Below, piece after piece: positions 1 through 64,000 of a stretch of 64,000 nt of DNA. The notes beneath the pieces are model-generated. The model was not told where the DNA came from and ran no database searches. It was given only the letters and a program-made list of their open reading frames with translations. Origin of the DNA: Candidatus Multivoradales bacterium (lineage in GTDB: Bacteria > Acidobacteriota > Thermoanaerobaculia > Multivoradales > J023); the NCBI GenBank assembly GCA_965248925.1, contig CBDFLE010000006.1, forward strand, positions 1,920,001 to 1,984,000. The letters are read 5' to 3'. The translations under genes and the position numbers were made by a program. How positions within the stretch are numbered: the stretch's first letter is position 1; the number at the start of each line of letters is the position of its first letter.

Positions 1-2
1 AG

Positions 3-962
3 GTGGGCCAAGCAGCGAAGATAATGACCGGCGCGGTACTACCTCGGGGCGCCGACCGGGTGATCCCGGTAGAACTCAGCGATGGCGGTGCCAAGAACGT
101 CACCTTTACCCAAGCGGCGCCTGTGGGTGCACACATCCGCCGCCAAGGCGAAGTCTTGCGGCGTGGCGACTCCCTGCTAGCTAGCGGCGCGCAGCTGACT
201 CCAGCCGCTTTGTCGCTGCTCGCCGCCCACGGCCACGGCTCGATTTTGACCTACCGCCAACCTCGGGTAGTGGTGCTCTGCACAGGTGACGAGATCGTGC
301 CCAGCGATCAAACTCCCGGACCCGGCCAGCTGCGCGACTCCAACTCCCCCTTCCTGCTCGCCGCCGGCCGCAGCCTGGGTCTAGATTTCGACTTTCTAGG
401 AATCGCTCCTGACCGACCCACGGAACTGCGGCAGCTGATCCGGCGGGGCCTGGCCAGCGACGTTCTGCTGCTATCGGGAGGAGTGTCGATGGGCGAGTTC
501 GATTTCGTCGCCGACATTCTCGCCGAGTTGGGCTGCGCAGCCCTATTTGACCGAGTACGAATCCAGCCCGGCAAGCCGCTGCTGGCGGCGCGCCACGGCA
601 GTGGCGACTACGGAGGTGGTTGGGTGTTTGGCTTGCCCGGCAACCCGGCGTCCGTGATGTGTACTTTTTGGCTCTTCGTCCGCCCGGTCCTGCGCCGCTT
701 GCAGGGCCATCCAGACAGCTTCTGGCAAGGGGCGGTGAATGCCAGACTCAGCACTCCCCTACCGGCCAACAAGGCCCGCGACCGCTTCCTAGACACCACC
801 CTCGAATACCGCGAGGGCCAGGTGTTGGCCACTCCCCATCTACCCCGCGGTTCCCACGACGTCGCCGCCTACGGTCATGGCCGTGGCCTGCTGCGCTTGC
901 GACCCGACGCGGCGCCAGCCGCCACCGGCAGCGGCTGCGAAGTGCTGCCGTTGGTCTGCTGA
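3..962 (+). CDS. moeA: Molybdopterin molybdotransferase MoeA (5' truncated by window edge)
   Basis: IMTGAVLPRGAD, TGDEIV, DSNS, SGGVSMGEFD, IQPGKP and GLPGNP motifs typical of MoeA/gephyrin E domain. Confidence 0.93.
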   Translation: MGQAAKIMTGAVLPRGADRVIPVELSDGGAKNVTFTQAAPVGAHIRRQGEVLRRGDSLLASGAQLTPAALSLLAAHGHGSILTYRQPRVVVLCTGDEIVPSDQTPGPGQLRDSNSPFLLAAGRSLGLDFDFLGIAPDRPTELRQLIRRGLASDVLLLSGGVSMGEFDFVADILAELGCAALFDRVRIQPGKPLLAARHGSGDYGGGWVFGLPGNPASVMCTFWLFVRPVLRRLQGHPDSFWQGAVNARLSTPLPANKARDRFLDTTLEYREGQVLATPHLPRGSHDVAAYGHGRGLLRLRPDAAPAATGSGCEVLPLVC

Positions 963-981
963 GCTAACGACTTAGCCCGTC

Positions 982-2046
982 TCAGGGTTGGCTACCCGCG
1001 AGCAGGCGGAACTCGATGCGGCGGTTCAGAGCCCGGCCTGCGGCGGTCTCATTGTCAGCCACCGGATCGGCTTCGCCATAACCCTCGGCTTGGAAGCGTT
1101 GGCGGTCGAGATCCCGACCGGCTAAATACGCCGCCGCCGACGCCGCCCGACGCCGACTGAGATCGAGATTGTAGGCGTTGTCACCTCTTGAGTCGGTATA
1201 GCCGGCCACTTCGATGGCCTGCGAACCGGTACCGCGTAGTTGTGCTGTGATGCGATCGAGAACTCGCCGCCCTTCAGCGGTGAGCACATCGCTGTTATTC
1301 TCGAAGCGCACCACGCCGTTGGTCAGGATCTGCTCCAGATTGGCCTGCACGGCTGCCGCTTCGCGAACCTCGACCCGCAGCAGATTGCGGATCGCAACGC
1401 CGGCAAATAGATTCTCAGACGCCTTGACCAGACGCTCCTTGATTTGCGCGCTGGGCACCGCCCCCTGCAGGGTGATCGTTTCGCCATCAGCAGCAAAGCC
1501 AACCCCATCGATCTGATCACCCAGTAGGCGCAACAAACCCCGCAAATCACCCGCCAGGGTAACGGATGGATCGATCTCCAATTCATCGATCACCCGCTCC
1601 ACACCCCAAATCTCGCCCGCGGTTTCGATCAAGCCGCTCTTGACCGTCGCGTCGGGCACCCGACCGTGCAAAGTGACGTCATTAAGTCCTGTGATGGCCT
1701 CGACCGCGCCAGTGACCTTCTCCACCACCGCCGGCCTTGCCACCGCCGAGCTGGCTACGGCGCTGGCAAGGCCGAGCTGGTCGTCCACTCCGCGAATACC
1801 GGTGACCGCCGACACCAGCTCGTAGACGCGGTTCTTGATCTCCGGCGAGCCGACCGTGCCGGTCAGGGTTAGCCGCCGGCCATCCATGGTGAAATTCAAG
1901 TCCTGGCCAGCGATGCTGGCGGCAGCCACCGCGCTCACCGCCTCATCGTGCAATTGCTGCTCGATCTTCTTGGCGTGATGGCAAGTGCAGATCAGCATCA
2001 AGATCAAGAGCAAGACGACCCACAGCAATATCGTTCCGCGCTTCAT
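982..2046 (-). CDS. Membrane-anchored BON-domain/OmpA-family peptidoglycan-binding protein
   Basis: N-terminal TM helix, repeated 'TLxGxVP' BON-like units, C-terminal OmpA motifs GYTDSRG..YNLDLSRRRA and GRALNRRIEF; ATG at 2046. Confidence 0.85.
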   Translation of the reverse strand: MKRGTILLWVVLLLILMLICTCHHAKKIEQQLHDEAVSAVAAASIAGQDLNFTMDGRRLTLTGTVGSPEIKNRVYELVSAVTGIRGVDDQLGLASAVASSAVARPAVVEKVTGAVEAITGLNDVTLHGRVPDATVKSGLIETAGEIWGVERVIDELEIDPSVTLAGDLRGLLRLLGDQIDGVGFAADGETITLQGAVPSAQIKERLVKASENLFAGVAIRNLLRVEVREAAAVQANLEQILTNGVVRFENNSDVLTAEGRRVLDRITAQLRGTGSQAIEVAGYTDSRGDNAYNLDLSRRRAASAAAYLAGRDLDRQRFQAEGYGEADPVADNETAAGRALNRRIEFRLLAGSQP

Positions 2047-2497
2047 AAGACAGCTCCCAGCAAGAGTGGCCAAGGCAGGGTTGGCCAGGGCGACGTTGTC
2101 GGCAGATTACCTTCACCCGCTCTAGACTGGCCACAGGCCCGAAAGTCACCCGCCCACCAGCGCAGCGACTTCCAGATCAGAATGCGTATTATGGTTAGTG
2201 TAGCGCACCCGCAAATGGCCAGGGCTCCTGCCTGGAATCCATCGATGCCGAGCCTGTTCTCGAAGGCGGTGCCGCTGACCACAGCGGTGAAGAACGTGCA
2301 GAGGCCGGCTTGTCGCGCTCGTCTGGGCCAGTAGAAAGCCCAGGCTCTCGACACTACGGCCAAGGGTTCACAGGATTGCCGTAAATCGTTGAAAACAAGT
2401 GAGTAAAAGTACTGTAACACAGCGACTGTTGATCGGCGTGAGCTGGTGGCTGTCCTGGTATTGCCTTCTCCGACTAGCTCATGCATACTGGATCTGT

Positions 2498-2764
2498 ATG
2501 GAGATCGAACGGGATCCCGACAAAGCGTTGTCGAATCGAAGCAAGCATGGAGTCGATTTCCAGGAAGCGGCGACGTGCCTGCTCGACCCCAACGCGCTCG
2601 TCACCGAGGATGAATCGAGCGCGGGCGAACCGAGATGGGTCCTGGTTGGGTTGAGCACCCGCGCGAGTCTCCTCACCATTGTCTACGCGCTCCGCGGCGA
2701 AGACCGGATTCGGCTGATCTCCGCCCGGAAAACGACCCGAAAGGAGAGGTACAGCTATGCGTGA
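2498..2764 (+). CDS. brnT: BrnT-family ribonuclease toxin
   Basis: DPDKALSNRSKHGVDF, GEPRW and IRLISARK motifs; overlaps the antitoxin gene. Confidence 0.88.
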   Translation: MEIERDPDKALSNRSKHGVDFQEAATCLLDPNALVTEDESSAGEPRWVLVGLSTRASLLTIVYALRGEDRIRLISARKTTRKERYSYA

Positions 2765-3023
2765 CGAGTACGACTTCTCGCAGGGAAAGAGAGCGAAGGA
2801 TGTCCCGCACCTGGCTAGGCTTCAAGCCGAGGCGAAGGGCAAGAGCCGGATCACGATCATGCTGGACAACGATGTCCTCGTGGCCTTTCGGTCTCGGGCG
2901 AACGCCGAGGGCATCGGCTATCAGACCCTCATCAATCAGACACTCCGCCAGGCGGTTGGTTCGCGGCCGGTCGATGAAGACACACTGCGCAAAGTGCTGC
3001 GCGAGGAACTCGCGACGTCCTAG
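2757..3023 (+). CDS. brnA: BrnA-family antitoxin (RHH)
   Basis: MRDEYDFSQGKR and ITIMLDNDV...GYQTLINQTLR; 8-nt overlap with brnT. Confidence 0.88.
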   Translation: MRDEYDFSQGKRAKDVPHLARLQAEAKGKSRITIMLDNDVLVAFRSRANAEGIGYQTLINQTLRQAVGSRPVDEDTLRKVLREELATS

Positions 3024-3214
3024 AAACCTGTGGTGTAAGTCGTTGAGAACAATCGAATACGGTTAGGGTGGTATCGTGTGCCGGGGTCGTTGCTGGTAAC
3101 TTGACCTTAACCCACTGCTGTCCCGTTAACTTCGCAGAAAAATAGGCTCAAACCTCCCTGGTCTTGATAGAATCAGTCATCGCTAAACGGCTGAATCAAA
3201 GGGAGATCTGAGCC

Positions 3215-3755
3215 TTGGCACATCATAGCACCGTCTTCGCCCAGCTACTGCAACTGATTTCGAGACATGAATTCGAGGCCCTCGCAAAACGCCACCACGC
3301 CGGTCGCCAGTTCCGCACTGCGAGCCGCTGGTCGCAGCTGGTGGCTTTGATGATGGCCCAGCTGTCCGGGCGTTCTAGCTTGCGCGACATCGTTGACAAT
3401 CTACGAGCGCAGCGGCACAAGCTCTACCATCTCGGCTGCCGAGTCCTGTCGCGATCCAACTTGGCACGGATCAACGAAGAGAAGCCCTATCTCCTTTTTG
3501 AAGAGCTATTTGGGAGACTTCTGGGCCGTGCTCAAGCAGTGGCGCCCAAGCATACGTTCCGGTTCAAGAACCGCTTGTTCTCGCTTGACGCCTCGGTGAT
3601 AGACCTTTGTCTGTCGATATTCCCGTGGGCGAAGTTTCGTACGACCAAGGGAGCGATCAAGCTGCATGTGGGGTTGGATCACGGTGGCTACTTGCCTGCC
3701 TTCGTTGCGATCTCGGATGGAAAAACAGGTGACATCGCGGGCTGCAAGAGCCTGA
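3215..3755 (+). pseudogene. IS4 transposase, N-terminal part (DUF4372 plus start of DDE domain), interrupted by IS21
   Basis: MAHHSTVFAQLL...SLDASVIDLCLSIFPWAKFRTTKGAIKLH; the frame continues after the IS21 at 7067. Confidence 0.9.
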
Positions 3756-3780
3756 TGTTAGCGGCTGAGCAAGAACGTAT

Positions 3781-4122
3781 CTATTCGGTGTAATCCGAGC
3801 CGGTGTGCAGCCCCTGCTCGCGCCGAGCGGTGCTTTGGAGATACTTGAGATACCCCTCGATGTCTTCAAGGCCATCGAGTTCTCGAATCACCGGCGCAAA
3901 GTAGGCGAGGGATCGGATCTTGGCTAGCTTGGGTGCCTCTGGAGATCGCTGGATTCGTCGACCGGCTGCGAGGAGAATGGCTGCTCTGATCTGATCGATG
4001 GAGACTTGCTGCTGGTAGAGATCAAGAGCGAGTACGCGGTCAGTGGGTCTTGCCTGAGCAGGGGTCTCCTGCTGCTCAAGGTAAGCTCTGAGAATCGCCT
4101 GGACGTAGTCGCACTTGCTCAT
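3781..4122 (-). CDS. IS21 accessory protein downstream of istB, function unknown
   Basis: ATGA overlap with the istB stop; lies inside the IS21 IRs; 113 aa. Confidence 0.7.
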   Translation of the reverse strand: MSKCDYVQAILRAYLEQQETPAQARPTDRVLALDLYQQQVSIDQIRAAILLAAGRRIQRSPEAPKLAKIRSLAYFAPVIRELDGLEDIEGYLKYLQSTARREQGLHTGSDYTE

Positions 4123-4883
4123 GACACCTTCGCCTTTCGCCGCCGCGCGCGGTCTTGTGCTCGCCGTTTCTTTTCCTCTTCTGCTTCTTTGCGCCGATAG
4201 GAGTCGCCTTCGATGGTGACGATCTCGGCGTGATGTACGAGCCGATCGACAAGGGTGACCACGCAGGTGGCCGAGGCGAAGACGCTCTGCCACTCGGAGA
4301 AGGGTTTGTTGGTGGTCAGCAGAATAGATTTCTTCTGATACCTCCGGCTTACCACCTCGAAGAGGAGGTCGGCGTGGCGATGGTCGTAGGACAGGTAGCC
4401 TAGCTCGTCAATGGCCAGCAGATCGGGCCGGGTGTAGAGGGCCAGGCGCCGCTGCAGAGCCCTGGAACTCTCTTGTGCCGCGAGGTCGTTGAGCAGTTCG
4501 CTGGCGGTGAGCATGCGTCCGGTGGCGCCACGCAACAAGGCCTGGTAGGTGAGATTCTGAACGATCATCGACTTGCCGACGCCGTTGGGACCGAAGAGGA
4601 TGACGTTGGCTCCTTCTTCGAGCCATTGGAAGTTGAAGAGGTCTTCCACCATCAGGCGATCGATCTTTCGTGGCCACTTGTAGTCGAAGTCGGCCATCGG
4701 CTTGAAGGTGCCGATGTGTGCGTTGCGGATTCGCCTCTCGAGGCTCCTCTGGTGTCGCACTATCTCCTCTCGGTCGATCAAAGGCAGCACCCAAGGCTGG
4801 TTCTGAAGTTGACTCCAATCTTCGACCAGACCGTGCAGCCCGAGCTTCTTGGCCCGGATGAGCAGATCTTCAGTCGTCGTCAT
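4119..4883 (-). CDS. istB: IS21 helper AAA+ ATPase IstB
   Basis: Walker A GPNGVGKS, Walker B LLAIDELGY, TTNKPFSEW, DRLVHHAEIVTIEGDSYR. Confidence 0.95.
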   Translation of the reverse strand: MTTTEDLLIRAKKLGLHGLVEDWSQLQNQPWVLPLIDREEIVRHQRSLERRIRNAHIGTFKPMADFDYKWPRKIDRLMVEDLFNFQWLEEGANVILFGPNGVGKSMIVQNLTYQALLRGATGRMLTASELLNDLAAQESSRALQRRLALYTRPDLLAIDELGYLSYDHRHADLLFEVVSRRYQKKSILLTTNKPFSEWQSVFASATCVVTLVDRLVHHAEIVTIEGDSYRRKEAEEEKKRRAQDRARRRKAKVS

Positions 4884-6369
4884 GAGGATCCTCCTGGCGG
4901 CTGAGACGGTCGTAGTCGTTGAGATCATGAGGGCGCACGTCGAGATCCCGGATTCTGGGATCTTTGGGTAGGCGGAGAGGAAGCATCGGCGTGGCCTGAC
5001 GCTCGCGCTCACGGCGCTCGAGCACCAGGCGAACGGCCTGGACGTCGCAGGAGTGGTTGCCGAGCGCCTCTTCGACGGCCGAGGTGAGAGCCTCGGTGCC
5101 GTAGTGGTCGAGCAAACGCAGGAGTGCTGCGGTAGCGGTTCCCAGAGGCAGCCCTCTCTCGGCGAGTCGCTGCAACAGCGCCTCGCACCTTGGAGCCGCG
5201 CGCCTGAGACGATCGAGCCCCCGATGTTTCTTCGCCCGGTGTTTGTGATCGACAAGCTCCTGGATATGCTCGGGGTTCTCGATCTGCTGGCTGCGATCGA
5301 AGGATCTGGGATGGCACGCCACGACCTTGTGACCGTCGAAGATGCGTACCTCTAAGAGGCTGGCGCGCACCGTCAGAGTGCGGCGCACCCGATCGAACGG
5401 CACCGAGTAATCGTTGCGATCAAAGCGTGCATACGGCGTCTTGCCAATGTGAGCCTCGCCGCGCTCCTCGGTCCGAAACGGCTCGGTGGGCAGCTCGATC
5501 AGGTAGGACCTCTCGTCCTCGAAGGCTTCGCTGACCGTTCTGCTGGGGTCCTGATGCCATTTCCGACGATCTGCCCAGCCCTCACACCATGCCTCGGCTT
5601 GACGATTCAAATCGTCGAGATCCTTGAACTCCCGACCGGCGAAGAACGAAGTTCGGATATAGCGAATGGCGCGCTCTACACGTCCTTTCTCGTTGCCCCG
5701 AGCGATCGCTACTGGCCGTGGCTCGAATCGGTAGTGGCCGGCAAATTCCTGGAACTTGGGGTTGTAGCGAATCGCCTCGCCCCGGCGTTCGAGCACCACA
5801 CTTTTCAGATTGTCGTAGAGCAAGATCTTGAAGACACCTTGCCATCTCTCGAAGGTGGCCACATGACCGCGCAGAAAATTCTCCATCCGCGCGTTGAGGA
5901 AGAACCGGAGGAAGATCCGACGCGAGTAGCTCGCTACCAGAACGAAGCCCATCAGGCTGTGCTCCGCGCCTCCCACCTTGATAGAGCCGAAATGGCCCCA
6001 ATCCACTTGCCCTTGCTCGCCAGCCAAGGTGGTCAGGCGCAGGTAAGCCTCAGCCTTGCGACGAGGTCTTATTCGAGCCACCAGGTGACGGAAATGATCC
6101 TCACCTCCTGAGTAGCCGCGCTCCTTGACCATCTGGTAGAGCCGACTCGCCGGGAGGCTCGGGAACTTCTCCAAGGTCTGGTGCATGAAGGGCTGGTAAG
6201 GATCAACTATCGAGCTGCGGGTCGAAATCGCCGTCGGCGCCCCGGCATCCCGCAGGGCTCGCTGCACCGTCTCGTAGTGAACTCCGAGCTGCCGGCTGAT
6301 CGTGCCCGGCCGCCATTTCTCCACGAAGTGGTAGCGCAGGATCTCCTGTTTCTTCTCTTCTGAAATCAT
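4870..6369 (-). CDS. istA: IS21 transposase IstA
   Basis: N-terminal HTH, GEQGQVDWG, LYDNLKS, EKGRVER (DDE), C-terminal FDRNDYSVP. Confidence 0.95.
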   Translation of the reverse strand: MISEEKKQEILRYHFVEKWRPGTISRQLGVHYETVQRALRDAGAPTAISTRSSIVDPYQPFMHQTLEKFPSLPASRLYQMVKERGYSGGEDHFRHLVARIRPRRKAEAYLRLTTLAGEQGQVDWGHFGSIKVGGAEHSLMGFVLVASYSRRIFLRFFLNARMENFLRGHVATFERWQGVFKILLYDNLKSVVLERRGEAIRYNPKFQEFAGHYRFEPRPVAIARGNEKGRVERAIRYIRTSFFAGREFKDLDDLNRQAEAWCEGWADRRKWHQDPSRTVSEAFEDERSYLIELPTEPFRTEERGEAHIGKTPYARFDRNDYSVPFDRVRRTLTVRASLLEVRIFDGHKVVACHPRSFDRSQQIENPEHIQELVDHKHRAKKHRGLDRLRRAAPRCEALLQRLAERGLPLGTATAALLRLLDHYGTEALTSAVEEALGNHSCDVQAVRLVLERRERERQATPMLPLRLPKDPRIRDLDVRPHDLNDYDRLSRQEDPHDDD

Positions 6370-6788
6370 CTTCGATCTCTCCGTTTGCGCCGCCGTCGTC
6401 GTCTGAGGGGATCCAGACGGACGAATGGACGGCAGAGAACGCCACAGAAGCAGCATCGCGGCTCGCCGAGCGGGGCAAGGCGGTCCTTGGACCCACTCGG
6501 GGGTGGCGTAGTGAGGATGACTGGGGGCTCTGGGGGTGGGGTACCCTGATGCGTTACTTTCTGCGCTTCGGCCTGCTGGCGCTGACGCCATCGGGCCTGC
6601 CGCTCGGCCTGATTTCGGCGACCTTGAGGGGTCTGGCAGTAGCGCCAACCAGCAACTCGCAAGGACTCGCGGCGGGCGGCGCTGGAGCACTCCTGGCCAC
6701 AGTAAATCTGCCCCCGGTCACAGTGCGAGCAGATCTCGACCGAGGCTCGACACCCAGCACAGAAATACCACCGGTAGTCCTCGCGCAC
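6366..6788 (-). CDS. IS21 accessory Cys-rich (putative Zn-binding) protein upstream of istA
   Basis: CAGC...CSHCDRGQIYCGQEC and CCFCG clusters, basic tail; stop overlaps the istA ATG; inside the IRs. Confidence 0.7.
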   Translation of the reverse strand: MREDYRWYFCAGCRASVEICSHCDRGQIYCGQECSSAARRESLRVAGWRYCQTPQGRRNQAERQARWRQRQQAEAQKVTHQGTPPPEPPVILTTPPPSGSKDRLAPLGEPRCCFCGVLCRPFVRLDPLRRRRRRKRRDRR

Positions 6789-7066
6789 CGTCTCCAGCTG
6801 GACAGAGGGTAGACGAGACGATGATTTCCGAAGATACTTAGCGCGAGCCGGCCTATCGGTCGCGCTTCTTGGGGAGGTCCAGGGGTTTCGACCGCCTAGT
6901 CAAATTGCCCCTGGACCTTCGTCTCTTCCGTCCACAGCCCTATTCTGCAAGATCACGGACCCGCCTGCGGCGGGGATGATGATTCCGTTGGGCGGGATCT
7001 AGAGAATGGTGCTGGTCTGCGCTCTACACCAACTACGTACGCTTTCCCGTAGCCGCTAACACCTGA

Positions 7067-7683
7067 CGCTGCCACGAGGAAGCATCGTAGCTTGTGATCG
7101 TGGTTACAACAGCTACAGCTGGTTTCGTCAGCTGAGCGAGAAGGGTCTTTTCTTTGTGACCCGTCTGAAGCGCGGGGCCAAGTACCGCGTGACCGAACGT
7201 CGAAGAGTCAATCGTTCCAAGGGTTTGATGAGCGACCAAACGATCGAATGGACCGGTGTGAAGGCGTGTCGTGACTGCCCGATGCCTCTGCGGAGAGTAG
7301 GCTATCGCGACCCTGAGACCGGCAAGATCTACTATTTCTTGACGAACCTGTTCCGCCTGTCACCTCAGACCATTGCCGATATCTACCACGAACGTTGGCA
7401 AATTGAACTCTTCTTCAAGTGGATCAAGCAGAATCTGAAGATCAAGACTTTCGTCGGCACCAGCCGCAACGCCGTGCTGACTCAGCTTTGGATCGCCATG
7501 TGCGTCTACCTATTGCTCGCTTTCATCAAGCACAAGCACCGTCTTTCCAGTAGTTTACGGGAGGCCTTGCGCCTCCTTCAATTGAACCTCTTTGAGCGCC
7601 GCGACCTCATGGCCCTCTTGAAACGAGAGCCGCCGCCGATCCCAGGACTAGACGAAAGACAACTGGTAATCGTCGGAAGTTAA
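7067..7683 (+). pseudogene. IS4 transposase, C-terminal part
   Basis: Joined frame reads KSL|TLPRGSIVACDRGY...FVTRLK...YHERWQIELFFKWIKQNLKIK (YREK-like signature). Confidence 0.9.
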
Positions 7684-7771
7684 CGGGACAGCAGTGACCT
7701 TAACCCCTGTCGTTTCAGGGGACCAGCAAGGTTTCTAGTTCTTTGGTGGTAGATCAGAGAAGCGGCGGAGG

Positions 7772-9547
7772 CTACTCCTTCAAACCGTTTGCTGCACGAA
7801 TGAACGCCACGACTCGACCAACTTGCTGCCCAAGATCGAGCTGCGTCCAGTCTGGCTTGTTCTCGACCAAGTTACGGGCGAGCTTGATTTTATCGGCTTG
7901 CTTCCATTTTCCCCGCGGGGTCTTGCTCGTTTGGTATTCGTACACGGCCTTGTGTTGACCCGACTGTTGTACCTTCACAACATCATCGTGGATGGCTTGA
8001 ATGGCCGCCACCACTAGATCTGCCGGCAGGTAGTTCTCAATCTCCTTTCCTTTCGTCACCCAGGCAAAACCCTCGTCGTCGTCGTCAAACGCACTCCGGA
8101 TCCGCTTCTTCGTGGCATTCAGATGCGCTCGCGGCTTCTTCCGGTCGCTGTCTATGACGATAACAATATGTCGATTGAGGCGGCGCAGAGAGATGAACTT
8201 GTCCACCTCCGGATCTTTGACCGTCAGATGGGAGAGGAGGCGACCGCCATAGAACATGATCGAGTAATGCGTGCCTTCGACCAGCGTTTCCAACTCCTGC
8301 TCTTCAACCCACGACGCAATCCAGCGTTTCAGGTAGATGCGGTCTGAAGGCCCCTCGACCCAGATGATGCAATTGGCCTGCAGCAGGTCTGAAGCGCGAT
8401 ATCCCAAATCAAGGCAGATCGCCGATTTCTCCCGGTCATTCTCTACGCGCCGGACCTTCGACGCCCCATCTTCCAGCCGCACATGGAAGATTGCCGCACC
8501 AGGACAATCGAGCAGATGCGCCGAGTGCGTAGCGATGAAGTATTGGTTGTCGGTCTCCTCGTCTAAGTAACGCAGGAGCTTGCGCTGCAGCACTGGATGG
8601 AGGTGAATCTCTGGCTCTTCAATGCAGAGCACTTGATCCTTGGTTACCGTTGCTGCAGACGCCAGTATCACAACTTCGTGTATTCCGGTACCAAGGCTCT
8701 CCAATGGAAGAGTGCGCCCGTCCATAGCTACGTTCAGTGAGTTCTGGTGGGAGGGAATCTCTAGCATTGCTGAAAGGGAACCTGTGACGTTACGAAGAAA
8801 GTCGTTAATTTTCTTGAAGTCATCTCGCTTCTCCAACTCGTGGTGTTCTGGATCACGCAGTTGTGCCAAGCGCTTGACAAGCCCACTACCCCTCAATACA
8901 TCGGCGGCAGGACCATCACCAGAAGTAATTTCTCGGATAGCTGGCACGAAGCTGACCTTGGGATCAAAGTCGAGAAGCGGCCTAGCTAAAATAAAATACG
9001 TGTCCTCTCTACTGCCCTTAACTTGATCCCAGTTATCCAGCCCATTTACGACTCGCGTGATCCTGTCAATACATCGATAGATACCTGTGGCAGCTTCAGC
9101 AATCTCATTAGGAATTCGAAAATGCCCAGCCCAACTACTCGCGGAGTATTGGAACCAGTGCAATTTCGTACCCCTTAGGACGACGTCCAGGTTCAGCAGA
9201 TCGGAGAGCGCAGGTTGAATGTCTGCTGATATTCTACCCCTGTTCCGAATAGCTTCACACCACTTTCCGAGATTTTGGCTGTCCTTTCCTAACGCGATTG
9301 CCATACTAAAATTGACCGACTGCTTCACCCCACGGTGAGCATCGATTAGCTCATCAAATCCGGCGTAGCCAGCGCGGCTTGCTATGGCTTCGATCACACC
9401 GCCATAGTGCTCCTTCAGAAATCTCAAGATGTTGGACTTGCCCGAGTTGTTCTGTCCGATAATCAAGTTGATTTTCTTACAAGGGCCAATCAGCTGTAGC
9501 TCGCTACCAAAGCTCCGGTAGCCCGCAAGGCCGAATCCATCGATCAT
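7772..9547 (-). CDS. OLD-family ATP-dependent nuclease (ABC ATPase + TOPRIM), probable anti-phage gene
   Basis: Walker A GQNNSGKS, signature SLGTG, Walker B CIEEPEIHLHP, ATHS, TOPRIM WVEGPSD and DSD; ATG 9547 preferred over the long ORF start; AT-richer core. Confidence 0.85.
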   Translation of the reverse strand: MIDGFGLAGYRSFGSELQLIGPCKKINLIIGQNNSGKSNILRFLKEHYGGVIEAIASRAGYAGFDELIDAHRGVKQSVNFSMAIALGKDSQNLGKWCEAIRNRGRISADIQPALSDLLNLDVVLRGTKLHWFQYSASSWAGHFRIPNEIAEAATGIYRCIDRITRVVNGLDNWDQVKGSREDTYFILARPLLDFDPKVSFVPAIREITSGDGPAADVLRGSGLVKRLAQLRDPEHHELEKRDDFKKINDFLRNVTGSLSAMLEIPSHQNSLNVAMDGRTLPLESLGTGIHEVVILASAATVTKDQVLCIEEPEIHLHPVLQRKLLRYLDEETDNQYFIATHSAHLLDCPGAAIFHVRLEDGASKVRRVENDREKSAICLDLGYRASDLLQANCIIWVEGPSDRIYLKRWIASWVEEQELETLVEGTHYSIMFYGGRLLSHLTVKDPEVDKFISLRRLNRHIVIVIDSDRKKPRAHLNATKKRIRSAFDDDDEGFAWVTKGKEIENYLPADLVVAAIQAIHDDVVKVQQSGQHKAVYEYQTSKTPRGKWKQADKIKLARNLVENKPDWTQLDLGQQVGRVVAFIRAANGLKE

Positions 9548-9593
9548 GTTCTTCAAAACTGTCTCCGAAAACAGACACCAAACTTCTGCGAAC

Positions 9594-10229
9594 CTACTCC
9601 GGGAAGGATAGCTCCGACATCTCCTTCCGAAACTGCCGCAAGAAAGCCCGTAGCTCGTCAACTGTGACTCCGCCAGGGGGCACCGCATCGTCGCCCAGCT
9701 CGATCTCGGAGAGGACCCAAGCAAGCTGACCGGGCGACATGCCGCCGTCTTTCTGTGACGCCTCCGCCACCGCTTTTTCGATGGAAAAGCCACGCTTGGC
9801 GAGAGTGTAGATATCCACCAAATCTCGGAGCTCGGCTCGAGAAAGTAGGGCACAGAGCTTGTTGGCGAGGATCTCCTCAGGCGGATCAACACGGATCGTG
9901 CCGATCATTAGCTTGTCCGGATAGAGCTGCGGAGCCAGATCTTGTACTAGATCGACCATGACCGAGTCGCCGCCGCGGCGAAGCAGAAAACGTCTGAAGG
10001 TGGCCGCCGTTCGCAGAGCTTCGATCGAAGCACCGAGAGACCTGGCGACCTCATGCAGCGAGGCCACTCCATGATCGAGAGCATCCTCGACCGTGAAGAG
10101 ATCCAGATCTTTGGTCCGTCGATGCTGGAGGTGGAATCCTGCCAGAGCGCCTCCACCGGTCAAGAAGAACCGGCTCTGCCGCTCGAAGAACTCCTCCAAA
10201 ACACGCCGCTGGAAGCTATCCAGAGACAT
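9594..10229 (-). CDS. AbiEii/AbiGii-like nucleotidyltransferase toxin
   Basis: FFLTGGGALAGFHLQHRRTKDLDLF, ANKLCAL, RDLVD motifs. Confidence 0.85.
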   Translation of the reverse strand: MSLDSFQRRVLEEFFERQSRFFLTGGGALAGFHLQHRRTKDLDLFTVEDALDHGVASLHEVARSLGASIEALRTAATFRRFLLRRGGDSVMVDLVQDLAPQLYPDKLMIGTIRVDPPEEILANKLCALLSRAELRDLVDIYTLAKRGFSIEKAVAEASQKDGGMSPGQLAWVLSEIELGDDAVPPGGVTVDELRAFLRQFRKEMSELSFPE

Positions 10230-10611
10230 GGATGGCAAGCCGGCCCTGCTGCCACCACTCGCCGAGCAGGAACTCCCAGAACGGGCGTCGCCGGCCCAGA
10301 TGCTTGACCAGCTTCGGCCACAGCCGCGCTACCTCATCGGGGGTGGTGAAATACCATACTTCCCAGTCCCTGGCCTCGCGCAAGATCTTTCCGAGCAGCC
10401 GTGCCTTCTCCGGCATCGACGCCTTGTTCAATCGCCGACGTAAATCGCCTACGGTCATCGGCTCGTCCCAAAGAAAGTAGGGAACAGCTTCAGGATCGTC
10501 GAAATCCGTCGACAGAGGCGCGGACCAGCGATCTGGTCTGCCCATGTGGGTCGGACTCTGGGCCGTCGTTGGTACGGAATCTGTCATCGATCTGGCCGGA
10601 CCGGTCATCAT
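10216..10611 (-). CDS. Putative antitoxin partner of the nucleotidyltransferase (start uncertain)
   Basis: Small Trp-rich ORF (PYFLWD...KILREAR...FWEFLL) overlapping the toxin start in a TA arrangement. Confidence 0.65.
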   Translation of the reverse strand: MMTGPARSMTDSVPTTAQSPTHMGRPDRWSAPLSTDFDDPEAVPYFLWDEPMTVGDLRRRLNKASMPEKARLLGKILREARDWEVWYFTTPDEVARLWPKLVKHLGRRRPFWEFLLGEWWQQGRLAIHVSG

Positions 10612-10727
10612 AGGATCTCCTGTCCTGACTCAAGACCTGGCTTGGAGCGAAGCTCGCCCCGACCAGGTTGGCCCGGACACCAAGTAGCACTGCGAAAGAA
10701 AGTAGTGCCCCTCACCATCGAGCCAAC

Positions 10728-10827
10728 TGGCGGAAACGCATGGGAATCGAACCCACCCTCGACGAGCATTCACCCGCCGAACAACGGTTTTGAAGACCGC
10801 GAGAGGCACCAGCCCCTGAGCGCTTCC
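10728..10827 (-). tRNA. selC: tRNA-Sec (anticodon UCA)
   Basis: Reverse complement GGAAGCGC...GCGGTCTTCAAAACCGT...GGTTCGATTCCCATGCGTTTCCGCCA: 8-bp acceptor stem, UCA anticodon, long variable arm, encoded CCA. Confidence 0.95.
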
Positions 10828-10872
10828 CCGAGGGCATTGTATCCGCCTGGCATGCTGGCCGCGAGTCGCCTG

Positions 10873-10949
10873 TTCAGCTCTCTACTGAATTCGCGCGCGC
10901 GACGAGGGCGACCGCCAGCTCGGCGCCGAGGCGAGCGTTGGACAGCACC
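10873..10949 (-). repeat. Degenerate copy of the psuG 3' end (direct repeat of 14863-14937)
   Basis: ttcagctctc..actgaa.tcgcgcgcg..gagggcgaccgccagctcggcgcc.aggcg.gcgttggacagcacc is present at both sites; encodes VLSNARLGAELAVAL. Confidence 0.9.
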
Positions 10950-11121
10950 GCGACCGGCAGGCACCGAAACACAGGTTCGGATCGGCGGGATCCGGGGATG
11001 GCCGGTTCCCTGGGCGGAGGCTGGAAGCGCTAGACTCTCCAGTTGAGTGAATTCGGCTAGTCGGCTGGTTCGAGGGTATCGAGCCCTCGGCCGCGGAGGG
11101 GGATTAGAGGCGAGGTCCGTC

Positions 11122-12742
11122 ATGGAGTCCAATACCAGTCGCTATTTCGGTGTCTTCGAATTCGACTTGCAAAGTCGCGAGTTGCGCCGCCACGGTCGCC
11201 CTATGCGGCTTCCACCGCAAGCTTCCACAGTCCTTGCTCTGCTGGTCGAGAAGGCCGGCAGGCTGGTTTCATGCGACGAAATTCAGCGCTGCCTGTGGGC
11301 CGGCGATGTGGTGGATTTCGACCAGGGAGTGAACAATGCCATTTGTCAGATTCGCCTTGCGTTGGGCGACCAGGCCGGTTCTCCCACTTTTCTAGCAACC
11401 GTGCCTCGACGAGGCTACCGCTTCATCGCGCCGGTAACCGCGGCAGGTGTCACTCAGGGCAACCGGAGCGACCGGCCTGCCGGGCCCATCTCAAAGGGCA
11501 ATCCACGGGTTTGGATCGCGTTAGTTCTAGCGCTCGCTGGTGCCGTGGTTCTCTGGCCCCGCCAGGCGCCATACTTCGCGGCTGAACCGTGGGTCCTGGC
11601 GGTTCTACCCTTCACGGACTTGAGCCTGGGAGCGCCGCAGGATTTCCTTGCCGAGGGCTTGGCGGAGGAGCTGATTACCGAGCTAGCTACCCTCGCTCCG
11701 GATCGCCTGCGAGTGATCGCCCACAAGGCAGCCGGGCAAACGGGTCGGCAAGCTTCCTCACCAGAAGTCCTGGTCAGAAAGCTGGGGCTTACCCACTATC
11801 TCACCGGCAGCATTCGGCGCGAAGAGGAAGAGCTGAGGTTGGCGGTGCGTCTGCTGCGCGGGGCGGATGGTGAGTGTCTGTGAGCACAGAGCTTCGACTG
11901 GCGAGTCGAGGATCTCTTGGCACTCGAATGGGAAGTCGGACAGCGGGTTTCGGAGGCTCTAGCCCTCAAGCTACCAAGGCGTCAACCGAGGCCCGCCCCC
12001 GAACCGCGATTCCGCGAGGCCTATCTCAAAGGCCGGTACCACCTGAATAAGAACACCGCCGAGGCCGCCAAGCGCAGCCTACCTTTCTTCGCCCAGGCCG
12101 TCGCTCAGGATCCTCTCTATGCGCCAGCCCACGCCGGCCTTGCGCACGCCTACCTAGCGCTTCCCTGGGAGCCAAGTCGCATCGCACTGGCACGGGACGC
12201 GGTGCAACGGGCTCTCGAGCTGGACGGCCGCCTGGCAGAGGCTCACTCCCTCCGCGGCGAGCTCGCGTTGCAGGTGGATTGGCGCTGGGACATCGCCGAG
12301 GAGGCCTTTCTGCGAGCTATCGAACTCGATCCTGCCGCCCTCGCGCCGCGCACCTACTACGCCTATTGGCTGTCGATCCAGGGGCGCCATCAGGAAGCCA
12401 TCGCCCAGATCCAGCGCACAATCTCCCTCGATCCTGTGCTCTCGCTGAGTGGTCGAGGCCATTGCCGCTGCGCCGCCTGAAGAAGCGGTGCAGGAGTATT
12501 TGCGCTGGCTTCTCGCGAGCCTTCTCCGGGCGGCGGAGGCCGGCACCAGCCATCCAGGCCAGATCGCTGGGCTCTACGCTCAGCTCGGAGACACCGAGAA
12601 AGCCCTCGGGTGGCTGGAGCGGGCATTGGCCGAACGATCGAGCTATATGGTGCGTATCAGGGTAGCTCCCGAGCTCGACTCCTGACGAGGAATCCCCCGA
12701 TTTGAAGAACTCAAACGACGGGTGGGCTCTCTACCGCCCTAG
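11122..12742 (+). pseudogene. CadC-type winged-helix / TolB-like / TPR transcriptional regulator, disrupted
   Basis: FGVFEFDLQSREL...TVPRRGYRFIAPV, TM, LAVLPF, TPRs; in-frame TGA at 11881, frameshift near 12445, TGA at 12683. Confidence 0.85.
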
Positions 12743-12904
12743 CGAAGCCCCATTCGGCCTCTTAGAATCCTCCGCAAACTGTTCTTTTCAAACGATTTGA
12801 GAGCTTACCTAAGACATAGGAACAAAACAGCCAATAGCAATTGACCCGAGCTGGAGGGGTGAGGAATCCTGACCTTGGAATTCACAACACCAAGGAGACA
12901 TTCC

Positions 12905-14371
12905 ATGAAGAAAATCACCTTACTTTTGATCTCGGTTCTACTTGCAGGAAGGGCCGATGCTGTCCCACCGGAGATCGACGAACCGATCGCCAGTGGCCGT
13001 CTCGAGGGTGGCGCCAGCTCGCGCAATGGCGCATTTACCTCTTGGGGCACGGGGGCGGTCGATGGCAGCAACTACTACATCCTCTCGACAAACGTCTACT
13101 TCGGCTTGGTGAGCAGACCCCCTGGGATTTGCCGCTACTTCGACTCCGTGCTCGGCGAGGATCGGAGCATTGGCGAAAACGTCGTGGGTTACGAAGGTGC
13201 CAACGATTTTTCCTTCCTCCAGAGTGCTAACCCGCAATTCACCCGGCTGCGGATCGCTTCCCCTTGCTTCGACGGGCGTTTCGGCGAGCCGACGGAGCAA
13301 GCCCATCGGACCCACGCTTACGGAGGCGGTGCGCTGGTCTACTCTCCAGTAAAGAGCAAATACTATTTCACTGTCAACCGCACGCGTGGGCGCAGGGTCC
13401 CGGGCAGCACCGACCCGGCTGAACTCGCCTCCACTGGCACCACCTGGGCGTCTGGTGACTTCGATCAGATCTTCATCGGTGCCTATAGCTCCATAGACAG
13501 CCCTCTACACCGGCCCATATCCTCTAGCGGGACTTGCCGTGGCGAATTGCAACCGCCCTTCAGCGAAACTTGCACACCAACCCTGGCCTGGAACTGGGTC
13601 CCCTTGGTCCAGCTCACAGAAGACCTGCAAGACCCGGCGGACGGTCAACTCAAGACGTTCTCCGCCCTGCCGCCGCTACTCGCTGCTTACGATTCCTCGG
13701 TCGAGAGCTTGCCGATCTTTGCGGGCATCGGCGCCCGCGGCGCGGTGCTGTTCGGGTTCATGGAATTTGGGAATATTTGCCATGAATGGGATACCTCGAC
13801 GAAGATACCGACCTGTCTCAGTGGCGGCCTGCCCAGCCGTCTGGCCGCGGTCTACTTGACGGACACAGGGGGACTCCGGCCCACCGGCGCGCGACTCCAC
13901 TTCAAAAGCGGTAGCAGCTGGATCCCCATGAACAAGGATGGAACTTTCCCCGTGGTGCCGGATAGTTTCCGGTCGCAGTTCCCGATGGGCGACTACAGTG
14001 CCGTGAAGTACAGCCCGCTGACCTCTAGTTGGAGGCTGTGGGGCTCCCAGTCGGTTGCCAATCCGACTTCTGGCTGCGAAGAGGTTTATCAAACTGAGCG
14101 CGGCTCGAGTCTGGCCTATGCGGACCTCTCAGGGGGACCGATGGTCGAATTCTGGGCCTCGCTCAACAGCTTCGGTCGTACCGCGCCCCACCCCCACTAC
14201 GTCTACGCTCCGGCGTGCAACTGCAGCCGCGAGTTTATCTTCTACACCAGCACCGACTGGGCCTGCTACAACGACCCGCGATACAACACTTCCGGCAATC
14301 CCTTCATCGGCTGGGAGGTGACGGTCAGGCGATGGCTCGATGGGCCACCTTCGCAACCGACCGCCAACTAG
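12905..14371 (+). CDS. Secreted Cys-containing hypothetical protein
   Basis: RBS AAGGAG, signal peptide MKKITLLLISVLLAGRADA, 488-aa open frame. Confidence 0.75.
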   Translation: MKKITLLLISVLLAGRADAVPPEIDEPIASGRLEGGASSRNGAFTSWGTGAVDGSNYYILSTNVYFGLVSRPPGICRYFDSVLGEDRSIGENVVGYEGANDFSFLQSANPQFTRLRIASPCFDGRFGEPTEQAHRTHAYGGGALVYSPVKSKYYFTVNRTRGRRVPGSTDPAELASTGTTWASGDFDQIFIGAYSSIDSPLHRPISSSGTCRGELQPPFSETCTPTLAWNWVPLVQLTEDLQDPADGQLKTFSALPPLLAAYDSSVESLPIFAGIGARGAVLFGFMEFGNICHEWDTSTKIPTCLSGGLPSRLAAVYLTDTGGLRPTGARLHFKSGSSWIPMNKDGTFPVVPDSFRSQFPMGDYSAVKYSPLTSSWRLWGSQSVANPTSGCEEVYQTERGSSLAYADLSGGPMVEFWASLNSFGRTAPHPHYVYAPACNCSREFIFYTSTDWACYNDPRYNTSGNPFIGWEVTVRRWLDGPPSQPTAN

Positions 14372-14720
14372 TTTTGGGGGCATGCCGGCAGCTGGATCGG
14401 AGTGGCGTTACGGTAGACCTCATTCAGGGCAATGGGATCGCCGCCTTCCAGCGGCACCAGCGCCCAATGCGGACGGACCTCGTGGTAACGCTGATGGAAG
14501 GCCACCGGCCGGTCGCGCGCCTCGCCCGGTGATCGATAGATGTCCCCGTACACCTCCTCCTGCTTGAGCGTCTGGTGGAAGCGCTCGAGCAGCCCGAGCT
14601 GCTGAAGTGTGCGGCAGCGCGTACGCACCTGGCTCAGCACACCCTTGATGTGTCTCTGGAACCGCCGAGCCAGGGAGTTGGAGCCATTGTCGGTGACTAG
14701 CGTTGGCGGTCGCTCTAGCG
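14368..14720 (-). pseudogene. Transposase integrase-core (rve) fragment, IS3/IS481-like
   Basis: LVTDNGS, LERFHQTLKQEEVY, YHEVRPHWAL; no N-terminal region. Confidence 0.75.
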
Positions 14721-14870
14721 GTCCGTGCAGCTTCTCGGCCTCGGCGAGAGGTGTAGTGCCAGCAAATAGCGGCTGAAGTAGTGCAGGGTCTCTAACCTGG
14801 GCCGCCAGGACAGCGTCATCGCTGAGATCTCCAAGGGCTTCGTGAAAGTAAGTAGCGTGCTTTTCAGCTC

Positions 14871-15815
14871 TCAACTGAACTCGCGCGCGATGAGGGCGAC
14901 CGCCAGCTCGGCGCCCAGGCGGGCGTTGGACAGCACCAGCTCGATGTTGGCGGCCAGGCTGTCACCCTCGGTGAGCTGGCGCAGGCGGTCGAGCAGAAAC
15001 GGGGTCAGGCGCTTGCCTCCGATAGCCTGCTCGGCGGCTTCAGCTAGCGCGGTCGCGGTGGCGCTCTCGGTCTCGGCGGTGGGTAGCGCGTGGCGAGGGT
15101 GGATCGGGTTGGCGACCACCACCCCGCCCAGACCCAAGTGCCAATGGGCGGCGAGCAACTCGGCCAGCTCGGCCGCGGAGTCGGCGCGGTAGGGCACCTC
15201 ATGGCCACTGTCGCGGCAGAGGAAGGCCGGGAATCGATCGGTGCGATAGCCCACCACCGGCACCCCCACGGTCTCCAGCACTTCCAACGTCCTGCCTAGA
15301 TCGAGGATCGATTTGGCGCCGGCGCTGATCACCGCCACCGGCGCACGAGCCAGTTCAGCGAGATCGGCGGAGATATCGAAGCTGCGCTCTGCTTGGCGGT
15401 GAACGCCACCAATTCCACCGGTGGCGAAAACCCGGATACCTGCCCGCGCGGCGGCGAAAAGGGTGGCCGCTACGGTGGTGGCGCCGTCGAGCTGGCGAGC
15501 GGCGGCGAAACCGAGATCGCGGCGACTTAGCTTGAGCACTTGCTGGCCGCGGGCTATCTGTTCTAACTCGGCGGCATCGAGGCCGACGGTCAACCGACCC
15601 TCGAGCATGGCCACGGTCGCCGGCACGGCACCGCCAGCGCGGATCTCGGCTTCGAGGCGTTGGCCGGTTTCTAAGCTCTCCGGAAAGGGCAGGCCGTGCG
15701 CTAGCAAGGTCGATTCGAGGGCCACCACCGGGCCGGCGGCGGCCAAGGCCGTGGCAACCTCGGGATGGACTCGCAACGCGGCGTCGCAATGAGTCAGACC
15801 GGTCGGGTGCTTCAT
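14871..15815 (-). CDS. psuG: Pseudouridine-5'-phosphate glycosidase
   Basis: VVALESTLLAHGLPFP, GATTVA, FATGGIGGVHR, DISADL, GAKSILD, GKRLTPFLL. Confidence 0.95.
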   Translation of the reverse strand: MKHPTGLTHCDAALRVHPEVATALAAAGPVVALESTLLAHGLPFPESLETGQRLEAEIRAGGAVPATVAMLEGRLTVGLDAAELEQIARGQQVLKLSRRDLGFAAARQLDGATTVAATLFAAARAGIRVFATGGIGGVHRQAERSFDISADLAELARAPVAVISAGAKSILDLGRTLEVLETVGVPVVGYRTDRFPAFLCRDSGHEVPYRADSAAELAELLAAHWHLGLGGVVVANPIHPRHALPTAETESATATALAEAAEQAIGGKRLTPFLLDRLRQLTEGDSLAANIELVLSNARLGAELAVALIAREFS

Positions 15816-15831
15816 GCCGCGAATGCTACAC

Positions 15832-17094
15832 CTAAGATCTTCGAGTCAGCGGCAATCGCGCACCACTCCAACCAGGAAATAGCACCGCATCGTCGGCAAT
15901 ACCAAAGTGGTGGCCGGCGACCCCGGCGAACACCGCACGGAAGTCGGTGGTAACCGGCAAATCGCGACCTTCGTAGAGCGCATCAGGATCGAGCTGGGGC
16001 AAGCTGCCATGCACTTTGCCGCCGTCGATCTCGCCGCCGAGCACGAACAGGCACGAGCCGTGGCCGTGGTCGGTGCCGCCGCTACCGTTCTCACGCACGG
16101 TGCGACCAAACTCGGTCATGGTCATCAGCACTACCTCGTCTCTGGCCGCACCGAGATCGGTCCAGAAAGCCTGGATCGAAGCCGCCAGATCGCGGGCCTT
16201 GCGGGCGAAGGTGCCTTGGCCGGTGCCTTGGCGGACGTGGGTATCCCAGCCGCTACTTTCGGCGAAGGCCACTTCCAAGCCAACATCCGACTTGATCAGA
16301 AAAGCTATCTGCATCAGCGCCCGGCCAAACGGACTCTGTGGATAGTGAGCCGCAGCGACCGGGCGATAGTTGGATACATCGAGCTTGTCGAGGGTGTCGA
16401 CCGCGGCAAAAGTCTCGGCCGCGGTATCGCGCAGCAGCTCGGCGGAGGTCTGCTCGTAGAGAGCTTCAAATCCCCTGCCAGCAGCCGAGGCAGCGCCCTG
16501 CGCACCTGGCAGATCGACGCGGAAGTCGCGCAGATCGGTGACCGCCAGTGAGGCCGCGGAGCCATAGAGCGAACGCGGTAAAGCCGGAGTCAACGCCACC
16601 GCACGAAAAGGGGAGGCGTCGTGGCCGAGTTCGCCGACAACCCGGTTGAGCCAACCGTCGGCAGTACCTTTGCGGCCAGGAGTGCCGGTCTCCATATAGT
16701 CCTGGGCATCGAAGTGAGAGCGGGTTGGATCTGGCGAGCCCACCGCGTGCACCACCGCCAAGCGCCGATCGCGCCACAGGGGCAGGAGGTCGGAGAAACC
16801 GGGGTGGAGGCCAAATCCAACTCCCAAGTCGTGGACCGCATCGGCCGCCACCGCCTTGGCCCCGCCCATCGCCAGGCGCGGCCGCAAGCGGTTCAACAGA
16901 GCCTCTTCGCCAAGCGGCGGCACGGCCATCAAGCCATCCATCGCCCCACGTTGAAAAATGGTCACCAACACCTTGCGCCGGCCACCGCTAGCGGCTTGGC
17001 TGGCAGCGGCCGCGCGGGCGAGAAAGCTCGGTCCAGCACCGAGAGTCACCAGGGCGACTCCACCGGACTTCAGAAAAGCTCTTCGATCGAGCAT
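15832..17094 (-). CDS. DUF1501 family Tat-exported protein
   Basis: Tat motif DRRAFLK; QRGAMDGL, RSHFDAQ, GWDTH, TEFGRT, GTDHGHG; adjacent to DUF1800. Confidence 0.9.
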   Translation of the reverse strand: MLDRRAFLKSGGVALVTLGAGPSFLARAAAASQAASGGRRKVLVTIFQRGAMDGLMAVPPLGEEALLNRLRPRLAMGGAKAVAADAVHDLGVGFGLHPGFSDLLPLWRDRRLAVVHAVGSPDPTRSHFDAQDYMETGTPGRKGTADGWLNRVVGELGHDASPFRAVALTPALPRSLYGSAASLAVTDLRDFRVDLPGAQGAASAAGRGFEALYEQTSAELLRDTAAETFAAVDTLDKLDVSNYRPVAAAHYPQSPFGRALMQIAFLIKSDVGLEVAFAESSGWDTHVRQGTGQGTFARKARDLAASIQAFWTDLGAARDEVVLMTMTEFGRTVRENGSGGTDHGHGSCLFVLGGEIDGGKVHGSLPQLDPDALYEGRDLPVTTDFRAVFAGVAGHHFGIADDAVLFPGWSGARLPLTRRS

Positions 17095-17137
17095 GACCTT
17101 TCTCCTTCTATTTCTCGAACGGCAAAGAACTGCACCG

Positions 17138-19114
17138 CTAGCGACGTTGAAATTCTGGCGCCCCTAGAATCACCCCGACGACCTGGCCGAGGGAGCCGGC
17201 CTTGGCGCCCTCAGCAGTCAACTTTAGAGGCGCGGCGTCATCAAATAGGTCTTCGAGATTAGCCGGCGGCGGACTCTCCTTTTCCGCCTCAGGCGCCCGC
17301 GCTTCAAGCCGCGCGGCGAGCTGGTGCTCACCCACCATCGACTGCAACAAGCGCACCGTCTCTCGCGCATCCCGTTCGGGTAGCAGCAACGGCACGTAGC
17401 TGGCCAGGGCGGCGGCAAGCGACTCTGGTTCTCGACCTCCGTCGAGGGTTGCCAGGTCGAGGCGCACGCCATCGATCGAGCCATTGCCGAGTTGCAAACC
17501 AAAGCTCATGCGCTGCAACAGGGCACCGGTGTTAACCCAAGCGTCGGCTGTGTCTGGATAGCCGGTGGGTGCCTGGTAGGCGTAGGGTAGTTGGCCGAGG
17601 CGGCGCAACCAGTCGATCAGCTGTTGCGGATCGTCGATCTCTGCCGCGGTCGCCCGCAGCGCTGAACTGACCAATTCGAAGGGAGTCTTGATCTTGCCGT
17701 GGCGATAACCGGCAGCCCAGAACTCTGGCGCGTAAGCCAAGGTGCGCATCACCTTCTGCAGGTCGCCGCCAGTGTCGAGAAAAACCGCCGCCAGGCGCTC
17801 TACCAGTGCTGTTGGCGGCCGATCGGCAACGAACCTGATCGCCAGCTTGGTGGCCAGGTGCTCGGCGGTCGAGCGGTGGCCGGCGAGCAGCCCGAGCACC
17901 TCCAAGCCATCCTCGATACCGCGACCCGCAGGTAACCGCTGGCCGAGCACCATCTTGGCCTCAGCGTCGTGGGCGTTGGCGCGGAAGATGAAGTTGCCTT
18001 CGACAACGAAACCGGCCCGATCACCCATTCTACCCAGCCTTGCCGACCGCGACTGAACATTCCCCTGTTTAGCTGGCGGCAACACCGTCCAGCCAGTGAA
18101 GGCACGGGCAACCTCGACCACGTCCTGTTGCTCGTAGCCGCCATCAACTCCAAGAGTGTGCAACTCGAGCAACTCGCGGGCGTAGTTCTCGTTCAAGCCT
18201 TGTAGCCGACGGCCGGTAGGCGGCGGACTCTCGGCCTGCCGACGCTGGCCGCGAGGGTTGGCAAAGCGCCCCCGGCGTCCACCCCCACGGCGTTGGCCTC
18301 CACTGCCGCGGCTCCCACTGCGTACAGCTTGACGCCGCCGTCGATCAAGGGTCGTCGCGACCCCGCTGGCGGCTACCGAGCGTGCGTTGTCGAGGTAAAG
18401 CAGCATTGCCGGATGCTTGGCCGTGGCAACTAGTAGGGCGTCGAAATCACCAAGCACATGCGGCCGAATCGCGTCGCGCTCATAAGCGGTCAGCAAGCCT
18501 CGCACGTCCTTGTCGGTCAGCGAGACATTGAAGTGGTTGAACCAAAAATCGGTCAACACCGCTTGCAGCTGATTCTCGCCATAGACCGCGCGGTAGAGCT
18601 TCTGGGTCATCAACTCGCTGAGCAACCGGCGTTGGCTGCGGTAGCCTTGCTGACGAGCGAAGGCCATCACTTCCCGCCCCCCCCGAGCCCGGCGCCGCTC
18701 ACCGCCAGCCGCATCGGTGACGGCCTGGGCATCCTCGCGGCCGGCCAGATCTTGATCGCTGATCGTGCCGGCGGCGCGCGCTTGGCGCAACACCTGGCCG
18801 GGATTGGGATAGGTGAGATAGATCTCTTCAAGAGGCATTTGCAAGCTGACCAACCCCCCGAGTCGAGTCGTCAACGAGGGCTCTTGCAGCTGCGCCGCCA
18901 ACTGCCCGTCGAGCCAGGTCTCGAGCCCCTGCGCGACTATGCGATCCACATCGCCAGGCCGCGCGCCATAGGCGAAACGATCGAGCAGGTGGGCGGCGGC
19001 CTGGCGCTGGTCAAGACCGGCCTGACGCCACGGCAAGGTGTCGGCCACTAGCGGCGTGGCCAGCAGTAGACAAGGCAGCAGCAGGCGGACAAACATCGGG
19101 CGGGATCGGGGCAT
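17138..19114 (-). CDS. DUF1800 family protein
   Basis: HLLDRFAYG, DFWFNHFNV, PAMLLYLDN, NENYARELLELHTLG, KIKTPFE, PEFQRR end. Confidence 0.92.
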   Translation of the reverse strand: MPRSRPMFVRLLLPCLLLATPLVADTLPWRQAGLDQRQAAAHLLDRFAYGARPGDVDRIVAQGLETWLDGQLAAQLQEPSLTTRLGGLVSLQMPLEEIYLTYPNPGQVLRQARAAGTISDQDLAGREDAQAVTDAAGGERRRARGGREVMAFARQQGYRSQRRLLSELMTQKLYRAVYGENQLQAVLTDFWFNHFNVSLTDKDVRGLLTAYERDAIRPHVLGDFDALLVATAKHPAMLLYLDNARSVAASGVATTLDRRRRQAVRSGSRGSGGQRRGGGRRGRFANPRGQRRQAESPPPTGRRLQGLNENYARELLELHTLGVDGGYEQQDVVEVARAFTGWTVLPPAKQGNVQSRSARLGRMGDRAGFVVEGNFIFRANAHDAEAKMVLGQRLPAGRGIEDGLEVLGLLAGHRSTAEHLATKLAIRFVADRPPTALVERLAAVFLDTGGDLQKVMRTLAYAPEFWAAGYRHGKIKTPFELVSSALRATAAEIDDPQQLIDWLRRLGQLPYAYQAPTGYPDTADAWVNTGALLQRMSFGLQLGNGSIDGVRLDLATLDGGREPESLAAALASYVPLLLPERDARETVRLLQSMVGEHQLAARLEARAPEAEKESPPPANLEDLFDDAAPLKLTAEGAKAGSLGQVVGVILGAPEFQRR

Positions 19115-19280
19115 CGCTCCTCCTCGTGCAATCGGCCCCTCGGGGCCGGTGGACAAGGGTGCAACACGCGGCGCGGGCCGTTCTTGCGGCCCACAGTATT
19201 TTTTCTCTTAGCGACGGATAGCATCAGCGGCCGCCGCAGATCGGTGGACGGCCCTCCAGGCCGTCTGCGACTCAATTCGC

Positions 19281-19490
19281 TCAGGTAAAGCCGGTGTTGC
19301 TGCAACCCGGCTGGGCACAGGCGGTGGACGCCGCGGAAGACGCAGCCGAAGCGGCGAAGGTGGAGTGCTGGCGAGCCAGTCTCCGCTCACCACAGCCGGG
19401 GCAGTCGAGTTCGGCGGCATCGGCACCCAGGGCCTGTAAAATCTCGAACTCATGCTCGCACGACTGACAACGATATTCATAAATCGGCAT
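19281..19490 (-). CDS. FmdB-family zinc-ribbon protein
   Basis: MPIYEYRCQSCEHEFE...CPGCG. Confidence 0.9.
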   Translation of the reverse strand: MPIYEYRCQSCEHEFEILQALGADAAELDCPGCGERRLARQHSTFAASAASSAASTACAQPGCSNTGFT

Positions 19491-19514
19491 AGCTATCCTC
19501 CATCGGCAATCAGT

Positions 19515-20705
19515 TCAGGCCGGGTCCTCTTGCGGTGCAACCACTCGGTTCCGGCCCCCGTTCTTGGCCTGATAGAGGCGCAGGTCGGCAACCGCCAGAG
19601 TCTCTTCCAAACTCGAACCATCTTGGGGAAAGACCGCCACCCCGATGCTCACCGTGAGATGGGTGCTCCCCCCCTTGGCATCTACTTGCATCGGGCATTC
19701 AGCGATCGCCAGCCGCAGATCGTCGAGGCGGCGTTGGGCATCGAGCGGCTGCATGCCGGGAAACAGGCAAGCAAACTCCTCACCACCATAGCGCGCTACC
19801 AAGTCAGTGGTTCGCACTGATTTCGACAGCAGATCGGACACCTTGCGCAGAGCCTCGTCGCCGGCCAAGTGACCGTAGGTGTCATTGAGCTTCTTGAAGT
19901 GATCGATATCGATCATCGCTACCGCCACCGGCTGGCCGGAACGTGCTGCCAGCGCGCCAATCCGCTGCAGACTCTCATCGAAGAATCCGCGGTTGGAAAG
20001 ATTGGTCAGGCGATCACGGATCGATAACTTGCGCTGCTCGTTGGCACGAATCACCAACGTGGTGCTCAGCAGCGTGGCCATCGCCAAGAGCACTAATCGC
20101 CAACATTGGGTCTGCCAATTGAAATCGCTATCCAGCAGTAGATCCCACTGCCAAACCGCGTAGCTCACCACGATCGAGTACTGGCCGATCGCCGTCAGAC
20201 CGGTGATCACGCATATCCGCCAGTCGTAGCGCAAGCTGGTGGAAGCAATGGCCAACAGGTAGACCGGGAAGATCACCAGGTCGCCGGTAGCTTCGATAGG
20301 ACGGTCGAGTCGCAGGTAAATCCACAAACTTAGGGTGACCAGGGAAATGTCGAGGACGCCACTAAAAAAACCGATCCAGCGACGACCCCAACTGCGCCGA
20401 ACCGCGGTGTAGACCACCAAGGCTTCGGCCAGGGCCGCCAGCGCCACCCACAGCACGATCTGCCGTGATCCTTCGCCCGGCGCGTCGACGAATCGGCTGA
20501 GCGGAAAGTAGAGCACCAACACCAACAGCAAGAGGCGGATACCAGCGAGTAGCCACTCGCCCTGGCGACCGGCATCTACCAGCTCCGGATCGGGAGGCGA
20601 CCATAGCCGCCGCAAAGCATGCCTCCAGCGCAGCATCCGCGTCGGCCGCAGTACTATTCCGCTGCTCGGCTGCGGCACCGCCGGACTCCCAGAATTTGCT
20701 CTCAT
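19515..20705 (-). CDS. Membrane-bound diguanylate cyclase (GGDEF)
   Basis: Several TM helices; DIDHFKKLNDTYGHLAGD; RxxD I-site (RTTD) before RYGGEEF. Confidence 0.92.
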   Translation of the reverse strand: MRANSGSPAVPQPSSGIVLRPTRMLRWRHALRRLWSPPDPELVDAGRQGEWLLAGIRLLLLVLVLYFPLSRFVDAPGEGSRQIVLWVALAALAEALVVYTAVRRSWGRRWIGFFSGVLDISLVTLSLWIYLRLDRPIEATGDLVIFPVYLLAIASTSLRYDWRICVITGLTAIGQYSIVVSYAVWQWDLLLDSDFNWQTQCWRLVLLAMATLLSTTLVIRANEQRKLSIRDRLTNLSNRGFFDESLQRIGALAARSGQPVAVAMIDIDHFKKLNDTYGHLAGDEALRKVSDLLSKSVRTTDLVARYGGEEFACLFPGMQPLDAQRRLDDLRLAIAECPMQVDAKGGSTHLTVSIGVAVFPQDGSSLEETLAVADLRLYQAKNGGRNRVVAPQEDPA

Positions 20706-21203
20706 TGTCTCTTCGACACCCCAGTCAGCGCCGTCTCAGCCTCCGTCCCTTAGGACGGAATCACTCAGCTGGCAACGCCGCGCCCGGTTGGGCCCAGTGC
20801 TCGGATCCCTTGTGCTTGCGATTTTAGCATCGTCGCCGTTGGGCCATCAGCGGGCAGAGAGATTCTTGCAGTTGAGGATCAACGGTAGTTCTGCCGACCG
20901 ACTGTCAGACGACTCGTTCGGCCCACGATGTCGTGTGACCCCCGCAGGAGACCGCGGCGATTTTCTGCGTCAGACCGGGCGGGTGCCAGCGGCAGACGTC
21001 CTCTGAGCCTGCGAGCCAACTCGAACGGCCCCGCCAGGCGGCCTTTCCGGCCGTGATCCCGAGACATAGATGAAGTAACATAGAAACTGGTCGAGAGCAC
21101 ATTGAGAGTACATTGCGAAAACCGTACACCGTGAAGACAGTCCACGGTGGAGATCGCGCCGCGCTGAAGTTGAGTCATCGCGGACAACTCGGGGGACGAA
21201 CTT

Positions 21204-21638
21204 TTGAGCACTGCTCGAGCCTTCGAATACCGCCATGTGGTGGGTTTCGAAGAAACTAATTTGGTCGGCAATGTCTACTACGCCAACCACATTCGCTGGC
21301 AAGGCAGGTGCCGCGAGATGTTCCTGCGCGCTCACTGCCCGGAGATCCTCGAACAAATGAACCAGGGACTCGCCCTGGTGACCGTGCGCTGCGGCTGCGA
21401 ATATTTCGCCGAGCTGCTGCCCTTCGATGAGGTCTTGATCCGCATGCGCCTGGGTGAGGTGGTACAAAACCGCGTCACCATGCTCTACGAATACCTCCGC
21501 GTGGGACCTCTCGGCGAAGAACTGGTAGCCCGCGGCGAGCAGCAGATCGCCTGCATGCAGCGCGCCGAGGAGCGCGCCGTTCCCACCCCAGTGCCCCACG
21601 CGCTGCGTGCGGCGCTCGAACCCTTCAGAGCATCGTGA
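21204..21638 (+). CDS. Enediyne-type hotdog thioesterase (SgcE10/CalE7-like)
   Basis: FEYRHVVGFEETNLVGNVYYANHIRWQGRCREMFL and ARGEQQIACM match the PksE-associated TE signature. Confidence 0.9.
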   Translation: MSTARAFEYRHVVGFEETNLVGNVYYANHIRWQGRCREMFLRAHCPEILEQMNQGLALVTVRCGCEYFAELLPFDEVLIRMRLGEVVQNRVTMLYEYLRVGPLGEELVARGEQQIACMQRAEERAVPTPVPHALRAALEPFRAS

Positions 21639-24600
21639 GCTACCGCCAGACAGTCCGCCGCCAACGGCTGCCGCCAGCCCTCATGCTGCTGAGCTTGCTA
21701 CTGGGCCTGTTACTGAGCACTGATTGTGGCACTCCGGCCGCCGACCCCCCTGGCAACGACTTCGTGCGAGCGATGAACCTGGGCAAGGCCCTGCTGGAGA
21801 ACAAAGACTCCAAGGGCGCCATCGACCAGCTCACCCAGGCCGTCAGTCTCGACCCTGATTCGACCGCGGCGCGGCGCAACCTGGCCCGCGCCCTGCTACT
21901 GGCGCGCGACTCCGAAGGGGCATTGGCAAGTCTCGGCAGGGCCGCCGAGTTGGACGACGAAAATGCCTCGACCAGCTACTTGAAAGGCATCAGCCTGGCG
22001 CGGCTGGGACGTTTCGAGGAAGCTCTGCCACATTTCGAACGGGCAGTCCAGCTAGACCCCAAGACCGCAGCCCTACGCTACCAACTGGCCAGCGCCTACC
22101 AATCGACCGCGCGCCATCAGCAGGCGGGCGAGCAGCTGGTAGCCACCCTAGAACTCGATCCCCTGCACGGCAGCGCCCATTTCCTGTTGGCCAGCTATGC
22201 CCGCGGCAACGGCGACCGCCAAGCGCAAGCTCTACATCAAGGGGAAGTGCGACGACTGCGGCAGCTCTTGGGCGAGCAAAACCGCTCGGCCGAGGCGCTC
22301 GAGTCTTGCTTCCACACTTTGCCGGAAGGGGTGGCCGAGCACAGCGATGAAGCCGGCGAATGGCGGCCACGGCTGATCCCGGCTAGCGATATCTGGCTGA
22401 CCGACGACAGCGCCTCGGAACTCGCCACACGGGCTCGGGCCGCCACCGTCTTCGAAGTCGACAAGGACGGCCGGGCGATCGTCTTCGTCGCCACTGATGA
22501 CGGCCGCGCCTTCCTGCTCACCGCCGCCTCGTCCGGCCCGGTGGTGCATGCGCTGGCGCTGCCGCTGCCAGATCTTGGGAATCAAGTGCAGGCGCTCGGC
22601 GGCAATTTTCACGACGTAGTCACCGCGGGCAAACCCTACGATCCGCGACTCCACGCCCACGGCGACCTGCTGCTACTCGGCGCCGAGCGCTCGGTGCTCT
22701 TGGCCGGCGGTGGCGACGGCGAATTCGAAGATCTCACCCAGAGCGCCGGACTAGTGGGGGTCGGCGGCCGGCGTGCCCGCTGGCTGGACATCGAGCACGA
22801 CGGCGACATCGACCTGGCCATCGCCGGCCCCGCCGGGCTGGCAATCTGGCAGAACAACGGCGATCGCACCTTTCGCCAGGTCAGCGCGGAAATCGGCCTC
22901 GAAGACCCCAACCCGGCCAGCGATCTGGCAGCGGTGGACTTCGACGACGATGTGGCCATCGACCTGGTGGTGGCCCACGCCACCACCCCGAGCCAAGTAT
23001 TCGACAACCAGCGCACCGGCTCCTACGCTCGCCGCAGTGCCCCCGCCGGCCCCTGGCCCAGCGCCCGGCTGGTAGCTCTGGACGATGTCGACGGCGACTC
23101 CCACGCCGACGCCGTGTTAGTGAGTGAGCAACACCTGGTGATCGTGCCCGGACGCGGGGGCGACCGTCAGCAGCTCGACTTCACCGACTTCGCAGCGACC
23201 GCGCTACGGCTGACCGACCTCGACAACGACGGCACTCTGGAGATTCTCCTCGCCGGTCACACCGGCAGCGGCCATGAATCTGCAACCACAGGACGCCTGA
23301 AGCTGTGGCGCCGCGTCCACGGCAGCTGGCAGTCCCTCGGCCCGGTCGCTGGCCTCGACACCCTGGAGCTACCACCGATCCAGCACCTGCTGAGCGCCGA
23401 CCTGGATCTCGATGGCGACAGCGATCTACTGCTGGTCACCGACGATGGCTTGCGCTTGCTGCGCAACGAAGGCGGCAATGCCGCGGCCCAACTCAAGCTG
23501 CGCCTGGTGGGCGGCAAGTCAAATCCCGATGGCCTTGGAGTCGGCCTCGAACTACGCCGCGGGAGGCAGCGGATCAACCGCACGGTCGCTGAGCTGCCGA
23601 TCGTGATCGGTCTCGGCACCACCACCGATGGCGCCACCCCGACCCTCGACTCCTTGCAGGTGACCTGGTCCAACGGCGTGGTCGACAATCAACTCGACAT
23701 TGCCGCCGGCGCGGTCACCGTGGTGGAGAAAAATGTCGCCACCGGCTCCTGTCCGTTCCTCTATGCCTGGGATGGCGAGGGTTACCGCTTCGTCACCGAC
23801 CTGCTGGGCAACTCGCCGGTGGGTCTGCAGATCCGCCGCGGCGTCCCCCTCGACGCCGACCGTGACGAGTACGTCGAGATCGGGCCGGCGAGCAACTGGC
23901 CCGCCCGCGACGGCGAATTGCTGCTCATGGTGACTGAGGAAATGCGCGAGGTTCTTTACCTTGATCAGGTGCGAGTGGTGGCGGTGGATCATCCACCGGG
24001 GGTCGAAGTCCACCCCAACGACAAGCTGCGTCCAGCCCCCTTTCCCCCTTCCGAACTCGTGCCGCTAGGCGACCTGCGAACCGCCCGCCGGGTCGACAGC
24101 AGCGACGGCCTCGACCGCCGTGCCGCCTTGAGCGCCATCGACGGCACGTTTGCCCCCCCGGGCATAGCGTTGCCACCGCCCTTGCGCGGCGTCACCCAGC
24201 CCCTCTCACTAACCCTCGCTTTTGGCCCCCTCGAAACGTCGAAGCCGCTGATCCTGGCCCTGACCGGCTGGCTACAATACGGCGACGCCAGCACCAACAT
24301 CGCTCTCTCCCAAGCCGCCAGTTCCGCCGCCCTGCCGCCGCGGCTCGAAGTCGAGACCGCCGCTGGCGACTGGCAACAAGTTGCCGTCGTGGTCGGCGTA
24401 CCGGCCGGCAAGACCAAGACCATCCTGGTCGATCTCAGCGGCCAGCTGCCGCGCGGCGCCAGGCGGCTGCGGCTTAGCAGCAGCTTGGAAATTCGTTGGG
24501 ATCGCATCGCTCTTGGTCAACGCCTGCCGCTGAGCATCCTCACGCGGACAGTGATCGATCCGGTTCGCGCCGACTTCGCCTGGCGTGGTTTCTCCGCGAT

Positions 24601-24997
24601 GGCCAGCCGGGCTCCCGAACATCCCTCCACCCCGGCCTTCGCCGAACTGCTCAACCAGCCACCCTGGCGCCACTCCCCGAGCGGCTGGGCCACCGCCTAC
24701 GGCGATGTGCTCGACCTGCTGACCCGTGCTGAACATGGCCTGGTGATCGTCGCCGGTGGCGACGCCATCGAACTCGCCTTCCCCACCTCAACCCTACCGC
24801 CCCGGTTCCAAGGCGGCCAACGAACGTATTTCTTCTACTCGATAGGTTGGGACAAAGACGGCGACCACAACGTCATCGACGGCGACCGCGTCGGCCCACT
24901 GCCGATCGAGCTGGCCGCTAGCGACCCCACCTGGCAGCGAGCCACCCGGCGCACCGGTGGAGTGGCCGAACCAGAGGCTTCTAGGGGCGGCAGATGA
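21635..24997 (+). CDS. Exported TPR + FG-GAP/VCBS + ASPIC/UnbV-like protein with a large C-terminal domain
   Basis: Signal or lipoprotein-like N-terminus, TPRs, DxDxDGDxD repeats, SNPDGLG..., SCPFLYAWDG domain; GTGA overlap with the TE gene. Confidence 0.85.
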   Translation: MSYRQTVRRQRLPPALMLLSLLLGLLLSTDCGTPAADPPGNDFVRAMNLGKALLENKDSKGAIDQLTQAVSLDPDSTAARRNLARALLLARDSEGALASLGRAAELDDENASTSYLKGISLARLGRFEEALPHFERAVQLDPKTAALRYQLASAYQSTARHQQAGEQLVATLELDPLHGSAHFLLASYARGNGDRQAQALHQGEVRRLRQLLGEQNRSAEALESCFHTLPEGVAEHSDEAGEWRPRLIPASDIWLTDDSASELATRARAATVFEVDKDGRAIVFVATDDGRAFLLTAASSGPVVHALALPLPDLGNQVQALGGNFHDVVTAGKPYDPRLHAHGDLLLLGAERSVLLAGGGDGEFEDLTQSAGLVGVGGRRARWLDIEHDGDIDLAIAGPAGLAIWQNNGDRTFRQVSAEIGLEDPNPASDLAAVDFDDDVAIDLVVAHATTPSQVFDNQRTGSYARRSAPAGPWPSARLVALDDVDGDSHADAVLVSEQHLVIVPGRGGDRQQLDFTDFAATALRLTDLDNDGTLEILLAGHTGSGHESATTGRLKLWRRVHGSWQSLGPVAGLDTLELPPIQHLLSADLDLDGDSDLLLVTDDGLRLLRNEGGNAAAQLKLRLVGGKSNPDGLGVGLELRRGRQRINRTVAELPIVIGLGTTTDGATPTLDSLQVTWSNGVVDNQLDIAAGAVTVVEKNVATGSCPFLYAWDGEGYRFVTDLLGNSPVGLQIRRGVPLDADRDEYVEIGPASNWPARDGELLLMVTEEMREVLYLDQVRVVAVDHPPGVEVHPNDKLRPAPFPPSELVPLGDLRTARRVDSSDGLDRRAALSAIDGTFAPPGIALPPPLRGVTQPLSLTLAFGPLETSKPLILALTGWLQYGDASTNIALSQAASSAALPPRLEVETAAGDWQQVAVVVGVPAGKTKTILVDLSGQLPRGARRLRLSSSLEIRWDRIALGQRLPLSILTRTVIDPVRADFAWRGFSAMASRAPEHPSTPAFAELLNQPPWRHSPSGWATAYGDVLDLLTRAEHGLVIVAGGDAIELAFPTSTLPPRFQGGQRTYFFYSIGWDKDGDHNVIDGDRVGPLPIELAASDPTWQRATRRTGGVAEPEASRGGR

Positions 24998-25381
24998 TCA
25001 GAGGGAAGGATTCAGACCCGCCAACGAATCGAACCGTTGCCAGAAGAATCTGACAGGTTCTTCCTCGACCTCGAACACCGCAGATTGGCGCCACTTTTCG
25101 CAAGCTGGAAGAAGCGGCAACGACCACCCACATCCTAGACTACTCACCGAGCTAGTTTTCCAGCGCCCGTAGTGCCGCAGCAGAGTACTCCAAAAAGTAA
25201 TACATCAAAGGTTTCAAAAGGCATCCGGGCCACACTCTGGACGGAGCCATGACCGACCTATTCCCACAGCGAAACAAGGAAGCCCGCGCTCGCGGCCCGC
25301 TTCGTCCCGCGCTACGATCGCCTTTCGACCTCGGCCTATTCAAGGCCACTCTTATGACAACCTAAAAAAAAGGAATTGAAG

Positions 25382-26277
25382 ATGTCTTTCAAATCAACTG
25401 TTAAGGTATGGATTACCCTCACTCTTCTGGTCTTGCTGGCTCTGCCAGCCATCGCCAGTGACTCAGTGATCTTCAGCGGTGTCGACCTGTGGAAAACACC
25501 GGGTGACGGCTCCACCTACTCCGACTTCAGCAAAGAGCCCATTCCCCCGGTTTCTTCTGCCCCGGCTCCAAGGCCTTCACCGGCCGCATCGTCTTCGAAG
25601 GGGCAGAACTCGCCACCAGCCCGGCGAAGGCACTCGGCAATACCGACACCATCGTCCAGCGGCTCGCCGATGCGACTTTCGACGGCTTTGGCGTCGCCCG
25701 CACGCCGATCCAGCTCAAGGCATTGGCGTTCAACAGCTTGGCGCCGGTGAAAACCAGCTGCGGCAGCTACAACGTCAAGGTCAGCTTGGCGGGCGAGCAG
25801 CCGATCACCGAGATGCTGATCATCCGCACCCGCGACGAGGGCGGCTTCTTCCTGTCGCCGATCCATGTCGTGGTGAAGATGAGTTTCTTGCCTGAGAACG
25901 CTGCCGGTGAGGTCGTCGAGATCGAGCGTGAACTCAAGTTCGCACCCAGCGGCAAAGCGCTGTGGAACAACCAGCCAGGGAGTGGCGGCATCCAGCAGAA
26001 AAGCACCGTCTACGTCGATTCCAACGGCGACGGCGAGACTGACCTTTGGGTTCCCGGAACCTCCAACTTCGCCGCCGGTTGGGGCGTAGCGGCCGGCAAA
26101 GGAACCGCTAACAACAAACAGCTCGCCGATGATGTGGTCATTGACGAAGGCGACAACGAAGGTTACGTGAACATCGGCGGTATCATCTACCACTGCGACG
26201 ACCCACCCGACTGCCATCACAGGCACGGCACCGTACCCGCAGATGACACCACCATCGGCAACGAGTTGCCTCAATAA
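25382..26277 (+). pseudogene. Secreted protein, paralog 1 of the 54006/55267 family; single -1 frameshift in the C5 tract at 25544-25548
   Basis: Signal peptide, GVDLWKT..DFS..IP; adding one base restores GFFCPG and continues into ORF 25723..26277 (PGTSNFAAGW). Confidence 0.8.
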
Positions 26278-26423
26278 AGACCCGAGCGACCACCGTCTCG
26301 AGAGTGACTTAGAGGATCCAAGCTACTAGTGGGTTCGACGAGTCATGGACTCTCGGGACCACCGGGGCGGAATTCGAGCAAGTTCGACTCCGCCCCACTT
26401 TCATGCCAATTTTTTCATCTTCG

Positions 26424-26540
26424 TCAACCGGCGTCGTGGATCGGCAGCTCAGTATCGACCGGCGCTCGCAAGCCGCGCATCTTCTTGACCAAGGAGAGCG
26501 CCTCGGCATCGCTATTGATCTCTAGGCGGAGTTCGATGTT
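26424..26540 (-). repeat. Degenerate remnant of the UnbV/E4-TPR gene 3' end
   Basis: Translates NIELRLEINSDAEALSLVKKMRGLRAPVDTELPIHDAG*, versus ELERHLEIDSDDELLSFVKEKRSLQAPVDTDLSFYDSEGS* in 48561.. Confidence 0.8.
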
Positions 26541-26609
26541 GAGCCACCAGCCGCTCGGTTTTTCGCTGAGAGGCGCTCTTCAGAAAAATATGATGTCCGG
26601 AATCCGTGA

Positions 26610-27571
26610 CTATTGCCAGGCAGCTGTGTCCCCGCTTTCAAAGCCATCCAGAAAAATTGGCGTAGCGATCTCGACCACCCCACTAACAAAAGTCAAGTCA
26701 AGCTCATCGATGACCAGCAAACCGCCTTGCTGCGAGGTAAACTCGTTGGCGCCCACTAGAACGGTGTTCGGGGTTGCCGTCAACAGCAAGCGTGAGATTC
26801 CTGGATTGGCAACGACCGGCAGTACCACAACCCCCCAGAAGTAACTCTTCCCCCTGCACTGTGGAGCCAATCGGCAGCGCCGACAGATTGACCACGACAC
26901 CCTGTTTGCGGCCGATACCTCCTTGGTTGTTGTTCACGAACCAATTGCCGTTCTGCGCCCCAGCCGTGAAGTCCACCGTTGGACCAAGATCCGCCGTCGC
27001 CTGATTGAACACCAATGGACATGAAGGTGTTCCGGTCCCATTGTTGTTGTTGGTCAAGTTGACACCGGGATCGGCTAGCCCGGTCAGATCGCCGATGGTG
27101 AATCCTCTGACCGCCAACATATCAGTGGTGATTCCGCCATCGAGAATACCGGTGTCTCCGCTGAGCTCGAGAGTGAAAGTGAGGCTTCGCAAAATGTACG
27201 GAGCGTCTGGGTCCCGTAAGAAGATTGGGACCTGCAACCAAGATCTCGACATGATGGCTTGGGAAACGACCGTTAGATCACCAATTCTGAGCTGGAAATT
27301 AGCTGTGCATCCTGCAAATGCGGTCCGCCCATGAAATCGGCGACTTAGAGCGGCCAACTGACGTGCCCCACTGCGCCTCGATAGCCTGGCCATCGTTGAA
27401 CTCGAAGGTGTGAGCACGGAAGCTCAGGGGCTCGCTCGCCACAGACTGCGCAACCAGCGTGGAGGCGAACACGGTGGCGAACGCGGTGGCGAGCAATGCA
27501 CCGAGAACCAGGGTGGGGACAAGGCTTCTTCTACTGGGAATCGTGCTAGCGAAAGCGTTCGATACTCGCAT
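26610..27571 (-). pseudogene. Secreted protein with C-terminal IFxDGFESGD motif, frameshifted
   Basis: Signal peptide in frame 27299..27571, middle in 26704..27417, end PIFLDGFESGDTAAWQ* in 26610..26900. Confidence 0.65.
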
Positions 27572-27634
27572 CGGCTTGCCTCGAGGGTTAGTGCGCGGCG
27601 CAGCCCAACCCGAGGCACAGCCAGGGAGGGGATG

Positions 27635-30019
27635 CTATTCGTAGCGCAGGGTGGTCATCGGATCCAGGCCGGCGGCGAGGCGAGCCGGCAGGTAGCTCGC
27701 CACCAAGGCCACCAGCAGCAGTAAGACACTGACTGCGGCGGAGGTGAGTGGATCGGTCGAAGCAACGCCAAAGAGCAGGCCGACCAACAGGCGAGCCATG
27801 AAGAACGCGCCGACAAACCCAGCGGCCAAACCCGCCAGAGTCACCAGCAGACCGCGGCTGACCACCAGCCAGAGAACGTCCTGCCGAGCGGCTCCCAAGG
27901 CCATTCGCAAGCCGATCTCGCGGCGGCGTTGATGCACCGGGTAGGACAGCACGCCGTACAGCCCAAGCACCGTCAGACCGAGAGCGAAGGTGGCGAAAGC
28001 TGCCAGCAGCCAGGTACTGAAGCGGGGCTGGCCAAGAGCCTCGGCGACGGTCTGCTCCATGCTCTTGACATCGACCACCGGCAGGCTCGGATCGATCGCC
28101 TGGATGGCATCGGCCACCGGCTTGGCCAGGGCCAGCGGCTCGCTGGCCGTGCGCACCAACAGCTGGTGGCGAATCCATGGTCCTTGCAGGGTGGAGAAGT
28201 AGATCTCGGGTTGAACATCGCTTTCCAGGCCGCGAGTCTTGATGTCGCCGACCACGCCGATAACCCGCCACTTCTCCTGGGAGAAACGGCCGAAAGTGCC
28301 GAGCTCGATCTGGGCTAGCAAGTGCTCGCCGATCGGATCGGCACCGTTGAAGAACAGCCGTGCCCACTCCTGATTGACCAACACCACACCAGGTCGCTGG
28401 CTGTCGTCCTGCTCGGTGAAATCGCGACCGGTGATCAACGGCATGCCGAGGGTGGCGAAGAAACCTGGGCTGACCGGCCGTACCTGGGCGTAGCGTTTGA
28501 AGTCGCCCTCGACCGCCGCATGGCCTTCGATGTCGAATTCGCTGCCGACGCTCATCCCTCTGGCCAGCGGCAACGACACGCTGGTAGCAAACGAAATCAC
28601 TCCTGGGAGATTGCTGATGCGCTCCTCGAGCTGGCGATAAAAGCCAGTTGTGGACTCGATATTGGCCTGCCCCTCGGGCAGGGTCACCAGCAGGGTCAGC
28701 AAATTGGTGGTGCTGAATCCCGCCGGTTCGTTGCTCAGCTTGACCAAGCTGCGCATCAGTAGACCGGCACCGACTAGCAGCACCAAGGTGATCGCCACCT
28801 GCAAGAAAACGAACAGCCGCCGCAGCCACAGGCTACCGCTGGTGCCACGGCCCGCGGCTCGTAGCGCCAAGCCCGGGCTCAGCCGACGCCAACGCAACGC
28901 TGGCGCCAAGCCAAAGATCAGGCCAGACAGCAAAGTCAGACCACAAGCAAAGACTAGAGCCCGCGGATCGAGTCGTGTCTGTTCCAGACTATAAAGCTCG
29001 CTCGGTCCGAAGCGCATCAGCAAGCGCATCGCCACGGCGGCCAACGGCAAGCCGATAGCGCCACCGCAGACACTCAGGATCAGACTGTCGAGAAAAAAGA
29101 AGCGCGTCACCTGCGCGCGGTTGGCGCCCAAAGCTAGCCGCACCGCGACCTCGCCACGACGAGCCGTGGCCCGGGCCAACTGCAACACCGCCACGTTCAG
29201 GCAGGCGATGGCCAGCGCCAGCAGCAACAACACCTGGCGAAAGTCTTTCACCACGCTTTCGCGCAGTGGCACTACCCTGCTCAACAAATCGGTGTTGGTC
29301 TCCGGGTACTGCTCTGCCATGCGCTCCGCGATGACCGTCATTTCCGCCTGAGCTGCGGCTAGCGAGACGCCGTGCCCCAGCCGTCCGATCACTCGCAAAT
29401 ACCGGGTGGCGCGAGGGTAGGACTCCGGGCCGTCGAGGATCGGTCGCCAAGAGTCGGCCGGGTTGGCCAGCGGAAAGCTGAATTCGGCCGGCATCACACC
29501 GAGAACTTCGATCGGCAGACCGTCGATCAGTAGCTTGCGACCGATGATCTCCGGATCGGTGCCATAGCGCCGTTTCCACAACCCAGCGCTGAGGATCACG
29601 GTATCGAGGGTGCCGGAGCCATCGGAGTCGAATCCCCGGCCTAGCTGAGGCTCGGCACCGAGCAAATCGAACATCCCAGCGGTGACCACGGCAGACAGCA
29701 TGCGTTGTGCCTGATCGTTGCCGGTCAGGGTGTATTCCCAGGGATGATAGCCCTCGATAGCTGCGAACGAGGAACTCTGCTCGCGCCAGTCGCGCAGGTC
29801 GGCAAGGGATAGGGGAATGGTGCGCTTCGCCGGACTCGCCCACCACAACACCGACAGGCTGATGGAATCGCTGTAAGGCAGCGACCGCAGCAATGCACTG
29901 TTGACCACCGAGTAGATCGCCGTCGAGGCGCCGATACCCAGCGCCAGGGTGGACACCGTGATCAGCGTGAACGAGGGGTTGCGCAGCAGCCCTCGGCCAG
30001 CGAAACGGAGATCTTGCAA
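27635..30019 (-). CDS. ADOP-type duplicated MacB/FtsX ABC permease (orphan; 5' end possibly frameshifted)
   Basis: [30 protein letters not shown], two 'E(V/I)xxRxALGA' repeats, [10 protein letters not shown] end; no ATPase nearby. Confidence 0.9.
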
Positions 30020-30753
30020 GAAGCTCGTCGAGTTTCTCCCGCCAACATCGGATCAACAATGTTCTGACACGAGATCTCGGCGTAGCTCATGGCACCCCCG
30101 TTGAGAAAACTCCCAGGCAGACGGTCGCAGCTTCCAATAGCCAACTCGACAGTCGTTGTAGAGGAAAGCCTCCGAGACCGCCAAGTTTGCCGCCAGCCGC
30201 ATGACCCTGCCGGTCCACTTTCCGAAAGATGCGGTGCTCTACCTCCTATCCGACGCTATCGATCTCGGCTCCAATCTAGAAGGGGCCAGGCGATTATCAT
30301 CGCACCGGCCCCTGTGGTTGCGGTTGTTGTAGCGGTCACTGGCCGAGCGCGATAAACTTATCGATCACTGCGGCTGACAGTCCGCCGGCCGCACCGAGAC
30401 GTTCACAGGAATCACTTCACCAGCTGCCGACAGAGCAGACACCGGCTCTGGCATCAGAGCGGCCATCAGCTGCGCGGTATCACCCTTCTCCATGGTGAAG
30501 ATGTCGCCCTTGGAAGGTGTGAATGTGACCACGGGTCACGCCATCGAGACCAGTCACCCTACCGAACTGGGTCTCGAGCTGATACGGCACCGCGAACTGA
30601 GCCAGCGCCGGGAAGTCCTGCGGTTGCTCGACATTTCAGCTGCGGAAGCTCTCGATCCAACTCTCTGCGCTGGCCGGGCCTTCACGCATGCTGAACTTGA
30701 GCTCACCGAGTAGCTCGGACTGACCAACGGCCTGCCAGTTGACCACTTCCAAG

Positions 30754-30892
30754 TCGACCCGACGCTTGCAGGCTGCGCTTCTCTTTGACGAAGGAGAGCA
30801 GCTCGTCGTCGCCCTCGATTTGCAAGTGACGCTGGAGCTCCGGGGCGCCGGGGAAGCGTTCCAGGCCGCGGCGCCAGGCGCGGCGCACCTCT
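30754..30892 (-). repeat. Remnant of the UnbV/E4-TPR gene 3' end
   Basis: EVRRAWRRGLERFPGAPELQRHLQIEGDDELLSFVKEKRSLQA aligns with 37448-37585 and 48598-48735. Confidence 0.9.
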
Positions 30893-30937
30893 GGCAAGCT
30901 GCTCGATCCGCTGTTCTGCCGGGAGGGCTTGGAGACC

Positions 30938-32293
30938 TCAGCGGGGGTGGAGGCTTGCTCCGTGGCGCCAGGTAAGTAACTTCGATCGGTGTTTGCGAGC
31001 AAAACTGTCGATCTGGTAGGTCAAGGTGTTTTCACCAGGAGCCGAGTTGTCACAGAAGCTAGCACTGTCACCGGTTGGGACAAAGCCCCTAAACTGCGTC
31101 CGGCCTGCGACCACTGTTAGAGAGCTGAGCTCGGCGCTGGCCAGCAGCTCTTTAGCACCCGCAAAATCCGCAGCCTTGTGTCCCCACTCGGAAGCCTCTT
31201 GAAGCATTGTTTCGACCGCTGAGAAGTTCTTGCTGTCGGCGGCTTGCTGCAGAGCGACGACGAGCGGAGTCTCAGCGCGTATTACTTGCCAGAGGCGCCA
31301 TACTTTCTCGCGGCCATCAGGAGACAGAGCCAGTAGTCTCCCTTGGGAGAGTACAGAGCTGTGTTGGAGGTGCCAGTAGGCCCAATCGAGCAACCGGCGC
31401 AGGCCAGCCTCGCGGTCCTGAAAGATGGCTGTTCCCTCGGAGCGATAGCGCCAACCGCGTGCTCTTGCCAGCCAGCCGCCATCGGCGCCATGGTTGAGAT
31501 CAGCACTTTCCCGCTGTGCTTCAAGGAGCAGCTTGCGGCCTTCCACCGGCGGCCAGATGTGACCTAACGGAATAAGCGCATCGGGCAAGCTCGGCCCCGA
31601 CGCAGCTCCCTGCTCGGGCAACGCTGTCGCGGTTTTTGCAGGCGTCAGGTCCAAGTTCCGAAGCTCAGCGAGCAGCGCTTCAGGAACCTCCGCGCGTAGA
31701 TTCGAGGTCGCCAGGCGGGCGAACTCTGGAACTGCCGCCAGCCGGTCCAGTGCTAGCCGAACTGCGAAGACGAAAGTCTCGCGTACGCCTTCAGAGCGAT
31801 TCGCGACGGTCGTCGTAATAGCGACGGTCGGAGCCAGATTCAAGCGCGATCGCAGCGCTTCCACGGACAGCGAGTCGCTGCGATCGCGCTTGTTCGCCTG
31901 AACGAGGAAACTCGCCGCTGGCGAATCCTCTAAAAGTTGAGTCTGCAGTTGCTCGATGGGTCCGGCGGCCGCCGCGCATCCCGAGGGTGAGGAGTCGACG
32001 ACGAAAACCACCGCGTCCGCGTCCCGCAGCAGGTGCTCGCGCCGCTTGCGGAGAATGCTCTGGCCGGGGACCGATACCACCTGACAGCGGAGAGTTCGGC
32101 CCTCGTACCTTCCTCCGTAGTACTCTAGCCAGTCGAAGTAGAGCGTCCGTCCCTGCGTCTCTTCTGGGGTTTGGACCTCGACTCCAAGGAGTTCCGCCAA
32201 GGCCCGAAGGGTCGTCGTCTTTCCCGCCTGGCTGGCTCCGTCGTAGGCGATCTTCAGGACGTAGCAATCGGTCTCTGTTTCCTTGCTCGACAT
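30938..32293 (-). CDS. MglA-like small GTPase with a C-terminal extension
   Basis: LKIAYDGASQAGKTTT (G1), RTLYFD (G2), VPGQ (G3), NKRD (G4). Confidence 0.85.
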   Translation of the reverse strand: MSSKETETDCYVLKIAYDGASQAGKTTTLRALAELLGVEVQTPEETQGRTLYFDWLEYYGGRYEGRTLRCQVVSVPGQSILRKRREHLLRDADAVVFVVDSSPSGCAAAAGPIEQLQTQLLEDSPAASFLVQANKRDRSDSLSVEALRSRLNLAPTVAITTTVANRSEGVRETFVFAVRLALDRLAAVPEFARLATSNLRAEVPEALLAELRNLDLTPAKTATALPEQGAASGPSLPDALIPLGHIWPPVEGRKLLLEAQRESADLNHGADGGWLARARGWRYRSEGTAIFQDREAGLRRLLDWAYWHLQHSSVLSQGRLLALSPDGREKVWRLWQVIRAETPLVVALQQAADSKNFSAVETMLQEASEWGHKAADFAGAKELLASAELSSLTVVAGRTQFRGFVPTGDSASFCDNSAPGENTLTYQIDSFARKHRSKLLTWRHGASLHPR

Positions 32294-32415
32294 CGTCTGC
32301 TCGGTTGCAACACATGGGACGCTGCTGGGCGTCCCATGTTCTTCTAGAGGCTCTTCAGGATCGTCCGTTTCTTGAACAGAACCTTGGTTCCAAGTCGTCC
32401 CCGATCAAAGGCGGA

Positions 32416-32784
32416 TCAGATAAGTCCTTCGGCGTGCTTGTTGACAATGTTGCGAACAATCGCAAGATTCGAGCCGGCGCTGTCGGCGGCAAGATAAAGG
32501 AAGGCTGAATTGCCTACCATCTTGATTAGATGAAGTTGGTCGCTTAGTGTCAACAACATGTCGTCTAGAGTCGAGTTGAGTTTCAAGGCCTTCATGGTCT
32601 TGAGTTTTTGCTTCACCATTTCGCTGTTGAACGCGCTGGCTGCTGGAAGATCGAAGTCAGGACGAACGCTATGGACAGCCAGGGTCATTCCTGTGTCCAG
32701 ATCGACCAGTGAAACGGCAATGAATCCCGGGACCTCAGTGGCGATGCTTTCGAAAATGGAAATGTAGTCTTTTTCTGAAGCCAT
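32416..32784 (-). CDS. Roadblock/LC7-like small protein
   Basis: VPGFIAVSLVDLDTGMTL...DDMLLTLSDQLHLI...NLAIVR; paralog of the next gene. Confidence 0.75.
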   Translation of the reverse strand: MASEKDYISIFESIATEVPGFIAVSLVDLDTGMTLAVHSVRPDFDLPAASAFNSEMVKQKLKTMKALKLNSTLDDMLLTLSDQLHLIKMVGNSAFLYLAADSAGSNLAIVRNIVNKHAEGLI

Positions 32785-32801
32785 GTATTTCTCCTAGTCG
32801 G

Positions 32802-33167
32802 TCAAAGTACCAAGTCACCCTCAGCGGAGGCCAGTTGGTGCCTAGACATAGCGAGGTTGCTCTTGTTCTTGTCGAGAACCAAGTAGATGAACAGCCCTTC
32901 TTTCTTTTCGATCGGACGGATCAAGTGGTATTGCTTTTGGAGGGTAATGAGGATGTCCTCGATCGAGTCTTTCAGACCAAGCGTGGTCATCGTCTTGCGT
33001 TTGGCACGGACCACTTCGGTGTTGCCAGCAGCCGCGAGCTCCAGGTCAATGACGCCGCCGCCACCCTCGGAACCGAGCGTCATGCCGCTGTTGCTGTCGA
33101 CGATGCAGCTGCCCACGAAGCCGTCGATCTCTGCCAGTTTAGATAGACATTGTTTAATGTCAGCCAT
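32802..33167 (-). CDS. Roadblock/LC7-like small protein
   Basis: IDGFVGSCIVDSNSGM...AAAGNTEVVRAK...IEDILITLQKQYHLIRP; RBS AAGGAG before ATG 33167. Confidence 0.8.
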   Translation of the reverse strand: MADIKQCLSKLAEIDGFVGSCIVDSNSGMTLGSEGGGGVIDLELAAAGNTEVVRAKRKTMTTLGLKDSIEDILITLQKQYHLIRPIEKKEGLFIYLVLDKNKSNLAMSRHQLASAEGDLVL

Positions 33168-33327
33168 TTGCCTCTCCTTCAATGAGTTGGTGTTTCGCCC
33201 GGCAACTATTGCCGATTGCGAAAGTGGAACTGGCTGGGTCTCCCGCGGGGGGTCTCTGTTCTTCACCAGCGCCTCCGCAGGGATTGCATTGAGCCCCAAT
33301 CAAATTTTGCACACCCCACAGCAGTTG

Positions 33328-33344
33328 TGCAGAAGCCGTGCCAA
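33328..33344 (-). promoter_or_regulatory. Putative sigma54 (-24/-12) promoter for the roadblock-roadblock-GTPase operon
   Basis: Minus strand TTGGCACGGCTTCTGCA, one mismatch to TGGCAC-N5-TTGCA; an NtrC-type activator is encoded divergently. Confidence 0.6.
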
Positions 33345-33622
33345 GTCGCGCCAGCGGACCGCCCAGACGCGCTGGCTGTGATCACCTTTCCCAGCTGAAA
33401 CCCATCTGCTGAAGGCCCGAAGGTGCTGGTGGCTTCGCGGCTGTTCTGACCTCTGATGGCTAGCCCGCGAGCATCCAAGCTGCCCTGTCTTTGGCCAAAC
33501 GTCGCAAATTGGGTGACTCGTTTTGCTACAGTAAGACGCTACGCAGCGTCAAGAGTGCCGAAGTGATCGAACCTGCGCCCGCTGAGCGTGCTGGCATCGA
33601 GCTTGCTCGTAATCCGTTCACG

Positions 33623-34780
33623 ATGGCACAGATCCTTATCGTTGAAGACGAGAGCGGGCTGCGAGAATCTCTACTGGAGGGTCTTTCGGTGGCTTTCCCC
33701 GACTCTAGTTTCGGCGCCCATGGCACTGTCGAAGAAGCCTTGGAGGCCATCGAGGGTCAGCAGCCAGAGCTAATTATCAGCGACATCCGGCTCCCGGGTA
33801 AGAGCGGTATCGATTTCTTGTTCATTGCCAAGAACCTCTGGCCGGGCATCCGGTTCATTCTGATCACGGCCTACGCCAACGTTGCAACCTACGCGCAAGC
33901 GAGCGAGTACGAAGCCACTCGACTGCTGAAGAAGCCTTTCGCACTGCACGACCTGGTCAAAGCTGTGCGGGAAGCTCTCCGCAACGGATCTTCGAGCCAA
34001 GGCGAAGACACGTCGATTCTCGAGTTGGTTCAGCTTGCCAATCTGGGGAAGAAGAGCCTGGAGATTCACCTTCGACGAGGCGCGACTCGCGGAGAAATCT
34101 GCCTCGTCAATGGCGATTTGATCCATGCCCGCGCTGGGGGTCAAGAAGGCATCGCAGCGTTCATGGAGATGGTGCGGTGGCAGAGGCGAGATGCCGAGAT
34201 CAGGACTTTGAGGAAGGCCCCCAGGACCACGGTTGAGGAGCCGATTCAATTCCTGGTCCACGAGGCTCTCCGGATCCTCGACGAAAAGGATGGAGATACC
34301 GAGAAACCAACCAGGAGCGTCCCTAGTGAATCTTCATTGCTGTCGGCGAAAGAGCCGCTCCAGGTTTCCTCAGCCCCGAAGCTACCTCTAGCGGCGCAAT
34401 CCGAGGAGACTCTGGCCCAAGCCGGCCTCGATGCCTTGGTTGGGATCGACGGCTACCTCGGCGCCTGCTTGATGAACAGTGAAAGCGGAAGAGTTCTCAG
34501 CGCGCGGAGCGCAGCATCTCTCGACGTCGAAGTTGCCGCGGCATGCAACACCGAGGTGATCCGAGCCGAGAGAGCGACTCTAGTCTCCCTTGGGCTCCAG
34601 GATCGAATTGAGGACATCCTGATCAGCTTGGGAAGGCAGTATCACCTCCTATGCCTCATCGATTCGAATCCGGACCTCGTGCTCTACCTGATTCTAGATC
34701 GCGCCCAAGCGAATCTTGCAGTGGCTCGCTACGAACTCTCCACCCTCGCCAGCGCTCTAGACCTTGGGCGCAACCCATGA
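33623..34780 (+). CDS. Response regulator: receiver + DUF4388-like + C-terminal roadblock-like domain
   Basis: ILIVEDE, DIRLPG, KKPF receiver; GEICLVNGDLIHA; C-terminus IDGYLGAC...NTEVIRA...IEDILISL..QYHLL homologous to 32802..33167. Confidence 0.85.
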   Translation: MAQILIVEDESGLRESLLEGLSVAFPDSSFGAHGTVEEALEAIEGQQPELIISDIRLPGKSGIDFLFIAKNLWPGIRFILITAYANVATYAQASEYEATRLLKKPFALHDLVKAVREALRNGSSSQGEDTSILELVQLANLGKKSLEIHLRRGATRGEICLVNGDLIHARAGGQEGIAAFMEMVRWQRRDAEIRTLRKAPRTTVEEPIQFLVHEALRILDEKDGDTEKPTRSVPSESSLLSAKEPLQVSSAPKLPLAAQSEETLAQAGLDALVGIDGYLGACLMNSESGRVLSARSAASLDVEVAAACNTEVIRAERATLVSLGLQDRIEDILISLGRQYHLLCLIDSNPDLVLYLILDRAQANLAVARYELSTLASALDLGRNP

Positions 34781-34884
34781 GAAGCCTTGGTTGATGAGTT
34801 TCTCTGGCCAATACCCTTTGCCAGATAGACTCACTCGCGTCTCATGGTACAAATGGTAGGGACCAGGCAAGAAGGGGCGGAACC

Positions 34885-35994
34885 ATGAACAGGGCGGTTG
34901 GGGAGAACGGTTTCAAGCAGTGGGAGCTTGCGGTCGATTCCATCAGTGACTTGCTGGTCTTGCTGGACAGCAGCGGCAAGGTAATGCGAGCGAATCGGGC
35001 GGTTGAGCATTGGTCCTTGGTCTCGGTCTTCGAGGTGCAGGGCATGGATGTTCATCGTCTCTTGCATCGGGATTGCGATGATCCATCGTGCTACCTATTG
35101 CGACTTCACCCGGAGAAGAGCCCAACGATCGAAACCGAGCTTCTCGATCCCAAGCTGGGTTGCTGGATCCACATGGCCCTCGAGCCATTCACCGAGGGCG
35201 CAACACCTTACCGTCTACTCACAGTTCGCGATATCACCGAAATTCGCGAGCGGCGAATCCAGGAAGGCCGCCGGACTCGCTTCGAGGCGCTCCACATCGT
35301 CGCTCGCAACCTCGCTCACGAGATTGGCAATCCTCTCGCCGCGATGCAGACGACGACCGAAGTTCTGGCGGCGAACATAGACCGGTTCGAGCCCGCCAAG
35401 GTCAACACCTACCTGGAGAGGATCTTGGAGGGGACCCAGCGGATTCAGACCATCGTCGAGCGGACGATCCGCGACCAACAGTTCACCGACCTGGCGCCCA
35501 AGGTGTTCGATCTCGAAGCCTTCTTGCGCCGCATGTACCGGCTCTTTCAGGACGAGGTCTCGATCCGTGGAGTCCATCTGGAGCTCAAGCCCTTCTCCTC
35601 TCCGGAGCTCTTTGCTTTCGCCGATTCGACGGCAGCCGAGGAAGTGTTGATCAACGTCCTGCGCAACGCCCTCGACGCGACATCAGCTGGCGGGTCGATC
35701 TCTCTCTGTGCTCGCTCAGAGGCAGATCAGGTTGAAATCCTCATCCGCGACACCGGTCGAGGAATGAGCCGGCACCAGATGGCCAACATCTTCCAGCCTT
35801 TCTTTACTACCAAGGCCGAAGGTGCCGGTATCGGGCTCGCTTACTCGAGCTACCTGATGAGAAAGATGGGTGGTACCATCGCGATCGACAGTCAGGTCGG
35901 TGAGGGGACGACCGTGACCGTTCAGCTCCCCGAAGGCAAACCAGAGAATCGAGGGCTGGCCGATGAATCACCGAGACCTTCTCCTCATCGTTGA
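34885..35994 (+). CDS. PAS-domain sensor histidine kinase
   Basis: PAS N-terminus, AHEIGNPL H-box, NVLRNA, DTGRG, FQPFFTTK, GAGIGL. Confidence 0.92.
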   Translation: MNRAVGENGFKQWELAVDSISDLLVLLDSSGKVMRANRAVEHWSLVSVFEVQGMDVHRLLHRDCDDPSCYLLRLHPEKSPTIETELLDPKLGCWIHMALEPFTEGATPYRLLTVRDITEIRERRIQEGRRTRFEALHIVARNLAHEIGNPLAAMQTTTEVLAANIDRFEPAKVNTYLERILEGTQRIQTIVERTIRDQQFTDLAPKVFDLEAFLRRMYRLFQDEVSIRGVHLELKPFSSPELFAFADSTAAEEVLINVLRNALDATSAGGSISLCARSEADQVEILIRDTGRGMSRHQMANIFQPFFTTKAEGAGIGLAYSSYLMRKMGGTIAIDSQVGEGTTVTVQLPEGKPENRGLADESPRPSPHR

Positions 35995-37315
35995 GGACGA
36001 GCCGTTCCTGAGGGAGTCCCTGAGGGATCAGCTAATGGCGGATGGCTACGCTGTGGAGGCCACGGACACCCTGGCCGGAGCGAGGAAACTCTTGCGGGCC
36101 AAGAACCCGGCCCTGATACTGCTCGACCTCTCACTGCCGGACGGATCGGGGCTGAAACTACTTCAAGAGCTCGACCGCGAGCCACTGGCACCTGCGGTCG
36201 TAGTGTTGAGCGCGGATACCACGCTCGATTCTGCCGTGCAAGCGGTTCGCAGCGGTGCCAGCGACTACCTGCCGAAGCCGTTCTCCCTGGAGCTACTGAG
36301 CCACCGGATTCGGCAAGCACTTCAACATCGGGCGGCGAGCCTGGACCGACTGGTAACTCGCCGCCAGGGGACTCTCTCGCGTGCGAGCTCGAAGACGATT
36401 GAGCCAGTATCCGCTGCTATGACCGCGGTTCTGGCAAGAGTTTCCGCGGTGGCGAAACACGATTCGATGCCGGTTTTGGTCTTTGGCGAAACGGGCGTCG
36501 GGAAAGAGTCCATATGTCGCCGCATCCACGAGGAATCCCCCCGTGCGCATGAGCCGTTCATTGCCGTGAATTGTGCCGAACTCGACCGCGGTCTCCTGCG
36601 CTCCGAGTTGTTTGGCCACGAGCGTGGCGCCTTCACCGGCGCCTCAGATCGTCGAGTCGGGCTCTTTGAACTGGCGAGCCGCTGAACCCTGATGCTCGAC
36701 GAGGTCAGCGAGCTGCCTCTCGAGGTGCAAGCGCTCTTTCTAAGAGTCCTCGAAGACGGCACTTTCCGCCGCCTGGGTGGATCGAGAGAGTTCGAAACCC
36801 ATGCCCGAACGATTGCAGTGAGCAATAAGCCGCTCAACGACCTCGCCCAGAGCGGCCGCTTTCGCCAGGATCTCCTTTTTCGCCTGAATACTATTGAGAT
36901 CGTCATTCCGCCGCTGCGGCAGCGATGTGAGGACATTCGCTTGCTGGCCCAGCACTTCTGCCAACGAATGGTCCGCGCCTCGGGTGTCGAGACCCATCTA
37001 ACACCTGAGGCGATCTCTGCGCTGATGGCCTATCCCTGGCCCGGCAACGTTCGTGAGTTGCGCAACGTCATTGAGCGCAGCGTGCTCTTGAGCAAGGGTG
37101 AAGCCTTGACTCCGGAACTCCTCGAGCTACCGAATCGAGCCATTCGCGAGCCGATCACAAGAGAAGCCTCATCCCAGCGTGACCTACCCACGTTGAAGGA
37201 AGTCGAGCGCCGCCATATCACCGCGGTCATGTCCAGTTCAGGGGGCAACCGCACCCATGCGGCGGCGATTCTTGGAATCTCCCGCTCGACGTTGGCCCGA
37301 AAGTTGGACATGTGA
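35963..37315 (+). pseudogene. NtrC-family sigma54 activator with in-frame TGA at 36683-36685
   Basis: Receiver, GETGVGKE, GAFTGA, then ELASR*TLMLDEV in the same frame, WPGNVRELRN, Fis-type HTH. Confidence 0.88.
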
Positions 37316-37365
37316 CCCTACGGGTGTGCATCCCCCGAACACGGTCCGCCGATGAAGTCAGCGAC

Positions 37366-40017
37366 TTAGGGCCCGCGAAGGATGGCTTCGATCCCTATGG
37401 ACGGGAGTCTGCGGGAGGCTTCGCCCCCGTAGAACGACAGATCGGTATCGACCGGCGCTTGCAGGCTGCGCTTCTCTTTGACAAAAGAAAGCAGCTCGTC
37501 GTCGCTGTCGATCTCTAAGTGGCGTTCGAGTTCGTCGGCGCCAGGAAAGCGCCCCAGCCCTCGCCGCCAAGCGCGGCGGGCCTCGTCGTAGCGGCCCGCC
37601 TTGGCATAGGCTTGGCCGAGAGCGACGTAGACTCGCTGCTGGTAGGGCGCCACCACTCCGCTCTGCTCTTGCAGTTCGGCACAGCGTTCCAGGTCGCGAG
37701 CAGCGTCGTCGGAATGACGCAGCGCCCGCGGCCAATGCAGATGGTTCATCCCCCGCGAGTAAAGCGCCAGCCAAGAATCCGGCTGGGCCGCCAGCACCTT
37801 GTCGGCCTCGTCCAGACCGCGCTTGGCCACGCTGCCCTTGCAGACGATCGCCGCCAGCCCGCCGCAGGCCGGGATCTTGTCGACGTAGGCCACCGACAGC
37901 TCGATCCGCCAAGCCGGGTTCTTGGTGGTGTCGGCGCGCTCGGTAAGAAAGGCGATCGCCCGGTCGTGAGCATCGTACTCGGCCGCCAGACGCCGGTAGT
38001 CGCTGGCTTCGCGAGCCTGGTAGACACCTCTCAGCAGGCTCTCAAGTTCTGCCAACTGACCCTCGATCTCAGCCGCCGAGGGCAGCGCCCGCTTGGCTAC
38101 CTGGGTGCCCGGCAAGGGACTCAGGCGCCGCGGCTGGGAGATCTCCAGCTCCCGCCGCTCGGCATAGCTGCCGGGATCCTGGTGCAAAGTGAGTATTTGA
38201 TCGACTGCCACGTCCTCGAAATACTGTAAACCGCCGTCTGGCCAGCGTACTTCCAGCATCTCCACCAGATCCACCGTACCGAGACCAAAATGTAGTCTCG
38301 GCTCGCTCTGCCCCGCGAAACCGTTGCCTCCATCGCGCTCACGCACCAGCACCCCGGCGGCGGTCGCCAGGGTCACCCGCGTGCCGATGCCGTCGCGATT
38401 GACCCCGCTCGACGGATCGGTCACCAGCGCCACCCGCAGCCAATGCGCCCCTGCCGCCGTCTGGCGGTGATCTAGCAAACCATTGCGAAACAGCTGCGGA
38501 GCGTCGCCCTGATTGGCGATGAACAGATCCAGGTCGCCATCGTTGTCATAGTCCACCACCGCGATGCCGCGGCCATCCCGGTCGCTGTCCAGGCCGGTCG
38601 GGCCGGCGTTTTCAGTGAAGGCTAGCAGCCCCTCGTTGCGCCACAGCCGAGTGCGTTCGTAGCCCGAGAACGAGCGGTCGCCGATCGCCGGCCAGTTGCG
38701 GGCGTCGTCGGAATGCTCGCCGGTCACCGTCCACGACGCCAGGTCGTACCAATAGCTGCCCTCGCCGGCACTGATGAAGCCGTTGACCGCCACGATGTCC
38801 AAATCGCCATCGTTGTCGTAGTCGAAGAACTTCGCCCCCCAACCCCAACCGCCATCGTAGGCCCGCGCCTCCAGGCCGACATCGGTGAAGTGGATCTCGC
38901 CCGACTCGTCCGGGCCCTCGTTGTACCAGAGCATGTTGCCCTCTTGCAGGTACTCGGCGGTGGTGATGTTGGAGACGTAGATATCTAGCCAGCCATCGTT
39001 GTTGAAGTCACCAAAGTCGACGTTCATGCCCTTCTTGGTGTCGTAGCCCAGAGCACTCTCGGTGGCGTTGCGCCAGCTGCCCTCGCCGTCTGAAAGGAAG
39101 AGCTGGTCGGGACCGAAATCGTCGGCGGCATAGAGATCGGGCCAGCCGTCGCCGTCCAAATCCGCCGCTCCCACCGCCAGAGTCCAGCCCGGGTCAGCGA
39201 CCCCGTGCTTCTCGGCGACCTCGACAAAGCTGCCGTCCCCCTGCTGCTGGTAGAGGTAGTTGGCGCCGCCGTTGCGGGCGCGCTCGAAGTCTTCGTGCAT
39301 GATCCGGGTCGACCCCAGATGCCACAGATCGACCTCGCGGAAGTAGTTGCCAACGTAGATATCCAAAAGACCATCGCGGTCGAAATCGAGAAAGATCGCC
39401 GCGTTGCCATTCGCCCACTCGGTGCCCGGCTGGCCATCGCGACGCTGGAACACCTCGGCGGTGACCTCACGGAAGGTGCCGTCGCCCTGGTTGCGATATA
39501 GCGAGTCCGTGCCCCAACGCACCAGGTAAAGATCCACCAGACCATCGTTGTCGTAGTCCCCCCACACCGCGTCCATGCTGGTGCCGCGAGCATCGTTGGC
39601 TTGCGCCAAGCCGGCCTGCTCCCCCACCTCGGCGAAGCTGCCGTCGCCCTGGTTGCGATACAGCAGGTTGGGCTCCCCCTTGCGCGACTCGGTGACGAAG
39701 AAATCTTGCCAGCCGTCGCCATCGTAGTCGGCACTGGCCACCGCCGCGCCGACGCTCGCCATCCACGACATGATGTTCGACAACTGAGCGTCCAACACCG
39801 GCCGATGATGGCGGTGGGTAATCCCCGCGCTCAACGCCACGTCGACGAAGAGCGGTTCTTCCGCCTCTGGCGGTAACGACTGCGAGGGCGAGGAGCAGGC
39901 CGCAAACCAGCCTGCCAGCAGCAACAACCCGACGGTCGAAAGTCCAACAGCAGTCACCGACGCGAATTTCTTGAAACAGCCATTCCAAACACTAAGAGTC
40001 ACAAAGCTCTTGCTCAC
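37366..40017 (-). CDS. Lipoprotein CRTAC1/ASPIC-UnbV (enediyne E4-like) fused to a C-terminal TPR domain, copy A
   Basis: GTG start with GGAGG; lipobox-like FAAC; DYDNDG repeats; GWGWGAKFFD; RLHFGLG...EVRWP; TPR-like tail. Confidence 0.88.
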   Translation of the reverse strand: MSKSFVTLSVWNGCFKKFASVTAVGLSTVGLLLLAGWFAACSSPSQSLPPEAEEPLFVDVALSAGITHRHHRPVLDAQLSNIMSWMASVGAAVASADYDGDGWQDFFVTESRKGEPNLLYRNQGDGSFAEVGEQAGLAQANDARGTSMDAVWGDYDNDGLVDLYLVRWGTDSLYRNQGDGTFREVTAEVFQRRDGQPGTEWANGNAAIFLDFDRDGLLDIYVGNYFREVDLWHLGSTRIMHEDFERARNGGANYLYQQQGDGSFVEVAEKHGVADPGWTLAVGAADLDGDGWPDLYAADDFGPDQLFLSDGEGSWRNATESALGYDTKKGMNVDFGDFNNDGWLDIYVSNITTAEYLQEGNMLWYNEGPDESGEIHFTDVGLEARAYDGGWGWGAKFFDYDNDGDLDIVAVNGFISAGEGSYWYDLASWTVTGEHSDDARNWPAIGDRSFSGYERTRLWRNEGLLAFTENAGPTGLDSDRDGRGIAVVDYDNDGDLDLFIANQGDAPQLFRNGLLDHRQTAAGAHWLRVALVTDPSSGVNRDGIGTRVTLATAAGVLVRERDGGNGFAGQSEPRLHFGLGTVDLVEMLEVRWPDGGLQYFEDVAVDQILTLHQDPGSYAERRELEISQPRRLSPLPGTQVAKRALPSAAEIEGQLAELESLLRGVYQAREASDYRRLAAEYDAHDRAIAFLTERADTTKNPAWRIELSVAYVDKIPACGGLAAIVCKGSVAKRGLDEADKVLAAQPDSWLALYSRGMNHLHWPRALRHSDDAARDLERCAELQEQSGVVAPYQQRVYVALGQAYAKAGRYDEARRAWRRGLGRFPGADELERHLEIDSDDELLSFVKEKRSLQAPVDTDLSFYGGEASRRLPSIGIEAILRGP
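37428..39871 (-). repeat. About 2.44 kb near-identical direct repeat of 48578-51021
   Basis: Line-by-line identity at offset 11150 with only a handful of substitutions, mostly near the gene 3' end. Confidence 0.95.
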
Positions 40018-40036
40018 GGACGGCCTCCAGACGAGG

Positions 40037-40995
40037 TTAGGCAGTAGCAGGGAAGGGCAGGGGAACGGCAACATCCGGCAAGAAACATGCCTCGATGCGC
40101 TGTCGCCAGACCTCGAAAGCGGGCAACTCTGCGCTGCCCCGAGGCAGACCGAGCAGCGTTTGAGAGGTCACTTCGGCCGCCTCACCAGCACTCATGCCGC
40201 AGAAGACGCGGCTAGCCTGCTCGGTGTGCTCGGTGACAATGCCCGCCCGTATCCTGGCCTCGGCGGCAAAAGCGGCGCCCTGGGCGAGAGCCGAAGCAAA
40301 GTCCGCCGCCACGGTGCGCAGGGTTTCGAGAGCCACCCGGTCGACGCCGCCGGCATAGCTGGCGGCGAGACCGACTCCAGCCCACAAATCAGCGTGGCGA
40401 GTGTCCGCGAAGGTAGCGATGGTCCGCGGAATTTGCCGCACGTCGGCGCCTTCGACAAACCACAGACTACGCCCCAGGCCCTGGTCGAAGGCCCGCCGAG
40501 CGTAGCCCCGCACCCGCCGAGGAATCCGCTGTGGCCCGTCTACAGAATTTCGCCCATGGAAGAACCCTTGATGAAAGCCATAGCCATCGTAGGCCAGCCA
40601 AACCAGTAGCGGATCGAGCCGCGCCACGTTGCGCTGCAGGCCAAATGGCAGGCGAGCCAACGCCCAGCCAGCCCCGACTTGCACCATGTAAATGTGGGCG
40701 CTACCGCCCCCTTGGCAAAATTCTTCGAAACGCCGTCGTGGCCAAGGGCTCAAGCGATCCACCAAAAAGAGCGACATCGCCGCACCCTCGTAGGCAAAGC
40801 CGCGAAATTCCTCGTCGACTTCGTCAAGCTGGCGGCAGAGGGGAACACTGGCACTTTCTCCAAGCGCCGCGTGATAGCCCTCAAGGAAGGTCAAACCAAC
40901 CCGCTCGATCCGTTCCCAAACCTGGGCATCGCCACCACGAAATCCGCGCCGAGAGAAACGCACCTGATCGGTAGACAGAGACAATAAGCGACGGG

Positions 40996-41008
<13 letters not shown>
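40037..41008 (-). CDS. DUF1702 family protein (enediyne E3/UnbL-like), copy A
   Basis: GFAYEGAAM, HIYMVQVGAGWALAR, DGYGFHQGFF, FDQGLGRSLWF, DLWAGVGLAASYAGG; overlaps the pksE stop. Confidence 0.9.
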
Positions 41009-47010
<6,002 letters not shown>

Positions 47011-47357
47011 CAATCCTCCCGTTCTAGGTGTTAAAAGAACCCAGGCGGAGTCAAATTAGAGGAGTGACTATATACGAATACATCAATTAGCGTTGTTTTT
47101 CCCTACTCTTTTGCTGACCGAAAAAACCACGCTATTTCGCAAGATCGAAGAAGTCAAATAAGCCTCCCAAGAGATATGAGAACCCCCTGCTCCAGCCCAG
47201 CCGACAACAGAGTCGCAATCCAGTCAACCATGAAGTCGACAGGTTGTTCCCCTCTCGGCTCGGACACCGAGCGGGTTTCACCAACGCTTGCCGGATGAGC
47301 TAACAGCACGAGAGCACTTCCTCAAGAACAAAAGAAAAATCATTGCTGGCCGTCTAG

Positions 47358-48230
47358 TTAGGCGGAACTCTCCATCTCAAGTTCCAAACGCTGCGCCAGG
47401 CGTTCGTCGATCAGCAGCGGCAGAGCCATCAACAGTGGGGGATTGAGCAGCCGTGGAGGTTGCAGCACTAAGTGAGGTCTGGCGGTCAATTGGCCCGCTG
47501 CGTCGGGCTCGAAAGGGCCGGCACTGGCCAGCCCACGGATCGCCTCGCTGTGGCGCAGAAAATCGAGCGGCCCTTCAAAGCGGTCCATGCCGGCGGCAAA
47601 AACAAAGAATCGCTCACCCGGAGGAATCGCCAGCTTGAAGTCGCCGATGGCCGAAAGAATGGTGCAAGATCGGGGTCTCGACTGCGGAATCGGTGAGTCG
47701 AACAGGCCGATGAAGATAAATCCCGCCAACGGCTGCTCGGCTTCAATCGTACCTTCGAGCATGGCTACCGTGGTATTCGGCACCTCGGGCTCCACCAACA
47801 TTTGCACTTGTTCGGCATCGGTGGCGTACACCCGGCATAACTGGCGAAACTGGCCCGGCGCCAAACCCACCAGTTGAGTGAATCGGCTACTGAAGGTTCC
47901 CAGGCTGTTGTAGCCGACTTCGAAACAGATATCGAGCACACTCTGCTCGGTGGTCATCAACAACTTCTTTGCTGCTTCCAAACGCAAAGCACCGAGAAAC
48001 TGCATCGGTGGAATTCCGACTAGCTCACGAAAAATGCGATTGAAATAGTAGGGGCTCATGCAAGCCAGGTCAGCCATCTCGTCGAGAGTGACCTCTTCGG
48101 TCAGGTGCTGGTGCATGTGCTTGACGACCCGTTCGATAGCTTGCTGATGACTAGCGAGGGTTTCCTCGTGGGCCACCTGGTGGGAAGGCCACAGCGCCTC
48201 GGCGGTGGTAGCACTGCCAACATTCGGCAT
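47358..48230 (-). CDS. AraC-family transcriptional regulator (N-terminal HTH), likely cluster regulator
   Basis: SPYYFNRIF, LRLEAAKKLL, ICFEVGYNSLGTFSSRFTQLVG; immediately upstream of pksE copy 1. Confidence 0.9.
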   Translation of the reverse strand: MPNVGSATTAEALWPSHQVAHEETLASHQQAIERVVKHMHQHLTEEVTLDEMADLACMSPYYFNRIFRELVGIPPMQFLGALRLEAAKKLLMTTEQSVLDICFEVGYNSLGTFSSRFTQLVGLAPGQFRQLCRVYATDAEQVQMLVEPEVPNTTVAMLEGTIEAEQPLAGFIFIGLFDSPIPQSRPRSCTILSAIGDFKLAIPPGERFFVFAAGMDRFEGPLDFLRHSEAIRGLASAGPFEPDAAGQLTARPHLVLQPPRLLNPPLLMALPLLIDERLAQRLELEMESSA

Positions 48231-48560
48231 CAGAATCAACCTCCACGGTTAAGCAAACTGGTACCCAGAAAGAGCGAGCCAGAGTGCGAATAACAACTCG
48301 AACAGCGATTAATGCATCGATAGGTCTCTATGAGAGTACTGGAGAAATTCTGATTCTCAAAATAGAGATAAATTTCAAGCCTGATAGGTAAAGACTTGGC
48401 GCCCTGGCGCTTCGGCAAGTAATGCCGGGGCCTCTTGGCTTTGAGGAGATCGGGGCGGTGGCGAATTCCGCCCAGCTACGCCGGGGGGCGAGAGGACTAG
48501 GGGACGAAACCCCTCGCTAGATCATGACGTCCCCGGTGGGACGGAGAATCCCCACTCTGG

Positions 48561-51137
48561 TCAGCTGCCTTCGCTGTCGTAGAACGATAGGTCGGTATCG
48601 ACCGGCGCTTGCAGGCTGCGCTTCTCTTTGACAAAAGAAAGCAGCTCGTCGTCGCTGTCGATCTCTAGGTGACGTTCGAGTTCGTCGGCGCCAGGAAAGC
48701 GCCCCAGCCCTCGCCGCCAAGCACGGCGGGCCTCGTCGTAGCGGCCCGCCTTGGCATAGGCCTGGCCGAGAGCGACGTAGACTCGCTGCTGGTAGGGCGC
48801 CACCACTCCGCTCTGCTCTTGCAGTTCGGCACAGCGTTCCAGGTCGCGAGCAGCGTCGTCGGAATGACGCAGCGCCCGCGGCCAATGCAGATGGTTCATC
48901 CCCCGCGAGTAAAGCGCCAGCCAAGAATCCGGCTGGGCCGCCAGCACCTTGTCGGCCTCGTCCAGACCGCGCTTGGCCACGCTGCCCTTGCAGACGATCG
49001 CCGCCAGCCCGCCGCAGGCCGGGATCTTGTCGACGTAGGCCACCGACAGCTCGATCCGCCAAGCCGGGTTCTTGGTGGTGTCGGCGCGCTCGGTAAGAAA
49101 GGCGATCGCCCGGTCGTGAGCATCGTACTCGGCCGCCAGACGCCGGTAGTCGCTGGCTTCGCGAGCCTGGTAGACACCTCTCAGCAGGCTCTCAAGTTCT
49201 GCCAACTGACCCTCGATCTCAGCCGCCGAGGGCAGCGCCCGCTTGGCTACCTGGGTGCCCGGCAAGGGACTCAGGCGCCGCGGCTGGGAGATCTCCAGCT
49301 CCCGCCGCTCGGCATAGCTGCCGGGATCCTGGTGCAAAGTGAGTATTTGATCGACTGCCACGTCCTCGAAATACTGTAAACCGCCGTCTGGCCAGCGTAC
49401 TTCCAGCATCTCCACCAGATCCACCGTACCGAGACCAAAATGTAGTCTCGGCTCGCTCTGCCCCGCGAAACCGTTGCCTCCATCGCGCTCACGCACCAGC
49501 ACCCCGGCCGCGGTCGCCAGGGTCACCCGCGTGCCGATGCCGTCGCGATTGACCCCGCTCGACGGATCGGTCACCAGCGCCACCCGCAGCCAATGCGCCC
49601 CTGCCGCCGTCTGGCGGTGATCTAGCAAACCATTGCGAAACAGCTGCGGAGCGTCGCCCTGATTGGCGATGAACAGATCCAGGTCGCCATCGTTGTCATA
49701 GTCCACCACCGCGATGCCGCGGCCATCCCGGTCGCTGTCCAGGCCGGTCGGGCCGGCGTTTTCAGTGAAGGCTAGCAGCCCCTCGTTGCGCCACAGCCGA
49801 GTGCGTTCGTAGCCCGAGAACGAGCGGTCGCCGATCGCCGGCCAGTTGCGGGCGTCGTCGGAATGCTCGCCGGTCACCGTCCACGACGCCAGGTCGTACC
49901 AATAGCTGCCCTCGCCGGCACTGATGAAGCCGTTGACCGCCACGATGTCCAAATCGCCATCGTTGTCGTAGTCGAAGAACTTCGCCCCCCAACCCCAACC
50001 GCCATCGTAGGCCCGCGCCTCCAGGCCGACATCGGTGAAGTGGATCTCGCCCGACTCGTCCGGGCCCTCGTTGTACCAGAGCATGTTGCCCTCTTGCAGG
50101 TACTCGGCGGTGGTGATGTTGGAGACGTAGATATCTAGCCAGCCATCGTTGTTGAAGTCACCAAAGTCGACGTTCATGCCCTTCTTGGTGTCGTAGCCCA
50201 GAGCACTCTCGGTGGCGTTGCGCCAGCTGCCCTCGCCGTCTGAAAGGAAGAGCTGGTCGGGACCGAAATCGTCGGCGGCATAGAGATCGGGCCAGCCGTC
50301 GCCGTCCAAATCCGCCGCTCCCACCGCCAGAGTCCAGCCCGGGTCAGCGACCCCGTGCTTCTCGGCGACCTCGACAAAGCTGCCGTCCCCCTGCTGCTGG
50401 TAGAGGTAGTTGGCGCCGCCGTTGCGGGCGCGCTCGAAGTCTTCGTGCATGATCCGGGTCGACCCCAGATGCCACAGATCGACCTCGCGGAAGTAGTTGC
50501 CAACGTAGATATCCAAAAGACCATCGCGGTCGAAATCGAGAAAGATCGCCGCGTTGCCATTCGCCCACTCGGTGCCCGGCTGGCCATCGCGACGCTGGAA
50601 CACCTCGGCGGTGACCTCACGGAAGGTGCCGTCGCCCTGGTTGCGATATAGCGAGTCCGTGCCCCAACGCACCAGGTAAAGATCCACCAGACCATCGTTG
50701 TCGTAGTCCCCCCACACCGCGTCCATGCTGGTGCCGCGAGCATCGTTGGCTTGCGCCAAGCCGGCCTGCTCCCCCACCTCGGCGAAGCTGCCGTCGCCCT
50801 GGTTGCGATACAGCAGGTTGGGCTCCCCCTTGCGCGACTCGGTGACGAAGAAATCTTGCCAGCCGTCGCCATCGTAGTCGGCACTGGCCACCGCCGCGCC
50901 GACGCTCGCCATCCACGACATGATGTTCGACAACTGAGCGTCCAACACCGGCCGATGATGGCGGTGGGTAATCCCCGCGCTCAACGCCACGTCGACGAAG
51001 AGCGGTTCTTCCGCCTCTGGCAGCCCTGAATGGGCTTCCTCGGCGCAACCACCGAGCACGACGACCAGAGCGACGGCCAACAGCCCGACGAGCAACACAA
51101 GACTCGCGACGGCGAAATGGAGGGGGGCAGTCTTCAA
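48561..51137 (-). CDS. Lipoprotein CRTAC1/ASPIC-UnbV (E4-like)-TPR fusion, copy B
   Basis: Mature region identical to copy A; different signal peptide ending LGGC; TTG start with GGAGA inferred. Confidence 0.88.
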   Translation of the reverse strand: MKTAPLHFAVASLVLLVGLLAVALVVVLGGCAEEAHSGLPEAEEPLFVDVALSAGITHRHHRPVLDAQLSNIMSWMASVGAAVASADYDGDGWQDFFVTESRKGEPNLLYRNQGDGSFAEVGEQAGLAQANDARGTSMDAVWGDYDNDGLVDLYLVRWGTDSLYRNQGDGTFREVTAEVFQRRDGQPGTEWANGNAAIFLDFDRDGLLDIYVGNYFREVDLWHLGSTRIMHEDFERARNGGANYLYQQQGDGSFVEVAEKHGVADPGWTLAVGAADLDGDGWPDLYAADDFGPDQLFLSDGEGSWRNATESALGYDTKKGMNVDFGDFNNDGWLDIYVSNITTAEYLQEGNMLWYNEGPDESGEIHFTDVGLEARAYDGGWGWGAKFFDYDNDGDLDIVAVNGFISAGEGSYWYDLASWTVTGEHSDDARNWPAIGDRSFSGYERTRLWRNEGLLAFTENAGPTGLDSDRDGRGIAVVDYDNDGDLDLFIANQGDAPQLFRNGLLDHRQTAAGAHWLRVALVTDPSSGVNRDGIGTRVTLATAAGVLVRERDGGNGFAGQSEPRLHFGLGTVDLVEMLEVRWPDGGLQYFEDVAVDQILTLHQDPGSYAERRELEISQPRRLSPLPGTQVAKRALPSAAEIEGQLAELESLLRGVYQAREASDYRRLAAEYDAHDRAIAFLTERADTTKNPAWRIELSVAYVDKIPACGGLAAIVCKGSVAKRGLDEADKVLAAQPDSWLALYSRGMNHLHWPRALRHSDDAARDLERCAELQEQSGVVAPYQQRVYVALGQAYAKAGRYDEARRAWRRGLGRFPGADELERHLEIDSDDELLSFVKEKRSLQAPVDTDLSFYDSEGS

Positions 51138-51408
51138 GGTCGGTCTCCCGATTGCACCGCCACTGTGGCCTGGCGGTAAGTAGTCGCTAGGGTAGCCGCG
51201 GCTGGGCCTCTGCGGGCCAAGCCGAGACCACCTACTGAGTTGCTCTACTTGAAAAGGGAGTGTCGCCAGACGATCTTTATCCACCACCTACCGGCAATTT
51301 CCCCCCATCGGCGACAAAAATCCAAGACAATGACTCCGACTAGAACAAGGACTCCCTCGATCCTGGGAATCCGATGTTCAAGAACCTAGCGCTTGGGAAC
51401 TCAATACC

Positions 51409-53793
51409 GTGAGTCACCGAACAGCGGACAGCTTCGCCAGACCTTTCCTGCGGCTCAGCGAGGCGGCGATTCGCCGGCCTCGATTGGCCCTCACTAGCGT
51501 GCTACTGGTGACCCTGCTGGCGCTACCCGGCCTGTGGCGGCTCGAGCTGCGCACCGATGGCCATGCGCTGGTGCCGTCGGCAGACCCGGTGGTGCTTTTC
51601 GACCGCCAAGTACGCCAGCACTTCAAGCTGCGCGATCCGTTGGTGGTGATGCTGAGCACCTCCCATCCGGACGGCATCTACAACGCCGCCACGATGCGCC
51701 GAGTGCGCAATTTGTCGCAGGCGCTGGCGGCGCTACCAGAGGTTGGCGAGGGGCGGGTCACCAGTCTCGCCACCGAGCGTCGCGATCGAGTCTACGAGGG
51801 TACCTTGAACTTCCGCCCCTACCTCGATCCACTGCCGGAGGACCGCCGGCTGCTCGACCAGCTGCGCGGCGACATCGCCGCCGTCGGCCTGCTTGAGGGC
51901 ACCTTGGTGTCAACCGACCAACACGCCACCGCCATCTTGGTGGGAGTGCCCACGACTACCTCCGACAATGCCCGCCGAGCGCTCGACCGAGTGGCGATCT
52001 TCCGCCAAGTGGAGCACACCGCCAAGGCTTTCGCAAGCCCGCTCGATCGCATCGAGGTGGTGGGGGCGCCGGCCGCCGAGGCCCTGCTCGGCCTGCACCT
52101 TTTGCAGGACCTTGTCCTGCTGGTACCCCTGTCCATGCTGTTGATCGCCACGGTGATGTGGTTGGGCTGCCGGCGACTCTGGGGAGTCGCGTTGGGAATG
52201 ATGGAGATCGGTGCCTGTCAGCTATTTACTTTCGGCCTCTTGGGTTGGTCGGGGGTGCCGGTCTACCTCACTTTGGCAGTCTTGCCGGTAATCTTGACCA
52301 CCATCGGTCTAGCTGACGAGATCCATCTGCTGTGGCACCAGCAAGGAGAACTGGCCAGCGAGCCGGCAGGGGTCAGTCGGCGGCAAACCGTGCGCGCAAC
52401 GATGACCGCCATGACCCGGCCGATCGTCCTTACCACTCTGACCACCAGTCTTGGCTTTGCCTCATTCCTGCTCTCGCCGATCGTCCCGGTGCGCTTCTTT
52501 GGCTTGTTCGCCGCCCTCGGCATCCTCTTCTGCATGCTGTGGTCCCTGGTCGCCGTCCCGGCGTTGATGGTGCTGTCACCGAAGCGCTGGCTGCTCCGCA
52601 AGCGAGCTCCGCGTCAGCCCTCACGGCACTCCTTGCTGACTCTCGGCAGCCGCCACCCACGCTGGGTTCTGGGGCTGCTGGCACTGCTCAGTTTGGGCTT
52701 GGGAGCAGGAGTTTTTCGCCTCCAGGTTCAAGACAGCTGGATCGATGGCTTCGCCCCCAAGAGTACGTTCCGGCAAGCGACAGACGAGGTCAACGAGCGC
52801 TTTTTCGGCACCCACCTGCTCCTCGCTCACCTGACTTTCAACACCCCCGAGGAGCAAATCCCGGCGGTCCTGGATCACCGCGGCCCGCTTCTCGACCCGG
52901 AGCTGCTAAACAAGATTGGCGGCTTCGAGACCTTCGCCCGGCAACGGCCCGAAGTCGGCGGCGTGATTGGGCCGCACAGCCGGCTGGCGGCGGCCAACGC
53001 GCTGCTCACCGGCCGCAAGGAAGAGAACCGCCGGATCCCCGACACGGTGTATTGGGTGTGGAAACTGCTGGGCCACTTCAAGACCGCTCAAGGCGAGCTG
53101 CGGCTGCGGCAGATGATCAACGCCGAACTCGACCAGGCGGTGGTGACGATCTTCCTCAAAGACGCCAACTACCGCCAGACCGAGACTCTGATGGAAGCGC
53201 TGCACAGCTACGCTGAGGAGCATCTGGAAGCCGGTCTCGTCCAACTGCGGCTAGCTGGTGACGTGGCGGTCAGCCAAGCAATGATCCCCGCCATCGTCAA
53301 GACTCAAGTGCTGTCTCTGCTGCTCGCTTTGGGCGGCGCGACCTTGCTGCTAGCGCTGATCTACCGCTCGCTGGCGGCGGCGCTGGCAGCGGTCGGCCCG
53401 GCCATGGTGGCGGTGTTGTGGACCTTTGGCGCCATGGGCTGGACCGGCATTCCCTTAGGCGTCGCCACCTCGATGTTCTGCGCCATCACCCTGGGTATTG
53501 GCGTCGACTATGGCATCCATTTCTTCGAGCGCTACCGACTGGCGGCCAGCCACGGCGCTGAGCAACCGGTGGCGGTCGCGCTGGCCGAAGCCGGCCCGGC
53601 GATCATCACCGACAGCCTGGCGATCGCCATAGGCTTCGGCCTACTCGGTTTTTCGCAAGTGCCGGCCAACGCCCGCTTGGGCCTGCTGGTGGCGCTGGCT
53701 CTAGGCGCCGCCTGCCTGCTGACTCTGCTCGGCCTAGCCGCACTGTTGGAAACTCGCGGCGAGCCGGCGGCAAAGAGCTTGGAATCTATCTGA
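51409..53793 (+). CDS. MMPL/RND-family exporter
   Basis: Two repeats of TM + extracytoplasmic loop + TM bundle; IGLADEIH and GIGVDYGIH motifs. Confidence 0.88.
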   Translation: MSHRTADSFARPFLRLSEAAIRRPRLALTSVLLVTLLALPGLWRLELRTDGHALVPSADPVVLFDRQVRQHFKLRDPLVVMLSTSHPDGIYNAATMRRVRNLSQALAALPEVGEGRVTSLATERRDRVYEGTLNFRPYLDPLPEDRRLLDQLRGDIAAVGLLEGTLVSTDQHATAILVGVPTTTSDNARRALDRVAIFRQVEHTAKAFASPLDRIEVVGAPAAEALLGLHLLQDLVLLVPLSMLLIATVMWLGCRRLWGVALGMMEIGACQLFTFGLLGWSGVPVYLTLAVLPVILTTIGLADEIHLLWHQQGELASEPAGVSRRQTVRATMTAMTRPIVLTTLTTSLGFASFLLSPIVPVRFFGLFAALGILFCMLWSLVAVPALMVLSPKRWLLRKRAPRQPSRHSLLTLGSRHPRWVLGLLALLSLGLGAGVFRLQVQDSWIDGFAPKSTFRQATDEVNERFFGTHLLLAHLTFNTPEEQIPAVLDHRGPLLDPELLNKIGGFETFARQRPEVGGVIGPHSRLAAANALLTGRKEENRRIPDTVYWVWKLLGHFKTAQGELRLRQMINAELDQAVVTIFLKDANYRQTETLMEALHSYAEEHLEAGLVQLRLAGDVAVSQAMIPAIVKTQVLSLLLALGGATLLLALIYRSLAAALAAVGPAMVAVLWTFGAMGWTGIPLGVATSMFCAITLGIGVDYGIHFFERYRLAASHGAEQPVAVALAEAGPAIITDSLAIAIGFGLLGFSQVPANARLGLLVALALGAACLLTLLGLAALLETRGEPAAKSLESI

Positions 53794-54005
53794 GACGACC
53801 CCACCCAAAGCCTCCTCTTGAGGCTCTATCTTCCCTGCCGGGGGTCAAGGCGAGCCGCGGCTGACTCCGTTTAGAGCAGAGAAGGTAAGAGGTGTCCGGC
53901 CAACCGTTCTCGACTCGATCGAGAGTCCAGCGGAAGGCCCGTCGTCAAAGAGCTTTCGACCTTCGTCGAAACGCTCAAATCAATCCTCCCAGGAAGGAGA
54001 TCCTG

Positions 54006-54881
54006 ATGAAGAGAAGCTTCAAACTAGGTGTTCTGTGCCTTGTCGCAGCCACCCTCCTATTGATCGTCCCGGCCCAGGCACACGATGTCAACGCCGGCAT
54101 TGACTTGTGGAAGACGGTCGGCGCCAACAACGGTACCTACGTCGATTTCAGCTCGCAGAGCATCCCGCTGAACTTCTTCTGCGCCGGCTATGGCGGGTAC
54201 ACGGGAACGATCGCTCTCAAAGGTAAGGCGATTGCCGCCACCAAGAGCCTGCAGGGTGCCGACACCGTCATCGAGCGCACCACAGACGAAGACGTCAACG
54301 GCAACGCAAACATGATCGTTCGGGTGCTCTCGCTGCAAGGCAAGACGCAGTTCTCTGCCGGCGTGTGTGGCACTTCGCACACCGTCAAAGTAGGGCTCGA
54401 CCCGAGCCGCGTCCAGGACAACACCAACATCAACTTCGTCCATTCGGCCTCGACCGGCGGCGTTTTCAGCGCCACTATCTCGGTCAAGGGCGAAGTCGTG
54501 TTCACCGAGGTGGGCAGCGGTGTGGTACGTGCGATCTCCAACGACATCGTCATGCAGACCAGCAATGCTTGCTGGAATCACACCACCGGCAGCGGCGGCA
54601 TCACGGTCTCCGGCCCGGTGACCGTCGATACCACCTGTGACGGCATTCCCGACCTCACCTTGCCGGGCACTTCCAACTTCCACGCCGGTTGGTGCCCGCC
54701 GTCCGGTGGCAGTGGCCCGCCGACCGCGTCGACGATCAACCACACCGGTCCTCACCCGACCAAGCCACCGAAGAAGAAGTGCAGCATCCGGCCGGTCGAT
54801 GACTGGATTGGGATCGAGTTCGGCTTTGACGAGTTCGGCAAGGCGATCGCTATCGAGACCTGCCAGGTCTTGAACCAGTAG
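54006..54881 (+). CDS. Secreted protein, paralog 2
   Basis: AAGGAG RBS, signal peptide ending AQA, GIDLWKT, IPLNFFC, ACWNH, PGTSNFHAGWC, PKKKCSIRP. Confidence 0.85.
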   Translation: MKRSFKLGVLCLVAATLLLIVPAQAHDVNAGIDLWKTVGANNGTYVDFSSQSIPLNFFCAGYGGYTGTIALKGKAIAATKSLQGADTVIERTTDEDVNGNANMIVRVLSLQGKTQFSAGVCGTSHTVKVGLDPSRVQDNTNINFVHSASTGGVFSATISVKGEVVFTEVGSGVVRAISNDIVMQTSNACWNHTTGSGGITVSGPVTVDTTCDGIPDLTLPGTSNFHAGWCPPSGGSGPPTASTINHTGPHPTKPPKKKCSIRPVDDWIGIEFGFDEFGKAIAIETCQVLNQ

Positions 54882-55266
54882 AAATCCGACGGGGAGGCGG
54901 CATCTTGGTTTGCCGTCCACGAGCCGCCCCCCGCCGGAGGTAGGCATCGTTCCCGGGTTCTAGGTTGGTCGAGCTGATCGCGTCATCGGTGACGGACACC
55001 TCGATAACCAAGCCCCCGACGGGGCAGCTGACGTGCAGCTCTCCCAGCCGAGGCCCGGGGCCGATGGTTCTTATCTTAGCAATGAGGCAGCAGCCGGAGA
55101 GACCTCTCGCTGGTGGGCTGCTCAAGAGCCAGATGGGGTGCAATCTAGCCACGGTGAGGTCATCTCTATCGCGCTCGTCACAGTGGGCGAGCAGGCGAAG
55201 GCTGATCTCCGGCGAGCGCCGTTGTTGGCGACTCGCAAACCGCGGCTCTAACGTTTGGAGGAAAAC

Positions 55267-56190
55267 ATGTTTAGAAGTCATTCCCAGTCAATTCTGTGCC
55301 TCTGTGCCGCTCTCGTCTTGCTAGCGGTGCCAGCCGCGGCATCCAACGTCAACTCCGGCATCGACCTGTGGGTCACCGTTGCCAACGGCACCAGTGTCAA
55401 CTTTTCGGGTCAGGCCATCCCCGCCGGATTTTTCTGCGCCGGCTCGAATTCGTTCAGCGGCTCGATCTCGCTCAAGGGCAAGAACATCGCCGCCAACATG
55501 GGTCTGCAGGGAGCTGACACGATCCTCGAGCGGCCAGTGACCGCGGTGCTGGGTTCGGTAGCTACGGTTCCACTGGTCCTCAGGGTTCTATCGTTGCAGG
55601 ACGTGACACCGCATTCGGTTCCCGAGTGTGGATCGAGCTACGACGTCTTCGTACGGCTCAACCAGTCGATCAGCCAGCCGCAGGGCAGCATTACGATCAG
55701 CCATTCGATGGCCACCGGCGGTACTTTCAACTCGGTGCTACCGGTAGAGACCGAGGTGATCTTCACCAACACCGTGAGCGGTGATGTCAAGACGATCACC
55801 AACAGCACCGTCCTGACCACCACGACCGCTTGCTGGAACCACACTCCGGGCCCCGGCGGCATTGTCGTCAACGGCCCGGTGACCGTCGACAGTGACGGCG
55901 ACGGCATCATCGACCTCACCCTGCCGGGGACCTCGAACTTCGCCCCGGGCTGGTGTGCACCGGCCGGCGGTACTGGTAACCCGACCTTCAGCCCGCCGAC
56001 CCATCAGGCGCCGACTCACGCCCACAAGGTGAAGGCGCCGAAGAAGAAGTGCAGCATCCGGCCGATCGAGATCGATCTCACCGAGTTCGGCGACGAGCAG
56101 GTTGGTGGCAAGGCCACCAGCACGCAGATTGGCGAGATCGGCTTTGTCAACCTCATCGCTTGTGATGCGGTGGTGCTCAGCCCCAGGTAG
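55267..56190 (+). CDS. Secreted protein, paralog 3
   Basis: GGAGG RBS, signal peptide, GIDLWVT, IPAGFFC, ACWNH, DSDGDG, PGTSNFAPGWC, PKKKCSIRP. Confidence 0.85.
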   Translation: MFRSHSQSILCLCAALVLLAVPAAASNVNSGIDLWVTVANGTSVNFSGQAIPAGFFCAGSNSFSGSISLKGKNIAANMGLQGADTILERPVTAVLGSVATVPLVLRVLSLQDVTPHSVPECGSSYDVFVRLNQSISQPQGSITISHSMATGGTFNSVLPVETEVIFTNTVSGDVKTITNSTVLTTTTACWNHTPGPGGIVVNGPVTVDSDGDGIIDLTLPGTSNFAPGWCAPAGGTGNPTFSPPTHQAPTHAHKVKAPKKKCSIRPIEIDLTEFGDEQVGGKATSTQIGEIGFVNLIACDAVVLSPR

Positions 56191-56202
56191 CTGAACTCCG
56201 GC

Positions 56203-56240
56203 GGCATCGTCCTTGCTCGACAGCGACACGGGACGATGCC
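56203..56240 (+). terminator. Stem-loop between paralog 3 and pksE copy 2 (attenuator or mRNA stabiliser)
   Basis: GGCATCGTCC / GGACGATGCC 10-bp stem; no strong U-tract. Confidence 0.5.
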
Positions 56241-56295
56241 CCCCTCTTGGGTGTCAAAACAGCGCACAAGGACTACCAGCGATAGGTCCTCAAAG

Positions 56296-59200
56296 ATGAA
56301 TCACAGCAGCCCAGCCATCGCCATCGTCGGCCTCGCCTGCCACTATCCCGACGCTCGCAATCCTCGCCAGCTGTGGGAAAACGCGCTCAGCCAGCGCCGT
56401 GCATTCCGCGCCATCCCGCCACAGCGCCTCGATCTCGAGGACTATGGCCGTCTGGTCAGTGACCAGGCCGACGGCACTTATGTCGCCGAGGCAGCGCTGC
56501 TCGATGGTTTTGAATTCGATCGGGTGAAGTTCCGCGTCAGCGGCAGCACCTATCGCAGCACCGACCTGGCCCATTGGCTGGCCCTCGATATCGCCTCACG
56601 TGCGCTCGCCGACGCCGGCTTCGCCAACGGCGATCGACTACCCCGCGACCGCGTCGGCGTCCTGGTGGGCAACACTCTGACCGGCGAATTCTCCCGCGCC
56701 CAGCAAATGCGTCTGCGCTGGCCTTACGTTCGCCGGCAGGTCGCCGCCGAGCTCGCCGCCGAAGGCTGGGACGAGCAACGAAGCAGTGCCTTTCTCGGCC
56801 GCTTGGAGCAGAACTACAAGGCACCCTTCCCAGCACCCACCGAAGACACTTTGGCCGGCGGCCTGGCGAACACCATCGCCGGCCGCATCTGCAACCACTT
56901 CGATCTCCACGGCGGCGGCTACACCGTCGATGGCGCTTGTGCTTCGTCCCTGCTGGCCACCGCTCAAGCCTGCACGGCACTAGCCAACGGCGACCTGGAG
57001 ATGGCTTTGGCCGGCGGCGTCGACCTCAGCCTGGATCCCTTCGAGCTGGTCGGATTTGCCCGCAACGGCGCCCTTTCGCCCGGCGAAATGTTGGTGTTCG
57101 ATCAACGATCCCAGGGTTTCTTGCCCGGCGAGGGCTGCGGCTTCGCAGTGCTAATGCGTCATCGCGATGCGTTGCACCAAGGCTTGCGAGTTTACGCCGT
57201 GATCCGTGGTTGGGGGATCTCCTCCGATGGCAGCGGCGGCATCACCCGGCCAGAGGTCGATGGCCAGGTATTGGCTCTGCAACGGGCCTACCAGCGGGCC
57301 GGTTTCGGTATCGACACCGTCGACTTGATCGAGGGGCACGGCACCGGCACGGCGGTCGGCGACACCACCGAACTCACCGCCCTCAACCGCGCCCGGCGCA
57401 ACTCTACCCCCGGTGAGGCCACGCCGCACCACGCTGCTGTGGGTTCGATCAAGGCCAACATCGGCCACACCAAAGCCGCCGCCGGCCTGGCCAGCTTGAT
57501 CAAAGCCAGCCTGGCGCTCGACTCTCAAGTGCTGCCACCGACCACCGGCTGCAAGCTGCCCCACACCCAGATCACCGGCCCCGCCTCAACCTTACGGACC
57601 TTGCGCCAACCCGAGCCCTGGCCTCTTGGGCGGCCGTTGCGTTGCGGGGTGAGCGCGATGGGTTTTGGCGGCATCAACAGCCATCTGGTGTTGGAGAGTG
57701 CCGAGCCGCCTCGGCGAACTTCGGGCCGGCGCATCGACAGCCGCTTCGGCCCCACCCCCCAAGACTGCGAGATGCTGCTCTTCGCCGGCGCGGATAGCGC
57801 GGAACTGAAACAGAAAGTCGAGCGAGTGAAAGTACGGGTGACCAGCCTGACCCACGCCGAACTCGGCGATTTGGCGGCCGAACTCGCCCGCCGGCTGCCG
57901 GCCGACGCCAACTACCGGTGCGCGCTGATCGCCGCCACTCCCAAGCAGCTGCAAGAGCGCCTCGGCAAGCTACGCCAGGCCCTCGACCACCCCTTGGCCC
58001 GCGGTGCCTCGCATCTCGACCCTGAGCATGGCCTGTTCCTCGGTCATGGCGGCCGCCCACCACGGATCGGCCTGCTCTTCCCTGGTCAGGGCTCGCCCGC
58101 CAGGCTCGGTGGAGGTTTATGGCGCCAACGCTTTGCCAGCGCCGCCGAGGTCTATGCCGGCAGCGACTTGCCCAGCGCCGGGGATGGAGTGGACACCGCC
58201 ATCGCTCAGCCTGCCATCGCCACCGCGGCACTGGCCGGCCTGGAGGTTCTGGACAGCCTCGGCGTCCACGCCACCACCGCCATCGGCCATAGCCTCGGCG
58301 AGCTGATCGCCCTCCAGTGGGCCGGCGCCTATGACAGCGCCGCTCTGCTGCGCTTGACTCATGCCCGCGGCCAGGCGATGGCCGAACTCGGTGAGGCCAC
58401 CGGCGCGATGGCCAGCCTGGGCGCCTCGGCGGCTGATGTGGCGCGGCTGATCGACCGCCTTGGGGTCGACAACCTGACCCTGGCCGGCCTCAACTCGCCG
58501 CGTCAAACGGTCATTTCGGGACCGGCGGAGCAAGTTGTCAACGCCCTCGAGCAGGCTGCCAAACAAGGTTGGCAGACCACCCGCTTGGCGGTTTCGCACG
58601 CCTTTCACTCACCCCTGGTGGCGGCCGCCGTGCCGCGCCTGGAAGAAGCCCTGGCGGCTGAGACTTGGGAGACGCCACGGCGAAGGGTGATCTCGACCAT
58701 CACTGGCCAAGTGCTCGATCCGCAAGCTACCCTAGCGCCGCTACTCGCCGCGCAGGTGACCTCGCCAGTACGATTCGTCGAGGCCTTGCAGCTCGCCGCC
58801 GAACACTGTGACGTGTTCCTAGAGGTCGGCCCTGGCGAAGTCTTGACTGGGCTAGCCAGGGCCACCGTCACCCAGCCGATCCTTGCCCTCGATGTCGGCG
58901 GACCGTCACTAGCCGGCCTACTGCAAGCTAGCGGCGCGCTGTGGGCTCTAGGAGCATCGATCCGGCCGGCGGTTCTGTTTGCCGATCGCTACCACCGGCC
59001 GTTGGACCTGGACCACCAACCCGCCCTGCTGAGCAATCCGTGCGAAGAGGCACCGCGACTGGGCGAAGCGCTGGCCAGAGCCACCCGGCCGCCCAACCCC
59101 CCAGCCTCCGACGACCCTGACCTTGCTCCACCGAGCCTCGCCACAACAGTCGTCAGCAGCGCGACCTCGCCCCTCGAAGTGGTCCACCAGTTGGTCTGTC

Positions 59201-62178
59201 AACGCACCGAGCTACCGATCTCCGCGGTGGACGCGGACAGCCGCATGCTGAGCGACTTGCACCTCAGCTCGATCACCGTCGGGGCACTGGTTTCCGAGGC
59301 CGCGCGGCAGCTCGAGTTGCCGCCGCCAGCGGCTCCCAACGAATACGCCAACGCCACCCTCGGCACCATCGCTCAAGCCTTCGAAGAGCAGCTCAAGAGC
59401 GGCGGCGGCGGGGGCAATACCGATCGCGACACCTTGCCTGCCGGGGTCGACCAGTGGGTCCGGGCGTTCACTGTCGAGCTGCTCGCCCGAGACCTCGAAC
59501 AACGCCCCAGCGAGATGCTCCAGGGCGGGTGGCAAGTGTTTGGCAGCGATCGACATGCACTGCGCGCGACCTTGCCTGAAGTCCTGGCGCAAGCCGCGCC
59601 GGGCGGCGGCATCGTGCTGCTGCTAGCAGTAGGCGATACCGACCGACAGCTCGATTTGATCCTCGAAGCGGCCCGTACCGGGCTCGACCTCGAGCGCTTC
59701 CTGCTGGTCCACCACGGCCACTCGGCGGCCGCAATGGCCCGTACCCTGCATCTCGAATCGCCCTCAACCGCGGTCGGGGTAATCTGTCTACCGGCCTTGC
59801 TCGGCACCGGCGAAGAAGAAGGATGGTGCCACCGGATCGCCGCCGAAGCCAAGGGCCTGAAGGGCTATCGCGAAGCCACCTACGACCTCGATGGGCAACG
59901 CTGGGAACCGCGCCTGCGGACTCTCTCCGAACCGCCCGGGCAGCAGTCCCAAGCCCCGCCCCTCGAAGCCGACGAGGTATTGGTGGTCAGTGGCGGCGGC
60001 AAAGGCATCGGCGCCGAATGTGCCCTCGCCCTGGCCCAAAGTTGGGGCGTGCGCTTGGCGATCCTCGGTCGCTCCGAACCCCAGCAAGACAGCGAACTGG
60101 CGGAGAACCTGCAACGTTTTGCCGCCCAAGGGGTCACCGCGCGCTACTTCGTCGCTGATGTCGGCGATGCCACCGCCGTGGCTCATGCCATCAGCGCCGC
60201 CAGAGCCGAGCTGGGGGAGATTCGCGGCCTGGTGCACAGTGCGGGCGCTAACCGTCCCCAACTACTGGCCAACCTGGGGCGAGCCGATGTCGAGGGTACC
60301 CTGGCGCCCAAAGTGGCCGGCCTCGACAACCTGCTGGCGGCGATCGACTGTGAATCACTCAAGTTGTTGGTCGGCTTCGGCTCGATCATTGCCCGCTCGG
60401 GAATGCCGGGAGAAGCCCACTACGCGCTGGCCAACGAACGCCTGCGGCGGCGACTCGAGGGCTTCGCTGAACTCTTCCCGGAATGCCGCAGCCTATGTGT
60501 TGAATGGTCGGTGTGGTCGGGAGTGGGCATGGGCGAGCGGCTGAGCCAGCTCGAAGCTCTGGCGCGCCAGGGCATCACACCGATTCCCCTCGCCGACGGG
60601 GTCGCCGCGCTGCTGCAGCTGCTCGAACGGCCGACGCCGGTGGCGGTGCTGGTGAGCAGCCGCTTCGGCGAACCGCCAACCCTCGAGATCGAACGACCAG
60701 AGATGCCGCTGCTGCGTTTCCTGGAACGCCGCCGGGTGCATGTCCCGGACGTCGAACTAGTGGTCGATTGTGCAATATCAGAAGACACCGACCCCTACCT
60801 GGCCGACCACATTTTCGACGGCGAGCGCCTGTTCCCAGCGGTGATGGGCTTAGAAGCCATGACTCAGGCTTGGACCGCGCTCACCGGCGGCAGCGGCCCA
60901 CCGCAGATCCGCGACATCCGCTTCGCTCACCCGATCACCGTTGCCAAGGGCAGCACCGCGCAACTGCGATTGGCGGCTTTGACCCGACCCGACGGTGCCA
61001 CCGAAGTAGTGCTGCGCAGCGCAGCGACCGGCTTTGCGGTCGATCACTTCCGCGCCATCTTCGAGCCCGTCGCGGACCCTGCTACCCAGGACGGGGCCGA
61101 CGACGACGTCAATGACCTCTGCGCCGTCGCCATGGCTGAAAGCCAGCTGCTACCCCTCGAACCCCAACGCGACCTCTACGGACCGGTGCTATTTCAACAA
61201 GGGATGTTCCAGCGTCTGCGCGGCTACCGCTGGCTACGTGCTCGCGCTTGCCTAGCCGAGGTCGAAGGCGACCCGCGGGCCCAGTGGTTCTCTACCTACC
61301 TACCGAGCGAGCTGCTGCTGGGCGACCCCGGCGCTCGCGACGCCACCATTCACGCTATCCAAGCCTGCATTCCCCACGCCACCGTACTGCCGGTAGCGCT
61401 CGCCAAGTTGGAACTCGGTGAAGCGCGGCTCGGCGAACGCCGGGTGTTCGGCGCCTGGGAGCGCCAGCGCAACGGAAAAACCCTGATCTACGATTTAGAG
61501 GTGCGCTACGCTGACGGCCGCTTGGCTGAAAGATGGAGGGGGTTGGAACTGCGGGTGGTCGATCAGGCTACTCAAGCTCCGCCCTTGGCAGAGCCGCTCC
61601 TAGGACCCTACTTGGAACGCCGCCTGGGCGATTTGCTGCCCGAGGCAGAGCTTTCAGTGGTGATAAATCGCGACCAGACACCGCAGGCAGAGCGCCGCCA
61701 ACGGAGCGATCAAGCGATCAAGCGCTTGGTCGGGGTGCGGCAGCAGATCTTCCGCCGTCCCGATGGCAAGCCCGAGCTGCCCAGCGGCCATCAGGTATCG
61801 ATTGCCCATGCGGGCGATCTGCTGATGGCGGTCAGCAGCTGTGGCCCGATCGGCTGCGATGTCGAAGCGGTGGCGGAGCGCTCCGAAGAACTGTGGAGTG
61901 ATCTGCTCGGAAAAGGAAGACTCCAACTCTTGCAACTGATGATGCGCAAGTACAGCGAAGATCGCGACCGCGCCGCGACCCGGCTGTGGACGGTGCTCGA
62001 GAGCCTCAAGAAAGCCGGCCGAGCGCCCGACGCGCCGTTGACCCTCGTCGACTCCAGCGAAGACGGCTGGCTGACTTTCGCTTCCGGCCGCCACTGGGCC
62101 GCCAGCGTGGTCATGCCGGCCACAGACGGCGGCCCGGCTACCGCCTTCGCCGTGTTGTCTGAGAGGCCAGAGTGTTGA
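56296..62178 (+). CDS. pksE: Enediyne-type iterative PKS PksE, copy 2
   Basis: Same domain order and intact motifs: VDGACASS, EGHGTGT, NIGHTK, GHSLGE, HAFHS, DLHLSSI, SGGGKGIG, DPYLADH, GCDVE..RLWT..ESLKKAG. Confidence 0.93.
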   Translation: MNHSSPAIAIVGLACHYPDARNPRQLWENALSQRRAFRAIPPQRLDLEDYGRLVSDQADGTYVAEAALLDGFEFDRVKFRVSGSTYRSTDLAHWLALDIASRALADAGFANGDRLPRDRVGVLVGNTLTGEFSRAQQMRLRWPYVRRQVAAELAAEGWDEQRSSAFLGRLEQNYKAPFPAPTEDTLAGGLANTIAGRICNHFDLHGGGYTVDGACASSLLATAQACTALANGDLEMALAGGVDLSLDPFELVGFARNGALSPGEMLVFDQRSQGFLPGEGCGFAVLMRHRDALHQGLRVYAVIRGWGISSDGSGGITRPEVDGQVLALQRAYQRAGFGIDTVDLIEGHGTGTAVGDTTELTALNRARRNSTPGEATPHHAAVGSIKANIGHTKAAAGLASLIKASLALDSQVLPPTTGCKLPHTQITGPASTLRTLRQPEPWPLGRPLRCGVSAMGFGGINSHLVLESAEPPRRTSGRRIDSRFGPTPQDCEMLLFAGADSAELKQKVERVKVRVTSLTHAELGDLAAELARRLPADANYRCALIAATPKQLQERLGKLRQALDHPLARGASHLDPEHGLFLGHGGRPPRIGLLFPGQGSPARLGGGLWRQRFASAAEVYAGSDLPSAGDGVDTAIAQPAIATAALAGLEVLDSLGVHATTAIGHSLGELIALQWAGAYDSAALLRLTHARGQAMAELGEATGAMASLGASAADVARLIDRLGVDNLTLAGLNSPRQTVISGPAEQVVNALEQAAKQGWQTTRLAVSHAFHSPLVAAAVPRLEEALAAETWETPRRRVISTITGQVLDPQATLAPLLAAQVTSPVRFVEALQLAAEHCDVFLEVGPGEVLTGLARATVTQPILALDVGGPSLAGLLQASGALWALGASIRPAVLFADRYHRPLDLDHQPALLSNPCEEAPRLGEALARATRPPNPPASDDPDLAPPSLATTVVSSATSPLEVVHQLVCQRTELPISAVDADSRMLSDLHLSSITVGALVSEAARQLELPPPAAPNEYANATLGTIAQAFEEQLKSGGGGGNTDRDTLPAGVDQWVRAFTVELLARDLEQRPSEMLQGGWQVFGSDRHALRATLPEVLAQAAPGGGIVLLLAVGDTDRQLDLILEAARTGLDLERFLLVHHGHSAAAMARTLHLESPSTAVGVICLPALLGTGEEEGWCHRIAAEAKGLKGYREATYDLDGQRWEPRLRTLSEPPGQQSQAPPLEADEVLVVSGGGKGIGAECALALAQSWGVRLAILGRSEPQQDSELAENLQRFAAQGVTARYFVADVGDATAVAHAISAARAELGEIRGLVHSAGANRPQLLANLGRADVEGTLAPKVAGLDNLLAAIDCESLKLLVGFGSIIARSGMPGEAHYALANERLRRRLEGFAELFPECRSLCVEWSVWSGVGMGERLSQLEALARQGITPIPLADGVAALLQLLERPTPVAVLVSSRFGEPPTLEIERPEMPLLRFLERRRVHVPDVELVVDCAISEDTDPYLADHIFDGERLFPAVMGLEAMTQAWTALTGGSGPPQIRDIRFAHPITVAKGSTAQLRLAALTRPDGATEVVLRSAATGFAVDHFRAIFEPVADPATQDGADDDVNDLCAVAMAESQLLPLEPQRDLYGPVLFQQGMFQRLRGYRWLRARACLAEVEGDPRAQWFSTYLPSELLLGDPGARDATIHAIQACIPHATVLPVALAKLELGEARLGERRVFGAWERQRNGKTLIYDLEVRYADGRLAERWRGLELRVVDQATQAPPLAEPLLGPYLERRLGDLLPEAELSVVINRDQTPQAERRQRSDQAIKRLVGVRQQIFRRPDGKPELPSGHQVSIAHAGDLLMAVSSCGPIGCDVEAVAERSEELWSDLLGKGRLQLLQLMMRKYSEDRDRAATRLWTVLESLKKAGRAPDAPLTLVDSSEDGWLTFASGRHWAASVVMPATDGGPATAFAVLSERPEC

Positions 62179-62236
62179 CTGAGAGACCCCAAGCCATCCC
62201 TGGCCAAGTCCACTGAACCGACGCCCAGGAGAATTT

Positions 62237-63196
62237 ATGAGCCGACTGACCCGCCGGCTACTCGGCCTCTCAGAACGCGAGGTGAACTTCGAACATCGCG
62301 GTTTCCGCGGCGGTACCCCTGCCATCCGCGAACACATCGAGACCATCGGCCGCAGCTTTCTCCAGGGCTATCACGCGGCCCTACTCGACCCACGACTCGA
62401 CCGACTAGTGCCCAGGTTGGAAGCTGCGCCCGAGAACCACCGCGGATTCGTCTTCGAGGGCGCGGCCTTGGCCTTGGCCATACTCGATACCCTGGTACCC
62501 GGCCGCCGCAATCGTCTCGGCCGGCTGCTCGCCGACCGCGGCGCCAACCACGTCTACATGGCCCACGTCGGCGCTGGCTGGGCTCTGGCCCGCCTACCCT
62601 TTGGCGGCGCGAGCTTGCTAGCCCGCCTCGACCCCACCCTGCGCTGGCTGGCCTACGACGGTTGGGGTTTTCACCAGGGCTTCTTTGTCTGGCACAAGGC
62701 TGTCGAAGGTCGGCAACAAATACCGCGCCGGGTCGCTAGCGGCTATGCCCGACGGGCTTTCGACCAGGGTCTCGGCCGCAGCTTGTGGTTCCTCGAAGGT
62801 ACCGAAGTAGCACGTATCCCACGGACCATCGCCAGCTTTGCCGACCACCGCCAGAACGATCTTTGGAGCGGTATCGGATTGGCCGCGGCCTACGCTGGCG
62901 GCGTCGACCGGGCGGCACTAGAAACCCTGCGCGCCGCCGCCCGCGGCTGCACCGCCGAGCTAGCCCAGGGAGCCGCCTTCGGCGCCGAAGCCCGCCAGCT
63001 CGCCGGCAATCTCGGCCCACACACTGAACTCGCCTGCCAGGTGCTGTGTGGGCGAGACGCCGCGACCGTGGTCGAAATTACCCGCCAAACCGGTTGCGAC
63101 CTACCGCCGGGATCCGAGGAGTTGCCCGACTACGAAATCTGGCGTCAGCGCCTGCGCCACGCCTTCTCAGACGAGGCCCGCAGCGCGGTGGCCTGA
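62237..63196 (+). CDS. DUF1702 family protein (E3/UnbL-like), copy B
   Basis: Paralog of 40037..41008 (GFVFEGA, HVYMAHVGAGW, FDQGLGRSLWF); follows pksE copy 2. Confidence 0.9.
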   Translation: MSRLTRRLLGLSEREVNFEHRGFRGGTPAIREHIETIGRSFLQGYHAALLDPRLDRLVPRLEAAPENHRGFVFEGAALALAILDTLVPGRRNRLGRLLADRGANHVYMAHVGAGWALARLPFGGASLLARLDPTLRWLAYDGWGFHQGFFVWHKAVEGRQQIPRRVASGYARRAFDQGLGRSLWFLEGTEVARIPRTIASFADHRQNDLWSGIGLAAAYAGGVDRAALETLRAAARGCTAELAQGAAFGAEARQLAGNLGPHTELACQVLCGRDAATVVEITRQTGCDLPPGSEELPDYEIWRQRLRHAFSDEARSAVA

Positions 63197-63542
63197 GCTT
63201 GCACCGCAGAAGCTTACCGACCGGACAAGCCCAAGCGAACAGCTGTCAAGATTCACCATGTCATAGTGGCAATATGACAGCCTCTGCTGACTGATCTTGC
63301 CCAGCGCTTAAAGTCCTGCCTCTAACACCCCCGAACTTTGCAACCGAGCCGAGAGTTCTGGTAGCGACCTGCGTGTCCAGAACCTGCTGTCGGTACCCGA
63401 ATCCAGAGCATTGAGCGTTTCGGTTGAAATTCAGTGGCAGAAAAACTCCTGCATTCCCGTGGATAGACAAGGAACGGCGACGAGCCCGCAGGGCCGATCT
63501 TGCGCGTTCCTCACTTCTATCTCAACTTCAGGAGAAGCACCC

Positions 63543-64000
63543 ATGAACTTGCAACGCTGTTCAACCAGCAAGAACTCCATCAACCGCACCCCTAGGACAC
63601 TGGGCCGACGGTGGTTATTGGTTTTCTTGCTCCTTTCGAGGGTCGCAATAGCAGCCCCGGCAATGGCTCAGGTCGTACCGCAGCCGCAAAGGGTTATCCC
63701 GCTGCGCATCATCCAGCCCTATGCCTGTGATGTGCTGGCGAATCCCAGCCCAAGATGCAGTTCGATCAAGAGTTTCCAGGCTACCGTCCAGCGCGGCACA
63801 AAGACTTTCGAAGCTGCTGGCATTCGCTTCTGGATCAAATCCATCGAGTACTACGATTTGCCTCTGACACGACTCCACGACACGGTCAACGACTACTCCT
63901 GGGCACAGGTTCGAGGCGAGTTGAGCCAGGTTTTTCCGAACATCCTCCTCAATGCCTACACCCCGAGCGAGACCAAGAGAGGGCATCATTGGATGATAGC
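63543..64000 (+). CDS. Probable secreted hypothetical protein, 3' truncated by window edge
   Basis: AGGAGA RBS, ATG 63543, signal-like segment ending AMA-Q, frame open to the end of the window. Confidence 0.65.
   Translation, partial: MNLQRCSTSKNSINRTPRTLGRRWLLVFLLLSRVAIAAPAMAQVVPQPQRVIPLRIIQPYACDVLANPSPRCSSIKSFQATVQRGTKTFEAAGIRFWIKSIEYYDLPLTRLHDTVNDYSWAQVRGELSQVFPNILLNAYTPSETKRGHHWMI

Follow-up and report, generated by a model that had tools for sequence, protein, structure and literature searches.

The closest described system is the minimal enediyne cassette of actinomycetes, which is made of the genes E3, E4, E5, E and E10 (UnbL, UnbV, UnbU, PKSE and TE, respectively). Within the portions available of two reports, the PKSE and the TE alone yield a heptaene (PMC4480864; PMC9992847). 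What E3, E4 and E5 do is less well understood than any other step of enediyne biosynthesis, and a natural system with PKSE, E3 and TE only isolates the contribution of E3. In the dynemicin cluster, according to the accessible part of PMC8725005, the DynF protein contains palmitate in its barrel, its orthologue is indispensable at an early stage of the pathway, and binding of the PKSE polyene has been proposed. KS domains of the PKSE type are common in many non-actinobacterial phyla, their product being unknown, as stated in the available part of a survey (PMC10308959). That part of the survey classifies KS domains and does not describe E4/E5 loss or a linkage to MMPL and barrel genes; likewise, no description of cassettes lacking E4 and E5, or of MMPL linkage, was found in the main texts of the literature searched.

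The window (the whole stretch of 64,000 nucleotides analysed here) contains, on the basis of Pfam and PDB comparison, two PKSE-E3 pairs, a single E10-type TE, an AraC regulator, an MMPL/HAE3 exporter and a secreted protein family. Its features are the following:

21204..21638, plus strand: E10-type hot-dog thioesterase (PF13279; PDB matches)
21635..24997, plus strand: TPR and FG-GAP protein of 1120 aa with an N-terminal hydrophobic segment (Pfam TPR, FG-GAP_3)
~25358..26112, plus strand: sec3, third copy of the secreted family, split over two frames, with a frameshift near 25546-25552 (tblastn in two frames; frame translations and DNA)
26436..26537, minus strand: 3'-end remnant of an ASPIC-TPR gene, repeat D3 (56% to UnbV1 aa 849-882)
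27635..30019, minus strand: MacB/FtsX-type permease, duplicated, of uncertain membership in the system (PF12704 and PF02687)
30763..30891, minus strand: 3'-end remnant of an ASPIC-TPR gene, repeat D2 (84% to UnbV1 aa 831-873)
37366..40074, minus strand: UnbV1, ASPIC/FG-GAP-TPR protein, probable lipoprotein, downstream of E3a (PF13517, PF07593, TPR)
40037..41008, minus strand: E3a, DUF1702 (PF08012, E 6e-112; E3 tree)
40996..47013, minus strand: PksE1, iterative enediyne-type PKS of 2005 aa, KS-AT-ACP-KR-DH-PPTase (Pfam KS, AT, KR, DH; motifs)
47358..48239, minus strand: AraC-family regulator (PF12833 and PF00165)
48561..51287, minus strand: UnbV2, near-identical copy of UnbV1 with a different N-terminus and an LGGC lipobox, divergent from the MMPL gene (PF07593)
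51409..53793, plus strand: MMPL/HAE3-type RND exporter (PF03176, Patched SSD)
53892..54881, plus strand: sec1, exported eight-stranded barrel family, likely start Met at 54006 (translation, tblastn)
55255..56190, plus strand: sec2, same family as sec1, likely start 55267 (AF2 model, pLDDT 85.6)
56236..62178, plus strand: PksE2, second enediyne-type PKS, 1980 aa (Pfam KS, AT, KR, DH; motifs; KS tree)
62237..63196, plus strand: E3b, DUF1702 (PF08012, E 4e-105; E3 tree)
63411..64000, on to 64265 past the window, plus strand: exported protein with a HELGHxxGLxH zinc-protease-like motif, of doubtful membership (translation)

We hold with moderate confidence that the locus is a reduced and duplicated PKSE system, in which one E10-type TE is common to the two PKSE-E3 pairs. 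A preliminary description of this DNA had listed two full-length PksE genes with intact catalytic motifs, two DUF1702 genes and one E10-type TE, all of which were borne out. PksE1 and PksE2 share 53% identity from end to end, and each is colinear with the PKSE encoded in an E3-E4-E5-E-E10 locus of Micromonospora; the AT region of PksE1 matches DynE8 (E 1e-55). In the alignment with the Micromonospora protein, the catalytic motifs are intact in both: Cys and His of the KS, GHSLGE of the AT, Ser of the ACP, those of the KR and, at the C-terminus, those of the PPTase. The KS tree, which the same description had proposed as a check, gathers 64 PKSE KS domains, those of both PksEs included, in one clade apart from the modular KS of the genome (SH-aLRT 100). 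E3a, the first 13 nt of which lie within the end of PksE1, and E3b are the only DUF1702 genes in the whole genome, and in an alignment of 33 sequences neither departs from any of the 30 invariant columns. The AF2 model of E3a (pLDDT 93) is all-helical, and comparison of this predicted fold gave no functional hint. The TE, in turn, matches CalE7 (E 2.9e-49), SgcE10 (4i4j; 3.7e-46) and DynE7 (1.8e-38), and is single-copy in the genome (one tblastn match); 16 kb separate it from PksE1, and 35 kb from PksE2.

The AraC and MMPL genes announced earlier were confirmed by Pfam. An orthologue of the former, 53% identical, adjoins the cassette of the related genome G010, its paralogues in the own genome reaching at most 39%, over 64-103 aa only. 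The MacB/FtsX-type permease has 21 paralogues in the genome (39% identity or less), and genes similar to it are found near the cassettes of L016, G037, G039b and G025; the protein beginning at 63411 gave no Pfam match and no homologue in any related locus. In agreement with the preliminary description, Pfam detected no oxidoreductase, sugar or known resistance families in the ORFs of about 140 aa or more between window position 3 and 18 kb past the window end. No tailoring gene is present within ~20 kb on either side of the locus, and the combination of E5 and a tailoring set was looked for just outside the window and is absent. The host context is Gram-negative-type, with sigma-54 activators, OmpA-family genes and OMP barrel genes. 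The locus carries signs of decay: sec3 is frameshifted, two remnants of ASPIC genes are present, and a sigma-54 activator adjoining the locus contains a nonsense codon. This in-frame TGA is covered, without difference, by short-read contigs (four runs from one sample), and IS21-type and DDE transposase genes are located 15-18 kb to the left.

E5 is absent genome-wide. A profile of 51 E5 sequences, run against 73,914 six-frame ORFs, found no E5 in the window or in the 97%-complete genome, true E5 proteins scoring 406-480 bits unless clipped by a contig end. Similarly, tblastn with the Micromonospora E5 retrieved dozens of loci across phyla at 42-94% identity, the best match in the own genome being 29% over 135 aa. 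The E5-less nature of the cassette, previously read from the window, thus extends to the genome as a whole. The sole genome match to the profile (76.6 bits) was rejected as an E5: it belongs to the RnfD/NqrB family and lies on another contig, with DUF2330 next to it.

E4 is also absent from the genome. Three UnbV-type genes with export signals had been described, and two of them, UnbV1 and UnbV2, do carry PF07593; they are copies of each other (826/854 aa identical; DNA 99.6% over 2453 nt), and among short-read contigs the one that holds the repeat is covered about twice as deeply as its flanks. The third, at 21635-24997, gave no PF07593/UnbV_ASPIC match and is 26% identical to UnbV1/UnbV2 over 240 aa; the export signals were read by eye. 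The start of this third gene overlaps the stop of the TE gene, and its orthologues (61% in G008/L002 and 44% in G002) both adjoin PKSE. The designation "lipoprotein E4" had to be abandoned: in the E4 tree, UnbV1 and UnbV2 fall outside the 57-member clade of all cassette-linked E4 (SH-aLRT 100, branch length 1.26), across the branch from it, and group with 20 generic ASPIC paralogues of the same genome, where PF07593 has 30 matches. They are the best matches in the genome to true E4 queries (32-34%, ~190 bits), which score 186-201 bits against them, versus medians of 497-622 bits among true E4 proteins. UnbV1 is 61% identical to cluster-linked copies in G010 and G008.

The same layout recurs elsewhere. 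Among 87 units examined, 51 have E3 and a full PKSE (the window not being one of them, and the counts including kin, so that they are not independent); 40 of these carry both E4 and E5, and 11 carry neither. A UnbV gene is found in all 40 E5-positive units. Ten of the 11 E5-less units gave no E5 match, and L037 has a weak relative (115 bits); in L015 and in L037, a distant E5-like gene (59 and 115 bits, respectively) occurs together with an ASPIC gene, or a piece of one, of non-canonical type. Within the fetched flanks, E3 is present in 11/11 E5-less units, an ASPIC gene is within reach in 4/11 and sec is found in 1/11. The layout lacking E4 and E5 occurs in the same family and order, in Planctomycetota and in other phyla, and such E3/PKSE/TE loci were found in G002, G005, G008, G010, G025 and G036. 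When five kin genomes were searched whole, four (G002, G005, G010 and G025) had no E5 (37 bits or less), and G008 has one on another contig. In this closest syntenic relative, E5 belongs to a broken cassette, next to truncated ASPIC, MacB and PKSE pieces. The fullest case is G010, in which two MMPL (54%), an ASPIC-TPR protein (61% over 883 aa), AraC (53%), sec (34%), E3, PKSE and TE occur together; across related loci, the accessory genes are conserved at 42-72% identity. A non-actinomycete origin, previously presented as a special trait, is not one, since the complete E3-E4-E5-E-E10 arrangement is frequent in Planctomycetota, Acidobacteriota, Gemmatimonadota, Verrucomicrobiota and Pseudomonadota.

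The exporter gave 90.8 bits with PF03176 (cut-off 20.5), together with PF02460 and PF12349, and 174.7 bits (E 2.4e-51) with TIGR00921, a score under the 351.9 cut-off, so its assignment to the HAE3 subfamily is approximate. With the MMPLs linked to cassettes elsewhere it shares 42-54% identity, as against at most 29% with its paralogues in the own genome, and orthologues directly adjoin E3/PKSE in nine loci from several phyla (L002/G008, L006, L028, L035, L037, L056, G010, G025 and the window). Counting units with a full PKSE, kin included, MMPL accompanies 5/11 E5-less units versus 1/40 E5-positive ones, and none is present in the fetched flanks of 6/11 E5-less units. The same subfamily is also found beside the E4+E5 cassettes L028, L035 and L056; it is therefore no substitute for E4/E5, and the earlier notion of an exporter "instead of E5" does not hold. 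A check put forward earlier was whether MMPL and the secreted genes are linked to pksE elsewhere, and in other genomes both do recur beside PKSE/E3.

Of the three paralogous secreted proteins reported, sec1 and sec2 (50-52% identical) are intact, and the third is frameshifted. Paralogues exist at four further places in the genome, and sec genes adjoin E3 in L009, L017, L035 and G010. The proteins have a signal peptide, as read by eye, and a conserved C-terminal tail that is Asp-rich and contains Cys/His. The AF2 model of sec2 is an eight-stranded beta-barrel for which DynF ranks first among structural matches (Z 10.7, rmsd 3.1 A, 147 residues), with NspA (9.8) and OmpA (9.5) within 1 Z unit. 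Foldseek found nothing for this model at E 0.001 or better, a 40-sequence profile against the PDB (E up to 10) and Pfam on the 40 members gave no sequence link to DynF/DUF6073, and hhalign of the family against a DynF orthologue returned a probability of 0.1. Because the DynF match is tied with outer-membrane barrels and no sequence link accompanies it, the secreted proteins could be something else. As for DUF6073 itself, it is encoded within ~10 kb of the E3 locus in 4/5 actinomycete genomes searched, one gene being near-identical to DynF (E 2.9e-142).

The explanation we favor, at somewhat better than even, is that a PKSE-E3-TE system devoid of E4 and E5 synthesizes a polyene, which is then exported to the envelope. 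Two PKSEs, a partial helper set, an adjoining lipid exporter and barrel-like proteins make an exported polyene probable, rather than an enediyne antibiotic; judging from the sequence, a polyene-type lipid, either secreted or in the envelope, is a likelier end product than an enediyne with a 9- or 10-membered ring. The product, its export route and the roles of E3, the sec proteins and the ASPIC proteins we infer as follows. Each PKSE, primed by its own PPTase domain, would build an ACP-bound conjugated polyene, which the TE would free, the established PKSE plus TE chemistry leading to a C15 heptaene. E3, as a putative cytoplasmic helical-repeat protein, may act on the polyene chain or chaperone it. 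The cassette-specific MMPL/HAE3 protein would carry the hydrophobic product out of the inner membrane. The exported eight-stranded barrels sec1 and sec2 might bind this product, and the ASPIC/FG-GAP-TPR lipoproteins might either act on it or serve as its anchor in the envelope. AraC would control the locus.

It is unlikely that an acetylenic or enediyne-type product is still made, with the ASPIC-TPR lipoproteins replacing E4 and a membrane partner, such as MMPL or the distant RnfD-like gene, replacing E5. The conservation of E3 in every E5-less unit does suggest chemistry beyond PKSE and TE, and the standing of the ASPIC-TPR genes as best E4-query matches, one of them directly after E3a, together with the pairs in L015 and L037, would fit such a replacement. 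However, E4 and E5 are strictly co-present in 40/40 canonical units and strongly conserved, E5 staying 42-94% identical across phyla; the window ASPIC genes group with the generic paralogues, an ASPIC gene is within reach in just four of the 11 E5-less units, and the only E5-like gene has an unrelated neighbourhood on its separate contig. That the polyene remains in the cell or the inner membrane, serving perhaps as a pigment or antioxidant, next to MMPL, barrel and ASPIC lipoprotein genes that are unrelated neighbours, appears quite improbable. The exporter forms a cassette-specific orthologue group, lies directly beside E3/PKSE in the nine loci mentioned and is followed on one strand by sec1, sec2, PksE2 and E3b, consecutively, and sec adjoins E3 in four other loci, even if six of the 11 E5-less units show no MMPL and all but one no sec, ASPIC genes are abundant in the genome and sec paralogues are dispersed in it.

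Finally, it is very unlikely that the locus is what remains, decaying or silent, of a canonical cassette that lost E4 and E5 and no longer works. The decay signs listed above, the TGA being the same in the short-read contigs, the transposase genes to the left and the broken G008 cassette are what such a remnant might display; against this, two 6-kb PKSE frames are open with all checked catalytic motifs intact, the E3 copies keep every invariant column, at least six genomes of the family and order, and other phyla as well, retain the set without E4/E5, and the accessory genes are conserved.

Tentatively, and with more doubt than confidence, the exported-polyene explanation may be extended to a broader concept: that PKSE-E3-TE without E4/E5 is a self-standing, widespread Gram-negative-type pathway, delivering a conjugated polyene lipid to the envelope through a dedicated MMPL and exported DynF-like carriers, the actinomycete warhead being an E4/E5 elaboration of it and DynF a retained polyene carrier. 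Such a system would show what use is made of the PKSE polyene by bacteria other than antibiotic producers; PKSE-type genes are common among these, according to the available part of the survey (PMC10308959). The possible resemblance in fold between the secreted proteins and DynF points to a role as carriers, testable in both cases.

When compared with known systems, DynF (PDB 6UBL; DUF6073) resembles the sec proteins in being encoded beside PKSE, but sequence similarity is undetectable, the sec proteins have the signal peptide and the Asp-rich, Cys/His tail, and the structural match is shared with outer-membrane barrels. PKS-coupled lipid export by MmpL proteins is known in mycobacteria, and exporter-linked aryl-polyene pigment clusters in Gram-negative bacteria. 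In both, as in the window, a polyketide-type lipid synthase lies beside an MMPL/RND-type exporter through which the hydrophobic product reaches, or in the window would reach, the envelope. The analogy is one of mechanism only: the window synthase is of another type, an iterative PKSE, and homology is put forward no further than the MMPL superfamily. The minimal enediyne cassette shares with the window the six-domain order and motifs of the PKSE, a TE closely related to CalE7, SgcE10 and DynE7, and an E3 adjoining the PKSE. In contrast to the E3-E4-E5-E-E10 arrangement, the window runs from PKSE to E3, has no E4 orthologue and no E5 in its genome, and differs from actinomycete cassettes in its two PKSE-E3 pairs with a single, distant TE, in the lack of tailoring, sugar and known resistance genes, and in its Gram-negative-type host.

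The window holds two PKSE–E3 pairs, PksE1 with E3a on the minus strand and PksE2 with E3b on the plus strand, at G000:C6:1920001-1984000 in a genome of 7.98 Mb (6 contigs, 96.9% complete). The map below was drawn from an ORF listing, Pfam and NCBIfam scans and PDB sequence searches.

21204-21638, plus strand: thioesterase (TE, or E10)
21635-24997, plus strand: TPR plus FG-GAP protein, 1120 aa
about 25358-26112, plus strand: frameshifted copy of the secreted family
27635-30019, minus strand: MacB/FtsX permease
30938-32293, minus strand: Arf-like GTPase
33491-37315, plus strand: response regulator-DUF4388, histidine kinase and split sigma-54 activator
37366-40074, minus strand: ASPIC/FG-GAP-TPR protein, UnbV1
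40037-41008, minus strand: E3a (DUF1702)
40996-47013, minus strand: PksE1
47358-48239, minus strand: AraC
48561-51287, minus strand: UnbV2
51409-53793, plus strand: MMPL
53892-54881, plus strand: sec1 (secreted barrel family)
55255-56190, plus strand: sec2 (secreted barrel family)
56236-62178, plus strand: PksE2
62237-63196, plus strand: E3b
63411-64265, plus strand: metzincin-like protein, HELGHxxGLxH motif

Two of these genes were considered as members of the system and dropped: the metzincin-like gene, which has no counterpart in any related locus, and the MacB-type permease, because its paralogues are generic (21 in the genome).

The preliminary description of two full-length PKSE genes with intact motifs was borne out by alignment with four other PKSEs, one of them from a Micromonospora E3-E4-E5-E-E10 locus. 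PksE1 and PksE2, identical at 1066 of 2007 positions (53%) across their full length, both present DGACASS, HGTGT, GHTK, GHSLGE and AFHS, the ACP LHLSS serine, GGGKGIG, YALAN and the C-terminal PPTase motifs, with one insertion in the PPTase region of PksE1, whose AT region matched DynE8 in a PDB sequence search (E 1e-55). In a quick IQ-TREE phylogeny of 67 KS rows, the 64 PKSE KS domains, both from the window included, formed one clade (SH-aLRT 100), outside which fell three modular KS domains from the same genome. The single E10-type thioesterase and the two DUF1702 genes were likewise confirmed: the former matched CalE7 (E 2.9e-49), SgcE10 and DynE7 in the PDB and is single-copy in the genome, and the latter, 58% identical to each other, are the only ones that the genome holds. 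For the AF2 model of E3 (pLDDT 93.1), Foldseek gave nothing up to E 0.001, VIA-align returned only helical-repeat matches (Z 7.0 or less), and a PDB sequence search gave no relative; as the helical-repeat matches are at noise level for helical proteins, the fold gives no function. A DUF1702-like region, 38-40% identical to E3, was also found within a 905-aa open frame of a relative (L088:16748-19462, in G002:C29), 2-3 kb downstream from an ASPIC gene and close to that genome's PKSE-E3-TE set, and this frame may be a fused E3 relative.

The lack of E5 proved to hold genome-wide. Since E5 has no Pfam model (the Micromonospora E5 gave no Pfam match), the search was made with that real sequence, from locus L041. 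Across 75 fetched DUF1702 loci (genome_contigs), E5 lay directly after E4 in most cases, at 42-94% identity, and the window's genome gave nothing beyond a match of 29% over 135 aa, on contig C5. The same place, G000:C5:1463072-1464304 (L077:10096-11307), was the sole match in the genome when its six-frame ORFs of at least 60 aa (73,914 in all) were searched with a profile built from 51 E5 sequences; it scored 76.6 bits versus 406-480 for true E5s not cut by a contig end. This candidate was rejected, being rather an NQR2/RnfD/RnfE-family gene by DUF2330, among housekeeping genes; E5 itself appears distantly related to the RnfD/NqrB family, though a bona fide E5 has no Pfam match. Judging from these searches, E5 is absent from the 96.9%-complete genome.

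As to E4, three UnbV-type proteins had been reported. Two of them, UnbV1 and UnbV2, carry PF07593, which has 30 matches in the genome by profile search, but the third (21635-24997) is a TPR/FG-GAP protein without it. The proposal that the ASPIC lipoproteins are E4 fails. In a tree of 86 FG-GAP/ASPIC rows (the window's two copies, 20 genome paralogues and 64 from the loci), 57/57 cassette-linked E4s formed one clade (SH-aLRT 100, branch length 1.26), and UnbV1 and UnbV2 were placed across that branch, alongside paralogues from their own genome and in a subclade (support 100) with the cluster-linked copies of two relatives, G010 and G008 (locus L002). They are the genome's best match to true E4 queries, yet at 186-201 bits, compared with a median of 497-622 between true E4s, and they share 44% identity with a paralogue (C6:4.267 Mb) versus at most 34% with any E4. 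Going by this tree and these scores, E4 is absent from the 96.9%-complete genome. The closest paralogues (44% and 39%) lie in a dense ASPIC/FG-GAP group at G000:C6:4254000-4270500, with at least seven PF07593 matches in 16 kb.

UnbV1 and UnbV2 are identical at 826 of 854 residues, with the differences confined to the ends, and their genes form a repeat of 99.6% identity over 2453 nt (10 mismatches). Short-read contigs (four runs, one sample, one study, none of the runs listed with RNA) stop at the ends of this 2.4-kb repeat, and such contigs cannot alone prove the order of the two copies, nor do stretches that they leave uncovered carry information; its depth is about twice that of the flanks (32.2 vs 16.4 in X2, 39.8 vs 22 in X4), which fits two copies. 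The PKSE–E3 pairs have another history. E3a, E3b and the E3 of L002 form a clade (SH-aLRT 96), and the KS tree pairs PksE1 with G002 as sisters (support 99), inside a group of PksE1, PksE2, G002, L002 and G005 of weaker support (89). Both trees point to old paralogues in a family-level lineage devoid of E4 and E5; as far as sequence comparison goes, the two pairs are not a recent tandem copy, and recent duplication or conversion is limited to the ASPIC gene. Two DUF1702 matches occur elsewhere among 41 genomes only in G002 and G039, never as two PKSE–E3 pairs in one locus; of the 61 cassettes known in 2014, 54 came from Actinomycetales, and two cassettes per strain were recorded four times (PMC4480864).

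The non-actinomycete setting, which the sigma-54 activators and OmpA/OMP genes suggest, was presented earlier as distinctive; it is not, such cassettes being common. DUF1702 was found in 13/41 genomes searched among relatives, the window's own counted, and in 6/23 other genomes of its family. The 75 named loci were pooled with 12 units from relatives into 87 units, after removal of L093, which duplicates L002, and of ten short loci that were also duplicates, and after merging two pairs of adjacent stretches, each from one contig. E3 plus a full-length PKSE was present in 51/87 units, 40 with E5 and 11 without, counts that include kin, are not independent and may miss genes beyond the 10-kb flanks. 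A UnbV/ASPIC gene accompanied 40/40 of the E5-positive and 4/11 of the E5-less units, the thioesterase 33/40 and 11/11, and MMPL (35% or more over at least 400 aa) 1/40 and 5/11. Ten of the 11 E5-less units had no E5 match; the other, L037, had a weak relative (115 bits). Among five kin genomes searched whole, G002, G005, G010 and G025 gave no E5 (37 bits or less), and G008 had one on another contig (470 bits). The fullest counterpart, G010, of the same family, carries MMPL (54%), ASPIC-TPR (61% over 883 aa), a second MMPL (54%), AraC (53%), sec (34%), E3, PKSE and TE, and L002 of G008 a TPR-FG-GAP gene (61%), ASPIC-TPR (61%), PKSE-E3, MMPL and TE (72%). ORF clustering across the E5-less loci, which yielded many shadow-ORF clusters, found no shared family beyond E3, PKSE, TE, FG-GAP/ASPIC, MMPL and AraC. 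The E4/E5-less PKSE system is real and present in several lineages.

Other arrangements were met in the relatives. In G008, the closest syntenic relative, the true E5 (L103, G008:C81:5500-25499) adjoins part of a truncated ASPIC gene, one half of a MacB permease and a PKSE fragment of 650 aa, which looks like a broken second cassette. L095 (G018:C22) and L099 (G039:C3:1082000-1101999) show the converse split, E3-E4-E5 beside MMPL and discrete KS genes (25-32% identical to PKSE KS) without PKSE. At L015:17326-20878 a non-canonical ASPIC gene, and at L037:401-1880 an ASPIC fragment, adjoins a gene distantly like E5 (59 and 115 bits, respectively), and both may represent diverged forms of an E3-linked E4/E5 pair.

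As had been stated, tailoring genes are lacking: when the larger ORFs between window positions 3 and 21599, and the 18 kb to the right of the window, were scanned with Pfam, no tailoring set was found. The flanks contain MoeA, an OmpA-family protein, an AAA ATPase, regulators, an integrase fragment, IS21-type and DDE transposase genes, an Indigoidine_A-family gene, a DUF1501/DUF1800 pair, a GGDEF protein, an AAA-TPR regulator, redoxin, two-component genes and MacB-type permeases. The mobile-element genes to the left (3215-7683 and 14368-14874) comprise an IS21-type pair (Mu-transposase C-terminal domain plus IstB), DUF4372/DDE transposase pieces and an rve_3 integrase fragment; the 706-aa AAA_15/AAA_21 ATPase at 7772-9892 is of a kind found in defence systems. 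To the right, a 273-aa FG-GAP ORF (L001:365-1186) follows the metzincin-like gene and could be another ASPIC remnant. Within the window, the sigma-54 response-regulator gene (35963-37315) is split by an in-frame TGA at 36683-36685, covered without difference by the short-read contigs (four runs, one sample), at a position that is presumably Gly in relatives, ahead of the Walker-B TLxLDE stretch.

E3-E5 reportedly lead to a diiodotetrayne. The five-gene cassette is described as common to all known enediyne clusters, and heptaene as formed by PKSE plus TE without other cassette genes (PMC4480864); a PKSE mutant was chemically complemented by the PKSE/TE product, supporting a discrete polyene intermediate (PMC9992847), E3, E4 and E5 are termed enediyne-specific (PMC10760148), and PKSE-type KS domains are portrayed as widespread outside Actinobacteria, with no product known (PMC10308959). 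Given this established PKSE/TE chemistry and cassette literature, the most economical reading is that the reduced gene set would produce a polyene, which E3 would modify or escort and which the MMPL transporter, the barrel proteins and the ASPIC lipoproteins would handle outside the cytoplasm; we infer that the product is exported.

Three less likely rival readings were weighed against this one. E4 and E5 could have been replaced by non-orthologous proteins. The locus could be decaying, and it does contain two short remnants of ASPIC-TPR 3' ends (30763-30891 and 26436-26537) and the frameshifted secreted copy, next to two PKSEs with intact motifs. Finally, MMPL, the barrels and the ASPIC proteins could be unrelated neighbours. 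The linkage of MMPL and the secreted genes to pksE recurs, as in G010 and, for MMPL, L002; MMPL also flanks cassettes with E4 and E5 (L028, L035, L056). The window's MMPL is 42-54% identical to cassette-linked copies versus 29% or less to its own paralogues, AraC is likewise closer to a cassette-linked copy, and sec genes adjoin E3 in L009, L017 and L035 and lie downstream of the thioesterase in L030.

Three paralogues of the secreted family had been announced; sec1 and sec2 stand, and the third copy is matched in two different frames, the frame changing between its N-terminal part and the remainder around 25546-25552. The family has no Pfam or NCBIfam match, and its 79 relatives in a set of 5.8 billion proteins are all unnamed or "hypothetical", one carrying PF02412; a protein atlas gave only unnamed Acidobacteriota clusters (0.89-0.93), with DUF6073/DUF6004 clusters at 0.79-0.82 as leads only. 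In 4/5 actinomycete genomes searched, DUF6073 is matched once, roughly 7-9 kb away from the E3 locus, and one such gene is DynF-like (E 2.9e-142). For a sec2 model from a 40-sequence alignment (pLDDT 85.6), Foldseek gave no PDB match up to E 0.001. In a VIA-align comparison with 48,161 chains, DynF (6ubl_B) came first (Z 10.7, rmsd 3.1 A, 147 residues, 15% identity), followed by the eight-stranded outer-membrane barrels NspA (9.8), OmpA (9.5) and PagL (9.0), and polyisoprenoid-binding YceI/TT1927b proteins reached Z near 6; by the rule that scores within 1 Z unit are tied, DynF is tied with NspA. No link at the sequence level between the sec family and DynF was found. The sec sequences have AxA-type signal peptides, conserved cysteines and, behind the barrel, a conserved tail rich in Asp and with Cys/His, so that the barrel is probably soluble and exported rather than a membrane barrel.

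DynF is described as a dimeric eight-stranded barrel with palmitate inside, for which binding of the PKSE polyene has been proposed; its orthologue Sgd15 is essential, and DynF co-expressed with SgcE and DynE7 was not loaded with heptaene (PMC8725005). With E4 and E5 cleanly lost throughout the genome, an exporter that is dedicated and recurrent, and a fold like that of DynF, this system is a good experimental entry point.

Follow-up and report, generated by a model that had tools for sequence, protein, structure and literature searches.

Duplicated genes are known from concerted evolution after duplicative transfer and from amplifiable units bounded by direct repeats, and duplicated gene ends are known from e14, a prophage that encodes an integrase and inserts at one fixed site. 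The insertion of e14 in E. coli icd is accompanied by icdC, a C-terminal pseudogene, and excision recombines both ends (PMC13626634). Displacement in rhs loci has been described as proceeding via circles with a variable core length; a single crossover was proposed and the model requires very high identity (Jackson et al. 2009, PMC2935791). In the T6SS effector-immunity arrays of Vibrio cholerae, homology-facilitated illegitimate recombination was invoked and described as rare (Kirchberger et al. 2017, PMC5361080).

The window analysed here, a stretch of 64,000 nt, holds an enediyne-type cluster in which three blocks of genes (i, ii and iii) lie between 3' ends of an E4-TPR gene. The cassette genes pksE, TE, E3 (DUF1702) and E4 (ASPIC/UnbV) were all found by Pfam searches, and outside homologues carry the source names 'enediyne biosynthesis protein E3/E4'; the label pksE is the one that we presume for both PKS genes from their domain order. 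E5 (UnbU) was not recognised among 44 window ORFs in a general Pfam scan, and the cluster may extend beyond the window end. The plus strand carries, on the left, a thioesterase of the hotdog/4HBT family (21204..21638, Pfam 4HBT_2), to which we ascribe, presumably, an E10-type role (no other TE that could serve pksE1 or pksE2 was found in the window), followed by a TPR/FG-GAP (UnbV-type) protein (21635..24997, Pfam TPR and FG-GAP_3) and by paralog 1 of a secreted family (25376..26277). The latter matched paralogs 2 and 3 at 34-45% in two frames (tblastn); at a run of five C its reading frame shifts, which is either real or a sequencing error. On the right, mmpL, paralogs 2 and 3, pksE2 and E3B (51409..63196, plus strand, Pfam) have GC3 values of 0.75-0.81, resembling those of TE, UnbV, paralog 1 and E4. 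The UnbV-TPR gene would be the left anchor of an ancestral cluster, and 51409..63196 its right part.

A sequence-only reading of this DNA had reported four same-strand E4 3' ends, and all four were recovered by self-blastn on the minus strand. Two are orphan tails, which were compared with E4B, the resident E4-TPR gene (48561..51287, minus strand, Pfam and sequence comparison), whose true start is probably near 51150. When the 3' 300 nt of E4B were aligned locally, the tails at 26433 and 30754 scored 89 and 134, passing a test in which 300 dinucleotide shuffles of 25000-37300 gave a maximum of 37 (mean 26.6, sd 2.7). The farther tail (26433..26540, minus strand) comprises 36 codons and an in-frame stop, is followed by a GC hairpin and displays 77% nt and 56% aa identity to E4B, 26433-26536 aligning to 48576-48679; dS is 0.49, dN 0.26 and omega 0.52. 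The nearer piece (30754..30891, 138 nt, minus strand) begins 47 nt past the stop of a GTPase gene and contains 43 codons and no stop, at 80% nt and 84% aa identity. Its dS is 1.02 and its dN 0.09, third positions holding 18 of 26 changes (p 2e-6), a pattern that suggests a divergent, little-decayed allele. Since it ends about 10 codons short of the stop codon, this piece was cut on both sides, so that a later deletion would have reshaped its edges. The assignment of the tails to this E4 lineage was borne out: identities to E4B of 84% and 56% aa compare with at most 60% and 44% for outside homologues (n=163), none of which is a functional protein nearer than E4B to either tail.

The same reading had held that divergence grows with distance along the array. 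This was correct for amino-acid decay, dN falling in the order 0.26 > 0.09 > 0 (bootstrap probability that pN of the 26433 tail exceeds that of the 30754 tail 0.993, Fisher p 0.029), but it did not hold for nucleotide or synonymous divergence beyond E4A. Nucleotide identities of the 30754 and 26433 tails were 80% vs 77%, dS was 1.0 vs 0.5, and on the 25 shared codons dS was 0.64 vs 0.59; dS of the farthest tail was thus not above that of the nearer one (P 0.095). From its decay, the tail at 26433..26540 would be the oldest.

Block i had been described as a secreted pseudogene plus a permease; both are present, together with a truncated second gene and a further fragment. The decayed secreted protein gene (26610..27300, minus strand) is frameshifted, lacks a signal peptide and has an FxDGFESG-type C-terminus; among its 36 homologous representatives (best 59%), 35 of 36 alignments start at query residue 25-53, mostly right after the N-terminal signal region of the homologues. 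It is joined to a truncated N-terminus with a signal-peptide-like stretch (27352..27571, minus strand; Atlas best 0.79, no Pfam match), for which the nearest named clusters, Hydrolase_4 and DLH (19% each), lie under useful thresholds and make an alpha/beta-hydrolase a weak lead. Exactly where these two broken genes join, a 48-nt copy of the flank past the E4A stop was found (27304..27351, minus strand, 81% to 37325-37372; score 51 against a maximum of 36 across 300 shuffles). The permease is an intact ADOP family duplicated permease of an acidobacterial family (27635..30019, minus strand; TIGR03434, 836 bits for a cut-off of 622), and the ~700 nt between it and the 30754 tail had no Pfam match. 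Block ii is made of a small GTPase and two small proteins (30938..33176, minus strand; Pfam Arf, TIGR00231), then a receiver-DUF4388 protein, a histidine kinase with a PAS domain and a response regulator of the sigma-54 type (33491..37315, plus strand, Pfam), the last being interrupted by an in-frame stop codon at 36683-36685. The two small ORFs matched no Pfam family, the roadblock-like label being our assumption. No orthologues of the genes of block i or ii were found among the 40 loci listed, the upstream region of locus L003 offering only a generic sigma-54 regulator (31-38%).

The reading that we prefer, at about an even chance, is an integrase-free, homology-anchored serial insertion at E4, similar to rhs and T6SS displacement. 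As in rhs loci (PMC2935791), an intact gene is followed on its own strand by fragments of variable length, the genes in between are carried along and no integrase is seen. In rhs systems the displaced piece consists of a conserved core and a non-homologous toxin tip, the cores being near-identical; in the case of E4, the tails are homologous ends (77-80% nt) of a biosynthetic gene of lipoprotein type, and what is new is the cargo downstream, which includes a PKS module in its entirety. The arrangement of rhs, maf or T6SS loci, in which a conserved core carries non-homologous toxin tips accompanied by immunity genes, was not found, the cargo consisting of permease, signalling and PKS genes. The V. 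cholerae arrays share with the history proposed for this locus serial insertion at one place, older material moved downstream and no evidence of an integrase, but there selected immunity genes are kept and intermediates occur in many strains, whereas dead gene ends are found here (PMC5361080). The identity of the 30754 tail, 80%, contrasts with the very high identity of the rhs model and counts against serial displacement.

Alternatively, each block may have come with a complete E4, the downstream copies being later eroded from the 5' side. Such whole-gene tandem gain would account for the second E4 in block iii, which is complete and has an N-terminus of its own, for the cutting of the 30754 piece on both sides and for the ongoing decay of the cargo (the in-frame stop of the sigma-54 regulator, the broken secreted gene), and the dS of ~0.5 and omega of ~0.5 of the 26433 tail are those expected after duplication within one lineage when one of the copies is dead. 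However, no E4 5' or internal remnant was found in the window by tblastn, and the 30754 piece is without ~95% of the gene, yet barely decayed. Moreover, and in favour of serial insertion, all 3 gene-derived orphan fragments of the window, including one from psuG, are 3' ends, downstream and on the same strand (rough joint chance 4e-5). We regard this erosion as fairly unlikely.

The absence of a visible integrase, claimed earlier, holds for the window: no integrase or recombinase family was detected in 44 main ORFs, in 95 mostly intergenic frames or in 17 ORFs compared with PHROGs, and the only mobile-element pieces are IS transposase fragments outside the E4 tail region. At their 5' sides the two E4 tails differ by 54 nt and have no 6- or 7-mer in common, which fits variable crossovers. 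Tail edges may carry later erosion, which bears on any comparison of crossover sites. A 7-mer that occurs close to three joints was considered as a common att motif and discarded, being not enriched (5 vs 3.4 +/- 1.6). A second 3' duplication was found at psuG, of which an orphan 3' end (10870..10949, minus strand) copies 14860-14937 at 90% over 80 columns. A tRNA-Sec (10728-10827), the sole RNA element in the window, still follows the orphan end, ~3.9 kb of cargo separates it from the intact end, and an rve_3 transposase remnant adjoins the latter. A 2-nt gap puts the psuG tail out of frame, which makes a codon test on it invalid.

Islands that bring a replacement 3' end and are inserted site-specifically, as in e14/icd, by an integrase since lost or acting in trans would also duplicate a 3' end around the insert, as is seen here. 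The icd insert is likewise bracketed by an intact end and an orphan 3' fragment with mostly synonymous differences (PMC13626634); the short tails of this window (80-138 nt) and their synonymous-rich divergence are as in icd/icdC, and the psuG case sits beside a tRNA-Sec and an IS-rich region. Unlike e14, this window shows neither a tyrosine or serine integrase, or its remnant, in or beside the inserts nor a fixed crossover or att core, the tail edges differing as described. The signature occurs at two different genes, and the E4-TPR neighbourhood differs in most related loci. A varied neighbourhood is unusual for an integrase target. Islands would, in addition, leave the long direct repeat described below unexplained, and are judged unlikely.

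The 3' ends from 37428 and from 48578 onwards, once read as tails, belong to two full genes. E4A (37366..40074, minus strand; Pfam FG-GAP, UnbV_ASPIC and TPR) has its own N-terminus, unrelated to that of E4B, and a short read-through C-terminal extension. The two genes form a direct repeat with a left arm at 37419-39871 (E4A) and a right arm at 48569-51021 (E4B), identical at 2,443/2,453 nt. Nine of the 10 differences fall in the final 195 nt, leaving one over the other 2,258 nt (Fisher p 1e-9), and the last 70 codons hold 6 synonymous and 0 nonsynonymous changes (dS 0.13, dN 0). The identity tract begins sharply where homology begins at its 5' edge and is graded at its 3' edge. The partners in the two cassettes are far less alike (pksE1/pksE2 55% aa, E3A/E3B 56% aa), and the best outside homologue of E4B reached ~65-68% among the matches listed. 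A bounded tract of 99.6% identity between partners at 55-56% points to recurrent gene conversion, and the identity of the E4 pair cannot serve for dating block iii, later homogenisation being needed. GC3 of the E4 body (0.80) agrees with that of mmpL and UnbV and differs from that of its operon mates (p ~1e-5 or lower).

It might be argued that the 99.6% identity results from a collapse of more divergent paralogues during assembly or polishing, only the short tails being biological. The 5.2-Mb contig is probably a long-read product, the identical tract starts abruptly and paralog 1 bears a homopolymer frameshift. Against this, neither the two PKS genes of 6 kb nor the two E4 genes are broken, and the differences are patterned, with one internal and the rest as above. 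Repeats of 2.45 kb are, besides, normally spanned by long reads, and a collapse appears very improbable.

The two arms of the direct repeat delimit block iii as a unit of 11,150 bp. With near-identical gene bodies, divergent edges and neighbours and long direct repeats around a module, it resembles the products of concerted evolution and amplifiable units. It differs from both in that the repeated sequence belongs to the very pathway that it brackets; a circle released from it would hold the complete operon of regulator, PKS, E3 and E4, amplification and excision being only predicted.

Block iii, earlier listed among the cargo blocks, appears to be a separately derived cluster module rather than unrelated cargo. 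It contains pksE1 (40996-47013, 55% aa to pksE2), E3A (40037-41008, 56% aa to E3B) and an AraC-family regulator (47358..48239), all on the minus strand. The regulator is native to such clusters, with a 54% homologue within the pksE-E3-mmpL-E4 cluster of locus L010. In a quick tree based on 60 of 120 matches, the two cassettes took separate positions, showing separate descent of E3A and E3B, and E3A has relatives at 89% and 74% (P0123, P0124). As to whether E4 followed the cassette, the E3 partners of E4 homologues, their pairing being presumed, were closer to E3A in 5 of 7 cases, by margins of only 0.7-6.8 points. GC3 was 0.70 for pksE1 and 0.65 for E3A, compared with 0.80 for the same-strand E4 body; codon usage is no proof of a foreign pksE1, however, because unrelated minus-strand genes (e.g. 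DUF1800) also have a GC3 of ~0.70. A pksE1-vs-pksE2 codon score was rejected as an origin signal since it follows the strand.

Related loci were taken from 80 of 555 confirmed stretches, in which the E4 relatives listed reach ~68% aa at most, though closer ones may exist; neither a genuine empty site nor an intermediate appeared among them, and the mechanism can only be inferred. The adjacency predicted for an empty site, UnbV-TPR next to E4, does exist in two (L005 and L006) of the 11 loci with a full-length E4-TPR gene, where UnbV-TPR homologues (47-48%) are convergent on E4 and end within ~20 nt. The idea of an insertion hotspot at E4 fared less well: an orphan tail was present in 0 of 17 related E4 loci, and the signature also occurs at psuG, so that it is not E4-specific. 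A background rate of orphan 3' ends drawn from 1,256 crude ORFs of the 80 loci was set aside, being dominated by tandem paralogues and gene-calling misses.

Under homology-anchored serial insertion, the ancestral order would have been TE, UnbV-TPR, paralog 1 and a convergent E4, then mmpL, paralogs, pksE2 and E3B, and host recombination, with no dedicated integrase, would have divided this cluster by inserting DNA at the 3' end of E4 on at least three occasions. Incoming DNA, presumably a related E4 3' segment with its downstream genes, would pair with the resident E4, either by a single crossover of a circle or by a homologous anchor with an illegitimate far end; the end that came in would complete E4, and the previous end would be shifted downstream. 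Being decayed, the 26433 tail would have been displaced first; the 30754 tail would have followed later, its mostly synonymous divergence still being that of a working allele. With block iii, a second araC-pksE1-E3A-E4 module of separate derivation may have arrived, the E4 of which retained its own N-terminus and had its body homogenised with the resident by repeated recombination. The 2.45-kb direct repeats should permit RecA excision or amplification of the 11,150 bp.

It is conceivable, but doubtful, that a mobile biosynthetic module uses E4 for attachment without any recombinase, that an 11,150-bp circle with the complete araC-pksE1-E3A-E4 operon, released by RecA between the 2.45-kb repeats, could re-enter any related E4, and that this acidobacterial lineage both builds and reshuffles its enediyne-type clusters, and loci like psuG, by a general integrase-free 3'-replacement. 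Enediyne PKS domains outside Actinobacteria have already been reported (PMC10308959), and a literature search, with subscription journals mostly outside its coverage, found no report of two-cassette clusters or of E4-anchored insertion. The repeat predicts a circle of 11,150 bp and an empty site. The locus may preserve in legible form the steps by which a non-actinobacterial cluster of enediyne type acquired another, divergent PKS cassette and became separated from its thioesterase. Accretion by displacement, as in toxin loci, would then also extend to a biosynthetic gene.

Self-blastn of the window recovered four minus-strand copies of the E4-TPR (E4) 3' end, where the sequence-only reading had seen tails bracketing successive cargo insertions. 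All four were present, but two belonged to complete genes rather than tails: E4A (37366-40074, minus strand) and E4B (48561 to about 51150, minus strand). The two short copies, orphan tails at 30754 and 26433, passed the significance check, scoring 134 and 89 against a mean of 26.6 and a maximum of 37 for 300 dinucleotide shuffles of 25000-37300. This tail and repeat structure is real and well supported, and a history of accretion at E4 is partly supported. Both tails derive from this E4 lineage, since none of 163 outside homologues came as close to them (no more than 60% and 44%, respectively) as E4B did (84% aa for 30754, 56% for 26433). Their 5' edges lie 54 nt apart within E4, and no motif common to the two edges was found.

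The 30754 tail displayed a dS of 1.02 and a dN of 0.09 (43 codons); its divergence therefore arose inside a working gene, with scarcely any decay since. The values for the 26433 tail (dS 0.49, dN 0.26; 36 codons) look like those of a long-dead copy. Divergence had been expected to grow with distance: this held for protein decay, nonsynonymous divergence being larger in the farther tail (bootstrap 0.993; Fisher p 0.029; small samples of 43 and 36 codons), but not for synonymous divergence (0.095; 0.64 versus 0.59 over 25 shared codons). By nonsynonymous divergence, the order of tail death fits the proposed order of events.

Gene content was assigned with Pfam and NCBIfam. From left to right, the cluster comprises TE (presumably E10), a TPR/FG-GAP protein and paralog 1, followed by three blocks between successive E4 ends. 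Block i carries a broken secreted gene (36 relatives), a truncated N-terminus and an ADOP permease pointing to an Acidobacteriota origin; between this permease and the second tail, the roughly 700 nt at 30020-30750 look like coding sequence in broken frames and have no Pfam match. Block ii encodes a small GTPase, two small proteins (for which we assume a roadblock label), a receiver-DUF4388 protein, a PAS kinase and a sigma-54 regulator with an in-frame stop. The cargo regulators at 11047-12700 and 35963-37315 were broken by in-frame stops, not frameshifts, suggesting true decay over read errors. A 48-nt repeat (27304-27351 and 37325-37372, 81%) ties the post-E4A flank to the join of the two broken block i genes and may be the trace of one more nested insertion. 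Block iii contains E4A, E3A, pksE1 and araC, and is followed by E4B, mmpL, two paralogs, pksE2 and E3B, the pksE label being our assumption. The secreted family, without Pfam or NCBIfam match, has three copies in the cluster (25376-26277, 53892-54881, 55255-56190).

The two enediyne-type PKS genes (40996-47013 and 56236-62178) are intact, inverted and 55% identical, and only one thioesterase was seen for both, at distances of 19 kb and 35 kb. According to PMC10308959, KS domains of the enediyne type were already known beyond Actinobacteria. E3A and E3B were 56% identical; a quick tree built from 60 of 120 E3 hits placed E3A with P0123 and P0124 (SH-aLRT 99) and E3B with P0166 (SH-aLRT 100). 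These identities and separate positions in the quick tree show the two cassettes to be of separate descent, so that the near-identity of E4A and E4B, 11,150 bp apart (2,443/2,453 nt, 99.6%), needs later homogenisation. Nine of the ten differences fell within the last 195 nt (p 1e-9), where the last 70 codons gave dS 0.13 and dN 0, with one difference elsewhere; such layering suggests more than one round. Collapse of the two copies during assembly, which would touch this pair alone, seems very improbable. The N-termini are unrelated to each other, each having a hydrophobic stretch ending in Cys, taken by eye to be a lipoprotein signal. The GC3 of E4 (0.80) resembles that of mmpL and UnbV, versus 0.65-0.70 for same-strand operon mates, weakly hinting that the resident E4 overwrote an incoming copy; the hint is weak because other minus-strand genes are also near 0.70. 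Judging from the layout, one crossover between the arms would excise araC, pksE1, E3A and a complete E4 as a circle, with a single E4 left in place.

Related loci came from the 80 matches listed among 555 confirmed stretches of a genome scan. Full E4-TPR (53-63%) occurred in at least 11 of those listed (L001-L008, L010, L016, L020), and protein searches returned no E4 homologue above about 68%. Among these matches, the E4 neighbourhood varied in most loci. An empty site had been predicted: in two of the 11 distant loci listed, L005 (Acidobacteriota) and L006 (Phycisphaerae), a homologue (47-48%) of the window's UnbV-TPR, encoded on the opposite strand, stops no more than about 20 nt from E4, which is the arrangement expected except that paralog 1 is absent there. 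No orthologues of cargo i or ii were found in 40 loci examined among the matches listed, and an orphan tail was absent from all 17 listed E4 loci tested, of which 15 had 4.8 kb or more of downstream sequence, the sole hits being two 25-nt matches. L010 groups pksE, E3, a paralog, araC (54%), mmpL, E4, mmpL and a paralog, so araC appears native to such clusters. Its mmpL paralogues (7344-9824 and 12584-14938, 68% nt) lie on either side of E4, and two members of the secreted family are at 5002-6228 and 14964-15941. In L002, a 50-nt direct repeat (12579-12627 and 13398-13446, 86%) begins about 40 nt past the E4 stop. Methyltransferase, ParB and PRTase-CE genes come next, and this may be an island placed at the end of E4 in a different lineage.

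The serial tails are found at E4, but their signature is not E4-specific, because psuG provides a second case: its 3' end (14860-14937) is duplicated at 10870-10949 (90%; self-blastn), and the displaced end is still followed by tRNA-Sec (10728-10827). The two ends enclose an insert of about 3.9 kb that includes a broken regulator and a 498-aa ORF together with what is left of a transposase. The 7772-10629 region (GC about 0.53-0.54), immediately beyond the 3' end of tRNA-Sec, encodes an AAA ATPase (AAA_15/AAA_21) together with a nucleotidyltransferase frame that weakly resembles AbiEii, and may be a defence island. At 3113-7696, perfect 21-nt inverted repeats surround DUF4372 and DDE_Tnp_1 pieces split by IS21-type istA/istB, apparently an IS nested in an IS. 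All gene-derived orphan fragments in the window (3/3) were downstream same-strand 3' ends, with a rough joint chance of 4e-5. Gain of whole genes followed by erosion is an unlikely alternative.

The reported absence of an integrase from the window was borne out by Pfam/NCBIfam and PHROGs scans, which found no integrase family among 44 ORFs and 95 frames, most of them intergenic, or among 17 ORFs compared with PHROGs. Integrase islands whose enzyme was lost or is located elsewhere are a rather doubtful alternative. The best-supported explanation, held with about even confidence, is host recombination: homology-anchored insertions of DNA from presumed donors would have recurred at E4 before the two full copies underwent conversion with each other. 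The E4 locus works like rhs C-terminal displacement and T6SS module displacement (PMC2935791 and PMC5361080), but lies outside this class since it has neither toxin tips nor immunity genes. It is also similar to e14 in icd/icdC (PMC13626634), from which it differs in showing neither an integrase nor a fixed site within the window. The process would thus be of a known class in a new setting, and the second PKS module, with repeats on both sides, is the part most open to testing.
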